A stretch of 63,015 bases of DNA, counting the filler, from Sluysia triapertura (lineage: Eukaryota): the NCBI GenBank assembly GCA_046118255.1. It is 5 parts of 5 records of this genome, joined end to end, with 100 filler letters (N's around TTAATTAATTAA, not from the genome) between each part and the next. Parts side by side here need not be neighbours in the genome. Positions count along the whole stretch, not along the records: positions 1 to 11,565 come from JBJNIA010183357.1; positions 11,666 to 23,123 come from JBJNIA010184535.1; positions 23,224 to 34,064 come from JBJNIA010192816.1; positions 34,165 to 46,809 come from JBJNIA010092343.1; positions 46,910 to 63,015 come from JBJNIA010210587.1. One strand, written 5' to 3'. Positions 1 through 63,015 of the stretch are shown in pieces. Under the pieces are notes generated by a model. The model had not been told where the DNA came from. It saw nothing but the letters and a program-made list of their open reading frames with translations, and ran no database searches. The translations under genes and the position numbers were made by a program. Numbering within the stretch: the first letter of the stretch is position 1; each line of letters opens with the position of its first letter.

Positions 1-439
1 GTTTTATTAGTATTAATATTATTTTAGTTTACTGTAAATGTTAGTATTAATTTTATTTCTTAGTTTTATATGAAAAAATAAATATTAAAATTTTTAAAAT
101 AGTAAATTAAATATTAAAAATTTAAAGTTAAAAATACAAGATTTTTAAAGTACGAAAATTTAATTTGAATATTTCACAGATTATTTTATATCTTTATTCT
201 TCGGCATTTATCAGAAAGATTTATCATTTTCATTTTTGAAGATTTTTCGGAAAAAGCAGTATCGTTCGTTTTTTAAATTAAGTTCATGGCATTTTTAAAA
301 GAGCTAAAAAAAGTTAACTTGAAAATGTATAATCTACATTTATACAACTTTTTAATTTCATTATATTAATTTATTTTTAAAATAAATTGATTTTTCGAGT
401 CTATTGTGGAAATTAAGAGAAGTTTTGCCAGAATAAAAT

Positions 440-550
440 GTTTATGAAATATGTGTGAGTCCACCTTGATCATAGGCTTACGAGTTACGGCTAGTCCGCA
501 GGATTTTTCTTTTAAAAGAATAATACTTCGCACTTACTGGAGGTTAAGAC
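440..550 (-). repeat. Dispersed repeat family A, diverged copy
   Basis: Reverse complement reads taacctcc...aaaaatcctgcggactagccgtaactcgtaagcctatgatcaaggtggactcac, matching the copies at ~1650, ~20480 and ~41250. Confidence 0.6.
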
Positions 551-1584
551 AAATTCGAATAATTTGTGAAGTTTTTTCTTAATAAGTTGATCTTCTTAAA
601 AATAATGATTTCAAATTTTATCAATGTTACAAGATTTTATTGAGTTAATGAAATTACTATTCCTTTTGATAAATGTGTGAACGTGACTCAACTTTTATAA
701 TTGTGATTTAGTGACTCAACAATTTTATTATTGGTTTATGAATTATTTAGATATTTGTACTTCATATTTAAACTAATTTAATTCCTTTGGAAATATTTTG
801 TTGTTTGAATATTTATTTTAAGTAATAATTTTTTATTTTAAATTTTTATTAAAATTTTTTAATTTTTAACTAACGTCACTGATCTGATTTTGATATTTTA
901 ATATTTTGTTTTAATATTTTAATTTAATATTTTGTTTTAGTCTGACAAGGTAGGACTAAAACAAGTATATAAACATTAAACTTTTGTAACTATGTACACA
1001 ATTTATCAACACATAAGTTGACATATCAAGAACTTTATTGATTCGACAATAACCAGTCTTTTCAGTTGAAAAATCTAATCTTTTGATTTAGATCAAATTT
1101 TTCCTTGGATCAAAAATTTCACCAGTGGCATTAGTTTAATATTATTGAGTTTGATATATTTTATATCACAAGTAAAATACAGGTAATATTATTACTAATA
1201 TTGGGATCATATAATGATCTACAGAAAAATATTCTTTTAAAAATTTTAAATCTTTGATATAACTAACTGAAAAACAGTTAGTTCATGTAAATTTACTATT
1301 ATTATTATTACTGATTTATTGTATAATTTTTCAAGAATAAAAGTTTATTTTGTAATAGTTCCTTACTAATTTACATAGTTTTAAAATCGGACACTTTAAT
1401 TGTTTTCAAAAAACTAGAAGTTAATTCTAGGTGGTAAAATCTTTTCCAACGATTCCATATAACGTAATCAATGTAAAATTAATAAATAAATTCAAATCTT
1501 TTCATTATTCAACTTTAAATTTGCTAAATAGTTCAACTTATCAAGATTCCCAATTTAAGCATATTAATGTAATAAAAGATATGT

Positions 1585-1735
1585 AATTTACCTCAAGGTA
1601 GAACTGAGTACGAAGGACTTTATTGACATAATTTTCAAAACTTATCTTACAAAAATCCAACGGCTGGCCCTAGCTGGTAAGTCTAGTGCATTGGTGAACC
1701 ACATATTTAACTCGTTTTATTCTATTTACTTTACA
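1585..1735 (+). repeat. Dispersed repeat family A
   Basis: Core aaaaatccaacggctggccctagctggtaagtctagtgcattggtgaaccac is shared with 20475-20530, followed by the shared ttttattctattt. Confidence 0.7.
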
Positions 1736-1809
1736 TACATTTCTCACAAATGGAACTATTAGAAAATTATAATTTGTTTTGACTTTATGGTTATATGAGT
1801 TTATTAGTA

Positions 1810-2330
1810 ATTGAATATTGTTTGGATTAGTGAATGATAAAGATCGATATAAGTGTGAAATAGAATAAGGTGAATCTTATTAAAGAATTAAGATAAGGTA
1901 TTATTGTGAATTGTAACGGTAAATAATCATATAAAATACTTTAATTAAAACAAAATAATGAGAAATATGAAGAAAATAACCCTTTCAAGGTTTCATTTGT
2001 CAAAATATCAAACTGTATTTGTTAAAATTTGTTTAATTTGATAACTCACGATATAATGATATTGGATTTAGTGTTTAACATTGAGTTTTATTAGTATTTT
2101 TGGTGATGAAGTATTGTCAAGCACGTTAGTGCAGATAATGTAAAAATTTAATTAAGTTTTATAATTTAAAATTAAAGTTAAATATGTTTCGATGTCTAAG
2201 TATATATCAAATTGATGCTTATAAAGTACTAATTCAAATATGCTGCTGAACTTGACGTCCAACGTATGGTTCAAGACTCACAACGTATCATGCAAAGATT
2301 CCTATGATAAATAAATTTATCATTTCATTA
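1810..2330 (-). repeat. Dispersed repeat family E (old, possibly LTR-derived)
   Basis: Reverse complement shares blocks (ttttac.ttatctgca...acttca, cactaatcc.aaca, aaaactcaa) with 49690-50130 and 55120-55620. Confidence 0.5.
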
Positions 2331-5300
2331 ATTGTATATTTAAATTAAGTTGACAAATCACGTTATTAATATAATAACAATATAATAATAACTTTAAATT
2401 TTATTTAGATGATATTGAAAAGATAAAGGGATTGTTTTTAGATAATTATTTTTAGATAATTAAAATGATAATGACGGAAATATAATTAGTAAAATTGGTC
2501 ATTTTATTAACAACTAAAAGAGAACAAAGAGCTTTAATTTTCGTCTTGTTCAATTTCTAATTTTAATTTCCCAAAAAATTAGAAGTAAAAACGACAGAGA
2601 CAAGAGTTAGAATTAAGATAATTAGCTGCTTCTGTTCATCAGTGGAAAATGGTGAAATTGAAGCTATTTCTTTAGAAATTGGTTAAAATAAACAATTTTA
2701 ATAAACCATTAATATGGGTTAATAACGTGTTCATCATTGATTACATTTTGTAGTAATGCGGGTGCTAAAATTTAAACAAGTTGTATCACCCTTGGTTGTG
2801 GTTTGTTAATATTAAAAGATTTGTAATTTTGATGTAAATAAACAATGACAATTATTATTAAAGAATAATTTGTATTATTATTATAAAGAATAATTGTAGT
2901 AATCTTGTGATAATATAAAGAATATATCGAGATTTTTGAATTTATTTAGTTTTAATTAATAATTTATAAAATCAAAAGTATAAAAGACACAACATTATTA
3001 TTTTTTATAATTATACAAACTTTGTGAATTATCACTTTTTCGTCATTTATTTTAAATTCAAATTAGATTTTTCGTCTTTAGACTTATTTTTTATTATAAT
3101 TAATAATTAACTTTAAAATTATTCTCTAATTTTTAATTTTAATTCTCTTTTTCAAATTTTACTAATGGCATCTATGAAGTTATCACATTGAATAGAATTA
3201 AAATTTATAAAATAAACTTTAACGTTCTAAAACAGTAGAAATTATCTTCAATAATTCCTAATAATATCTGGAAACAGTTAAATCAAACTCAAAACAACCA
3301 ATTAAACAAATAAAACCATTGGAATTCATAATTCCGTGTTGGATTAGTAAGAAACTGTACAAATGTAAATTCAATTGTAAATCAATATGTAATTATAAAT
3401 CTATTTTATATTTTTTCATTCAATTGATATATAATTATGAATTGGCTTTGTATTTTCAAATTTATTTTATATTTTCATCATCTATTATAATTAACTAAAA
3501 TTCTTGAACATTTTAAATGCGAAGGTTCTATTTTAAGAGGAACCTAATTCAGCAAAATAGATCAGATCTGGAGATGGATCCGGCTAATTATATACATTTT
3601 ATGTCAAAGATTGACGACGGTCTAATTAGACTTTCACAAAAGAAAGAGTAGCTTCTAGTTATGCACAACATAGTCGACCCTTTTTTGGGTGCTTATTTTA
3701 AACGTATATCCACTCAAATTATCTTCGCGATTAATGACTCTTGAAATAAGTTAAGTCAGGCTTTTTAAACTTTTTTATAATTTAAATCAACCTGTTACGG
3801 TCTGATTTACAACAGAATGTATTTTAAAGTTAAAATAAAAAGAACGTCATTTAATATCTTTATTAATTAGAAAAAAGGTGAAATTTACAATACTAGAGTT
3901 AAAAATAATATAACAATTACATTCAGTTAACACTTTAAACTTAGAGTTTAGGTATGAAATGAATTGGATTTTAAAAAGATTTTTACCTATGCAGTTACGG
4001 TATAGGACAAAATAATGGTATTTTAAGTAGATTTTCGTTATCCTATGTTTAAGATTAGGATTGTTAAACTTATCTAGAAAAATTTACCTATAAATTGAAA
4101 TTTGTCGTTATTTTGTTCTATTTCCTAAATTGATCAGAAGTAAATCCAAAAAACAGTTTTTCTTCCAACAGCAATATTGATCGTTTCTCCAAATTATTAT
4201 TGTGTCTTGTTCTAAAAATTTATTACTATTTATATTAGTTTCTTACTTTCTTACTTCCGGTTTTGGATTTGTTTATTTTTTGGTTCATTAAAACAAATTT
4301 TAATTCTTAAAACAAAAATTTTTTAAAACTAATTTATTTTCAAATTTCTTAATGTTTAATATTTGAAATATTAAATAATAATATTATTATTATTTAAAAT
4401 TATCAGATACAATTAAATAAAATAAAATAGATAAAATAAATGAAATATTAAGTCAAGTATAATATTATTATCATCAATACATTTTATTATTATTATCAAT
4501 AAAAATTAATTGTAAATTGATCACTAAAAGTTGATGCTCCACATGATATATTATAAATATTGATGTATAAAAATGTTTTGTAACCATTAAAAACTTTTGA
4601 GTTCTGTGGACACATTATGGAATAATTATTGAATTTAAAGTAATCAACCAACAATTTATATAGAGCTTAGAGTATTAAAGTAACAATTTATTGAATTATT
4701 AAAATTAATATAAAAGGAATAGATTTCACAAAAGTATGACACGGTGTTATTTTATTTTAAAAATCTTCCACGTCTAAATTTGCAAGTCACGTCAATTTTG
4801 ACTTGGAAATAACTACAGTTATTCACGAACAATTTGGTCCCAGCTTTTTTATTATTGCCTATTGAAGAGGAAGATCAACTCATTTGGTTTTCAACTACTA
4901 GAAACACGAAGATATTTCGAATCGGATTAAAACTTTTATTCCTGAAGCGTAAGTTTAATTGTGTTAAGTTTACGCTCTAATTTTTTAGCTTAAAATATCT
5001 ACATTTTCGACAGCCAAGTATTCACCTGGGTCAATTTTCATTCTAAAGTAATATTAAAAAAATTTGGAGCAATCCTCAATATATATATATATATATATAT
5101 ATAACGATTGTTTTACCATTTTTCAATAAATTTCTTGTTATTAGTTTCTTATTTATCAAAAATAGACTAATAGAATAATTAGGAAGAATTAATATCAAAA
5201 GTATTAAAAAATCAACGATTCAGACTATAGTCGTAGAATAAACTCTCAGTGTTAAACAATTTATAATTAAGAACTATTTTTAAACACATTTGTATAAATA

Positions 5301-6187
5301 TTGCCAAACATTATAAAAGACCCTCGTTCTGTAACATTATTTGCAACTAAAAGTTGTTAAAGAAAACTTCTCGTTGATTATCTGACTAAAATCGTATAAA
5401 TTGCTTCTTCTGAAAGATATAAAGCATAAATTATAGGCGTACCCTTCATAATTGTTGACAGTTCACGAAGAAACACAACAAAATGAATAAAGTAGATAAA
5501 AACAGAAAATAGTCACAAAATAACAACATTATAACTTATGCAAATAAAAAAAGCAAGTAATTACTGTCTAAAAAGATTACAAACTCAGTATTATCAGAAA
5601 GTGAAACATTTTAACAAGAAAATAGGATAATATACTTTAAAAAACAAAAATTTTATTATTCAGAATCCGATAAATGTTTTTTCTCAAACATAAAATTAAT
5701 ATTAAATTTTAAATAAATGAACCATCTCTAATATATGATTATTTCATGGAAATATTTTCACAATATTGCACGATAACAAATAAATAATAAATTTTAATAT
5801 TGTCAAGACATTTTAAACAACCTTTAAAACCTCCTCTCTATCTTAAATTGCATTAATGAATAATTGATAAAAATCTGTGTGAAGTATGTGAGAATATCAA
5901 GTTTATTTTTAGTTGAATACTCGAACTTCATTTTTTCATGACACTTAATTACTAATAATGTAATTTATTGTTTTAATATTATTAATGTATTTATTTATTG
6001 TGACAATAATGAATAATGATGAAAAGTTTTTGAACGTTTTGGTTTAAATTAAATTTACTTTTTAATTGATTGTATAAAACTTCAAAATTTAGGCTTTTTA
6101 TTTTTCATTTACATATAAATATACAATACTTTCACATTAACACATACGCTGCCAACCCCCAATATACTCGCGATACTTTCACTGTGC

Positions 6188-8157
6188 TGTGGTTTTTCTA
6201 ACTCTTTACATACGGCAGAATCCGGTTACAGTAAACATCTTGTCGTAAAGAGGGCGCTTCTGTAATAATATAAGCAAATAATGTTATAGAGTTAGGGTCT
6301 TACAATTGCTCAAAAGTATAACTTTAATAATTTATTAAACAACTCAAAAATATTAATTATTTATTCAAAATACAAAAATTTTTTAATAACTAGAGTAATA
6401 GATAGAGAATGTAAAAATAATTATTTTAGGGATTAAAGCTCCGTGAGCGTGAAATTCGAAAGGTTTCTTCAACGAATCGGTTATGGTGATATAAAAAAAT
6501 TCAATTATTGATGTTTTATTGTGCAGTCAGGAAGAAATTGAAGAAAGATAAAATTCATTTGAATTATTCGGAGCTGACTTTATAATTAGCCGTGAGGACA
6601 TGCGAATGTGGTTAATTGAAATTAATTCCAGTCCGTGTATGGCACCGAGTACTCCTGTTACTACACAATTGGTTGAATCTGTAATTGAATGTGTATTTAA
6701 AGTTTTTTTGATCCTGACTGTGATGCTGGAAAATTTGAATTTTTGTATAATTAAGACCCATTTACAAAACCTGTTATCTATCAAATATGAGGCTTATTTA
6801 TCAAAGGACATGCTATTCGAGAAAGCCTAAATTTGTCTCTGATTCTAATGATGCATATCAAATTGAAAACGATTGATGATGTTAATGAAGTTATTAAACG
6901 TTTAGTACGAAGAAAATTGTTAAATAATGATACCATAACAAAATTAGCTTTAAAATATAATTTAAGTTCACATGTTCATGAAATTTAAAAATGTATGTCG
7001 TAAAATGATGTTCGTACTATAATTTATATTATACTTTATTGAAATGACAAACTTAATTATTGAAATTAATTTACTTTTGTTAAGAACTGTTATTAAAAAG
7101 TGAAAATTACCATTACAATTAGAAACTTTATTACAAATTTTAACTTAAAATTATTAAATTCTAACAACAAATGAAAGTAACAACGGAAACTATCTATTTT
7201 AATTACATCAAGACGAAAATTAAATTTCTTTGAACATTAAAATAATGATAAAATAAAATGGTTACCATACTAATAACAATTACAATAAAATAATTGAATA
7301 AAGTAAAATAATAATAATATAATAACAGAAACAAAATAAAAACATAAATTCTTTGTCTTTTCAACATAATCTTTCTTATTTTATTCTCGTTCTTAACATA
7401 ATATTTATTTAATTAACATTAATGTCTTTAAAAGTCCTAGAGACTGAATGTTGAGAGATTGTGAACCTATGATGTTTTACATTAATCTTTCGCGTTTTCA
7501 ATAATACTTTAAGATGTAATTGTGATTCTAATGTTATAAGATAATGAATATATGTTTTAAAAGAGTTTTTAAATGTACATTGATGGTTTTGAATGTAATT
7601 ATGGTTTGGATGTTGAGAGATTGAGACTTTAAAGTGTTTTGAGGTATGAAAAATGGTTTTCGTGGATCTGAAAGAAATAAAATATGAAAAAGGTTTTGAT
7701 AAAGTATTAAAAGAAATGAGTACAATATGTGTATAAGAATGGAGTAATATTTAACTAAAGATGCTAATAAAAAACTCTGTTTTAATTATAATGATGTTTT
7801 AAGTTAATTTTGAATTACGAATTTAATGATTTTTGATGTACTAATTGATTTTATTGCTGACAAATTGTAAACTCAAAATGTATTGCGATGTTTAAAGTTT
7901 TAGTGGTTTTGATGAAAAAAATGGTAAAAAGGTTATGGAATGTGGTTTTATGTGCGATATGTTAAATTAAATTTAAAATTTTTTGAATTAATTTTTAAGT
8001 ATATCTTTGATGATTTTCGATGTTGAGTATGATCTTGATGCTATAAAATTTTATGTTTAAAATGTGTGAAAGTATTAAGAATTATGAAATGTTCTGAGGA
8101 GTGATTTTGTTATGTATTGTTGAAATAAAATTTTAAAGTATTTCGTTGGCCACCACA
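6188..8157 (-). mobile_element. Cargo-carrying LTR-like element E1 (TGTGGT...ACCACA)
   Basis: Right end gttggccaccaca (8145-8157) is identical to 59480-59492. 7390-7680 is colinear with 59110-59400 (ttcttaacata, attctaatgtt, aaatgtacatt.atggttt, tttaaagtgtttt, tggatct.aaa). Left end tgtggtttttct at 6188. No clean TSD. Confidence 0.55.
6440..6840 (+). pseudogene. TTLL3: Tubulin monoglycylase TTLL3/TTLL8-like fragment, decayed
   Basis: Translates SIIDVLLCSQEEIEER*NSFELFGADFIISREDMRMWLIEINSSPCMAPSTPVT, then after a frameshift DPDCDAGKFEFLYN*. This matches the TTL C-terminal FELxGxDF and WLIEINxSP motifs. In-frame TAA at 6549-6551, plus further stops and frameshifts. Confidence 0.85.
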
Positions 8158-9107
8158 ATGTATACTAGTAAAATTGGTGATTTGAGTGTTATGAAAGAGG
8201 TAAATCATTTACAGCTTTAAAATACACTCAAAATATTTTTCACTGAAATCCAAGCATTCGCCTGGATTAAAATCTATTTAAATTCTGATTATTTATTAAA
8301 AGTTTAAGGAGAAAAGCCTTGCTTTTCCATATACACATGTATTATCATATTTTTTTACAATTGTATTTGATCATAAACATTATTTTATATACGCATTTAT
8401 TATAACTTTTACGTTTGTTAATAATTCATTTTTCTTTTATAATATATTTTCCTTTGTTATTGCGTGTTGCTTTTAGTTGTAATTGAGGTAAAAGAAAAGT
8501 TAACGTGAAATTAATAAGAAAACTATTAAGTTCTAATGGTGTTGACAACATATTTGAATCGACCCTCAGACTGAGCTATATATATATATATATATAAACT
8601 TTTAAAAGACATTTAAAACCGTTGCAAATTTGATTATAACGAAGTTATTAAGGATTCTTGGTGAAGGTTTTTTGATATTTGACATCATGCGAATACGTCT
8701 TCCTTGAAATATCAATCGTATATCACAGGCGAACCCGAGATTTAATAATATAATTGTTACTACCAAGTTATTAACAAAAGTCAGTCTGTACCATCTGGAG
8801 AAAGTAATATTCGAAATAAATTACATCATATTGTGAGTATTGCAGATGAAAACTTGCATAGAGCAAGAACCACATCTGATGTTTTTAAACAAACTATGAA
8901 ACCAAAAGTAAACTCCTTACTTCAAATCATTAGTAAATCTTTTAAATCAATTGGTAAAGAAGACCAAGACACATTACTTACTATTTCTAGTTACGAAAAG
9001 GATAAATCACAAGATCTCATTCTTAAACAGCTTCCTTAAAAAATGGCAATGTACAAGCTCAATCAGTTGGATTATGCTTATTTACGAAAATAATAAATAA
9101 AAATACT

Positions 9108-9165
9108 AAGATCCAAAACATACAGAAATTTTATTCATGTACAATGATAACGCAATTTACTACTA
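9108..9165 (+). repeat. Fragment shared with the Tc1-derived MITE at 52764-53163
   Basis: agatccaaaacatacagaaattttattcatgta.aatgataac.caatttactac is near-identical to 52906-52960. Confidence 0.75.
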
Positions 9166-9609
9166 CTATTAGCGTTACTACTATTACTGCTATTATCACT
9201 GATAAAAAATTTACGAAAAAATATTTTTGGAACAATCTTTTTCAACGATGTTAATCAACATAATTATTGAACCAAAATTTCCAAAAACACTCATCAATGG
9301 AACTGCTATCGACAGATCTCATTTATAAATTTATGATGTATATTTTTTATGCTTTTAATCTTTATTTTGTTTTATAATAAAACGTTATTAAATTGTGTTG
9401 CTTTCATGTTTTCTAAATTAAGTTTTGTTTTCAAAGGCATTAAGCATGTTTTGTTTTGTAATTCATTAACGTTTAAAAGTTTAAGCAATTTTGAATATAT
9501 TTTGTACATAAAGTTAATTAAATTTTTAAATAGATTTAAGCATTTTATATGATTTTAATTGATTTTTGGTTAGTTTTAAATAGTTTTAAATAATTTCAAA
9601 GTGTTATTA

Positions 9610-9653
9610 TAACATTTTAAATTACATTAAAGGGTTGTGATGACAACCTAACA
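9610..9653 (-). repeat. Terminus of LTR-like family D (TGTTAGGTTGTCATCAC)
   Basis: gggttgtgatgacaacctaaca is the reverse complement of the family D start at 61202. Confidence 0.6.
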
Positions 9654-11565
9654 ACTATATTATAAAGTACAATTTGTGGAACTTGCAAGCCTTTATGGCC
9701 ACAAATATAAATATACAAAAATGTAAAAACTTGAAAAAAAGCTACAAAGAAATTGTTTGTAAAAAAATTCAAAATTTGTGTATATATTTATCTTGAAATA
9801 ATAAAACTTAGATAAACAATAACACTCAAAATGGCAAAGCGAATAACTTCATACAATTTAGGATTGAGCTAATATTTACACAAGTGCAATCAAAAAATAA
9901 TAATTGATTCTTAATACACAGCGCTCCGAGAAAACAAATTTTGCGCTATTTCATACAAGAATATACAAATTTACTGAGAATTGAAAATATAAAAGGTAAA
10001 AAAATCAAAATTACACAATAAAGAACTGTGTAAAAAGTTTATTTATTTAAAAAATAATACAATAGTTATTTACTTACAAGCGATACAATATACAGAATAT
10101 CATAACTAGAGTATTTGAAGTTTGAACGACAAAGGAGTGAGAACTTTGAAAAGTAAGTTATGCTATTCCTGTTGCATAAGGGATTTTTTGTAATGCTATT
10201 TGTCAAAAATTCAATATCATAGTTAATTAAATTAATTTGTTTTGAAAATCAGTTTATAATATTAAAATAATCAACGTTGCGACCTTTATTTCGTTTTATT
10301 AAAGAAAAAAATTTATTGCTTGCTAAAAAAGTCGATGTGTCATAAAAAAATGATCGATTTTAATTTATAAAATCTAAAAAAATGAATGTAAAAAAATATT
10401 TTATTTTTATATAAATGCCCCCAGCCAGTCGCCCAGCTTGCCCGTCCTTTTAACGGCGTTATTCATACATTAACTTTAGCAATAGAATAACAGTAAAATA
10501 TCACAGAAATATTAAAATAACAATAATAACAATAAAATTAAAATATAATTTCCAAATGAAGCATAAAGTAACTTCAAATAAAAATCAAGAAATGATTTAA
10601 AATCGTAAACAAACAAAATAAATTAACAAATAGATGTGAAAGATTACGAATCAGACAGCAAAGTAAATGAATATTAATACATTTATACTACAATATGGCC
10701 TCCAAACAATAGAAAATTAATTAATAAATTAAAACAAAACAAACTATGGAGTGAAATTAAAAATGGTTTAACAGCACAAATAATGAGGCACCACAAAGTA
10801 AATTTTAATTGGATCATAAAGTTGATGTGTGTTATAATATTTGGTGATATTTATATTTGGTTATACATTTGTTGATTATTTGATGATTTATTATTATTGT
10901 ATTGAATTACGTCGTTTATCGGAATCTTCAAATTTATAACACAATCAGTTGTTGTATAAATAATAATAATGGACATGATGAATTATTTGGATAATAATTA
11001 GTAACAAATTTAGAATTGCTTGAATTACGAATAAGTATAAAGTTTTACATTAAATTTCACATTTTTATCTTGATATTGAACTTTATTTTGTCGTTATGTG
11101 AGATCAAAATTGAAGTGTATAAACTACAAATGTGTATGTAATATAATGATTTATTTCAAAATATTATAAATTTACATTGACATTGAAACTTATGTATCAA
11201 CATATATTGATAAGCTTCGAAAGTAAATCAGTAAGAAGTGAAGAATGCCTTGAGTAAGATATGCAAGAAGTACATACTTTACTTTATTAGCAAGAGGAAA
11301 GCTTAATTGATTTTATAGGAGTAAAACATTAGAAAATAGTAAAACTAATAATAAAATCGACACTAACAAATTATTATAGATAAAAAACACAATTATCATT
11401 AACATAATCATAAACGAATCTCAACAAAATCCCAATAATCATAAACGAATCTCAACGAATCTCAATAAATAAAGAGATATAGATTAATTGAAATAATAAA
11501 TTTAGCTGCTCTCTGATAAAAATAAAATTATTTAATAAATTGTAAGTTTCCATGTGGCTCAGAAG

Positions 11566-11665
11566 NNNNNNNNNNNNNNNNNNNNNNNNNNNNNNNNNNN
11601 NNNNNNNNNTTAATTAATTAANNNNNNNNNNNNNNNNNNNNNNNNNNNNNNNNNNNNNNNNNNNN
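11566..11665. other. Artificial contig-join spacer N44-TTAATTAATTAA-N44
   Basis: An identical 100-bp construct occurs four times, and the 12-mer puts stops in all six frames. Confidence 0.95.
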
Positions 11666-11726
11666 GTATATATATAGTATATATATATTGCATCTTAGTA
11701 CATTAATTTATTTTATTACCTTAATA

Positions 11727-11816
11727 CAGTGGTGTCAAAGTGGCGGCCGACGGGCCGCTTGTGGCCCGCGGAGGCAAATCATGCGGCCCGTAAAGCAAAA
11801 AGGTTTGACACCACTG
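11727..11816. mobile_element. 90-bp hAT (Charlie-like) MITE
   Basis: Perfect 13-bp TIR cagtggtgtcaaa/tttgacaccactg with internal gcggcccg-type motifs typical of Charlie-group hATs. The 8-bp flanks (ccttaata/atgtaatg) match only partly. Confidence 0.85.
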
Positions 11817-12859
11817 ATGTAATGGATGGTTAAAAAATTAGTTTATTGAAATTATTATATTTCTATTTATGTTTAAAAATGATATAGATCTTGTATAAGT
11901 TACATTTTATTTTATTTTATACGAACACAAATACCTTTAAGCATAGAATTATTTTTATGCATCAGGATAAAATTTCATTCTTAAAATCAAATGGAAATAA
12001 TTTATTTAATTTTCATCTTTACAAAATATGAAAAAATCTTTATAATTGTTTTCTAGAATATTAACCGGTATATTCTAGTACTTAATTAGTACAATTAGTA
12101 TAATTAGTACTTAATAATTTTTATAGAAAATTTATATACTATTTTTCTCTATTCAGAATTTATTGCCAATAATTTTTCAATGTGCAATGCAATCAGCTTT
12201 CTTCTGTTCAATATTTTACTTTCTAACATATTTAACTCTATAATATCTTATACTATGATTGTATAGCCAATTTTGTATTTGTACTGGTTAATATTTTTAC
12301 TAAGTAATATTTTCCATTGTGTGGAGTTTATTTATTTATTGTTTGAATCGTAATATTTTCTCGGTGCTAGTCAAGTTTGATGGATTCCAGTCATTCTTCA
12401 CATTTGTCTATTAGTTTCTTATTACTTTTTGATGTTTATAAAGATGTTTTTTGGCATTTATTAACGTGAATATTCGTAGATATTAGATATCTACGTACAA
12501 TATTAAAATGTTTTTATTTTTAGATCACTTGGAACAATATAATATTTAAAATATATTTAAAAGATTTTTATTCTCTACAATATTTACAACGTTTATGGGG
12601 TTCTCACAATTGCAAATTGTAATGCTTCCTTAATTCTGGTTTTATAAATATTCGTATGATGTGATATTCAAATTATAGGAAATAAAACGTTCTTTAAATA
12701 TTTTATAATTGCTTCTNNNNNNNNNNNNNNNNNNNNNNNNNNNNNNNNNNNNNNNNNNNNNNNNNNNNNNNNNNNNNNNNNNNNNNNNNNNNNNNNNNNN
12801 NNNNNNNNNNNNNNNNNNNNNNNNNNNNNNNNNNNNNNNNNNNNNNNNNTTCATTTAAG

Positions 12860-13055
12860 GAATGATCTCAGTTTCTCTATGCAAGGTTATGTTGCAGTAA
12901 TGCTCAATAACATATCAACAACATCCACTGGAATAATTCTCAAATTGAAACAAATCAAATTATCTTTTTCTGATACTGAAATAGTATTTTACAATGCTTT
13001 TATCAGTTTTATACCTATATCTTTATATTGTATATATACAGATGAATTTTATCTT
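12860..13055 (+). CDS. SLC35D: SLC35D/fringe connection-like nucleotide-sugar transporter, internal exon
   Basis: AG acceptor at 12858-12859 and GTTAGT donor at 13056. NDLSFSMQGYVAVMLNNISTTSTGIILKLK...IVFYNAFISFIP resembles SLC35D1 DLAFDLEGY...LLYYNALF. Confidence 0.85.
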
Positions 13056-13129
13056 GTTAGTTAGTTATTATTATTTTTTTTTTATTTTTATTTTTATTTT
13101 TATTGCATAAAATTTAAATTACTTAAGAT

Positions 13130-14482
13130 TGTTTTCGTACTAATTTATTTAAATTTAAAATAAATTTAAGAAAATATTTTGTTATTAAATTTAGAGATAT
13201 TGAAGAATAGTTATTTCATAAGGTATAAGAAAAGTTTTTATTCCACTTAATTCAGGAGTGGCACAACATGCATAAATGTTAATATCCAAATAACAAATAA
13301 ATTAATAAACACAACAAAGGTTTAAGATTGAATTGACCAAATAAAACAAATTAATCAAAAATAAAATTGAATTACTAAAAACTTCACTCGTGCGAAATAG
13401 CTTTGATATAGCCACCTTACAGCAGAAAAAGTCCATCTGTTATTTCAATATTACTTGCACCGTTTCATGGAAATAAAGAAACTGTAATTATTTAGATAAT
13501 TATAGGAAATTCCGTACATATTAGTGTTTTTTCGTCATGAGTGTTACAATATGTTTTATAAAACGATCACTATGTAGTCCACATAATATTAAATCAATAC
13601 ATTCATACGGAATAATTATATAATATCATTTTCCTGAATTCAATCACCTGTTTTTAATAATAATTGATTGATTGATTTTGTAATTGAAAAATAATATTTA
13701 TGTTTTGTCAAGTGTTTTTAATAAATAATTGAAATTAAAATCAACATTATACATAGTAATTGGCAATTATTATATTTCAATAATTAATATAATTTTAAAA
13801 TAACAATTAATAACATTATTAAATATATTTTCTTATTATTTTGTCGATTTTATTAAAAATTATTATTTTTTGTTTATATAATTTAAATTTTGTTTTAGTT
13901 TTCGCGCTTTTTTAATGTAACAGTTTAATAATGTTTATTTTGAAATCAAATTTAATGAATTAACTGTAATCTTTTTGAAAATTATGTAATTTTATATTTT
14001 GCAAGTCAAATTAATATTTTATTTAGAATAAAAAATAAGTTCATTATTTTTAGTTTTCAACAAATGAAGTATAACTACTGTTTCGTTTATATTGAATCAT
14101 ATTGAAAATATATTAAAATTTTTAAGACTAGGATAATAAAATATTCAAACACTTAAAACATTCTTGAGATCACTATTTTAATTAAACATTGAATTGATAA
14201 TTATTTTTAACCCACTTATGCTTCTAGTTAACTAGAGTTGATAAGACATTCTTTGTTTCGCTGTGAGTTTGATTAAGCTTAGATCTTATATGAATAGTAC
14301 TTTAAAAATTAATTTAAATCAGCGTAAATTTTTTTTAATACTGGGGATTAATGGTAAAAATTAATTTTAATTTTTTATATTCAACTGAGAAACGAGTTTC
14401 ACCTCGAAAAGGCTTGAATGTTTTCGTACTAATTTATTTAAATTTAAAATAAATTTAAGAAAATATTTTGTTATTAAATTTA
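13130..14482 (+). mobile_element. Intronic insertion bounded by perfect 64-bp direct repeats (possible non-autonomous Penelope-like or retrozyme-like element)
   Basis: 13130-13193 equals 14419-14482 (tgttttcgtactaattt...gttattaaattta). A hammerhead-like fold lies immediately before the second repeat. No ORF. Confidence 0.55.
14379..14419 (+). ncRNA. Degenerate minimal type-I hammerhead-like motif
   Basis: attcaa-CTGAGAA-ac-gag[tttcac]ctc-GAAA-aggc-ttgaat gives a 6-bp stem I and a short stem II. The core deviates from CUGAnGA and from NUH. Confidence 0.35.
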
Positions 14483-14951
14483 TAGCATTCAAAATCATGT
14501 TACGTTATGAAATTTTTAAAATGCAGAAACCAAAATGGATGTTAAATCAATTTAAATTTGCTTACTTATGAATAAAATGTTAATTTTGACATGCATGTAT
14601 ATAATTTAAAATTAAAAATATATCCTTATTAAAACATTTTCTTTTGATAAATATGTCGGGAGCTTCACCAACGGTGCAGATGTGTTTTATAAAGGAGGAT
14701 ATGAATTATTTTTATTTCTTTGCATTGTATATATTATTTTTGTAAATTATTATTTATTGCATTTGATTATAAATTATTATAATTATTATACGCATTATAA
14801 ATTATTGTAATATATTATCAATTATTCAAACTAAACGGTAAATTTTCAATTAAATTAAATAAGTACTTTTAGTATTTTTATTCATTAGATAATGATCACA
14901 AGACTTTTCAGGTCAAGATTACAAAATATTACAAAAAATTATTAAATAGAC

Positions 14952-17191
14952 TGTAGTGAAGTCCATATCAGCTCAACAATAAGAACCAAACACTAACACA
15001 TCAACAAATTTATACATAAACAAGTCAATAAGTAAACTAAAACATCAAACCACTACACAATGCATACAAAACATAAGCACTGTCCTAATAATGTCGTAAT
15101 TATCCATATAATTGTCGTTGCAATATAATTTTTGTATGTTTATCTAATGTATGTGTGCAAGACATAGGTTTTTTTGTATGTCTGAGTGTTAATATAGCAT
15201 AATAATATATATTACTGTTATTTTTATCACTATTATTTTTGTTATTATTTCCATTGACATCATTCATTATAATACTTCGGAAACAGAAAGAACATAAAAT
15301 GAGTACTCAAATTGATTAAAATAAATCATTCACTATATTTCTGAAACAGAAACAACTTTTGCCTTCATTTAGTATTTCATAATCTCCTAATAATGTTATG
15401 TCTTTAAGATATTTATAATATAATTTAATGGTGTAATGATGGAGGTTAATAAAAAATTATTATATCGATTATATTAATCAAAGATAAATATGAAATTACA
15501 TATTACTTTTTACTAGATGTATGTCTAAAATAATGGAAAGTAGCGATACTTCTAATAATTAAATGGTCAATAATCATTTAATTAGATAATAGTACAGCAC
15601 ATTATCTAATAAAAACAATTACAGAAAATAGTAGCATTAATATAACAAGTTCTACTGTTATAATATAATTCCTCTACTGTTAAGTACAATACTGAAAATA
15701 ATGCTGCACATGGTTCAATAGTTATCAACCGATACTACAACAAATGGATCAATAAAAATTCCAACAGTTCGTCTTTATCATCAATATCAAATTCTTCAAT
15801 TTATATTACGAGGAATTTAATAAGTACTATATCGGCAGCAATATCATCTGGTACAAATGCAACAATGACGAATAATCATGCACAATATAAATTCCGCGAA
15901 CACCGTCACCACTGCCAGTAATATTGCTACAACTATTACTATAATACTACCACTATTAATACTGGTAAAACTTCCTTTAACATTCGTACTACTGTTATTG
16001 GTGTTAATACCACTTTTACTACTGCTACCGGTACTACCACTTGCTACTACTACTGCGATTGATACTTCGACCACAATAGCTGTTATTACTCGCACTATTA
16101 CTATTATAATTGAACCGAAATTTACCATCAAAGTGACTATTACGCTTTTAAGAGAAGAATGGAATCCGAATGTGCAATTGCAACATCCATGCAATCTAAA
16201 AATAAAGCAAATGAGTTGGAAATTAAAATTATTAATGAACCATCGATCATTAAAGTTAAAATTATTTTAATGATATTTGAAGTTAAAACTAATATAAAAA
16301 CGTATAATAACCAAAAAAAATTATGAAATTTTTGAATCAAATGTAGAGTGGATTTTGTTGATTATTGGTTTGCACACGTTATACTTTATGGAAACTTTTA
16401 TTGTTAAATTTATTTTTAAAGCGTTCAAGATGTCCTGAAACCAAGTGGCTTTGGTGGCATTTTTATTTCGTTTTATACGTTTTGAACAAAAACGTCTAGT
16501 CATGATTCAAAAATTTTATTGACGATTATTTTGTAATTCTTTCCTGTTTAGTTCTGCTATTCATTGTCCAGGTTTCACTTAAATAATCCATTCAGAAAAT
16601 TCTTTGAAAATAATAAACAATAAATTTTCATGTTTTTGAATTTGTTTATGTTTCTGAAGATATTCTTAAAGAGTGTCATGAAGTGAAAAACAAAGTAAAG
16701 AAAGTGTAAGAATTGAATTTAAAATTTAAACAGGAGTTTGACGTTAGCGTTGGAGCACCACATGTAGAAACTGCCAGTGCACTCGAATTCGATTAACGAA
16801 TTCTAAAGATAGTAAAGGAACAAGCTACCATCTATGCAAGAATAAGAGTCACGCAAATAAAGATCTTCATCGAAACTTTGTTTATGTATTACGATTCATG
16901 TACGCATGTTTTATTTTATCGTCTATTTTTCATTGTGCCAGCGGGATTTGCTGAATTCTCGGAGTTTTGTTTTTATCATAACAATATATTTTTATTTGGC
17001 ATAGTTATTTTCGAATTTCGTACAATAAAATTTAATTTAAATTATAAGCTAATTATCAGAAATGTATAAGGTACCTTAAGTACATATTGATTATACGTCC
17101 TCACAACCAAATATATTTTTTGTGTTTATATTTTATCAGCTAAAATAACTTTTTATTTGCTAAACCGTATCATAAGCATATTGCTGATACA
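14952..17191 (+). mobile_element. Cargo-carrying LTR-like element E5 inside the SLC35D intron
   Basis: Starts tgtagtg with an AC-rich block (accaaacactaacacatc...tatacataaac...aaactaaaacat) matching the reverse complement of 40350-40446. Ends acaaccaaa...cagct...cataagcatattgctgataca, resembling the E2 end acaaccaaaa...cagctc...cataagattgctaca. Confidence 0.45.
15500..16800 (+). pseudogene. Decayed coding cargo: Ser/Thr/Asn-rich region followed by testin/prickle-like Cys-rich remnants
   Basis: Frameshifted fragments HCPGF..NPFRKF (16562-16610) and VGAP//CRNCQCTR (16749-16786) resemble the testin N-terminal GAPC..CxGFxxHxWRKICRNCKC motif. Many stops. Confidence 0.35.
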
Positions 17192-18484
17192 TTTTGTCAA
17201 TTGAATAAATAAATTTCCAGTTAAGCTAGTTTACTTTTGAATTAAGAGGTAACTTGAATTTTAAAAGTATTAAATAAAATTGCACATAAGTACTCTCTTA
17301 TTCTCCAACAAAAATGGGACTATGAAAAAAGGTGGCAGTTTCTAGAAAATAGCGGTTTGTGAGTAAAAAATAAAATTTATTAAAAATCTAGTAAAACATT
17401 CATTTCTTTATTATCCAGTTATCGAAAGTCATATTAAATTTTCGTTATTTGTGCTTTGCTTATTGAATCAATATCAATTGTTGCATCATTATCACTTGTA
17501 AAAATAAATTGGCTGATTCCAGAAAATGACGGATAAGAGAGTAGTTACTGTACTTCTATCTCTTCCATCAGTAACAAGTGAACACTAACCTTCAGTATAT
17601 TATATTAAGTGTTAGAGTACAATTACTGTAAGCTAAAGTTCAGCACTCTGAACAAGATAAGTGTGTGAGCCTAAGGACCGTGGATTCATTTATATATTCA
17701 TTTATCATTCATAATTTCCTCTTAAAAAACAATTGTGATTAATTATAATTGGAAGTTCAAAATAATTACACTTTATAATTTATTATTTTACGAAAATATT
17801 TTGTCAGTATGTGTATTTTGTAAATTTTAGTTTAAATTATAATGGCGCTAAATATGGTGGTTATTAATTCCATATTATTTAAACTTTTAAATATTAAATT
17901 GCATTGATTTACTAATTATTAGAAGTTAATGCTTTAAATGTTAAACGGTAGAAAAAGTAAATTTTAACTACAAGTAAATTATTATTTAATTAAGATAAAT
18001 ATTTTAGGTTTTCTAATTTATTCTATTATTATCTTTACGTTTATTAACGTAAATTGGTATTACTTTACGAATGCTATCTGAATTTGTTATACATATAAAG
18101 TAAGTGGAACTTTAAGAATGGACTACACAAAATATGTAAAAAGATATTCAGAAGAAATCTTAATGGCAATTACTCATAGATCCAGTTTTGTATTCTCAGA
18201 ATATTTATTTTCAATGCATGAATAACTTCAGTGAACATGGTACTGATTTGAATTCAATCTGCATATCAGCGTATATACCATTCTCAATTCATAAACGACT
18301 GTCACGACCATAAACACCACTATCATTAACACAATCCCCATCATTAGTTTAATTCGGCCATTTGGACGTAGTTTATAATTTTAAATAAACATTTGCTATT
18401 ATTATTATTATTAAACAATGATCTACAATAACATTTATAATTCTAATAAAAATTAATGTTAACAGAAGCAAAATTTCAATTTAG

Positions 18485-18631
18485 TTGTACAAATTCGACA
18501 AGTGGAGAGATTATGCTTTTTTGTCATATTTCTTGGCATCATGTTGCCTAGGAGCTATATTAAAATACTCTACGGTATTGTGTACAAAACACAATGGACC
18601 ATTAACCACCAGTATTATTGGAGTATCTAAA
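18485..18631 (+). CDS. SLC35D: SLC35D-like transporter, internal exon
   Basis: tttag acceptor, phase-0 join to exon 12860-13055, GT donor at 18632. LYKFDKWRDYAFLSYFLASCCLGAILKYSTVLCTKHNGPLTTSIIGVSK matches SLC35D SCxMGFILxYxTVLCTxxNSALTTTIVG. Confidence 0.9.
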
Positions 18632-20439
18632 GTTTGTGTAATTATTTTTAATTATAATTTTCTCATTTTTGAATTATATTTTCACATTAAATTTACTAAC
18701 AAAATTAAAATTTGCATTATATAATACTGCGTAATCAGAAACAGTTTGGTTGTTTATTCTCAGCATTTAGTCCTTTTATTATACATGTTCTAATGTTAAC
18801 TTTATTCAAAGTATCTATCTGTAATGTCGCGAGTCTTATACTCGTCTCAGTTGTTCGAGATGGGAATGTTTTTTATAATTTATTTTTAAAATACTTGGCT
18901 CTGGTCTTATTCTTTTGTTTTTTAATTAGCTAAGCTTTAGTAGTTTTTCTCAAATTTTATTAACTCAATAGTATACTACAGTTTTTCTTTTACTTTATAC
19001 GACTTTAACTTGTTTTAGCGAATTCTAATTTTATTCAATTCCCTTGAATCACAAATGAAAATGAACTTAAACAATAATTTATTTATGTAAAACAATTACT
19101 TATTTAATAATATAGTTAACTTTAATCAACAATAATAATTTTAATAATGGTATAATTTTATTAATAAACTTTAGAAACTTGTATTATATAACAGTACGAG
19201 TACCTACAATAATCTCAACGTTAGGTTAAATTTTTATCAAATTAAAATGGATTTTAAGGTTATTTGTAGATTAGATTAAACCGAAAATTAATAATCTTAC
19301 CAAAGTTATCAATATGATTTGGGTCAAAAATGACGAAGTTCTTCAGATAAATCGAGCGTTGATTATTAATGATACTAATTAATTAATTAATTAGTAAAAT
19401 CCTGTTTCGATTACTGTTTTTTCACTTATAAATAATTATCCTTTTATACTGAACTCAGTTGTTAAAATTCTTTTATATTAATAATCATATTGTTATTAAT
19501 GTATATAAACTTATTAATGTGTGTATATAAAGTTTCATAAGTTATACAAATCACAAAATTAAAATGTGTATAAAGTTTAAAATTAATAATAATAATTAAC
19601 AAATCGTTTCAAAGTTTATTTGTTTAATCAAATTCGTATCAATAAAATTTATTTTTAAATCTATTTGGATTAATTTGTAATTACATTTTGGAAAATTTTT
19701 AAGTAAAAGTGAGCCTTTTGAACAATTTTAATATTAATTTTTTATTAAAATTTTTGTCAAAATTATTAAAAGATCTTTTGTTTTAAAATATAGTGACCTC
19801 AAGGTCACCCTTCTAATGTGTATAAATAAACATGCAAATATATTATTCACTACCATAATTTGCGAACATAAAATTCCTATCATAATCTGCAACTACTTTT
19901 TGAAATCACTGATTTACAATCAGTTCTGTATCTCAACTTCGACTTTTTCGTCAGTGCAGTCTGCATCGCTACTATCTACTGATCTAAAATCGAATTGATT
20001 ATCGTTAGTTCTTTATAATAAGTTTTTTCGCAATATTTAAAATTGCTTATTTAAACTTGATACTTAAAATCAATCTTTACTTACGCTACTATTTCGAAGT
20101 AGCATATTAAAATCAATTATTTAAATGTGAACAGTTGGATTAACTGCTTTAATCCCCGTTAAAGTATTATTATTATTATATTGATTTTATACAGTATCCA
20201 TTATCTATTTAAATTTGTGTAACGTTTTTATTTATAGTCATTCTAATAAAAATATCCCAATTTTACTGTTCTTATTGTTGTAATAAACGTCAGGTTCTAT
20301 TTCGAACCTCATTAAAATCATTTATTTAACTTTTGATTTAAATATTTCTCAAAGGTTCAATTTAAGAACCTCATTAAAATATATTGATTTTTTTGGTGCA
20401 AGTAATAAATTTATTACTAGGAATTTACGGCTAGGCAAT

Positions 20440-20560
20440 TTTCATAACCTCCATTTGCTTCAAATATTGATTTCAAAAAATCCAACGGCTGGACCTAACA
20501 GGTAAGTCCAGTACGTAGGTGAACTCACCTTAAGCTAAGTTTTTATTCTATTTGCTTGAC
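20440..20560 (+). repeat. Dispersed repeat family A
   Basis: aaaaaatccaacggctggacctaacaggtaagtccagtacgtaggtgaactcac, matching the 1650 copy. Confidence 0.7.
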
Positions 20561-22285
20561 TTTTCTTACATTATTGTTAAAAACAATTATAGATTTAATG
20601 AAATTGTATAGTAAAAAGAGAAATATATAGTGAAATAATATAGTACAATAAATAATCATTATACAGTAAATATTTAATAGTATAGTATTTAATAAAATAT
20701 AGTATTGATTAAAAATTAATAATTTTCGATTCAAATATATTATTAAATTTCAATTTTATTATATTTTTATGTAATTTCAGTTTAAATGATTTTAGTCGGT
20801 CATAATGTTTTAAATTTTAATTTCATATAATTTATGTCTGTTCTGTCTAATCTTAATTTAAAATGATTTTAATCGAATATAATTTTTTAAATTCGATTAC
20901 ATTTAGTCTTACTTTAATATTATTTTATTTCATTAACTGCAATAGTAAGGTTTAATATTTATAAATTTTGATTTCATGTTATCTTTATATAAGCTAAATT
21001 TAAAATGATTGTTATTTGTTATTAAAATTTGAATTTACATTATTATTTCTATGTAATCTCAATTTAAAATAGTTATAAAAACATTATAATTTTTATAGAC
21101 CCATTAAGATCTCAATGATTTTTAAGTGAATGAAAATTACACTGATTTTAAATGGTTTTATTAATTTTAGAATGAGAACATGATTTTAAAATTTTAAATG
21201 ATAAAATTAAACTGAGTTTAAAAGATAAAATGAGTATTACATGATTTTAGTACATTTAGCTAAAAATGAATCATTACACGTTCAAAATTGTATTCAGCAA
21301 AGTGATTCAAATAGAAATTGTGTTTACAAGGGAAAAATACAGTGATTTTCACTATAATGTTTTATAGTTAATTCCCATCCTATACTAACCCAATAAATTT
21401 TATTTTTAGAATGCACGGACTATTATATTTTATATAGAATTTTCACTAATCTTTAATATATACTATTTACGTAGAGAAATAGGTATACACACATTATTAT
21501 TATTTGTTTCTTTTGACAGTTAGTATCTATAGGATTTATTTTTTGTATTATCTTTAATAAAAACAAACCTTTAAAGAAGACGCAAACTTATGTAATAAAG
21601 CTTACTTGCAATTAAGTAGTTTAAGAATTTAATTTCAGAGTATTGTCTTTAGAATGTAATGATTGGTTTGCTCCCGAAGTCACTAATACTTTCTCAATGA
21701 TAATATTTTATACTCTAATGTTTATATTTCTATTGATAATTCAATTCATTTTTTATATAAATCAATTATAATTAATTATTTTCCGTATAACTATAAATAC
21801 CGTTAAACAAATAAATAATGCAGGACATTAGATAAATGAAAGTTTACATATTATTCAAATATATTATTACTGTTGTAAAATTTTAAAAATTATTAATTTA
21901 TGTTTTATAGAATTTGTACATGCTCGTAATGAACTCTTGGTTTCTGCTAATAATCTAAATTTCTTTACTTGTGTAAATTCTTATTATTTAATAATAATGT
22001 CATGAATAGTATTTTAATACATCATATAATATTCATTTAATCCATTTAATATCATAATAATAATAATATTCATAAATTTTAACTTAATAATATTCATCAT
22101 AATAATATAATTCATAATAATAATAATATCCATAAATTTTTATAAATTAGTAATTTTAGTATTTTAATATTTCGTTGATTAATAGTAGTATGGGAATGAA
22201 ACAATAAATAAATTATATTATTATATTATTTATAGAGAAAAGTAAATTATATTATTATATTATTATTCATTTTTTAAGAATTTAA

Positions 22286-22600
22286 TGTACTTTTATTTTT
22301 GTAATACTGTGAATACTTATAAACTAATTATATTAGAACAAAAATTTAACAAATTTAGGAATTAGAACAGAATTTATTTTTGTAATACTGTAAATACTTA
22401 TAAACTAATTATTATATTAGAACAAAATTTTAACAAATTTAGAAATTAGAACAGAATTTATTTTTGTAATACTGTGTAAATTTAATTATTAAACTAATTT
22501 ACTTTAATAAATTATTATTAGAATAGAATTTTAACAAATTATATTAGAACAGAATAATGTACTTTTATTTTTGTAATACTGTGTAAATTTAATTATTATA
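22286..22600. repeat. Degenerate minisatellite with ~80-120-bp units
   Basis: Recurrent ttatttttgtaatactgt, aaactaatt, tattagaaca and tttaacaaattt blocks, about four units. Confidence 0.8.
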
Positions 22601-23123
22601 TTATATATATCTAGTGTATAAAATTTACTGTATAAATTTAATTATAATAATTTTGGAATTTATTTAATTATTTCGTATAATATAAAAACTTTGGAATTCA
22701 ATATAAAAGAAGAAGGAACATTAAACAACAATCGTAGTTATCGAGTACAAGGAACAAAAATTATATTGTGGTTTACCAGCTATAAAAAAGAAATTTTATT
22801 TATTATTCGAACTTTATCAATTGTCTATTCAGATAACAATAACATAATTTCAAAAAAAGAAAAACTGTATAAATTATTCGTGAGTAATTTGATTTTATTG
22901 TTTTTATTCCTAAATTACAAATTATCAATAAAATAAATAAAACTTTGATTTTGTTTTATATTTTTGTTTTGTTTTTTAATTAAATTCGAACTTAAAGTAT
23001 TTAAAGTTAAAATAAGTAATTTTATGCAATTTTTAGACTAAATCTCTTTTGAGTGATACCACACAGGGAAATAAAACTATTAGACATTAACTATTAAGCA
23101 CTTTTATCCTAAACTATTAGGAC

Positions 23124-23223
23124 NNNNNNNNNNNNNNNNNNNNNNNNNNNNNNNNNNNNNNNNNNNNTTAATTAATTAANNNNNNNNNNNNNNNNNNNNN
23201 NNNNNNNNNNNNNNNNNNNNNNN
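23124..23223. other. Artificial contig-join spacer
   Basis: N44-TTAATTAATTAA-N44. Confidence 0.95.
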
Positions 23224-25420
23224 GCTGCAATATTAAATTATATATATATATATATTGTTTTGTTACTATGATTTGTTTTAAAATTAGCTTTAACATATTT
23301 TTCATATTTATCTATTTTTCGATATTTGTTTAATCTGCGGAATCACACATTACAACTGTTTTATATACCAAAAAAGAAACTTATATTCCCTAATTAAAAC
23401 CTTAGTTAATTAATTAATTAATTAAATTATCTTTAAACTGTCATTACAATCCTTTAAAATCAATAAATAAATTAATTCCTTAAAAGTAATTTTCTAAAAA
23501 AAGAAAACTTATTTTCGAAAAAAGAGAAAATTCCATCAATTCTTATTTGTTGATAAAAACACAATTTATCGGTAGAAAATTTGTCGTTTGACTTTCAAAA
23601 TTTATTTATCGTTTTTCAAAGAATCGACATCATATTTAGGTTATTCAATTAGTAAAAATTTAGTAGGACAATTTATTAATCAAATACAAATTACAAAACT
23701 ATTTTGAGATTAGAAGACAAAATTATCAAACGGTGATCCATTCGGACTGGTGATTGATTATTTTTTGTAGGATAGTTTCAATTCTAGGGATTGAGATATT
23801 ACAATCTCACTCAAAGCCTTACTTATTTAATTTTTTCTACCCTGATTTAATGAAGAAAAAAATATCTACTTAAAATTACAATACTTAGAATTGAATATAT
23901 TGAAAGACTTTAATTGAAAAATATCAATCTGAAGTTAACAATAAAATAATGGATAAACTTCAATAAACTCTGTAAATTGTAATTAAAGTATTTTTATATT
24001 AATTTTTTATAAGAACCTTTAACGATTCTAAGAAAAAGAATAATTACTAAACTGATATTCAAAATTTTTACATTTTAAAACTTTTATAGTTACAGGAACT
24101 CCCAATCTACGTCATAAGTCGTTTACTGTAATCGGGACCCTGCTTAATATTCATTTTATCGTAAGTTAAGAGTTAAAAAACCATATCATTATTAATTTTA
24201 TGTTTGTGAATTAAGTACAGATTTTTTAGAGGGACTATTTGTATGCCTACAACACTAAATAAATAAGAAAAAATTTGATTAACAAAATTGTCACTAAATT
24301 ACACATTTTTAATTATGGATACTGTGTATGTATGAAAATGAAATGAATATTAAATTTACTTAATATAAAACAATTATAAATACTATAAAAAAACTTACTA
24401 TGTAATGAATGATGATATAAATAGCTGTATTACGTAGTTACGTTATAGAATACAAAATTAAGGCGACTGTAAATTTATTATGAAAAATATAGAACCTGAT
24501 TGAAGAAATTGGCCAAATAAAGAGGTTCATCATGGAGAGAAATTATCATTCAAGAGAAATAAGTAAATTTTGGGCCCAGATATAGCACACAACAAAAGAA
24601 AGAGAGAATTTCGAAACATTGAAAAGATTTTAAAGTAAAATGTAACCCGAAAATTTTTAAGAAGTCTTTTGGAAGAAAATTATTAAAAAATTTGAAGCAT
24701 TTTCGAAACATTGAAAAAGGTTTTAAAGAAGAATTTAACTAGTAAATACAATATCATGAATTAGAATAAAATCAAAAGCTGAACTAAAATCAAATTATTT
24801 AAACTTAAATTCGTATAAGCATTTAGTATGGCCATCAATCTTAGTTATTTCAGTAGTTTAATTATTATTCATGGTTACTTAAATGACCTTGAAATAGTTT
24901 TAGAGAATTAAAAGAATTGTATTTTTTATTTATTTAGATCTATTTTTATTCAATTTATAATATTATTTTAGTTTATAATAATAATAATATACCATACACT
25001 TATATAATATTGATTATTTTATTAACACAAATTTAATATTATTATTTTATTTAATGTGTAACATATTAGCATAATTTTTATTTGATGAATCATTTTCTCT
25101 CCAAATATTTAAAATAATAAAAATTTAACAAAAGTATAATTAAGACTCAGCTATTATTATTAATTTGGAATTATTAAAATACGCATAGAAGAACTGGCAC
25201 AAAAGACGCTCTCAACTTTGGAGTAGTAGGAAATATTATTTCTTGAAGTTACAAATAAAATTTTATAATAATATTTATAAAAAAGATAATATTGCAAAAT
25301 TAAAACAGTTTTAATTATATTGAAATTTTCACAAACTTAATGTCATAAAAATTGATAAGCAGTGTCTTAAATACTTCAGTGATCTCTCTTATAATTAAAA
25401 TAATGTTCAAACAAACTTAC

Positions 25421-25557
25421 TAGTTGCTTGAGATTGGTAAAGTTGTGGATGATACTTCCTTAACATTGAATTAATTTGACGAGTTGCATTAGCCAAGCTA
25501 TTCAAACCTAATTTAAATTTACTTTGTTCATTACTTGTTAATTCAGGAATATTGTGC
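25421..25557 (-). CDS. Uncharacterised coiled-coil protein, exon
   Basis: ttttcag acceptor and GTAAGT donor. Open frame HNIPELTSNEQSKFKLGLNSLANATRQINSMLRKYHPQLYQSQAT. Phase 2 start fits exon 29552-29682. Confidence 0.7.
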
Positions 25558-25893
25558 CTGAAAAATTAAGTTATAAATGAAATGAAATTATTAATTAATT
25601 TAATTTAATAATAGTTTTGCAGCTTCAGTAATTTGGCATTATTGGAATGCTTGGCATGATTTAAAAAAATTTTCAATAATAAATTTATTTCAGTTGATTT
25701 TTTAATTAATGAATTAGAAATAAGTTAAAATTCTAAAAATAAATTATAATCCCATTTTACAAATAGATTTAAAATGATTTATTTTACATTTACATCGTTT
25801 TATATTTGACAAATAATAAATTGAAATGATGAAAATAATAACGTAACTTTAATGCTTTTAATTTTAAATAAATAATTTTTTAAAATAAATTTC

Positions 25894-25985
25894 TGTAGTA
25901 TTCTTAACATTGAACTTACAGGATTCGGCTACAGTGTGACGTGAAGCGGGCGTATCGGTAACTAAAATTGACAATTGCTTATATG
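25894..25985 (-). repeat. Terminal module B (same as E1 left end)
   Basis: tgtagtattctt...caggattcggctacagtgtgacgtgaagcgggcgt resembles 6188-6262 and 31912-31975. Confidence 0.6.
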
Positions 25986-26509
25986 TTTATTGGAGGGTCC
26001 AATTTTTAAATTTTAATCACCTTACATTATCAGATTGCCAAATAAACGTTTTATGCAAAGTTTGGAATGATAATTTTACATGTGAAGATTTATTATAAAA
26101 ATTGCTACAAAAATTAATGCATAATGTTTTAATAAATTTATATAAAGGATAAAACAAAACAAAATCAACAAAATAGATTTTATAATTAATAGATCGTTAA
26201 TTTTTATAATGAATAGACATTTTTAAAATGATTCTATCCCTCAGTAAATCGGGTATCAAAATTCAATTAAAAGAAATAATGTTACGCTAAATTTACAATT
26301 TTAACCACGAGAGTTAAAATGACCTTATCAAAAAATAACTTACCAATTGACATGAAATAAAAAAATGAAAGTTCTCCAAAATTGCCCGTAAATAAATAAA
26401 TTTAATCGTGAAGAAAGTCCCTTCAAGTTCGTTGTTGACGTTCTCTGTCCAAAAATTGCTAGGGCCTTTATTCACGAATAGAGATTTTTATTCAATAATA
26501 TTATGAGAT

Positions 26510-26608
26510 TTAGGATTAAGTTGCAGCCAATCAGAATCAAATAGAATTCTAGAAAATTCATTTTCTTTTTTGGAAAATTAGTTTAATTTTTTATGATGAC
26601 AACCTAAT
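26510..26608 (-). repeat. LTR-like family D fragment
   Basis: cagccaatcagaa...ttctagaaaattc...tgatgacaacctaa. Confidence 0.55.
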
Positions 26609-27639
26609 ATCATTTTTCCGCTTAAAGGAAATGTGTCCTCAAATTTTATTGGATCTTAAAGAGAAAAAGTTTAAGTGATAAAGCATGCAACGAAATGTAA
26701 AATTAAAATAAAAAATTATTCAGTAATGACAATTTTATTAATATAAATTGAAAATCATTGTCAATAAAATTAGCCACAATTAGTTCGATATTGTCACTGG
26801 GGCCAAACCATCCTGCATCAGCTTCATTCAGGTCGACGTCAGGATAATGTGACTTTGAGTTATTGTTGGATTATTCAGGGGAAGGTAACTGAATATCACA
26901 CGAAAAAGGAAGATAATGGGCAAAAAACGTATCCTAAAAATCTGGATCTAGTGTCACTGAATTGATCCAAATCGATGGCGTTGGAGAATCAGAACGAGCG
27001 GAGGAAGAAGAAATTGGGAAAGCAAAGAAAGGCATTCAATCGAATATGATCAAACAACAAGCAAGACAATTTAAGGAAAAATTTAAAATTTTATCTGTAC
27101 TTCCATTTCTTATAATAGAGACGAGTTAGATATTTTATTAAGACAGTTTAAGTAAATAAAAGCAAAATCTTTATATTTTACTAAAGTTTACAAATAATTT
27201 TAAAGTGAGTAAGAGTCATTAATTATTAACGTCAGTAAGTCTACGTTGAATTTAATATATTGCGTGCCGAATATTGTTCGGTGGTGATACGTTTATTTGA
27301 AGGAGATTTCTTGTTGAAAGTTTAATTTAATTAATTTCTCTTATATTTTTATTAACTTTGTATGTATTTTTAAAATCTTTTTTATTGTTATACATATATA
27401 ACTGACAAAATAGTTGAGACTATTTGAATGACATTTGAATGACATGACACGAATTGTGTTAAAGTAATAAACGATAAATTTTCATTACAATTTAATTTTA
27501 AAGTAATAACGCACAAGTTGTTTTATTTCACTATTTCGATTATATTGAATTTTATGTGTTATTAAAATATGCAGAAGGAAGATAAAAAAAATATTAAGGC
27601 ATGAGATAAAAAATAATGAAGTTCGTCAAAGAAACAGTG

Positions 27640-28110
27640 GTAGACCAGTAACATTCACGGAAGATGTAAAGAAGAATTTAGAATCAAATCATCCACATGG
27701 AATGGAAACTACCAAACAAGTAATTCCATGGTTAATTTAAGTTATTTTAAACTTCAAGTCGTACCTAAATTAGAAGATATGCATTTTATAAATCGAATTT
27801 AAAATCACATGGTTGAATGAAATTATATTCCGTTCCACTAAAGTCACCAAAATTAATGAACCAATGTTTTAGACAATGTCCTGGAAGACTGTAACTGCAC
27901 ATATAAGAAAAAGAGGTTGTATTAATATGAATTACCCTGTTTCAGATATTTTAAAACACAATTTTGATAAGCCGCTATTTCATATTTCAATGACTAGCTG
28001 AGGTTCGCGGATCTACATTGCTTGGACTACATTTTTGTGGTTATGTGAAAGAAGAATTATCCAAGAAAACCAAGTTTGAAAATCTTGATATTTTACACGA
28101 AACTATTGAA
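27640..28110 (+). mobile_element. Decayed Tc1/mariner transposase remnant
   Basis: Frameshifted ADLHCLDYIF/GYVKEE around 28005-28060 corresponds to the SPDLNPLDYFLWGYxK motif. Confidence 0.55.
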
Positions 28111-28365
28111 CCTATTAATGGATTGCGTTTCAAATTAAATTAAATATAAATTCAAGAAAGGCCAATGAAAAAATAGGTATTGTATAATATTAGATATTTA
28201 TATTTAAGGTCCATGCTTGGTTCATATATTATTGTAATATACATTGTTTAGTTTCATTGACTGAATAACGGTCGAGACACACGCGTAGAATAATATATTG
28301 AAAAAAATTTAGATATTACATAGCTATAATATTATATAAAATTCAAGCTCTGAATTATATTGTAA

Positions 28366-28600
28366 TATTAGGTTGTAATCACAAATCTTTAAAATCACTT
28401 TATTTTCCAAAAAAGAAATTATTTTTCGAGAAATGAAAATAAAATTTCGGAAAAAAATAGAATAAAAAGTTTCAAAAATGTTTTAGAATATTCCATCGAT
28501 TCACATTGGCTGATGACTAGTACATAAACTGGCTTCAGTTTAATGAGATTTGTCATTTTTAAATCTTTAGTTTTGTTTTGTTAGCCATTTTGAAACATAC
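28366..28600 (+). repeat. LTR-like family D copy
   Basis: ttaggttgtaatcacaa...cattggctgatgactagtacataaactggcttcagt...gccattttgaa, colinear with 61202-61380. Confidence 0.7.
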
Positions 28601-29551
28601 AATTTTGGATATTCTTTTGTTCGCAACATATTTAGTTAATCTATTGGCATGTATCACGTAAAATATTTTTTCTAAGACAATACTAAATCTATCTTAAGAA
28701 AATTAGTATTTTAAACTCTACGTAAAATTTACTTTTCGTTAAAAATGTTAAATTTCCCCGATGTATCGAGGGGCAAATACAGGTAACATAATTTATTATA
28801 TAAAACAATTAAAGACTTTTATAGCTTGTTTTTGATATTTTGATTTTCTTTTTTACAAATAATTAAAGTGTACAATTTTATTTGATTTAAATTTAATATA
28901 ATTTCAGATTTATAGTTTTATTATTGTTAAAAAACGCTAATTTTAAAATTTTTCAAGGTTAAGGATAGAGCATTCATTGAAAATTATTAACTTATAACTG
29001 GACCCCGCTCAAAGTGTTTCAAAGTATAAGTTAGAATAGAATATGTTGGTTCTATAGTAATTGTAAAAACAAATATAACACGAATTATACTTTCTATAAT
29101 TAAGACATAAATTTGAAATATTAGTCATATTCAACTTATGAAAAGTTAGATATCTTTATTGCATTAAATGTCTACCAATATTGATCATGAAAATTTATTG
29201 ACAACAATGTAAATATAAAATCGTACGATAATAAATTTAATCAAAACTAATTAACTTACAACTCGGCAAATGATTATTCGTAAACGAAATAAATAAGAAA
29301 TATGTTAAACTGATGATAAATAAAAATAATTCAATTGTATAACGAAGGAAATTGTATTGAAATTTTACGAATTTGAAAAATACGACTTACATTTGTATTA
29401 TAAAATATATTTATGTATTACAAAACAGTTTCATTATGATCTGTAAATTTTCAAAATTAAATATTTTGATTAATTAGTTCATTAAAATGAAATTATGGTA
29501 AATTAAAAGATTTTATAACATTTAGTAAATTTAATATAATATAATATATAC

Positions 29552-29682
29552 TTTTCATCACATAAGTGATACAAATTTGTTTCATTTGAATAATGATACC
29601 ACTCGTTTAATAACTTCCAATTCGTTAAATACAGTAAGTGATTTATCTCATCTTTGAATTTTGTAACCTTCTTCATATTTTC
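29552..29682 (-). CDS. Uncharacterised coiled-coil protein, exon
   Basis: cattag acceptor and GT donor. ENMKKVTKFKDEINHLLYLTNWKLLNEWYHYSNETNLYHLCDE, phases 0/2 consistent with neighbouring exons. Confidence 0.65.
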
Positions 29683-30030
29683 CTAATGATAATACTAATA
29701 CTAATACTATTAATAGTAATTATAATAATAATGTAATAAAAATAAGGATTAATAATAAGATTTTTACGTAAATAATAATTGAAGCTCAATTTATTGGACA
29801 ATGTATTACAATTTTGCAACATTGTAGTTTTATTTTTAAAACACATCAATTTAATAATCAAATTACTATATCAATTTAAGAATACAATTACTCATTATAC
29901 TATTACAGCATAAATATCAAGACGATAAAAACAAATTTTCAAAAATTATTGTGATTTTGTCTTCTTTAGAAACGTACCATTTTTGTTGCCGATTATATAA
30001 ATAAAATAATATCACCAAAATAAAACAAAC

Positions 30031-30273
30031 TTGAATTAAAGAATTATTTTGTTCTCTGTATGATCTTTCATTAGACAAACTTTCAAAACTATTTTCACGA
30101 TTTCCAAATTTCTGTTGAATTTTCATTTCTTCCTTTTTCAAATTATCGATTAGTTTATTGATTTTATTAATATTTTCCCGATCATTCTCCATATTAGATG
30201 TGATTAGATTCCAGTCTTCTTGTGTCAAAGCTGTAGGTAGTTCTTTTTCATCAAGTTTTTGACTAAAAAGAAT
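30031..30273 (-). CDS. Uncharacterised coiled-coil protein, exon
   Basis: ttccag acceptor and GTTTGT donor. 243-bp open frame ILFSQKLDEKELPTALTQEDWNLITSNMENDRENINKINKLIDNLKKEEMKIQQKF...SLIQ. Confidence 0.75.
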
Positions 30274-30534
30274 CTGGAATAATAATCAAAATTAATAAAA
30301 GTAAATCTTATTTCGGTATTCGACATTATTATTTCTCATTTCATAAAAAATTCAATCTAAACTAGAATTTAATGCATATTTAAATGTCCCAAGTTTAAGT
30401 AATTGCAATATAATGGATAATAAATAAGTGAAAGGGAAAATATAAAGGTACAACGGTTAAAGAAAATAATTACATTTGCATGGGCAAAATGAATTAATTA
30501 ATGTGCACGTTACAATTTAAGACTTAAAACTTAC

Positions 30535-30594
30535 GTTTGTAGCTATGGCAAGTGTAAAATTATGCAAAACACTATTTCTCTTACATCTCTGGAT
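30535..30594 (-). CDS. Uncharacterised coiled-coil protein, 60-bp exon
   Basis: tttttag acceptor and GTAAGT donor. IQRCKRNSVLHNFTLAIATN, phase 0/0. Confidence 0.6.
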
Positions 30595-31016
30595 CTAAAA
30601 ATATTAGGTTCTGACAGTTTCCTCATTTATTATTAGTTAATGCGACTTTATCTTGAACTAAAATCAAATAAATCACGAATACAAACAAATCTCTTACTAC
30701 TTTTAATACAAATAGTTCAGAAGAAATGTATATATTTCTAATAATTAATAAATAAAAAGAAAGTAAAGTTTAGGAACTTTATTCCTCATTAATCGGACAA
30801 AACAAATTATTTAAAAATAATTATTTTATGTTTTCTTTAAGAAACATAATATTATTATTATTATTATTTTAATAATATTAAATAATACAATTTCTACTCA
30901 CTGAATATATGCTATTCATTTGGTGAAATGAAAATGCAGTTATTTATACTTATATTACACGAAATATGCCTCCGAATAGTTATATTTTCAGAATTTATTA
31001 GAATCAAACCGATTAC

Positions 31017-31067
31017 ACATATTTCGAAATTTTGTTTTTCTTTATCAATAAGAGTTGCCAAGGAAAT
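31017..31067 (-). CDS. Possible upstream exon of the same gene
   Basis: tgtag acceptor and GTAATC donor. ISLATLIDKEKQNFEIC, phase 0. Short, so support is weak. Confidence 0.35.
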
Positions 31068-31911
31068 CTACATTTTTAAAACGAATTTAATAAGTTATTC
31101 TCCCTCGTAAAGTTAAAAAATATATAATAAGTTTTCACAATAGCCCGTATTATTAAAGTAAAACTGAGTAATAATTAGGGCTGTTTCCGGTGCACCGGAT
31201 AAATTTTCTGAACTGGTTTTTGATTTAGATGCACCTGATTTTATCTTATGAACATGATCAATAAATAAATGACAGTCTTAACTCCACATTTTAAGTAGTA
31301 TTATTATTTAAGATTTGTTAACACGTTCTTGTTTCCAGTGGTAATAAGTGTCTTTATTACCAATTAAATATTTTATTACCGATTAAATGCGAGTTTGTAT
31401 GTTGATGTGCACGATCACGGATCTGTGTGGTAGGCATGCGAAGTGTCAATAAATATTCATCATTATTAGTCACACTAGCATGAATAACCTTAAATTAACA
31501 GTAAATTATCCTGGAAAGTGAATATACATTTTGATCCCAGACTTCTTTAAATCCTGAATTCCATTTAAGTAAATTATTTTCATTATGATAAGGTGCTTTC
31601 TTAATTAATAGAAACTCGCATAAATATTTGAACAAAACGTTTAACCAACAAAATTAGTTAATTCTTTTTATCATAATATACAATGAACAGATTACAAAGA
31701 AAAGATATTTAGTAAAAGACACTAAGTAAAAATACAACCTAATATTTAAAAGGTTAGTATAATAATACTAAACTTTTTTAAATTTAAATTTTCAATTACT
31801 CTTTTAAATAAGTTTTAATCCGCTGTTTAAAATGCTGCTCTCAAAAAAGTGTCTGAATTTGCGTAATATTTTATGCCTTTTTAAATTGGTAGCAACTTAA
31901 AATATCTTTGC

Positions 31912-31985
31912 TGTGGTTTTCTTGCAGCAAATCTGGTCTGTTCTAGTAAATTTGTCGTGAAGAGGGCGTTCCTATAACTGCAAAT
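31912..31985 (-). repeat. Terminal module B
   Basis: tgtggttttctt...aatctggt...agtaaatttgtcgtgaagagggcgttcc, compared with 6188 tgtggtttttct...aatccggttacagtaaacatcttgtcgtaaagagggcgcttc. Confidence 0.7.
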
Positions 31986-33734
31986 TAACTCATATATATA
32001 ACAGCTTAATCTATCTGTAAATATATGTATCTTTATGAATTTTTATTTTTATTTTATACACATTTTCGTATAATTTTCAAGGAAATATAAATAAATTTTA
32101 ATTCGTAAAATATGTAAAAAATAAATAATATTAAATAATGTAAACATTTTAAATATATTAAATTAAAGAATTAAAACTTTGTGTTTGAAAATTATTCTAT
32201 TTTTATGATTGAAAATTATTACATTTTTATTACATTTTAATCATTAAAAAATTTTATTTGTATTAAAAATCATTAAAAATTTTATTTCATATTTTATTAC
32301 GACTTTATGGAACATATAAAAGACATTTAAAACTATTAAACGCAACAAAAATATATTCAAAGGTTCACAAAAAAATCGTCTGATTATGACAAAACATAAA
32401 AAAGTCGTAACATCTTTATCGCATTGGTCGATTAACGTACTCATCAAATCGAAAGCGGTATAACAAATCAAATTAAACCTGGTATCCTTAATCGTGAAAT
32501 GAAAAACAGTATCCAAATCTAAATTCACTCAACAGATATAATTCTACGCACATAATCCAATTATTTTTCAACACGATTTTTTTCCATGAATTCGTAAGAT
32601 CATTTATTTTTAAGATTTTAATCCTATAATTATTGCAGGATGAATTTTCCACTCAAAATCTTTAATTATTGAATTCAATAATTATTCCTGGATTAATCTT
32701 TAATTAAAATTTCAAAATTCATAAAATTAACAGCAATCTTAATACTTAATTATTATTATCATTATTATTATTATTAATTTTGTTTTTTTAATTTATTTTT
32801 GATACTTTTTGTAATAAATATTCAGTATTTTCATTAGTTATTTTTAAAAAACCTATGTGAAAGAACGGTTACTGAATAAGAACATTGATTAAGAAAATAA
32901 GTTTCATTTTTAAGATAGAAATAATAGAGATAAGCTAAGTGTTTTATTTTAAATAAATTTTACCATTTGTGCGTATCGAATATGACTAGTAATTTCTACG
33001 GTTAAAAGCACATTTAATTTATTATTAAAAGAAAATTAATTTTAAGGAAAAAAATCCTCGCCAAGAATAAGGAACATAGAATTTGACAATTAAAACCTGA
33101 AACAGTGTCTTCCTCGTATATAAACCACTGATTTCAGGCGGACCTAAATAATTTAACTCTATTTAATTCAGGTAGAAATTGCGGCATATCTACTTACCTA
33201 TACAATTCAACTTAATACAAGTTTCAAAATTAATTTATATTCACTTAATCAAGGGTTTCTGCTTGATAGTTTAACGTCGAATATTATTTTAACGAGCAAT
33301 GCTACAATTGTTCAAAATAACAAAAACAACTTATTAATGTTAATTAATTCACAAAAATTACTTCACAAACGGTTACATAATTTTAAGAGAAAAGACAATC
33401 AAGTATAATTTTAAATTAAAACCTTTAAATTTATTATATTTAAATAAAAAAATAAAATTTTCCCCTCTTTGTATCAGGGTTATAGTAAAATTAATAAACA
33501 TTTTAAGTGCATTTTAAAGTTCTAAAAATTATAACTGTCCATACAAAGATAAACTTACGGATTAATTGAATTATATTCTCGAAAGAAAAAGAATTTGATC
33601 ATCCAAATAAAATATCGGGATTGAAAAAATATTTTTTAAATATAAACCAAATTGATATTCTTTAAAAATTAGAATTTTCTAAAAATTGTTGACTCTTATA
33701 AATTTATAAATTAAAAAAAAAGTTAATACATCTT

Positions 33735-33981
33735 TGTGTTTGAAAATTTACTGATGCCACGATATATACTGGTCAACAGCCAATCAACATTGAGTTTCTC
33801 GAAAATTCCAGAAATTTCTAGAATTTTCGATTTCTATTCAGGAAAACCTTACTTTCTTTTTTCGAAAACTATTTTTCTTTTTTGGAAATTTATTTTCCTT
33901 TATAGAAAATTATTTTTTTATAAATTAATTTTATTTATTGAACTTTTTAAGATTTTTAAGGTTTGTGATGAGAACCTAACT
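33735..33981 (-). repeat. LTR-like family D copy
   Basis: tatatactggtcaacagccaatc...ttctagaattttc...ggtttgtgatgagaacctaac. Confidence 0.7.
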
Positions 33982-34064
33982 TATTAAACTGTAAATAATA
34001 ATATCTGTGTAAAAAATTTTTTGTAAATAATATTTTCTTGTAATAATCGTGTAAATTATAAATA

Positions 34065-34164
34065 NNNNNNNNNNNNNNNNNNNNNNNNNNNNNNNNNNNN
34101 NNNNNNNNTTAATTAATTAANNNNNNNNNNNNNNNNNNNNNNNNNNNNNNNNNNNNNNNNNNNN
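34065..34164. other. Artificial contig-join spacer
   Basis: N44-TTAATTAATTAA-N44. Confidence 0.95.
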
Positions 34165-35151
34165 ACATTTCAACATATAATGTCTATTGCCACTTCATCA
34201 ACACTGTAGCACTGCCTTTTATTGTACTTTTTATTGAATTTATTATTGAAAGTCTAAACTTTCAATATGTCTGGGAAAGACCATCAAGATTTTACAATGA
34301 CAAACTTACAAGTACTTAAAACGTTATATAAAACTTATCTTAAAACAACGATACATATATACATATAATCATTTTTATTAGTAGTAGTGTAAAATTAAGA
34401 TTCAATTGCTTTTATTAATCACAATGTCGGTAAATGACGACATAAGTGATTTAATGCTGTATAGATGTTTTACCTTACAATCTATAAAATAAATATAACG
34501 GATTTGTGGCTCATTCATTATCAATACGTAAATATTTGTTAAAGAAAACACAATGAACCAATAAGAAAAGAAAGTAATTTACTGACTCAACAGAAATAGA
34601 AAGTATAAAAATAAATTATTTAATACCTTAATCAAATTAAAATTTAATAATAAATTCAAAAATTGTAAATACAATTTTATACGAAACTTACATTATTGAA
34701 GAAAATTAGCACACTGTAAACTAAAATATTCATTAAATTTATATAACATTCTTATTTAATTTACAGATGACAATCAAAACTAAAAATCTACAATACAACA
34801 TCAATTTATATTTTTGTATATATTTGTATTTTTTTAAAATTCATAATACAACTTATTTATATAGTCAAATTCGATTTTATACGGATTAATTTGTGTTGTC
34901 TCATTTATTAATGTAAATTAATGTTTTAATTTTAATATAATAATACGCATACTTTTTACAATTTAACTATTTTAAAGCGTTTTATAATTTTATCAAATGT
35001 CATTTTACAATGCTTTTACTTTTGTCTTCATAATCATAATTAGAAGCATGTTGAAACATAAACAAGTTTTAATTGATACGATGCGCACACGTACTATATA
35101 GTGGTCCAGGTTATTACGTCATATGACTTTTAATCGATTAAGTAAAAGATG

Positions 35152-35182
35152 TTATTTTATTATTATTTTATTATTATTATTA

Positions 35183-35233
<51 letters not shown>

Positions 35234-35245
35234 TATTATTTTATT
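35152..35245. repeat. (TAT)n microsatellite
   Basis: Direct reading. Confidence 0.9.
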
Positions 35246-36439
35246 GCCATCCATTTTGTTTAAATACATCAATGTTGCTTATTAAAAATGAATAACAAAT
35301 AATAGTATTAATAATTATAAATGTCAAATACTGTTTTTAATATTTGCGATTCTATCTTAGAGATCTAGTTTGAAGACGTAATATTATATCTTTTTGTATT
35401 TATAAAATATGCAAGTTTATTAGTCCACTTAGTTGACAATGTTTTATAAAATCACAAACAAATTTTAACTTTAATTTAGAATATAAAACTTTAAAAATTA
35501 AGATAATTAAATAGAAAATAAACTATTTAAAATAAATGAAGGATAATTTCTTTAAAAAGTCAACTTTAAAAGTAATATGAAAAAAGACTACTTTTTGAAC
35601 GTGTAAAAAGCTACTTAGAAGATAATTTTTGATAAAGATAACTTTTGTTTTGATTAATATTATATTTCTGAGACCTAAGATTATATAAAATTATATTTAT
35701 ATAAAACATGTTTATATTTAAAATTATCAGGAATAAAATATTAAAATAAAGCAAGAAAAATTAATTTAAATATATTTTGAAAATAAAATAAATCAGTGAA
35801 ATTATCCATTTCTATCAAAAAAACCAAAAGGAAATGAAATATCCCGAAAATTCTTTGAAAACGCTTCGAAAATAGCTGATAAAGTAACAACAAACGTTAG
35901 AATGTGTTTGAATAACAAGTCAAAGCTAAAAAAATTAAAATAAAAGGAAAACAGTCTAGCAAAACGTCATACTTAATTAAGACACAAAAACGTTGACGGA
36001 ATTTTAAAAAATGAACCAAATGTACCTAAATAAATAAAAGCTATCACAAGGTGAATATAAATAAATAAATTATATAAAGAATGAAATTAACTATTATATA
36101 GAAAAATTTGCCATATAAGAACAAAAGTAGAGCTTAAAATTATATATACACATTTAAGTACGAAATAAAATTGACGACATATTACAATTAATGATAGAAA
36201 ATAAATTAAATAACTGATTGGTTATAGTCTATGATGAAACACCAAATAAAGTAGTGTTTTTACGACAAATAATGTTATAAGGCATTACATCCATTTACAA
36301 TTATGAAGAATGTAGAAAAATATATATAATGTTGACACTTTTTATCTTATGAATTCTAGAAAACTTATATTTTATTATTTTATAAATTTTAGACAAACCA
36401 TATATACCTTGAAATTAATATTTTAATAATAATATTTTA

Positions 36440-36800
36440 ATTTATATTGTGCTCATATCTACTGCAAAGTAAGTACTCAAAAGCGCTTAAACTTATTTTC
36501 GAAGCAGAAATAATTTTGCAGTTTTCTTAAATATTTCATAATCTTCCACTAATTTGATAACTTGTATATTTTTGAAACATAAACGTTATACAATCTACCA
36601 CCTAGCTTATTATCACTGTAGATTCTGTGTACATGTCTCAATGAAATATTCATCTTGGTTTCTAAATTTTTTATTATTTCTAAAAAATATTCAGGACTTC
36701 CGTAATGTAAACACTTGTAAATTATTGTCATGATTTTGAATTCTATCCTTGCTTTTATTGGCTTCTACTGATTTAAAGACTAAGTAATTCATAGATACAA
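36440..36800 (-). mobile_element. 3' remnant of an L2/CR1-group LINE ORF2
   Basis: KPIKARIEFKIMTIIYKCLHYGSPEYF...LR...KLGGRLYNVYVSKIY resembles the L2/Crack C-terminal pattern LPVxxRIxFKIxxxxYKxLHGxAPxYL...GxRxFSVxxPxLWN. Confidence 0.65.
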
Positions 36801-37514
36801 CTTTTATACCGTCGAACTATCCACAATTTATAAGTTTGATAATAAATATAATACATATATAAAATAAGTTTAAAATTGAAATAAATAAAATTATAATATG
36901 AAATTCGATAAAATTGTTCGAATTTAAAATTAAAATGAAGTTAATTCTGATTAAGTGTTTCTTGTCTTATTTGTAGTCCATTTATAATGCAGTTGATATT
37001 TGTACATAGTTTATTTTTCAACATATATCGTCGTTTATTATTTTTTATAAAATAAAATTTAGGATTAGTCTTCTTTAATTAATTCTAGGTTCAGGGAAAA
37101 TTTTGAAATTTTGATTTTGAAATTCATTCTTTATACACTTTCATTTATAACACAAAAGACATGTTATAATATTTATATCATTTAAATTTCATTTTAAATT
37201 ATTATTGAAAATAAATTGCCAAAGTTTTATAAGCTATAAGAATAAAGTTATAATAAGAGTCAATAATATTAATTTACCATATAAATTAAATTTTATTGAA
37301 TCAAAGTAAGGTTCATTTAAAGATTTTTGATAATTTTGATAATTACTTTGCATTATCACATAAAGTTACAAATCTTACGGTTAGAAATAAATTAAGTTTT
37401 TTGAAATCTGCATTTAAATTAGTTCAGTAATAGTTATTTAATGCACACTCAAAATTACTTTCATTACCTTCACTTTAACTTTGATAAGTAAATAGTATTA
37501 CCACTATTTATTTT

Positions 37515-40446
37515 ATATGTTATATAAATTAAACTAATTTGTTTATTATTTATTGTAATATATGAACTATGCGATTGCGAGCTGTGTGTTTGAATATAAT
37601 CAAACTAATGATTAATTTATAAATTATTATATTATTTTTTATTTTCATTCTTTGAATCATTTAAATTATTATTATTGATTAAAGGATTTTTTATTTTTAA
37701 AGTATGTTTTATTTTTTGTAAATATTTTTAAATATTAATTTTAAAAAATATTAATTTAGTTCGAATTTTTAAAATTTTGTTTGAAATCATAAAACTGCTC
37801 AAGGACAACAAAATTTTTTTATATAAATGCCTAGCACAATTTACAATTTAAAAAATTAAACACGATTAAAAATAATCAAAAATTCTCTACGAACAGTGTT
37901 GAAGACCAAACGATACAGAATCATTGAACAGTTTTTATGATTCGTAAACGTTAGTTTATTTATGTAAGTTTGGTATCATTGTGATACTCACGTAAAATAC
38001 AGGAAAAATTAACTATTATTACTGGATCTTTTATTAGATCTATTGTGGTCTTGGTCTTATAATTTAAATGTTTAAGGTTACCGTTGTTATTGGTACTGTT
38101 ACAACGGCTTTTATCTACATAATATTTAAAATTGCAACAAAACCGGTGCTTAAGGCACTCGAAAATCACATTATAAAGAACAACATTTGAATAAGAATAA
38201 CATGAGAAATTTATATTATAGGCACATAAAAAGATTGACAATGATTGTTGACACATTAAAACATTGAATAAGTCTAATAGTATAAAACTTACATTCTCTA
38301 TGAGCCGTAAGGCTGTAAGATGTCACTCCTAAGCTTCCACTCTTTCCGACATTTTGAACAAGAAAAGTTATCTCACCAGGCTCAAGCACGATAAAAACAA
38401 ACATACTTCGGTGACAATCATATATCGAGTGCAAAATAAAAATCGAAAAACAAAAAATTGAACGAAATTTCAAATCACTAGTTTTTAAAATTACGAGCTT
38501 GTTCTTAGTACTGAGCGAACGATATCCATGTCCAAGTTGGTTGTCCATGGATAGGTTGTCTACATAACTAAAATGAATAGGCTTATACATTCGATTAACT
38601 TTAAAATTTAAATAACGTAAACATCTCTTTGGACTAGGGGTATCATTGTCCAGTACTAAATGTTGGATTGTTTTCAACTTAATAAAAAAATCAAAAATAG
38701 CATCAAAATATAATAAATTTAATATAACATAAGAGAAATCAGGTACTTCTCCATTCTGCACGGCTCTATTGACCTCTAATTCCTCATAACTAGAGTTCCA
38801 CACTTGATCTTTAAAATTTGAATTCGAGGTTTTCCTGACCACCACAATATGACTGGTTACACTTAAAATAGATCCCCAAATATGGTTCATATGATCTTCG
38901 ATAAAGACTGCACCTATAATTAACGATTCATACTTATTAAGAATCTTACCGATCTTTAAAATTTGCTTAGCTATTCCATACCTATCATATTCCTTTTCGC
39001 TAATCAAGACTGAACCTATTATTGATAATTTGCCTATGTCAAATAACTTACTGTCTTCTTTCCATTTCGTAATGTTTTGAAATGATTTTTCTTCTACTAA
39101 ATAAACCATTAGTATGCAGCCACTAGCTTCTTTATAATACACTCTTGCCATTGATGTATATAGTTACTGTCCGGCAAAATCACATATTTGCATTTTAAAC
39201 TTTCTATGATCGTGCCAAAAATTTTCTTTCAATGCTTAATAAACTTGAATTATGTCGCGGATATAATGGGTTATAATTAATGTCTTTCCGACTTTCGCAT
39301 CACTAATTATGAACACTTCAAAAAGAAAATCCATTAGTATTCAAAAATATGAGAATATTTAAATTTAAAGCACATATAGTTTTTTAAAATATAAAAGTAA
39401 AAAATTTTACATAATTTTTTAAAATATAAAATTTATAAAATATAAAAGTCATTTAGATAGGTGTAATCTTTAACAATCAGAGCAAGTTTGACAATTTCTT
39501 CAAAATTCATAATTTCTTATATCAGTGATTTATAATATTAAAACAAATTAAAATTCACACATTATATCTCGAAATTTTTAGAACTATCAATTCATCAATT
39601 TATCCAGTAAAATGTACGATTTATTATCAGAAGATTATGAATCACAATTACATTACCGATATTTCTTTACAAGTTGAGATTTCAAATTATATAATGGTAT
39701 CCAATTATATCAAATAAAACCATCCATACTTTCATTAGGACTTCGAAGTGTCAAAATATATTTACAATGACACAGCGTAAGAAACAACTGGAAATATATT
39801 CAGATAAAAGGTGATCTCAAAAAAAGTAAATCACATCGAAAATTCAAAATTCTAATTTTGGAAGAATTTAGACATTTCGTTAAAATAAATTTTCCAAATA
39901 TTAAAATGAATATTCTATACTACTTATACGTATTGAATATGTATAAATTATAATATATAAAAATGAACATATATACCATTACAAAAATTTATATCAAGTC
40001 AAAAATTAAAAAGTAATTAAAATGATTTGAAGTATGATATCACATGTGTTAAGACGTCTAAGAAAATAAATGCTTCCATTTAATAACTGTAAATAAGAAT
40101 CAAGAGGGATAAAATTGTACAAAATATAAAAATAAAAAAATGATCTCCAAGTTCTACCCCTGGAATAATGCTAAGAGTATGTTGCCAGGGTACATGACTA
40201 AAATACTATAATTTCTATGCTTTAACATTTTTTAAATCAGAATTAGAAAGTTTATATTTATGATTAGTATTATTATTTGCCATAATACAAAGTTCTCAAA
40301 GCATTTAAATAGAATATACAGATAGGAAAATATTGTATCATAATGATAGGTGAGACTTCTTATGGTTTAGTTTTTGTCATGAGGTTTGTATAGATGAGTG
40401 TTATGGTTGGTGTGATGTATACGTAGGTGTAAGTTGGGCCACCACG
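37515..40446 (-). mobile_element. Cargo-carrying LTR-like element E4 (left boundary approximate)
   Basis: Right end gttgggccaccac (40433-40445) follows a GT-rich block homologous to the E5 start. Near the left end, gcgagctgtgtgtttgaatat (37577) matches E3 gtgagcttgtatggttgatat (57099). Confidence 0.45.
38216..39334 (-). pseudogene. RAB29: Intronless Rab29 (Rab7L1)/Rab32-family sequence fused to a long unrelated open frame
   Basis: MDFLFEVFIISDAKVGKT...Y*ALKENFW...QICDFAGQ*LYTSMARVYYKEASGCILM...FQNITKWKEDSKL. TAA at 39238-39236 and 39166-39164, switch I (TxGVDF) deleted, then a stop-free 311 codons to 38216. Confidence 0.8.
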
Positions 40447-40784
40447 TCAGGAAGATTTATTGAGTCAAATATTAAGTAAAAAAATAATTCAAGGATTTAT
40501 TAAAGCTGGATTAATTCAAGGAGAAGTGATTGTTGAAGAAGAGAATGAAGTGAAAGAAGCTGATTTAGTTAATCTTGATCTTGTGATTGCCCAATGCTTT
40601 GATTCAGATGTGGATAATGAAAATTTTGATGGATTTAATGAGAAACTTTAATAAATGAAAATTAAGAAGTTCTAATTTTATTATTAGTTGGGGTGAGCCT
40701 TATACGTGGATTTTGAAGAGAAAGAGTGATTTTTGAAGGGGTGCACCTTATACAACGGTGGGCCTTATAGGTAGATAAATACGG
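40447..40784 (+). mobile_element. 3' remnant of a pogo/Tc2-like DNA transposon
   Basis: Acidic tail KIIQGFIKAGL...FDSDVDNENFDGF, subterminal ccttata repeats, end aaatacgg followed by TA. Confidence 0.7.
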
Positions 40785-41199
40785 TATGATTTTAAAATAA
40801 TTGATATTTAATTTTATAATAATAGTATGTATAATCTTACTTTTTGATTAATTCCGTTGAAAGCAATACATCGTTTTAATAAAAATGATAATAAATTGTA
40901 ATAAACTCAATAAAATAAATAATAATAAATAATAAACTGTAATAAATTCGATAATAATAAATAATAAACTGTTTTTTGAATATTAATATAAAGTAAAATC
41001 AATAATTATCAGTCGATTTATAATTAGTAAATAATAAAGTGTAAATACGATGTGCACATGTTTGATTATTTGTGTTAGTCATTCATTACAATTAGTCATT
41101 ACATGTGGAATGCACTATTTATGACATAAAATGAAGTTATAATTGTCAATAAAGTGCAAGTAGCATACGAAATGCTACATATTTACTTAAAAAACAAGA

Positions 41200-41310
41200 A
41201 TAAAGATGAATATAAAAGCGAGTCTACTAACGTACTAGTCTTACCGATTAGGGCTAGCCGTTTGATTTAAAATAAAGCAAGTTTCTTAACTTTCATGGAG
41301 GTAAGATTCT
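41200..41310 (-). repeat. Dispersed repeat family A
   Basis: Reverse complement ttacctcc...aaatcaaacggctagccctaatcggtaagactagtacgttagtagactc. Confidence 0.65.
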
Positions 41311-42520
41311 TTTTTATTTCTCTGCTTCTTATAGATTATTATAATTTTAAAGATGATAGTTTTCTATAGTTATTAAAATGAACTGATGATCTAAAAGATT
41401 TTGTTCTGGTTCGTAAAAATGAACCGATAATTAAATGATTTTACTCTGGTTCTTAATTGAAGCAAAACTATATCAACGTTAAATAATTTTAAAGAATTCA
41501 AAAATACAACACGGGTCAATTAATATTTATTAATCTAAAATTTAAAAATTAAATATAATATAATTATATTACGTATATTATATTTTAATCGGTTTTTAGA
41601 TTTTTAAATATAATGTTACAAAGTTAACATTAAAAGTTAACTCAAATATTTATTAAAAGCAAGTTTAGGTATATTTTACTCTGCGGTTTTAAACTAAGCA
41701 CTGCTAATGCAGAATTAAAATCAAAAGGTAAATTGTCGAAGAAACAGTCTTCCACTAGCTTGAAAAAATTTTGTTTTTCAAAAAATGTGACAATGATCGA
41801 AATACCTCAGCTTTTATACTCGATTATTTTGTCCTTGGATAATAATAATTAAGACAATTAATTTAACAAAAACAAATTAAATTAAAAATAACAAATTAAT
41901 AATTAGTCGTTAGTTTTCAAATTATTAAACAAATACAAATTTTGAAAAGATTTTAAAACGATTCAAAACCGATTAAAAATAAAATTACATTAATATTAAA
42001 TCCGATATAAAATTATAATATCAAAAAATTGATAAAATATAGATATTATTTGGCACACAATATAAATAGACAGAACACTCAATATAAATGGACGCATAAT
42101 AATTTACAGAAATATGAGGTAATAAAAAATTTTTAAATGTAGTTTAACCCAGGAGTAATTCTTGGGCATAAAAATACTATACACATATTATTTTAATTCT
42201 ATTTTTACAGAATAAGATAAGTTTAATTTTTGTACTTAGATGCTATACTTCGCAAAACCTTTGAATGATTTGAATAAGTCTTTTTAAAAGTGGTATTTAA
42301 TTTTAATTAAATTTATTCATTAAATTTATTAAATAATTAATTTGGTTTAATCATATTTTAATAATTAGTTCCACTGGAGTACATATTTCAAATAAATTTA
42401 AAAAGTTTACTTCAATATATGTCAGTGTTCAGTTTTATTTCATTCATTTTGCTAATTAGTAAAATGTTATTTTTAAATAAATAAAATTTATCAATGTTTA
42501 TAAATTGGTAAATTTAATGC

Positions 42521-42522
<2 letters not shown>

Positions 42523-42578
<56 letters not shown>

Positions 42579-42595
42579 TAATAACAATAATAATA
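42523..42595. repeat. (AAT)n microsatellite
   Basis: Direct reading. Confidence 0.9.
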
Positions 42596-43154
42596 TCAGG
42601 TTGTAAATTGAAAACTTGTGTATTTGTGTTTTATAATTTTATTAAATAATTATGTATTATAATAAAATTAAAATAATGTATTAAAATAAAATTGTTAGGT
42701 AAAATATAAAATTTTAAAAAATTTAAATTTAGATAAAAAATTAATTGGATATTTATTATAAAGTATTTTTAAAATTAAAAAAGAAAAATTTAAATATTAT
42801 ATTAAAATTTTTGTTTTCATCCATCAATTTAGGTAAATTTCTTTATTTTTGTTTTAACTAATTAATTTTAAAAACTTTAGGTTAAATTTAATATGGCGTC
42901 AGCCAATTTAATATCAATATAGATAGATTTTAGCGCAAAAAATGAAAAAATTTTAGAAAAAATTAATATTAGAAGAAATTCTTAAGAAGAAATTTTTGAA
43001 GTTAATTGTAGAAACGATTTAGAAGAAACTGTTAAAGAAAATTTTAAAGACAATGCCAAAATCCATGTCATCAAAATAATTTTTTATTGATAGGTTTTTA
43101 CACTTTTACTTTAATAAGGAAAGTTAAAATCATACTTAAAATACTTTGTTTTCA

Positions 43155-43495
43155 ACCTAGATCTTTGTGAGACTAGCGGTACCTAAAACTAAATTTAACT
43201 TTTGTTAAAACATTTGAATGAAAAATATAAAATAATGTTTATATTATATTTTCACAATCCTGTGTGGATTAAGTTTATATTTTTGGCAATTTTGTAATTA
43301 TTGTAATAATTAAGTGTTTTTGTGATTTTTTGATAATACAAGTTTAGCTAAGAGTTAATTTTTAATAAAGTAAACTTTGTTTTTTAAAAGGCTAGTGAAA
43401 TTTCTAAAATCACATTGATTTTATACTAGACCTTAGAAAGGCTAGTGATATTTATAATTTTTCTGAACTAGACCTTACGAAGGCTAGTGAAACGT
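43155..43495. repeat. Iterated ctagacctt.(c/g)(g/a)aaggctagtga hairpin units, probably subterminal repeats of a decayed DNA transposon
   Basis: Units at ~43157, 43388, 43427 and 43468. Confidence 0.6.
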
Positions 43496-43711
43496 AATTA
43501 AAAAACATTTTAATTTAAAGATAACGAAATAAAATTTGAATCTGCAAAGGCCTAACGTAGTTTAAGATTAACATTAAGTCTAGTTTAAGTTTGATTTAAA
43601 ACTTAATAAAATGTCTCCAAAATTGGTATAAAGCATGGATGTTAGGCGGACTGAACCTTAGGTATTTTGAATGCATAAGCTTTTTAGCACTTTTCTTAAC
43701 AAAACACTTGC

Positions 43712-43774
<63 letters not shown>

Positions 43775-43812
43775 CATCATCATCATCATCATAATCATAA
43801 TAATAATAATAA
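43712..43812. repeat. (AAT)n/(CAT)n microsatellite
   Basis: Direct reading. It generates the spurious poly-Ile ORFs. Confidence 0.9.
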
Positions 43813-43908
43813 TTCTGTTAATGCCATTTTCCGCTAACATCACAAAAAATTTTAACTTCTACTTACATTTTTGCATTTGGCAATAATACCGTGTTTCATC
43901 AGTACTAT

Positions 43909-46423
43909 TGTGGTGCGAACTTCTAACTTAAAATTCAAAATCATTATTTAATTGCGTTATTACATGTATTAACATTTTACATTTCATTTTTCAGAATTTA
44001 TCAAAATCTTTTTAACTTAAAAAATTCAAAACTAATAATCGTATTTATAATACCACATTTAAAACATTTTATTAATTATTTCACAACATTAGAACCACAA
44101 TTTATTTCTTAAATTATCATAAAAAAATTCAAAATTAATCTTTTAACATTCAATTTCACAATCATTTAACATTCAATCAGTAACTCCAACGAAAACATTA
44201 TATTCAGAGTTCAAAACCTTTTTTAAACATTCTTATCACAAAAGAACTTCATAAATTAAATTTTTCCAAATTTATTTATTTATGTTAAGAAAATTTTAAT
44301 TTTTAAAAGAATCAAGATCATGTAAATATAACAAAAAATTTACGTGTTTTAAATAATTTTTTTACTATTATTATCATAATTATTTTAGATTATTTACTTA
44401 TTTTAATATAATAATTATTATTGTAATCATTTTTATTATTATTTATTATTGTCTGGGTGGTAACAAATTTTATGCTATAGTTCTCTCATCAGTAGACAGT
44501 TTAATTAAAGATAACTCAACATACCTATGACAGATTGGTACATTTGGTTGTGCATTGAATTTGGTCTGGTTGGACGTCCAGTTGGTGGCATGTCTTTTGT
44601 AATTATTATCATTTCTTCGTGGACATCCAATCATAAGATAGTAACTAATAAAATTTTTCTATGCACAACAAAAAAAATGATCAATAACTGCCACTCAATC
44701 ATAAAATTGTATAAAAATCAATAATTGGTTTGCAAAAAAATAATTAAATTTTCAAAAATAAAATGTTTCTCAATAACAAAATAGGCAAATCATTCACAAA
44801 TAAAATTTTTATGGCGCTGAAAATAAAAAAAGAACTAATTTTAAATCAATTAACTAAAAATTCTGATTTATTTAAAAGGTTAATTGAGTTGATATGTTCT
44901 ATTAATAATCAACTAAAGTTATCATCATCATTAAGCAATGTCAAATTAGATTATTTTGTAAACCTCGATAATTATAATTCATCTTCAATAATAACAGTAA
45001 ATTCTGTTCAAATGTATATAAAAGTTTGCTACCATAATTTCGACTTAGAATATATCAATCGAAATTATTGACTATGTTATGGAGTCACTTAATAGACACT
45101 CGTAATGAAGCTAAAAAAGATTTTATTCTAAATACAGATCATCTTATTCATATAAGACAGATTGAACTTATTTTCCTTATGATCAATCATAATAGTACCT
45201 TTTATCAGAATGTTTCTTACGAAATTATAAACAAAATTCTAAATGTCATGTCTTTGCTCAGAGAGAAATCTTTAGAACATTATGAAATTAAATTAAAATT
45301 CAGATCGTTATAATCAATGCCGTCCGCGTTGCACTTAAATCCTTCATTGTTATCACATAATATTTCATATGTTAGACAATTATATTGACCATTAAGCATA
45401 CAAAATCAAATAGAATTTATTTACGATTTTTTCGTTAGAAACGGTAATCTCATGAATTCATACTATGAAATGACTTACAACGATATAAGTATTTCATCAT
45501 CTCAATTATCAAGCAATGCAATCAAATTCGAACTTCTCACAGAAGTCGTTGGCCAACGATTTAAATTCAGAAAAGTAAATATTAAGTAAAAAAAAATTCA
45601 AACCTACAACCGCAACTCGATGTTGTCATTAAAGAAAACCAAAATAATAAATCTGATGCAAGTATCAATTCTCGTAATCAAAGAAGACACGTCACTAAAC
45701 CGATGTCTATTAATCCAAATTCGTCTTCGGTTTCACATTACTGTTCAGCACAGTGTCTCTCCCAAACTAATGAACTAGGTGTGTGCTGCAAATGTGGTCG
45801 AAGATGCAGATACTACCACGACATTAAAAAATTAACCATGATAAAATAGCGAAGTCCACTTATACTCAACACATGAACCGCTTAGATATCCTTATTGAAA
45901 CTTTGAAATTCAACCAATCTAGTGAGAATCCTGCAATCGTCAAGAATCAAATAAAATTTGATACATCACTGAATTCTTTTGAGAACAATTTAACATTCAT
46001 AGTAAATTTTAATTTGCATTACATAAATATAACTTATTTTGATATATTTTATTTAAGAAATCTTCGGATCATTGATATGTCCAATGTCCCAACGTTAAAT
46101 GACATTAAATTTAAATATTAAGTCTTTGTTTCTAAAAAGTAAATTAGTGTTTTGTCATCATCTTTATTTTGTAATTTTAATAAATTTTGTGAATTAATCA
46201 AGTTAAATTTAGATTATTTGCTCAGTTGTAATAATAGAAAAATTTAATTTAATATTTGTAAAATTTAATAATAGTTGTAAAATCCTTAACCAAACAAACG
46301 TTCATTCTTTACAACCAAAACTATCATTGGCAGCTCTTATATTCTTGTAAGAATAAAAACACAAATTTTATATTTTCTCCCATCGAAAATTATTCGTTAG
46401 TTTCCTTTCATAAGATTGCTACA
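43909..46423 (+). mobile_element. Cargo-carrying LTR-like element E2 (~2.5 kb)
   Basis: Starts tgtggtgcgaac. The AC-rich block (caacattagaa, tatgttaagaa) is the reverse complement of the E1/E3 terminal module. The leader tcatcagtagacagtt...ttggacgtcca is shared with E3. Ends taagattgctaca. Confidence 0.6.
44763..46121 (+). pseudogene. Fragmented single-exon ORF of unknown family with a Cys cluster (HYCSAQC...VCCKCGRRC)
   Basis: Consecutive same-strand ORF pieces 44763-45071, 45068-45313 and 45873-46121, linked by frameshifts and stops. C-terminal YFDIFYLR resembles YFDVFYFR in E3. Confidence 0.55.
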
Positions 46424-46809
46424 ATTTTATTGGTAGTAAAATACACTTAACATTAAATTAATCTCTTTGTTCGGACTTTTAATGTGATCACGAAACGTTA
46501 AATTTTAAAACGTTATGTAGTTTTGATTATATAATAATCAAATTAATATATTAATCATGCACTATACATAACATTCATTTTGCTATAATTATATGGCACA
46601 TTGCATTTAATATATTTTATTTGTCTATACAATTTTGTTTCATAAAGACAAAAAGATCTAATAAATTTCATTAAAATCTTAAAGAATTTTAAGATGCGAA
46701 GCAAAAAGTACGAAATATAAGTTGTTATATATATTCAAAAATGAACATGGAAGAAAATATTAATTGTATTGTTAAAAGTGTAAATATCAATTAAATAAAA
46801 TATCACATA

Positions 46810-46909
46810 NNNNNNNNNNNNNNNNNNNNNNNNNNNNNNNNNNNNNNNNNNNNTTAATTAATTAANNNNNNNNNNNNNNNNNNNNNNNNNNNNNNNNNNN
46901 NNNNNNNNN
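46810..46909. other. Artificial contig-join spacer
   Basis: N44-TTAATTAATTAA-N44. Confidence 0.95.
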
Positions 46910-49314
46910 ATTGTAAAATGTTAGTGTGAGGTTTGATGAATATTTATGTTGTGTGTTACAAGTTAAGTTAGGCAGAACACTACAGTGTACCGTTATTTAT
47001 ATATTTCTATCTAAATATTTAATTGGTCGATGGTTGATTAATGTTTAGAACTAATTCTAAAATAGAAATTGCCTCAAAGTAGTAACTATAGTTATTTTAA
47101 TAAAAATAATAATAATTATTATTATTATTATTACTATAATTTTTTCAAATATTTTGTTTTACATAAATATTCTATAATCTTTGAAAATTTCTTTTATTAA
47201 TTTCATTAGAAAATTTGCTGAAATAATCTATATATTTTTCGTATAAATTTTATTACTTCTTTTAATTGATTTTATTATTTGCTAATTGCTATTTTCAAAT
47301 TTTATTTACAGAGTTATATTTTATCTCTGTCCACTGATTTGATTAGATTGCTGGTAGCCATATCTATATTAAATTGTAGAACGAAATAATGAATATTTCT
47401 AGTAGTACTAGACAAGAGATCACAAAATGTTAATTGTCTTAATAAATGCAGCGGCAAATAAAATCATAAAGCATTTAAATAAGCATTTGTTCATTCATTT
47501 GTATAAATTCAGTAAGAATGTGATAGTTTTGTAAAAAAAGACCTCCAGGAGGTGAAAAATAAAAATTTTAAAATTAAATAAACTAGTTTTATGTTTATAA
47601 CAGTCAAATTCACAAAATAATAACAAAAAACAATATTGAAAATTGTATTGTCAAATTATTGTTACATTTCAGTAAATGGATTAAGAACCTTTTCGATCTA
47701 TCGACTTAGAATAACATCTTACTTCATTAAAGCTAATTATATAATTTCTTTAATTGACACTTAAATATCAATAAATTTGTAAATTGTAAATGAAGCAACA
47801 TTATTCTTTTTAAAAGTGTGATAATTGTTAATAAAGCACGTTCAAGAATACATTTTACATTTTCAGATTTCTTTTCTGTTTAGGAACAACTTCTCCTTAT
47901 TATGAATGCCTGAATATTAATTTTTTGAATACAATTTTCTAAATTAAAAATAACATTATTAAAACTAATGAAAATCATAAAAAACTTTTAAAAATTCTCT
48001 TTTCTTTAATCATAACCTTTTCATGATCTTCTAACAACAAATTGAATATAAATAAAGCTTTCCTTCTCTATATTAAAATATATCTTAGAAGATCTCAGTT
48101 AGTTTATAAATTAAAAAGAACATTATAAGATTGTACTTCGAATAAAAATAGACACATAAATTTACATCTAAATAATTAAAGCTCAGAAATAAGAATTAAA
48201 CGTATCTATAATAATTATAGCAGTTAAAAATTAATTTCCTTTAAATTTTAAAACGATAATGTTCAAAACAACGTTTTAAGGATTTACATGATTTCCTAGA
48301 TCTAGATAATAAATAAAATTAATTTAATATTACTTAATTAAAAACTGAGATTCAACATTTGCAAAATTCTGCTTAATACTACCAAAATTACAATATCAAT
48401 ATTTAGTGCAATTATGAAAAATGCGTATTTAGATCTGGAAAGGTTTTCATATTAAAGGGGTTTAAAAAATATCTTCATTATTTACTTTCCAATTATCTGT
48501 CTGAACCATAATTACAGAGGCTGTCTAAAAATACACCATTGATATAATAGACTTTGCTATTGCAACTGAACAATTGGCCAAAGCAGAAATTTGAAATAGA
48601 TTACTATTAAATAATTATGGTCCAAATGTAAAATGCATCATTTAAATTTGAAAATGATGCATGCTATTTAAAGTGTCAGTGATGAATTAAAATTTTCTTT
48701 TTTCTTTTTATCTTTTATAATTTGGAGAAACATTTATATTTATTGCAAGAAGTTTAATCGAAACTTATGGATTACTTTAGGTAACGTTTGAATAAGTTAA
48801 CATCTATGAGAGCATATATCAAAATGTCTGTTATTATTGTTTACTGAATGATAAGATATATATTTTATGAATTGCGAAATTAATACAACGCTATTGCTTA
48901 TGTTTAACAGTAATGTAGGAGAAAATTTTTTTGGAGTTCTGACTACTACATTTATCAAGGGCTGCCACGCCTCAACAAAAACGATATTGTTGTGTCTTAT
49001 TCAAAATTATCAACGATAACTGAACAATTAAATTGACACAATAGCAATATATTTCAACTATCACAAAATGACAAAATAATACTATTGATCAATAATAGAA
49101 AAACATAATACGACATATGCTGATCCTCGTATTAAACAAAAATAAAATAAGAACTTGGATAATTAACCTCAATAATAGTAGTATTGCTTATAAAGCTGTT
49201 CTTTTATTGGAAGTGAAGCTTTATTTTCTTTATATTTTTCTTGTGTCTTGAACAGATTATTTGAAAATGAGATTACTGGGGAGATTAAAAATTGGAAAAT
49301 AGAGATAATTATTT

Positions 49315-49588
49315 TGTCGAGGTAAATGCCCAAAGTTCCTTTTAGAATAATGATACTAAAATAAAATTGTTAAATGGGGCTGATGGATTAATGATTATGC
49401 ATCGAACTGTGAAGCGAGAGGTCCCGGATTCGAATTCCAGTCTGTTCAATTAATGAAGTCCAACAACTTCATGCAGTTAATCATTCTTTTAAGTTGGTGG
49501 TAAACTTCAACAATAATTTCCAATATATTATCTCCCGCAAGTACACAAAGATAATGGAATTTGTGACGAACAATCCCTTATGTCAACA
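49315..49588 (+). mobile_element. 274-bp element with an internal decayed tRNA-like module (49376-49448)
   Basis: tgtcgaggtaaatgcc...aaattgttaaatggggctga...aggtcccggattcgaattcc...gaagtccaac...cccttatgtcaaca, colinear with 54424-54698. Confidence 0.65.
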
Positions 49589-49689
49589 GAAAATAAACAT
49601 AAAATTATTTAAATACCAAATTTCTTTTCCATAAGAATTTTTAACACAATACATCATATGTCGATTTCAATAAACTATTTGAATTGTTA

Positions 49690-50130
49690 TCTTAGTGAGC
49701 ATCAACTTAATACATGCTTTAAATAAATTTAAATATTACAACATATATAAATTTAACTTTACATTATAAAAATTTATTAAAACGAATAATTTTTACGTTA
49801 TCTGCATCGATGTGCATTGTAACACTTCAGCATTATTAATACTGATATAATTCAAGATTATATCCTAATTCTAATGTTATTTTATGATATTTAAACAATT
49901 TTTAATTAAATTAATTAATTAATATTTTCAAAAGTAAAACTTTTTAAACGTTCTCCCTTCGTATCTTTCTTTTTTTAAATTTTATTTCAAATATTTTATA
50001 CACCTATTCCATTAACAAGCATAGTTCAGTAAATTATTGTGCTTTATTGTGCTTTAAAGTATTTGTTGCTTTCTTATTCTACAAATTATTATTATATTCA
50101 TTTGTGCTTCACCATTGACTAAACCCAACA
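49690..50130 (+). repeat. Dispersed repeat family E
   Basis: ttttacgttatctgcatcgatgtgcattgtaacacttca resembles 55242 ttttacgctatctacgttgacgtgcttcgcaacacttca. Both end in actaa.cccaaca. Confidence 0.6.
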
Positions 50131-50880
50131 ATATAAAATATTTTTCAACATAATAATGATACATTAAATCATAATTAGCATTCAGATTATCGGTGAAAAT
50201 AAATCATATTTAAAAATAAAATTTAAAAATAAAAATTAATTTGTGAATATTCCTTAAAAATTTAATAAAAATCAAATTTTTTTTAGAAATAATATTAAAA
50301 TTGTTTACAGACAAAATTCCATTAACATTTAATATATTTATAAACAAAACACTTAAATTTCTTTTGTATTGTAATTATAAATAATTATTTAGTAAATTAT
50401 TCCAAAATATTTTTAAAAGCTTTTATGAATATATTAAGTTTTCTTGATTGTATTATGACTTTTTTTTGGTTAAACTAATTAAATAAATTTAATTTTTAAT
50501 TAATTTATTCTAATTATTTTAGAAAAATTGTACACAAAAGTAAAAATAACACTTTTCGATTATGGGGAGGGAGAATATATATTTTCAAGAAACGTTGGAA
50601 TACGTTTAAATTATTTCAAAATTCGATGCAATTCTTTCTCTTATTTATTTATAGCCTATGTCTATCGATATAACTTTTGTTTTGATTTACATTTTCATTG
50701 TATTCATTTATAACTTTTTGTCATATTTTATAATATATTTATCATCATAACATATTCTAGTATCAGCAGCTAGAACAAAAAATAATAACAAAACATTTCT
50801 GAAATTTGCTCATATATTCAAAAAAACAACCAACAAATTACATAATTTAAGATTTTTAAAACTTTTTATATATTTTATTT

Positions 50881-50881
50881 G

Positions 50882-50950
<69 letters not shown>
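50881..50950. repeat. (AAT)n microsatellite
   Basis: Direct reading. Confidence 0.9.
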
Positions 50951-50974
50951 GTAATGGTATCCGTATAGATGGAA

Positions 50975-51244
50975 CTAATTTTCGTTCTTATTCTCCATGT
51001 TTTTAACATTGAAATATTGTAATCGATCAATTAATGTATTACAATGTTGAATAAGCGTGTTAATGAGCAATTTCCTTTCTGATATTGCTTGTTTTATAGC
51101 TTTTTTGAATTCTATTGCGCTATAACTGATTACTCCGCAATCATTTGACGACGACAACATGATATCATTCATAACGACATTTTGCTCATGAAAATCCAAC
51201 GTAAAATGTTTCGGTACGTTTTCTTTATTTAAATCATCTAAATT
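50975..51244 (-). CDS. TMEM192-like membrane protein, terminal exon
   Basis: ttttcag acceptor, phase 0, ends in TAG. LINTLIQHCNTLIDRL resembles the TMEM192 C-terminal IEYLKRHNALLSKRL (by-eye match). Confidence 0.6.
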   Translation of the reverse strand, partial: NLDDLNKENVPKHFTLDFHEQNVVMNDIMLSSSNDCGVISYSAIEFKKAIKQAISERKLLINTLIQHCNTLIDRLQYFNVKNMENKNEN

Positions 51245-52011
51245 CTGAAAATTATTGTTTAGTTAATATAATATAGACAAAATTTACAATAAAATATGTA
51301 TACATTATTTAGAAAATAATGGTTTAATACAAAAATTAATGTTAACCCTTTAACTAAGGGTATATATTTAACATGCAAGCCACTTAGAAGCAAAAAAACA
51401 AAAAATAAAAATAAAAATTATTTATTTTGTTTTAGAACAATATTTTAAAAACACATTCTTCTTACATTTAGAACGAAATACATTATTATCCTTCTGTAAG
51501 TAAATGATCTTCTTGCAATTTGGTGTAAAATTTAAAATTTAAATTGGAGTTTTACACAAAATGTTTCATCTTAATCTCCTAGTAGAAATTGTACATAAAA
51601 CGAACTCCTAAAGTGTAATATTTTCTCTAACTTGATTATTTTTGGTGGTACGGAATAGAAATTCGACTTATGTAGATGTGTATATTTCTATAACTCATAT
51701 TTTTGCCTCTAAAATAAAATACAGTGTCTACCTTCTTCCATAAGTTGAACTGCTTCAAATTTGAAATTTTTTTAATAAAATGGAAATAATTCTTTATAAT
51801 TAGACCAAATAGTAATATAAATTATGAGTTTATATGTCCTGTGCGTCTAAATGAAGTCGGATATTCATAACATAGATAATCGCTTATTGACGACAGACGC
51901 AGTTAATGGGGGGACTAACAATGTTTTAGGTGGCGCTTATTTTCTATATTTATAAAAAATTATCTATTTATAATTTCATTATTAACATATTTTATTATAA
52001 AATTCACTAAC

Positions 52012-52510
52012 ATGTAATAATTCTGCTGGTTTTAATAAATAGCTACATAGTTGAATATAAGCTAAACTTATCGAGACAATGAATATAATTTCAACATATG
52101 ACATTATTAAATTTAAATTCAATAAACCCAGTTCAAGTATTACATTAATTTTGGAATAACAATAAATCATTGACAGAAATATTTGAGCAAATATACAAAT
52201 AATTAAACCAATAAAAATAGTCGTTTGAAGTCGATTGACATAGTTTGACAATTTAAAATCCAAATGAAAAGTACTAAATATGGATTCTAGTTTAAAACAG
52301 CGATAATATAAAATAAAAATGGATAAAACTGTTAATAATTGTGAAATAATTATCGAAACCAAATCGAAATAATTACAATGTTCATTAAGAATTAAATAAA
52401 TAATAAATCCAAAACTGCCAAGTAAACACAAAATGATAAAAACAATTAGAATTAATTCTACACGATATTTATATAGACCATTTATTAATTGGATCTTTTC
52501 TTTTATATAT
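52012..52510 (-). CDS. Multi-pass (~4 TM) membrane protein exon, TMEM192-like
   Basis: ttcag acceptor and GTTAGT donor. 499-bp open frame with four hydrophobic segments, ending YVEIIFIVSISLAYIQLCSYLLKPAELLH. Joins 51244 in phase. Confidence 0.7.
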
Positions 52511-52763
52511 CTGAATTGATGTAAAATAAATATATTGTTATATTAATCAATAAATTATTTTTTTATTATATTAACTACTAATAATATGAAAATTATTACT
52601 ATTATTATTACAGGTTTTATTTTAAAACACTTAGAGAGTTGCTTTAATGAAAGTATACTGTGTTACTATTTTTCTATATTTATAAAATTATACCAGTTGT
52701 TTTTAATTTTATTTTTGAAAATAAATTTAATAAAAATTCTAGAATGTACGTATATTGTATTTA

Positions 52764-53163
52764 CAGTGGTGGCCAAATTATTAGACTAAAGACCGTTTTT
52801 GTGATAAAATTCAACACTTTTAAAGGACATTATGTAACGGAAAATGTAAAATGTTAGAAAATAACTACTTTCTCCAAAAAATTCCGTTGAAGATAAAAAT
52901 TTTGAGATCCAAAACATACAGAAATTTTATTCATGTAAAATGATAACACAATTTACTACAAATAAAGGCACATGTCTTTGATCTGGTCATCGTGATGCTA
53001 TACTATTATCAGGGTTTCAGTAAGTTCCGTCATGGTGGTTAGTTTATGGGTAGAAATGCGCCTTTTGACAATCTCCCACAGATTTTCTATGAGATTCATG
53101 TCTGGAGAGAAAACCAAATAAAAACATTTCTCCTGTTTTAGTCTAATAATTTGGCTACCACTG
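52764..53163 (-). mobile_element. 400-bp internally deleted Tc1-like element (MITE)
   Basis: ~27-bp TIR cagtggtggccaaattattagactaaa with one mismatch, TA on both sides. The minus strand encodes SPDMNLIENLWEIVKRRI (Tc1 SPDLNPIENLW motif). Confidence 0.9.
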
Positions 53164-54423
53164 TATAGCTTTAAAAAAACAATGAAAATATAATTGCAAA
53201 ACAAATTCAATTAATAAAAATGATAATAATAATAACGATTTTATCTATACAAAATTACTTATGTAGTAAAGTTGGCTATAATAAATTAATTACTATATAT
53301 TATCAATAATATTAAATGGTCACTTATAAGGCCACAATAAATATACGATATATTTAATCAGTTTAAAGATTGAATTTTGTATAATTTAGCGAAGATTATT
53401 CTTTGTTATTGATGAGCGGAATTACAGTAGCCATTGTAATTTTTTTTGAAAATTAAATTGTAATAAGAACATTATTAAAAGAAAATAAAATTTTCCGTCC
53501 AATATGAATGTATTAACAATAATTATTAATTAATAATCGATTATATAGAATAATAATAATAACTTAAATACTTCAAATTGATTGTGATATACTGATAATA
53601 GTAATAGTGTTATTAGTTTTAATAGGCAGATTTATAATTTATGCTTTATGAAACATCATAGAATGATTCAATACGTCATAAATGTACTTTAAATTAAAAG
53701 TATTTTGTAGTACATTGAACTTTACATAAATAAGGAAATGTTAAGTTGGTTATTAGAAATTTTTGCAAATTTAATCATAATTTTCACAGCTTCTTCATAA
53801 GTTTGTAAGAATTATTTGTTAAAATAATTTTATATCGGATTATAACTCAAAATCAGTTACAAAATTGTTTAAGATTATATTGCATAAGTTTATTAAATTA
53901 TCATATATTAAAACAATTCTTTATATGGCAGATCATAAAATAATAATTTAAAATTTAAAATATATAATGTATAAAATATGATTGATCAGTAAATTCCCTT
54001 TTTTTGTCAGGCATTAGCTAAAATTGTACTATACTACACTTAATATTCAATTTTCAATATATAAGTCATTTTAATTGCTAGTTTCTTCAAAATAAAATTA
54101 AAACTTATAGCATAAAGTACATCTACCTTTATTGTTGAAAAATTAGTAAAACTAACCCCGATTTTTTGACAATAATATTAAATTGTGAATTAGAAATCAC
54201 AGCAGTTTTATTATTATTTGAATATTCCAATTTTCTATCCATAAATCCAAATGTATATATGTATATTTTAAACTATTTTAATTAATCAACCAAATACTTT
54301 GTTACTTTGATACTATTAATTTATGTAAATGCTTTGTAATAACATCAATTACATTACTGATAATAATATGTATAATAATCAAATGATTATGAATATTTAT
54401 TTTACAAAATTATTCACAAATAT

Positions 54424-54698
54424 TATTAACAAAGGGTATTACATATATTACGAATAGTATTATCAAACTGTCATCCATTAGTCATAGGTATTTCAATAAT
54501 ATTGTTCGGATTATTAGTTGAATAATTAGTTAAGTCTCTAGTTAGACTTCGTAAAATGGACTGACCGGGGATCGAACCCGGGACCTTCGATGCGCAGTGC
54601 GAATGCTCTACCACTGAGCTATCAGCTCCGTCTAACAATTTCATTTTTATTATATTCAATTTTATCAAATGGCACTTTTTAGGCCTTTTACCCCAACA
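54424..54698 (-). mobile_element. 275-bp element with an internal tRNA-like module
   Basis: Reverse complement tgttggggtaaaaggcc...aaattgttagacggagctga[tRNA-like]...gaagtctaac...ccctttgttaata. Same layout and length as 49315-49588. Confidence 0.65.
54557..54629 (-). tRNA. tRNA-like sequence (Cys/Ala-like), probably a pseudo-tRNA within a repeat
   Basis: GGAGCTGATAGCTCAGTGGTAGAGCATTCGCACTGCGCATCGAAGGTCCCGGGTTCGATCCCCGGTCAGTCCA. A box, B box, D arm and T arm are intact. The acceptor stem is bulged and the anticodon arm irregular. Confidence 0.6.
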
Positions 54699-55119
54699 TT
54701 ACCACAAATAAAATATAAAATAATAATAAAGCAAAATGAATCCTAACTCTCTACTAACCACGTAAATTTATTCTATTTTAGCGTTATTGCTGAAGAAAAA
54801 GATTCAATGAGTGTTATCCACAACTCAATGAATCCAGCGTACTTATAGCAAGGAGTTGTTTCAATAGTTCTTTACTAATTTGTCAATTGTTACTGATATC
54901 GGTTTTTCTGGATTGTTGCCGTGTTTTTATGTAAAAATTTAGCTCTTTATATAATATCGAAATAATGGGTATTGTGAAAAACAAGCCCATATCTCTTTAA
55001 AATAATCAAATCACAATTTAATACCAAATTGGAATTATACAAACAGATATAAAAATACATCATCCTAATTTACCTATATTTATAATTTAGTATAAACTTC
55101 TTTTAATAACAATATTTTA

Positions 55120-55620
55120 TATCATACGTAACACGTTGACGGTACGTTACACGTCAATCTGATATATACTTTATTAATGCTCAGACATGGGAACATATTT
55201 AATCTTTAATTTTAAATTACAAAATTAATTAAAATAACTAATTTTACGCTATCTACGTTGACGTGCTTCGCAACACTTCATTACTAAAACCAATAATAAA
55301 ACTCAACATTATATACTAAATTTTATATCATTATATCACGAGTAAACATTTTTATTGAGTTATCAAATTAATTAATTAATTTTTAATTAATTTAATTAAC
55401 AAATGCACTTTAATATTTTAACAAATAAAACCTTATAAAAGTTTATTTATTCGTATTTCTCAGTGTCTTATCGTGGTTCAATTATTTCATATGTTCATCT
55501 TATCATTACAATTAATAATGATCCCCTACCTCAATTCCTCAATAACGTTCACATTGTTCTGTTATCCTGAGTCTTGAACCTGTATATCTACCATTGCCCT
55601 TCACTAATCCCAACACACAC
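55120..55620 (+). repeat. Dispersed repeat family E
   Basis: Colinear blocks with 49690-50130 and with the reverse complement of 1810-2330. Confidence 0.6.
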
Positions 55621-57339
55621 ACACACAAATTTATATATAAATTTAGTTTATAAATTTATTTACTCAAGCTTAGCAAAACTTAAAATTTAACCTTAAACAA
55701 ATAAATCAACAAACAACATATAATTAACAATGATTAAATAAGATCGTTTAATGATTAAGATCCATTTAATTTAATTTGTTATTTTAATTTTATTACTTAC
55801 AATTTTAATTATAAGGTTTTTAATAAAAAGAAATTTATTAAAAATTAAGTGATATTTTAATGTTTCTTTAATAAACCAGAAACTTTCATTAATAAATCTA
55901 CTGAGATTGGCTTAGAAACAATTTATCGAGTATGAATATTCTAATAATTCTATTTGTAGAAATTAAAAATTCGTGAAATCAAAATTGTATTGATTTAAAT
56001 AAAACTAGTAAATATCCAATAAGAATGTTTCTATCTTTAAAACTTTCCAGAATTATCTTTTCTATTCTTCTTTTGGGAAAATAAAGCAAAACATCAGATT
56101 TACAGTAGCAACTGAACAATATCAACCAACGTAATAACTGTACAAATGCTTTTTATTGCTATTATTCTATAATCTAATAATTACCTTAATTCCATTCTGT
56201 AAAAATTACTCCATTTTTTTTCATTCCATGTTTTTGTGATTGTATGGTGGAATTTATTTCACAAAGTAATCCAATTTCATATGTTTCGAATTTATTTAAG
56301 TTTGTTCTTTATTTCTATTGTATCAATAATATTTTTTCTTGTATATCTTATTATGTTTCTGCTCAATCCTTACTTTATTTTCATTTCATACTAAGTACAT
56401 TTATCTTATTTAAAATTTATTTTCATCAAAAATTAATAATATTCAATCATAAATATGAAACCAAGTTTGTACATTAAAACCAACCAAAATGGTATAATAA
56501 TATACTACAATAAAACAAAATGCTGCATGAGTATAATATGAGATCAATCAAAACAGTTTTATTATCACTTTTATATCTTTGTTACAGAATAGTATAACTG
56601 TATTTAAATACTGTAAACACGATAATTAATTCATCACATATGGTTAGTTCAAACAACGTAGAAGTTGTTCTTTCTGATCAACAAAGTATAATTAATAATA
56701 TTTCTGGATTATTATTAGATCAAAATACAAGGTTATTTATATGTATATGTTTATTTTATTTAGCGTGATAAATATTTTTCTAGCTTTATTTCATTTAAAT
56801 TAAAAACCAACAAATATATAATAAATTATAATTTATAAATATAAATTATATTATGAGAATAGATTGGATATTAATATATTTTCTTAATAATAATTCTTAG
56901 TAATAATAATAATAATAAATAATACTTTAAAATGTCGATTTTAATGGTAATGCATTAAATTACCACAAGTTTGTTATCCTTATTTTAATTAAACAAAATA
57001 ACGATAACGAATAAATAAAATATTGTTGTTCACATTGTGGTAATATTCTTACTTTTGCTAAACAAAGAAATTTGTATTCAAAATTTTCCATTAAAAGTGT
57101 GAGCTTGTATGGTTGATATTAACATTATAAAAATAATTATTTTGGAAATTGTTAATCTTGTTAATTTTGTAGAATTCGAAGATTACATGAATTGCTATAA
57201 AAATTATCATTGCAAATTTTTTTTAATTGTTTTTGAGTAAGGTTTTTTAATTTTGATAAATTATATGTCACGTTATTAATAAATTTTAATTCAAATACTT
57301 TAGAAAATAAGAAAGTGTACATTTATTTTTAAAGATTAT

Positions 57340-58623
57340 AAAACTAAGACCCGCATCAAATTGTTTTGAAGGCTGCCAGCATTTTGCATACTTGATCCTG
57401 ATATCACAAGTTTGTTTGAACCTAAAATAAAAAACATCAAAGTAGTTAAAATATGGATATAGAAATTGTCGGTTACTTTAGTAGCTCGTTCTGGTTGAAC
57501 TTCGTGGCAATCTTCATTTACTATCTCTATTAGTTTCCATGTAGAATCCGATATTCGAGATGTCTCTTCGGCCACCGAACATCAAGGCAGAATTACCTGC
57601 AAGATGTTTAATTCCATTGGTTCTCTGCAAATTCTCGTCAACTCTCTTAATAACCTGTGTTGATACTTTTGATTTGGTATACTCTGTTTGATTATCAGCT
57701 AAATACTTTTTATCTGACTTAATTTTATATTGGCATGTAGTACACTCCTTTAGATGAAGTTGATGAGTTGTCCAACTGTACTTATTCAACGATATTGTAT
57801 GATTCCCGGGCTCTTTTAGATGTCTTTTTTATAGTAACACGATTAATCGCATTAATGGAACTTAATTGTTGAGGATTAATAACCATAGATCTTATGATAG
57901 AATTATTTGACTGGATAACTAAATTATTCAATTTGACAACATGTGATATATCGATGCTAACAACATTTACTAATTCATCATCGACAGAGTTTCTAATAGG
58001 CTCATGCTCGATTGATTCGAATAATTCTCGAAAATTCACCGACTTGAAATTGCTTCATGCTGTTCATAAAATCATTGCATGATATTTCTTGATGCATTTG
58101 ATAATGTAATTGCACGTTTAACATGATCAGTGCACAAGCCAAAGTGTGACAAGTGTCCAGATTTATATTCAGAACGGTTACAAAATGTACATCGTTCTGA
58201 AAAGTGATGCGCTCTCGTTCTTGTATTTCGCCCAGAAATTGCCATAGTGCTTTATCCAGTCGTAAATTTGTAAAGTCAAAAGCATTTGAGAATTTAATTC
58301 CAACAACTTGACTAAAATCTTCCTTTTAGATAGATGTTTTTCAATATCGATTAATCTGAATCGGTTACACTCGAATACACGTTTTGCTAAACGCTTTGCT
58401 GCTTCGTGATCGATAGATTTTAAGTTTTGATGATCTATTTTGGTTACAGCTGCTTCGTCTTGATTATTAACTAATGATTTCATGATATCATATATTGTTT
58501 TAGTCGCATTAAATTTTGGCGATAATGAAGATTTTTTGCGAATTCATAATGATCTTTATGGTCTTCAGAAACATCTGGTTCGGCATCACTAATATTAGAC
58601 TTGCATTCATAAATTCTGTACAT
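57340..58623 (-). pseudogene. Fragmented single-exon ORF of unknown family, probable distant homologue of the E2 cargo
   Basis: Same-strand ORF pieces 58483-58178, 58039-57782 and 57789-57514 with frameshifts. Motifs MVINP, ECTTC and YFDVFYFR. Confidence 0.55.
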
Positions 58624-58718
58624 TATTGATAATTTTTTTTTCGTAAAAAAGAGAAACATTCAGTTTAATAATTGAGAAATTATTTTTAGTAATCATTTTG
58701 TACAGTTATTAATTTCGA

Positions 58719-58929
58719 TTGGACGTCCAATTCGTAATTAAGTAACAGTGAACATATAATAACATTGATTGGACGTCCAATCAAACACACCAAAAGCCAG
58801 ACAGAAACATTGGAAGAAAGATTGTAAAATGCGTCAATACAAATCACATAGCACTTGGTAACTGTCATCAGTCGACAGTTCGTAAAATATGTTGATATAT
58901 ATTAAATTAAAACTGTCGACTGGTGACAG
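58719..58929. promoter_or_regulatory. Palindrome/hairpin cluster upstream of the E3 cargo ORF
   Basis: ttggacgtccaa at 58719, a perfect 20-bp palindrome ttgattggacgtccaatcaa at 58765-58784, and a 19-bp inverted repeat 58862-58880/58911-58929. A regulatory role is inferred only. Confidence 0.45.
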
Positions 58930-60396
58930 ACTGTAATTTGAACTAGTGATTAAATATAAACAAAAATGCTAATAATTAATGAAGATAAAGTTATTTAGTT
59001 AATTAATAATAATTATAATAAAATAGTGAATAAAATGAAATAATAATAATAATAATGCATAAATTCTTTTAATTTCTTTGGTACATAAACTTTCTTTTCT
59101 TTGTATTCTTTCTTAACATATAAAATCAAATGAAATTTTATTTGTATTAAAATGCTTATGATGGTTTTGAAGTGTGCGTTAAATGTTTTTCCAAGATGTT
59201 AATGGTTAAGTGTGAAAGGATTGGGAACTTGAAATGTTTTGGTAAATTTTAACATTTTCTATTCTAATGTTGTAGAATATTGAGATAAAAATGTTTTAAA
59301 TGAGATTTGAAATGTACATTAATGGTTTGAATGATATTGTTGTAAAGTTGTGAATTTAAAGTGTTTTAAAATTGAAACTTGTTTTGATGGATCTAAAAAA
59401 ATAGGATATATAATATAAAATGTTAGTAATTGAGATCTTAAGTATGAAATGATTATTTTGCTTTTATTGAGTTGAAAAGGTTGGCCACCACAAAAAGAAG
59501 CAAATAGATAAAATTCTTTTGTTTGTGTAGCTGCATAATTTAATTTTAAACAATACTGTGAGCCGTAAACTTTAAACAAACTTTATTGTAAGAATATACA
59601 TAAGATTGTCAGAATATACATTATTTTGATAGTAATAACTTGGCTGTCGAGAGAAATTAATGTTAAATTTTAATTACAATCTAAGGTCGAACCTAAAAAT
59701 AAGTATTCATCGTCTTACATGCCGAATTTCCAATTTCTGAGCAACCATCTAAATAATATATAAACAATTTTAATTTTTTCTACGAAACTGTTAATGTATT
59801 AATAATGTAAAGTAATATAATAATAAAAATAATCATAAAATAAGAAGAAGAATAATAAAAGGATGTTAAAATAAAATAAATATTATCTCATAACAATATG
59901 CACTCATACATTGGTATAAGGAAATGCAAATACAGATAACATAATATGAAAGTAGAAATGTGGAAAATTTGAAAATGTAGTATAGGATGTATTACATGAG
60001 TGAGTGCAATACGATGTGGACCATAATGTATAATCTAACACCACTGAAATTATTATAACCATTCAATATTTATAAGAGAAATAAAAATCAGTATATAATG
60101 AATTAAAATGGTAATACAGAGACAATTTTGTATCACAAGTTTAAGGGAGATCTTACGAAAACTTTAGAATATTAAGTTCGTACATATCGAATAAAATAAA
60201 ACATTTTCCAGAATTTTATGTTAAAAATTTTGTTTATATTTGAAAATTTTAATTAATTTTAAATAAATATGACTCAAAAAAAGTTTGATAATATCGGACA
60301 ATGTTGAAATTTAATAAACATTAAAAACAATGTATGCTATTGAATTTTTATTATTGTACAAAAGTTCATAACAAGATAAATTAATAATGTATTTAG

Positions 60397-60822
60397 TGAT
60401 ATTCGATTGGTTGTTGGTTCAAGTACTTATCATTCACATAAGTTTGTCTTAGCTGCATCAAGTATTGTATTTAGTCGTATGTTTGATAAGAAATGGCAAT
60501 CGGGTGACAAATTACATCCAATGATTAATATGTATTGTAATAATAATAATAATGATGATGATGGTGGTGGTGGTGGTGGTGGCGATGATGATGATCTAAA
60601 CAATATACAAAGTTTGGTACTGGAAGAAACTGTAGAAGCTGAAAATGTATTTTACTATTTCTTGAGATTCTTTTACACTGGAAATGTTGCTTTTACAACA
60701 GATCGAGTTATAGGACTTCTTTTTTTAGCAGACAAATACAATGTGGAATCATTAAGATCTTTATGTGAAAGTTACATGATGCTTAATTGTGCAAGTCCTA
60801 ATATGAGCAATGCAATTCGATG
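60397..60822 (+). CDS. BTBD17: BTB-BACK protein (BTBD17-like), BTB-domain exon
   Basis: tttag acceptor and GTTAGT donor. DIRLVVGSSTYHSHKFVLAASSIVFSRMF...VFYYFLRFFYTG...LADKYNVESLRSLCESYM. Confidence 0.85.
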
Positions 60823-61201
60823 GTTAGTGGATTATTTTTCTGATTATTAAATTTTCATAGTTCAGAAATCAAAAATAGTATCATATATTGTTCACACTAC
60901 AAATTGGAACTTGAAAATGAAAAATTAAATGTTTTATTAAAAATTAATTAAATTTCATTATTTATAGCAAATTTTTTTTACTTTTTATTTTAGTTTAATA
61001 TGTTTTAAACAAATGTGCAACATAATTTCATTTATGTTCACGTTGTGATGTGAATTTTTATGAGAGACAAATGAACCTAGACTTCGCAGAACCTCTGTAG
61101 AATTACAATGATAGTTTTTACAGATGAATTTATAATCCTATAATTAAAATACTTCATCATCAATTTGTCGCTAGTAAAAAATGATTCCCGCAGATTAATT
61201 G

Positions 61202-61390
61202 TGTTAGGTTGTCATCACGACCCTGTAAAATCACAGAAAATACTTTAGCGTTATTTATAAATGTCTAAAAACACTCTAAAATGTTTATTCTCCAAAAATA
61301 GCATAGAACATTCTAGATTTTCATTGGCTGTTGACTAGTATATAAACTAACATCAGTATAATGAAAGTCGCCATTTTGAATTTGTTAGTT
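61202..61390 (+). repeat. LTR-like family D copy in the BTB gene intron
   Basis: tgttaggttgtcatcac...cattggctgttgactagtatataaac...tcagt...gccattttgaa. Confidence 0.7.
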
Positions 61391-61887
61391 ACTTTATCCA
61401 GTGTTCTACAAGGATTGGAATTTTTAATCAACCGAATTCATGGGCAAAACATTTCAATAATTATCTTCTTTTTGTTCCACTTTCTTAAAGTCAGAATCAT
61501 AAAATATACGTAAAATCAAATTTGTTCAATGTAGTGTAAGTGTAAATTTCCACTTAAATTTAAAATAAAGTGGATTAAAGATCCCAAAATGATTTTTATT
61601 TTTACTCTTACATTTAGTTTAATATAATTAAAAGTAATTAAGTTTTTTTCTGTTGTGATATTAAGGACCCTCTTAAAAACGTACTAAAATGTGCTAAACG
61701 TAATTTTTAAGTGAATATAACGATATTATTAATTTTAAGATTACAGGAACACCAATTATACGTTCTAAGACGTTTATTTTAACTGGAGCCTGCTCAGTTT
61801 TAAATCACAACAATTCGTGAAATATTCTTCATTGAAATTGTTTTAGAATTTAGATTTATAATCATTCAAATTTTAATATTATTTTAG

Positions 61888-62325
61888 GTACAGTTTTTTA
61901 AAAGTTCTCAATATGAAAGAAATTGTTAAACAATGCATTAAAACAATAAATTTAAATTTTAATCGATTAATAAATGGTGCTGGTAGTGATCATAATTATA
62001 AATCTGGTAAAAATGATCCAAATGTCAATTTGTGGTTATCAATAGACAGTGATTTGGTAATAGAAATATTAAACAGTTCCAATTTAGTTGTCGAAAATGA
62101 ATTTGTTATTTTTGAAGCCTGTTTGAAATGGATTTGGACCAATGTTGACTGGAAAGACGAAGAAGAGTGTAGTTTGGAGAATAGTGTTGTTAAGAAAATA
62201 TTGGAAATGGTAAGGTTTGCTCAGATGTCACCGATGCAGTTACAAGAAATTGAAATGTCACCTGTTTTGATGGATAACAAAATTATGATGCAGATTTTGG
62301 GTCAATTGATTCAGAAAGCACATAG
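61888..62325 (+). CDS. BTBD17: BTB-BACK protein (BTBD17-like), BACK-domain exon
   Basis: ttttag acceptor, and the phase-2 join gives AIRW-YSF. WLSIDSDLVIEILNSSNLVVENEFVIFEACLKWI...ILEMVRFAQMSPMQL is a BACK signature. GT donor at 62326. Confidence 0.88.
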
Positions 62326-63015
62326 GTAGTAAATTATTATTTAATTTTGATACAATATTTTGGGTTAGTTAACATGATGACTCTGCCATGTTCAAATTGA
62401 ATTATTTTTGTATTTATATAATAAATAAATATTTTTTAATGCAAAAATGCATTTAAAAAATTATTTTTTAATACTTAACTAAAGACATACATAAATACCT
62501 CCAAATTACTCAATTATTATTTAAAAATATGACATACTGAACATATTTCTTGTATCTGTATGTAATATTGTACACTGAAAACTATTTAGACATAAATTGT
62601 ATTGAAAGGGTTAAAATTGAAATTCACCATAATAATTTTTATTGAAAAAAGCTGCTTAAGCAAATGTTTTAATTTTCCAACTTATTTTCCAAATTGACAT
62701 AAATAATAAAATGAGTGAACCATTTGGCACAATAGATTGTTTTGTGAATTTTAACACTAATGACACAGAAATTAATACAAAATGAAACTTTGATTTTGTG
62801 TGGCGATGTTTAGCATCGAAAGCTCGTTTGTTGATTTATTTAATGCTTTTCTTAATTTTTATTAGTACAAAAAGCTTATTATGGTTGGTAGGGTGTGGGT
62901 TTGTTTATAAAAATTTGATTTATTTATCTTACAATTAACTTTATTATACAATGACTTATTATTATAATTGTTAGGTATGGATAGATTATTATAAACGATG
63001 TGCTTAAGGCACTTA

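Follow-up and report, generated by a model that had tools for sequence, protein, structure and literature searches.

Dispersed repeats in Sluysia triapertura share an end module and carry unlike coding sequence, host-derived in two of three units

Introduction

The capture of host gene fragments by transposons is known in animals, where multicopy cases are few and the carriers are recognisable. For LTR retrotransposons, the published accounts describe template-switch capture followed by re-amplification in animals (PMC5131818), LTRs of 1.9–6.5 kb (PMC6431247), and target-site duplications (TSDs) of 3–6 bp made by retroviral-type integrases (PMC10045372).

Here, we analyzed a window of 63,015 nucleotides, the whole stretch of Sluysia triapertura DNA joined from five records, in which a first-pass annotation had proposed a five-member family of gene-carrying elements (E1 to E5) with mix-and-match terminal modules. 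Our data support a smaller set: E1, E2 and E3 form one family of non-autonomous, gene-carrying dispersed repeats, whose members have an end module in common but differ in their coding interiors. Three loci within 54 kb of the joined window carry one module and unlike cargo.

Results

Three units share a homologous end module

The three units and their common end module, which we refer to as alpha, lie as follows.

6188..8157, minus strand: E1 unit, with a 6-bp terminal inverted repeat and no TSD; 3' end provisional
7238..8157, minus strand: E1 alpha, two tandem blocks (8157-7721 and 7721-7238), from alignment and profile
43909..46423, plus strand: whole E2 unit; 3' end provisional
43909..44453, plus strand: E2 alpha block and AT-rich tail, from alignment and profile
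57036..59492, minus strand: whole E3 unit, a multi-copy dispersed repeat
59051..59492, minus strand: E3 alpha block, C/A-rich, opening TGTGGTGG, from alignment, profile and contig depth

All five units had been described as starting with TGT(G/A)GTG. We find TGTGGTG at the start of E1, E2 and E3 and TGTAGTG at the start of E5, each where it had been placed, but E4 opens with CGTGGTGG (CGT). A T directly precedes the start in all three alpha units. The 13-mer of the E1 and E3 starts is found three times with at most two mismatches (0.12 expected), and the bare 7-mer is mildly enriched (11 found, 5.6 expected). One candidate reading of the motif would make it a tRNA primer-binding site; no LTR precedes it.

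As proposed, alpha is common to E1, E2 and E3, as a homologous module of 500–850 nt whose local alignments score z 7–14 against local shuffles (E2–E3, 7.2; E1–E2, 9.3; E1–E3, 13.8). The null was composition-preserving shuffles, none of 60 of which did as well for any of the three pairs. Alpha occurs twice inside E1 (copy against copy, z 6.1), a profile built from these four blocks found no fifth copy in the window, and we found no fixed tandem period within it. Homology between E2 and E3 continues past alpha (z 7.0; 0 of 100 shuffles as good) through the AT-rich tail, a hairpin and two palindromes, as far as the start of coding sequence.

58862..58929, minus strand: E3 internal hairpin after the AT-rich tail (folding z -5.65; 0 of 200 shuffles as stable)
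58719..58780, no strand: pair of 12-bp palindromes in E3; the E2 copies are at 44570-44581 and 44619-44630

The E2 counterpart of the hairpin is decayed and fails to fold: 195 of its 200 shuffles are as stable. The palindrome has six matches against 0.98 expected, four of them in E2 and E3. Directly after alpha, coding-like DNA is found at all three loci (5, 0 and 0 of 200 shuffles as good).

E3 is repeated together with its cargo

In contigs of one public run (X1), E3, cargo included, appears as many diverged copies with edges at the previously annotated ends. This evidence is summed contig depth, which is not copy number. Depth is 5.7–35 in 9 of 11 flank bins, the remaining two (62 and 143) lying at and beside a skipped AAT repeat; it rises to 92–747 in the E3 interior and 996–6803 in alpha. 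Alpha is therefore the deepest-covered part of E3, some 10–30 times deeper than the cargo in this run, and its length varies between copies. Among the 1275 E3-matching contigs, 98 match at ≥99%, 184 at 95–99%, 416 at 90–95% and 577 below 90%. The coding-like interior, of about 1.3 kb, is present in many copies, and one contig joins 57261 to 59123, a short E3 copy without cargo. The unlike cargoes behind one module, together with the much greater abundance of alpha relative to the single cargo measured, suggest that this genome has seen the sampling of many host genes.

The interiors are unlike, and two are host-derived

58005..58543, minus strand: E3 cargo, a frameshifted Sec7 (ARF-GEF) coding fragment; the Pfam match spans 58005-58325
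57422..57476, minus strand: candidate 55-nt GT..AG intron in E3, from sequence
6495..6961, plus strand: E1 cargo, a TTLL3/8 glycylase fragment, antisense to alpha (E 1.8e-12)
44748..46118, plus strand: E2 interior, decayed coding-like sequence on one strand (ORF cover 0.80; 0 of 200 shuffles as good)
45775-45831: weak CCCH zinc finger of DUS3L type in the E2 interior (E 0.022, below cut-off)

The cargo of E1 and E3 is host-derived. In E1, the TTLL3/8-like identity given in the first-pass annotation holds, the match being strong over 6495-6725 and weak on to 6961, with no TTLL3 homology detectable in E1 upstream of 6495. The fragment runs unbroken through two points at which predicted homologues stop, which are probably intron sites. 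It also contains an insertion found in flatworm-like homologues, which makes a flatworm-type host likely.

A novel Cys ORF had been read twice, in E2 and E3. In E3 it is instead a Sec7 domain (Pfam E 3.8e-10), which, read by eye, may be of the EFA6/PSD subfamily and have an upstream extension. Searches of the PDB, a protein collection and the Atlas gave no relatives of the E3 Sec7 pieces; an NSUN5 match in the Atlas was weak and was dropped, as were two loci from a Sec7 query that proved to be unrelated bacterial DNA. Pattern scans gave no hits in metagenome contigs and none in viral contigs. As protein, the interiors of E2 and E3 could not be aligned; as DNA, their likeness varies with the scoring used, 1 to 49 of 150 shuffles being as good. 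Against 1.84 billion representatives, the E2 main frame gave a single match, to a fish protein of repetitive sequence, which lacked tblastn support and was dropped.

The interiors had also been described as free of introns, but both E3 (57476-57422) and E2 (46002-46057) contain GT..AG stretches of 55–56 nt that are candidate introns. Stretches of 150–156 codons without a stop are found in a neighbouring host gene, and thus 300–600 nt without an intron proves little.

E4 and E5 are not supported as family members

39044..39334, minus strand: Rab29/32/38-like fragment in E4 (best E 9.4e-15)
37576..38846, minus strand: candidate inner element in E4, with a TGTGGTGG site at 38846 and a 37576 end resembling the 57098 end of E3
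14952..17191, plus strand: E5, a candidate unit only; its last 20 nt alone resemble the end of E2

The beta block, said to be common to E4 and E5, is not a module (z -1.1; 57 of 60 shuffles as good), and both versions of it are unlike alpha. E4 and E5 also lack alpha, and their membership of the family is not supported. The Rab29-like cargo of E4 is real as a Rab29/32/38-like fragment, and it is possible that 37576..38846 is a true inner element. A CFAP61-like reading of the second half of E4 was set aside (an Atlas lead of 0.77 only, with no relative in further searches), as was a by-eye Pogo-like identity for its beta block and flank, for which Pfam gave no match. The testin-like cargo ascribed to E5 has no support, with no Pfam family matching E5 in six frames; an alternative reading, Thr-rich plus SEA-like, was made by eye and set aside.

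The far ends differ, with one candidate target-site duplication

If the units also shared a 3' module, their far ends should align. Only one of ten unit pairs reached z 3 (E4–E2, z 3.2–4.8 by window), and a z of 4.8 was also obtained for one of 150 pairs of windows taken at random. No other unit end was among the six best window matches of any unit end, and the far ends of E2 and E3 are unlike (z 0.1). Look-alike far ends, all chosen post hoc and not taken as proof, rank fifth (E1 and E3 at 57036), third (E2 and E5) and third to seventh (E3 at 57098 and E4) among 3116 sites. With beta unsupported, E4 and E5 without alpha, and 3' likeness near background, we find no support for the exchange of 5' and 3' modules in a five-member family.

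The 3' end of E3 may lie at 57036 (6-bp inverted repeat, no TSD) or at 57098 (4-bp inverted repeat, 5-bp TSD), and contig depth does not choose between them.

59493..59497, minus strand: candidate 5-bp TSD of E3, 5' copy; the second copy is at 57093-57097

TSDs had been called unrecognisable. This is true at the ends given earlier, but one 5-bp duplication appears if E3 ends at 57098. The chance of an ACA with this 5-mer in a 600-nt span is 4%, and 0% of spans gave this with CACA. E1 and E2 have no TSD, none is seen in four of the five units, and searches with shifted ends gave chance-level matches only.

With far ends picked by eye, the TG..CA ends form an inverted repeat of 6 bp in E1 and of 6 or 4 bp in E3, and E2 has TGT..ACA with 4/6. 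No unit of the five has inverted similarity between its own ends (z -0.9 to 1.1) or a direct repeat between them. A 10-bp inverted match links the E1 start to the E3 far end and extends 4 nt outside TGT/ACA (two seen against 0.03 expected, noticed post hoc). On the other strand (a hyphen marks the boundary), E1 ends CTAG-T and E2 CTGA-T, 8–9 nt past TGT, and E2 has A-TC 7 nt inside its far end; neither CTRR-T nor A-TC lies within 15 nt of the E3 ends at 57098 and 59492. None of nine ends folds into a terminal hairpin better than shuffles, though the copies are old and decay is possible. A CAC heptamer is present at 2 of 12 ends read, both far ends (E1 and E3), with no 5-bp TSD there.

As reported earlier, the units carry no reverse transcriptase, integrase or transposase: none of 124 stop-free stretches, in or beside them, has such a domain. 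We found no gag-pol, primer-binding site or polypurine tract beside any unit in the window, and tests for paired LTRs, long terminal inverted repeats (TIRs) and Helitron hairpins found none. Rfam matched only tRNA-like sequence in the window and nothing in E3, and hence gives no ribozyme support for a Penelope-type element.

Discussion

The proposal of a non-autonomous, cargo-carrying repeat system survives for E1, E2 and E3, which have a shared end module and unlike coding interiors, with E3 amplified whole; it does not survive as a five-member family. For the class of these repeats, we favor, with a probability of roughly 40%, that E1, E2 and E3 are long solo LTRs bearing cargo, left by an LTR retrotransposon that is itself unseen and that incorporated host gene pieces into its LTR. 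In this model, template switching during reverse transcription would bring the sequence of a co-packaged host transcript into the LTR. The lengthened LTR would then be copied to both element ends and spread by a helper element, and LTR–LTR recombination would leave single units of 2–2.5 kb. Separate captures in separate sublineages may account for different cargoes behind a common first 500–850 nt.

The absence of end-to-end repeats in all five units excludes paired LTRs and TIRs of Ginger size, which leaves the single LTR as the remaining known structure with such ends. The TG..CA ends, 4–6 bp inverted repeats and one 5-bp TSD fit retroviral-type integrases, and the contiguity of TTLL3 across two probable intron sites also counts in favor of solo LTRs. 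Against them, a TSD is found in one of three alpha units and only at a revised end, the E1 cargo is antisense, E3 keeps a candidate intron, and the far ends of E2 and E3 are unlike. The mechanism as published (PMC5131818) also places cargo between two LTRs, in exchange for internal ORFs, and not in part of one LTR. The E1–E3 inverted match extending outside TGT/ACA, CTRR-T outside the E1 and E2 alpha ends, and the lack of visible gag-pol, primer-binding site or polypurine tract beside the units also weigh against this reading.

Several of these observations would be accommodated by a cut-and-paste DNA element of pack type. Its inverted ends would be very short (6–14 bp), a transposase, integrase-like or of another kind, would mobilise it in trans, and its cargo would be gained at the DNA level by gap repair or template switching and then amplified. 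We consider this somewhat unlikely. Single units without paired repeats, antisense cargo in E1, the candidate intron in E3, the cargo-less short copy joining 57261 to 59123, the 10-bp inverted match and a Pack-MULE-like size of 2–2.5 kb are all consistent with it. Yet no TIR exceeds 6–10 bp, compared with the 40–270 and 50–180 bp given for Ginger1/2 (PMC2836005); Transib requires CAC at positions 1–3, which 2 of 12 ends have, both of them far ends lacking a 5-bp TSD; multicopy Pack-TIRs are rare in animals; and no transposase in the window is tied to the unit ends.

A related and unlikely possibility is that the units are an animal counterpart of Pack-MULEs with retrovirus-type ends. These would be single TG..CA cassettes of 2–2.5 kb that move on their own, with no paired LTRs, TIRs or rolling-circle ends, and that combine a promoter-like fixed module with a slot filled by different host fragments in each subfamily, each amplified to tens of copies.

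A rolling-circle family, Helitron- or Helentron-like, was not raised in the first-pass annotation. Here one end would be kept and the other renewed by read-through into host DNA, giving fragment mosaics without TSDs, and TGT..ACA would be short subterminal repeats rather than ends. One shared end with unlike far ends, the missing TSDs in four of five units, and the CTAG-T, CTGA-T and A-TC sites of E1 and E2 are as expected. Moreover, animal Helitrons are described as capturing fragments in either orientation and amplifying retrogenes (PMC4224331), and Helentrons as having subterminal inverted repeats, T-rich targets and central repeats (PMC4067079). We nevertheless judge this unlikely, given that 0 of 9 ends have a hairpin better than shuffles, that the inverted repeats are 6–10 rather than 12–15 bp, and that E3, for which multiple copies are proven, shows a candidate 5-bp TSD and neither terminal site when its ends are set at 57098 and 59492.

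Least probable is that E3 alone forms a coherent element, with E1 and E2 being copies of a very abundant short alpha repeat beside unrelated pseudogene pieces and no cargo swapping. Alpha is indeed far deeper than the E3 interior, contig depth was measured for E3, the far ends of E1 and E2 are provisional, and the borderline E2–E3 interior likeness could make E2 an old copy of E3's cargo. Against this, coding-like DNA directly follows alpha at all three loci, E2 tracks E3 to the coding start, and the two ends of E1 form a perfect inverted repeat of 6 bp.

Should the units be LTRs, genes would have been captured repeatedly in the LTR itself; should they instead travel as single cassettes, their carrier type would be unmatched by the families tested. 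Either way, they offer a natural system in which to measure how often host exons are copied and shuffled by transposons in the germ line of an invertebrate, likely a flatworm. Every copy seen is decayed, and so we claim no function for them. Among the titles and abstract openings of the papers searched, we found no description of such an architecture with a different host gene per subfamily; the supplements of PMC5131818 may list antisense or in-LTR captures.

Comparison with known systems

Measured against described elements, the units differ from Transib in having a CAC heptamer at the far ends of E1 and E3 only and no 5-bp GC-rich TSD. Burro, a giant Gypsy element of planarians described in a review (PMC6431247), is similar, by description, in that LTR elements collect host domains and in its flatworm-type host, which is likely here too; its extra domains lie in the internal polyprotein.

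Bat Helitrons and Helentron/DINE-1 elements (PMC4224331, PMC4067079), as described there, share heterogeneous interiors, capture in both orientations, mostly absent TSDs and short asymmetric inverted repeats. Unlike them, the units have no terminal hairpin, show TC or CTRR-T in E1 and E2 only and only outside TGT, and include one 5-bp TSD candidate. Of the Helitron 5' TC and 3' CTRR in an A-T site, read on the other strand, both are present in E2, CTAG-T alone in E1 and neither in E3. Helentron/DINE-1 elements are reported to have 12–15 bp subterminal inverted repeats and a TT target, compared with 6 bp within a unit, 10 bp between E1 and E3, and a T before the start of the three alpha units here.

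Ginger1 and Ginger2 (Bao et al., 2010; PMC2836005) are described with TGTNR ends (TGTGG/TGTAG), as here, and a nearby size range of 2.6–7 kb. In contrast, the units have no 40–270 bp TIR, no integrase-like transposase, and no sign of a target of the 4-bp CCGG or the RTATAY type.

Pack-MULEs and animal Pack-TIRs (Tan et al., 2021, PMC8277862; PMC6431247) are likewise described as non-autonomous, 1–3 kb long, and carrying host fragments, with shared ends and varied cargo. They differ from the units, which have a TIR of 6–10 bp at most and no 8–10 bp TSD. Most animal Pack-TIRs are reported to be single-copy, and their inserts to have a median of 224 bp (PMC8277862), whereas E3 has about 1.3 kb of coding-like sequence in many copies.

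Finally, the chimeras of LTR-mediated retroposition (Tan et al., 2016; PMC5131818), as that study presents them, also hold partial host coding fragments in a non-autonomous element, with no poly(A) tail seen, re-amplification and possible multi-gene chimeras. Unlike those chimeras, the units lack both a paired repeat and any gag-pol remnant, and one of their cargoes is antisense. Cargo in such chimeras is expected to be spliced and to show microsimilarity at its junctions; here, TTLL3 is contiguous across two probable intron sites, and E3 holds a candidate intron. In the chimeras, the cargo replaces internal ORFs between two LTRs, whereas here it lies inside one TG..CA unit.

Shared end module

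Five units had been proposed in a first-pass annotation as one family of gene-carrying elements, with two types of 5' end block, alpha (C/A-rich) and beta:

6188-8157, minus: E1, alpha unit
43909-46423, plus: E2, alpha unit
57036-59492, minus: E3, alpha unit
about 37515-40446, minus: E4, proposed beta unit
14952-17191, plus: E5, proposed beta unit

All three alpha units start with TGTGGTG. Alpha and beta alignments were scored against shuffles preserving local composition. The alpha blocks of E2 and E3 aligned at z 7.2, and the second of two copies in E1 aligned with E2 at z 9.3 and with E3 at z 13.8; none of 60 shuffles equalled any of these scores, bearing out the common block. A profile search of the window recovered the four alpha blocks of E1, E2 and E3 and zero others. 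The likeness of E2 and E3 continues past alpha to the onset of coding sequence (z 7.0) and takes in an AT-rich tail, two palindromes and a hairpin that folds strongly in E3 only. By the same test the beta module failed (E4-E5 z -1.1), and the TGT ascribed to the start of E4 is in fact CGT. The gene-carrying element family is real, old and multi-copy, with three members here, E1, E2 and E3, and not five. We consider it highly probable (about 0.85) that these three are joined by a family module and that E3 is dispersed carrying host-derived cargo.

E3 is a dispersed repeat

Contigs of a public sequencing run, X1, were placed on 56300-60200 at 80% likeness, covering the E3 region alone. Among the 1275 contigs placed, 98 matched at ≥99% and 577 at <90%. 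Summed contig depth, which shows many diverged copies but is no copy number and gives no total count, was 5.7-35 in 9 of 11 bins flanking E3, 92-747 in 15/15 bins of 57086-59050 and 996-6803 over alpha; X1 is possibly the source of the window itself. Depth falls within one bin or less of both E3 ends set in the first-pass annotation. E3 is mobile as a whole unit. Among the variant sites listed (40 of 499), the alternative letter occurs in 2-41 contigs each. Among the joints listed (15 of 29), copies retain the first 20 nt, while alpha length and the hairpin-palindrome spacer vary. One additional contig connects 57261 with 59123 and represents a short copy that lacks the cargo. A loose contig end at 58859 (n=10 contigs) may be the hairpin-palindrome spacer and is not taken as proof of cargo swapping.

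Cargo of the units

The TTLL3/8-like cargo predicted for E1 was recovered as a Pfam TTL domain (E 1.8e-12), antisense to alpha, whose closest solved relative is Xenopus TTLL3; 6495-6725 is 57-59% identical to five homologues. Its one-residue insertion is also found in a monogenean and two further homologues and is absent from the leech and vertebrate ones, which suggests that the host is of flatworm type. E3 carries a frameshifted Sec7 domain (Pfam E 3.8e-10), by eye presumably of the EFA6/PSD subfamily. The 'novel Cys ORF' reported in both E2 and E3 did not hold: in E3 we take it, by eye, to be one frame of the Sec7, and protein comparison of the E2 and E3 interiors gave no match. Long ORFs on a single strand cover 0.80 of the E2 interior (0/200 shuffles as high), with a weak CCCH finger (E 0.022), and no relatives were found among 1.84 billion representatives. 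E4 is the Rab29-like chimera claimed, with Rab29/32/38 residues 7-113 matched and fused to another stretch. For E5, a Pfam search found no domain and gave no support to the testin-like assignment; by eye, 15847-16326 resembles mucin plus SEA-like sequence, not testin. Long ORFs on the two strands overlap in this interior, and one of them is Thr-rich; Pfam gave no match. As annotated, no RT, integrase or transposase domain was found in the units or adjoining DNA.

A stop-free stretch at 40433-40785 (plus), on the opposite strand to E4, overlaps its start. By eye it resembles a pogo/Tigger transposase C-terminus; Pfam gave no match, and its frame seems to continue into the E4 beta block. After this stretch, a 13-mer occurs three times at 40692-40769 (0.03 expected). 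Inside the long ORF of E4, TGTGGTGG at 38846 (minus) is the top or second match to the E1 start among 3116 window sites. It lies directly past the end of the Rab homology and may mark where a nested element ends, at the point where the chimera is joined.

Surroundings

The window is animal DNA of 23% G+C with ordinary genes:

60380-62329, plus: BTB-BACK gene, at least two long exon-like stretches, low-complexity insert within the BTB domain
1859-2215, 49740-49927, 55154-55563: second dispersed repeat family, ~70% alike, unrelated to alpha
54557-54628, minus: tRNA-like sequence, anticodon loop broken
53001-53210, minus: Tc1-type DDE fragment (E 0.001), outside the units
9097-9163, 52893-52959: two copies of the Tc1-fragment flank, 67 nt, 93% alike
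51982-52542, minus: very hydrophobic stop-free stretch, 186 codons, no Pfam match
22292-22603: tandem array, units 84-107 nt

The tRNA-like sequence could be a pseudogene or SINE head, and the hydrophobic stretch resembles a portion of a multi-pass membrane receptor. A palindrome similar to those of E2 and E3 lies at 2251-2262, near one second-family copy. The joins at 11566-11665, 23124-23223, 34065-34164 and 46810-46909 each hold a stop-in-all-frames spacer with 44 N on either side.

Ends and mechanism

At the ends originally set, E1 and E3 are closed by 6-bp inverted repeats without a TSD. With the E3 far end (opposite alpha) moved from 57036 to 57098, the inverted repeat is 4 bp long and a 5-bp TSD appears (chance probability no more than about 4%); this end resembles a candidate end at 37576 within E4. 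Far ends are alike over no more than ~20 nt, so mix-and-match 3' modules are not shown. Paired direct repeats and long TIRs are absent from all five units. Each of the three end readings (TG..CA, longer inverted repeat, rolling circle) was picked post hoc.

We tentatively read the units as cargo-bearing solo LTRs, since no other known structure tested combines TG..CA ends and tiny inverted repeats with a 5-bp TSD and a lack of paired repeats. Host cargo would be captured through template switching, a helper element would drive the spread of cargo-bearing units, and solo LTR formation would yield single units. In possible support of RNA capture, the E1 TTLL3 fragment is uninterrupted at two points where predicted homologues break off, and the Sec7 (E3) and Rab (E4) matches have no insert; against this, long exon-like stretches also occur in a neighbouring host gene, the E1 cargo is antisense, and E3 and E2 contain GT..AG stretches of 55-56 nt, which resemble each other at background level.

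A pack-type element with short TIRs is an unlikely alternative reading of a 10-mer confined to the E1 start and, inverted, the E3 far end, a post hoc observation. A rolling-circle element, quite unlikely in our judgement, would account for CTRR|T 8-9 nt outside the alpha end of E1 and E2, also noticed post hoc, but E3 lacks this motif and a hairpin was found at 0 of 9 unit ends tested. That alpha in E1 and E2 neighbours coding pieces by chance is improbable.

Comparison with known systems

TSD lengths for comparison were taken from PMC10045372. As the cited sources describe these elements, the units match neither Ginger (PMC2836005) nor Transib (PMC1131882), and their ends lack the Helitron/Helentron hairpin (PMC4224331, PMC4067079). 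A search mostly of titles and abstracts, with Repbase and most subscription papers outside it, found no published description of the E1-E3 architecture. As described in these sources, LTR-mediated retroposition chimeras (PMC5131818) and Pack-MULEs/Pack-TIRs (PMC8277862, PMC6431247) each have a defining feature that the E1-E3 family misses, but in its working the family resembles both.
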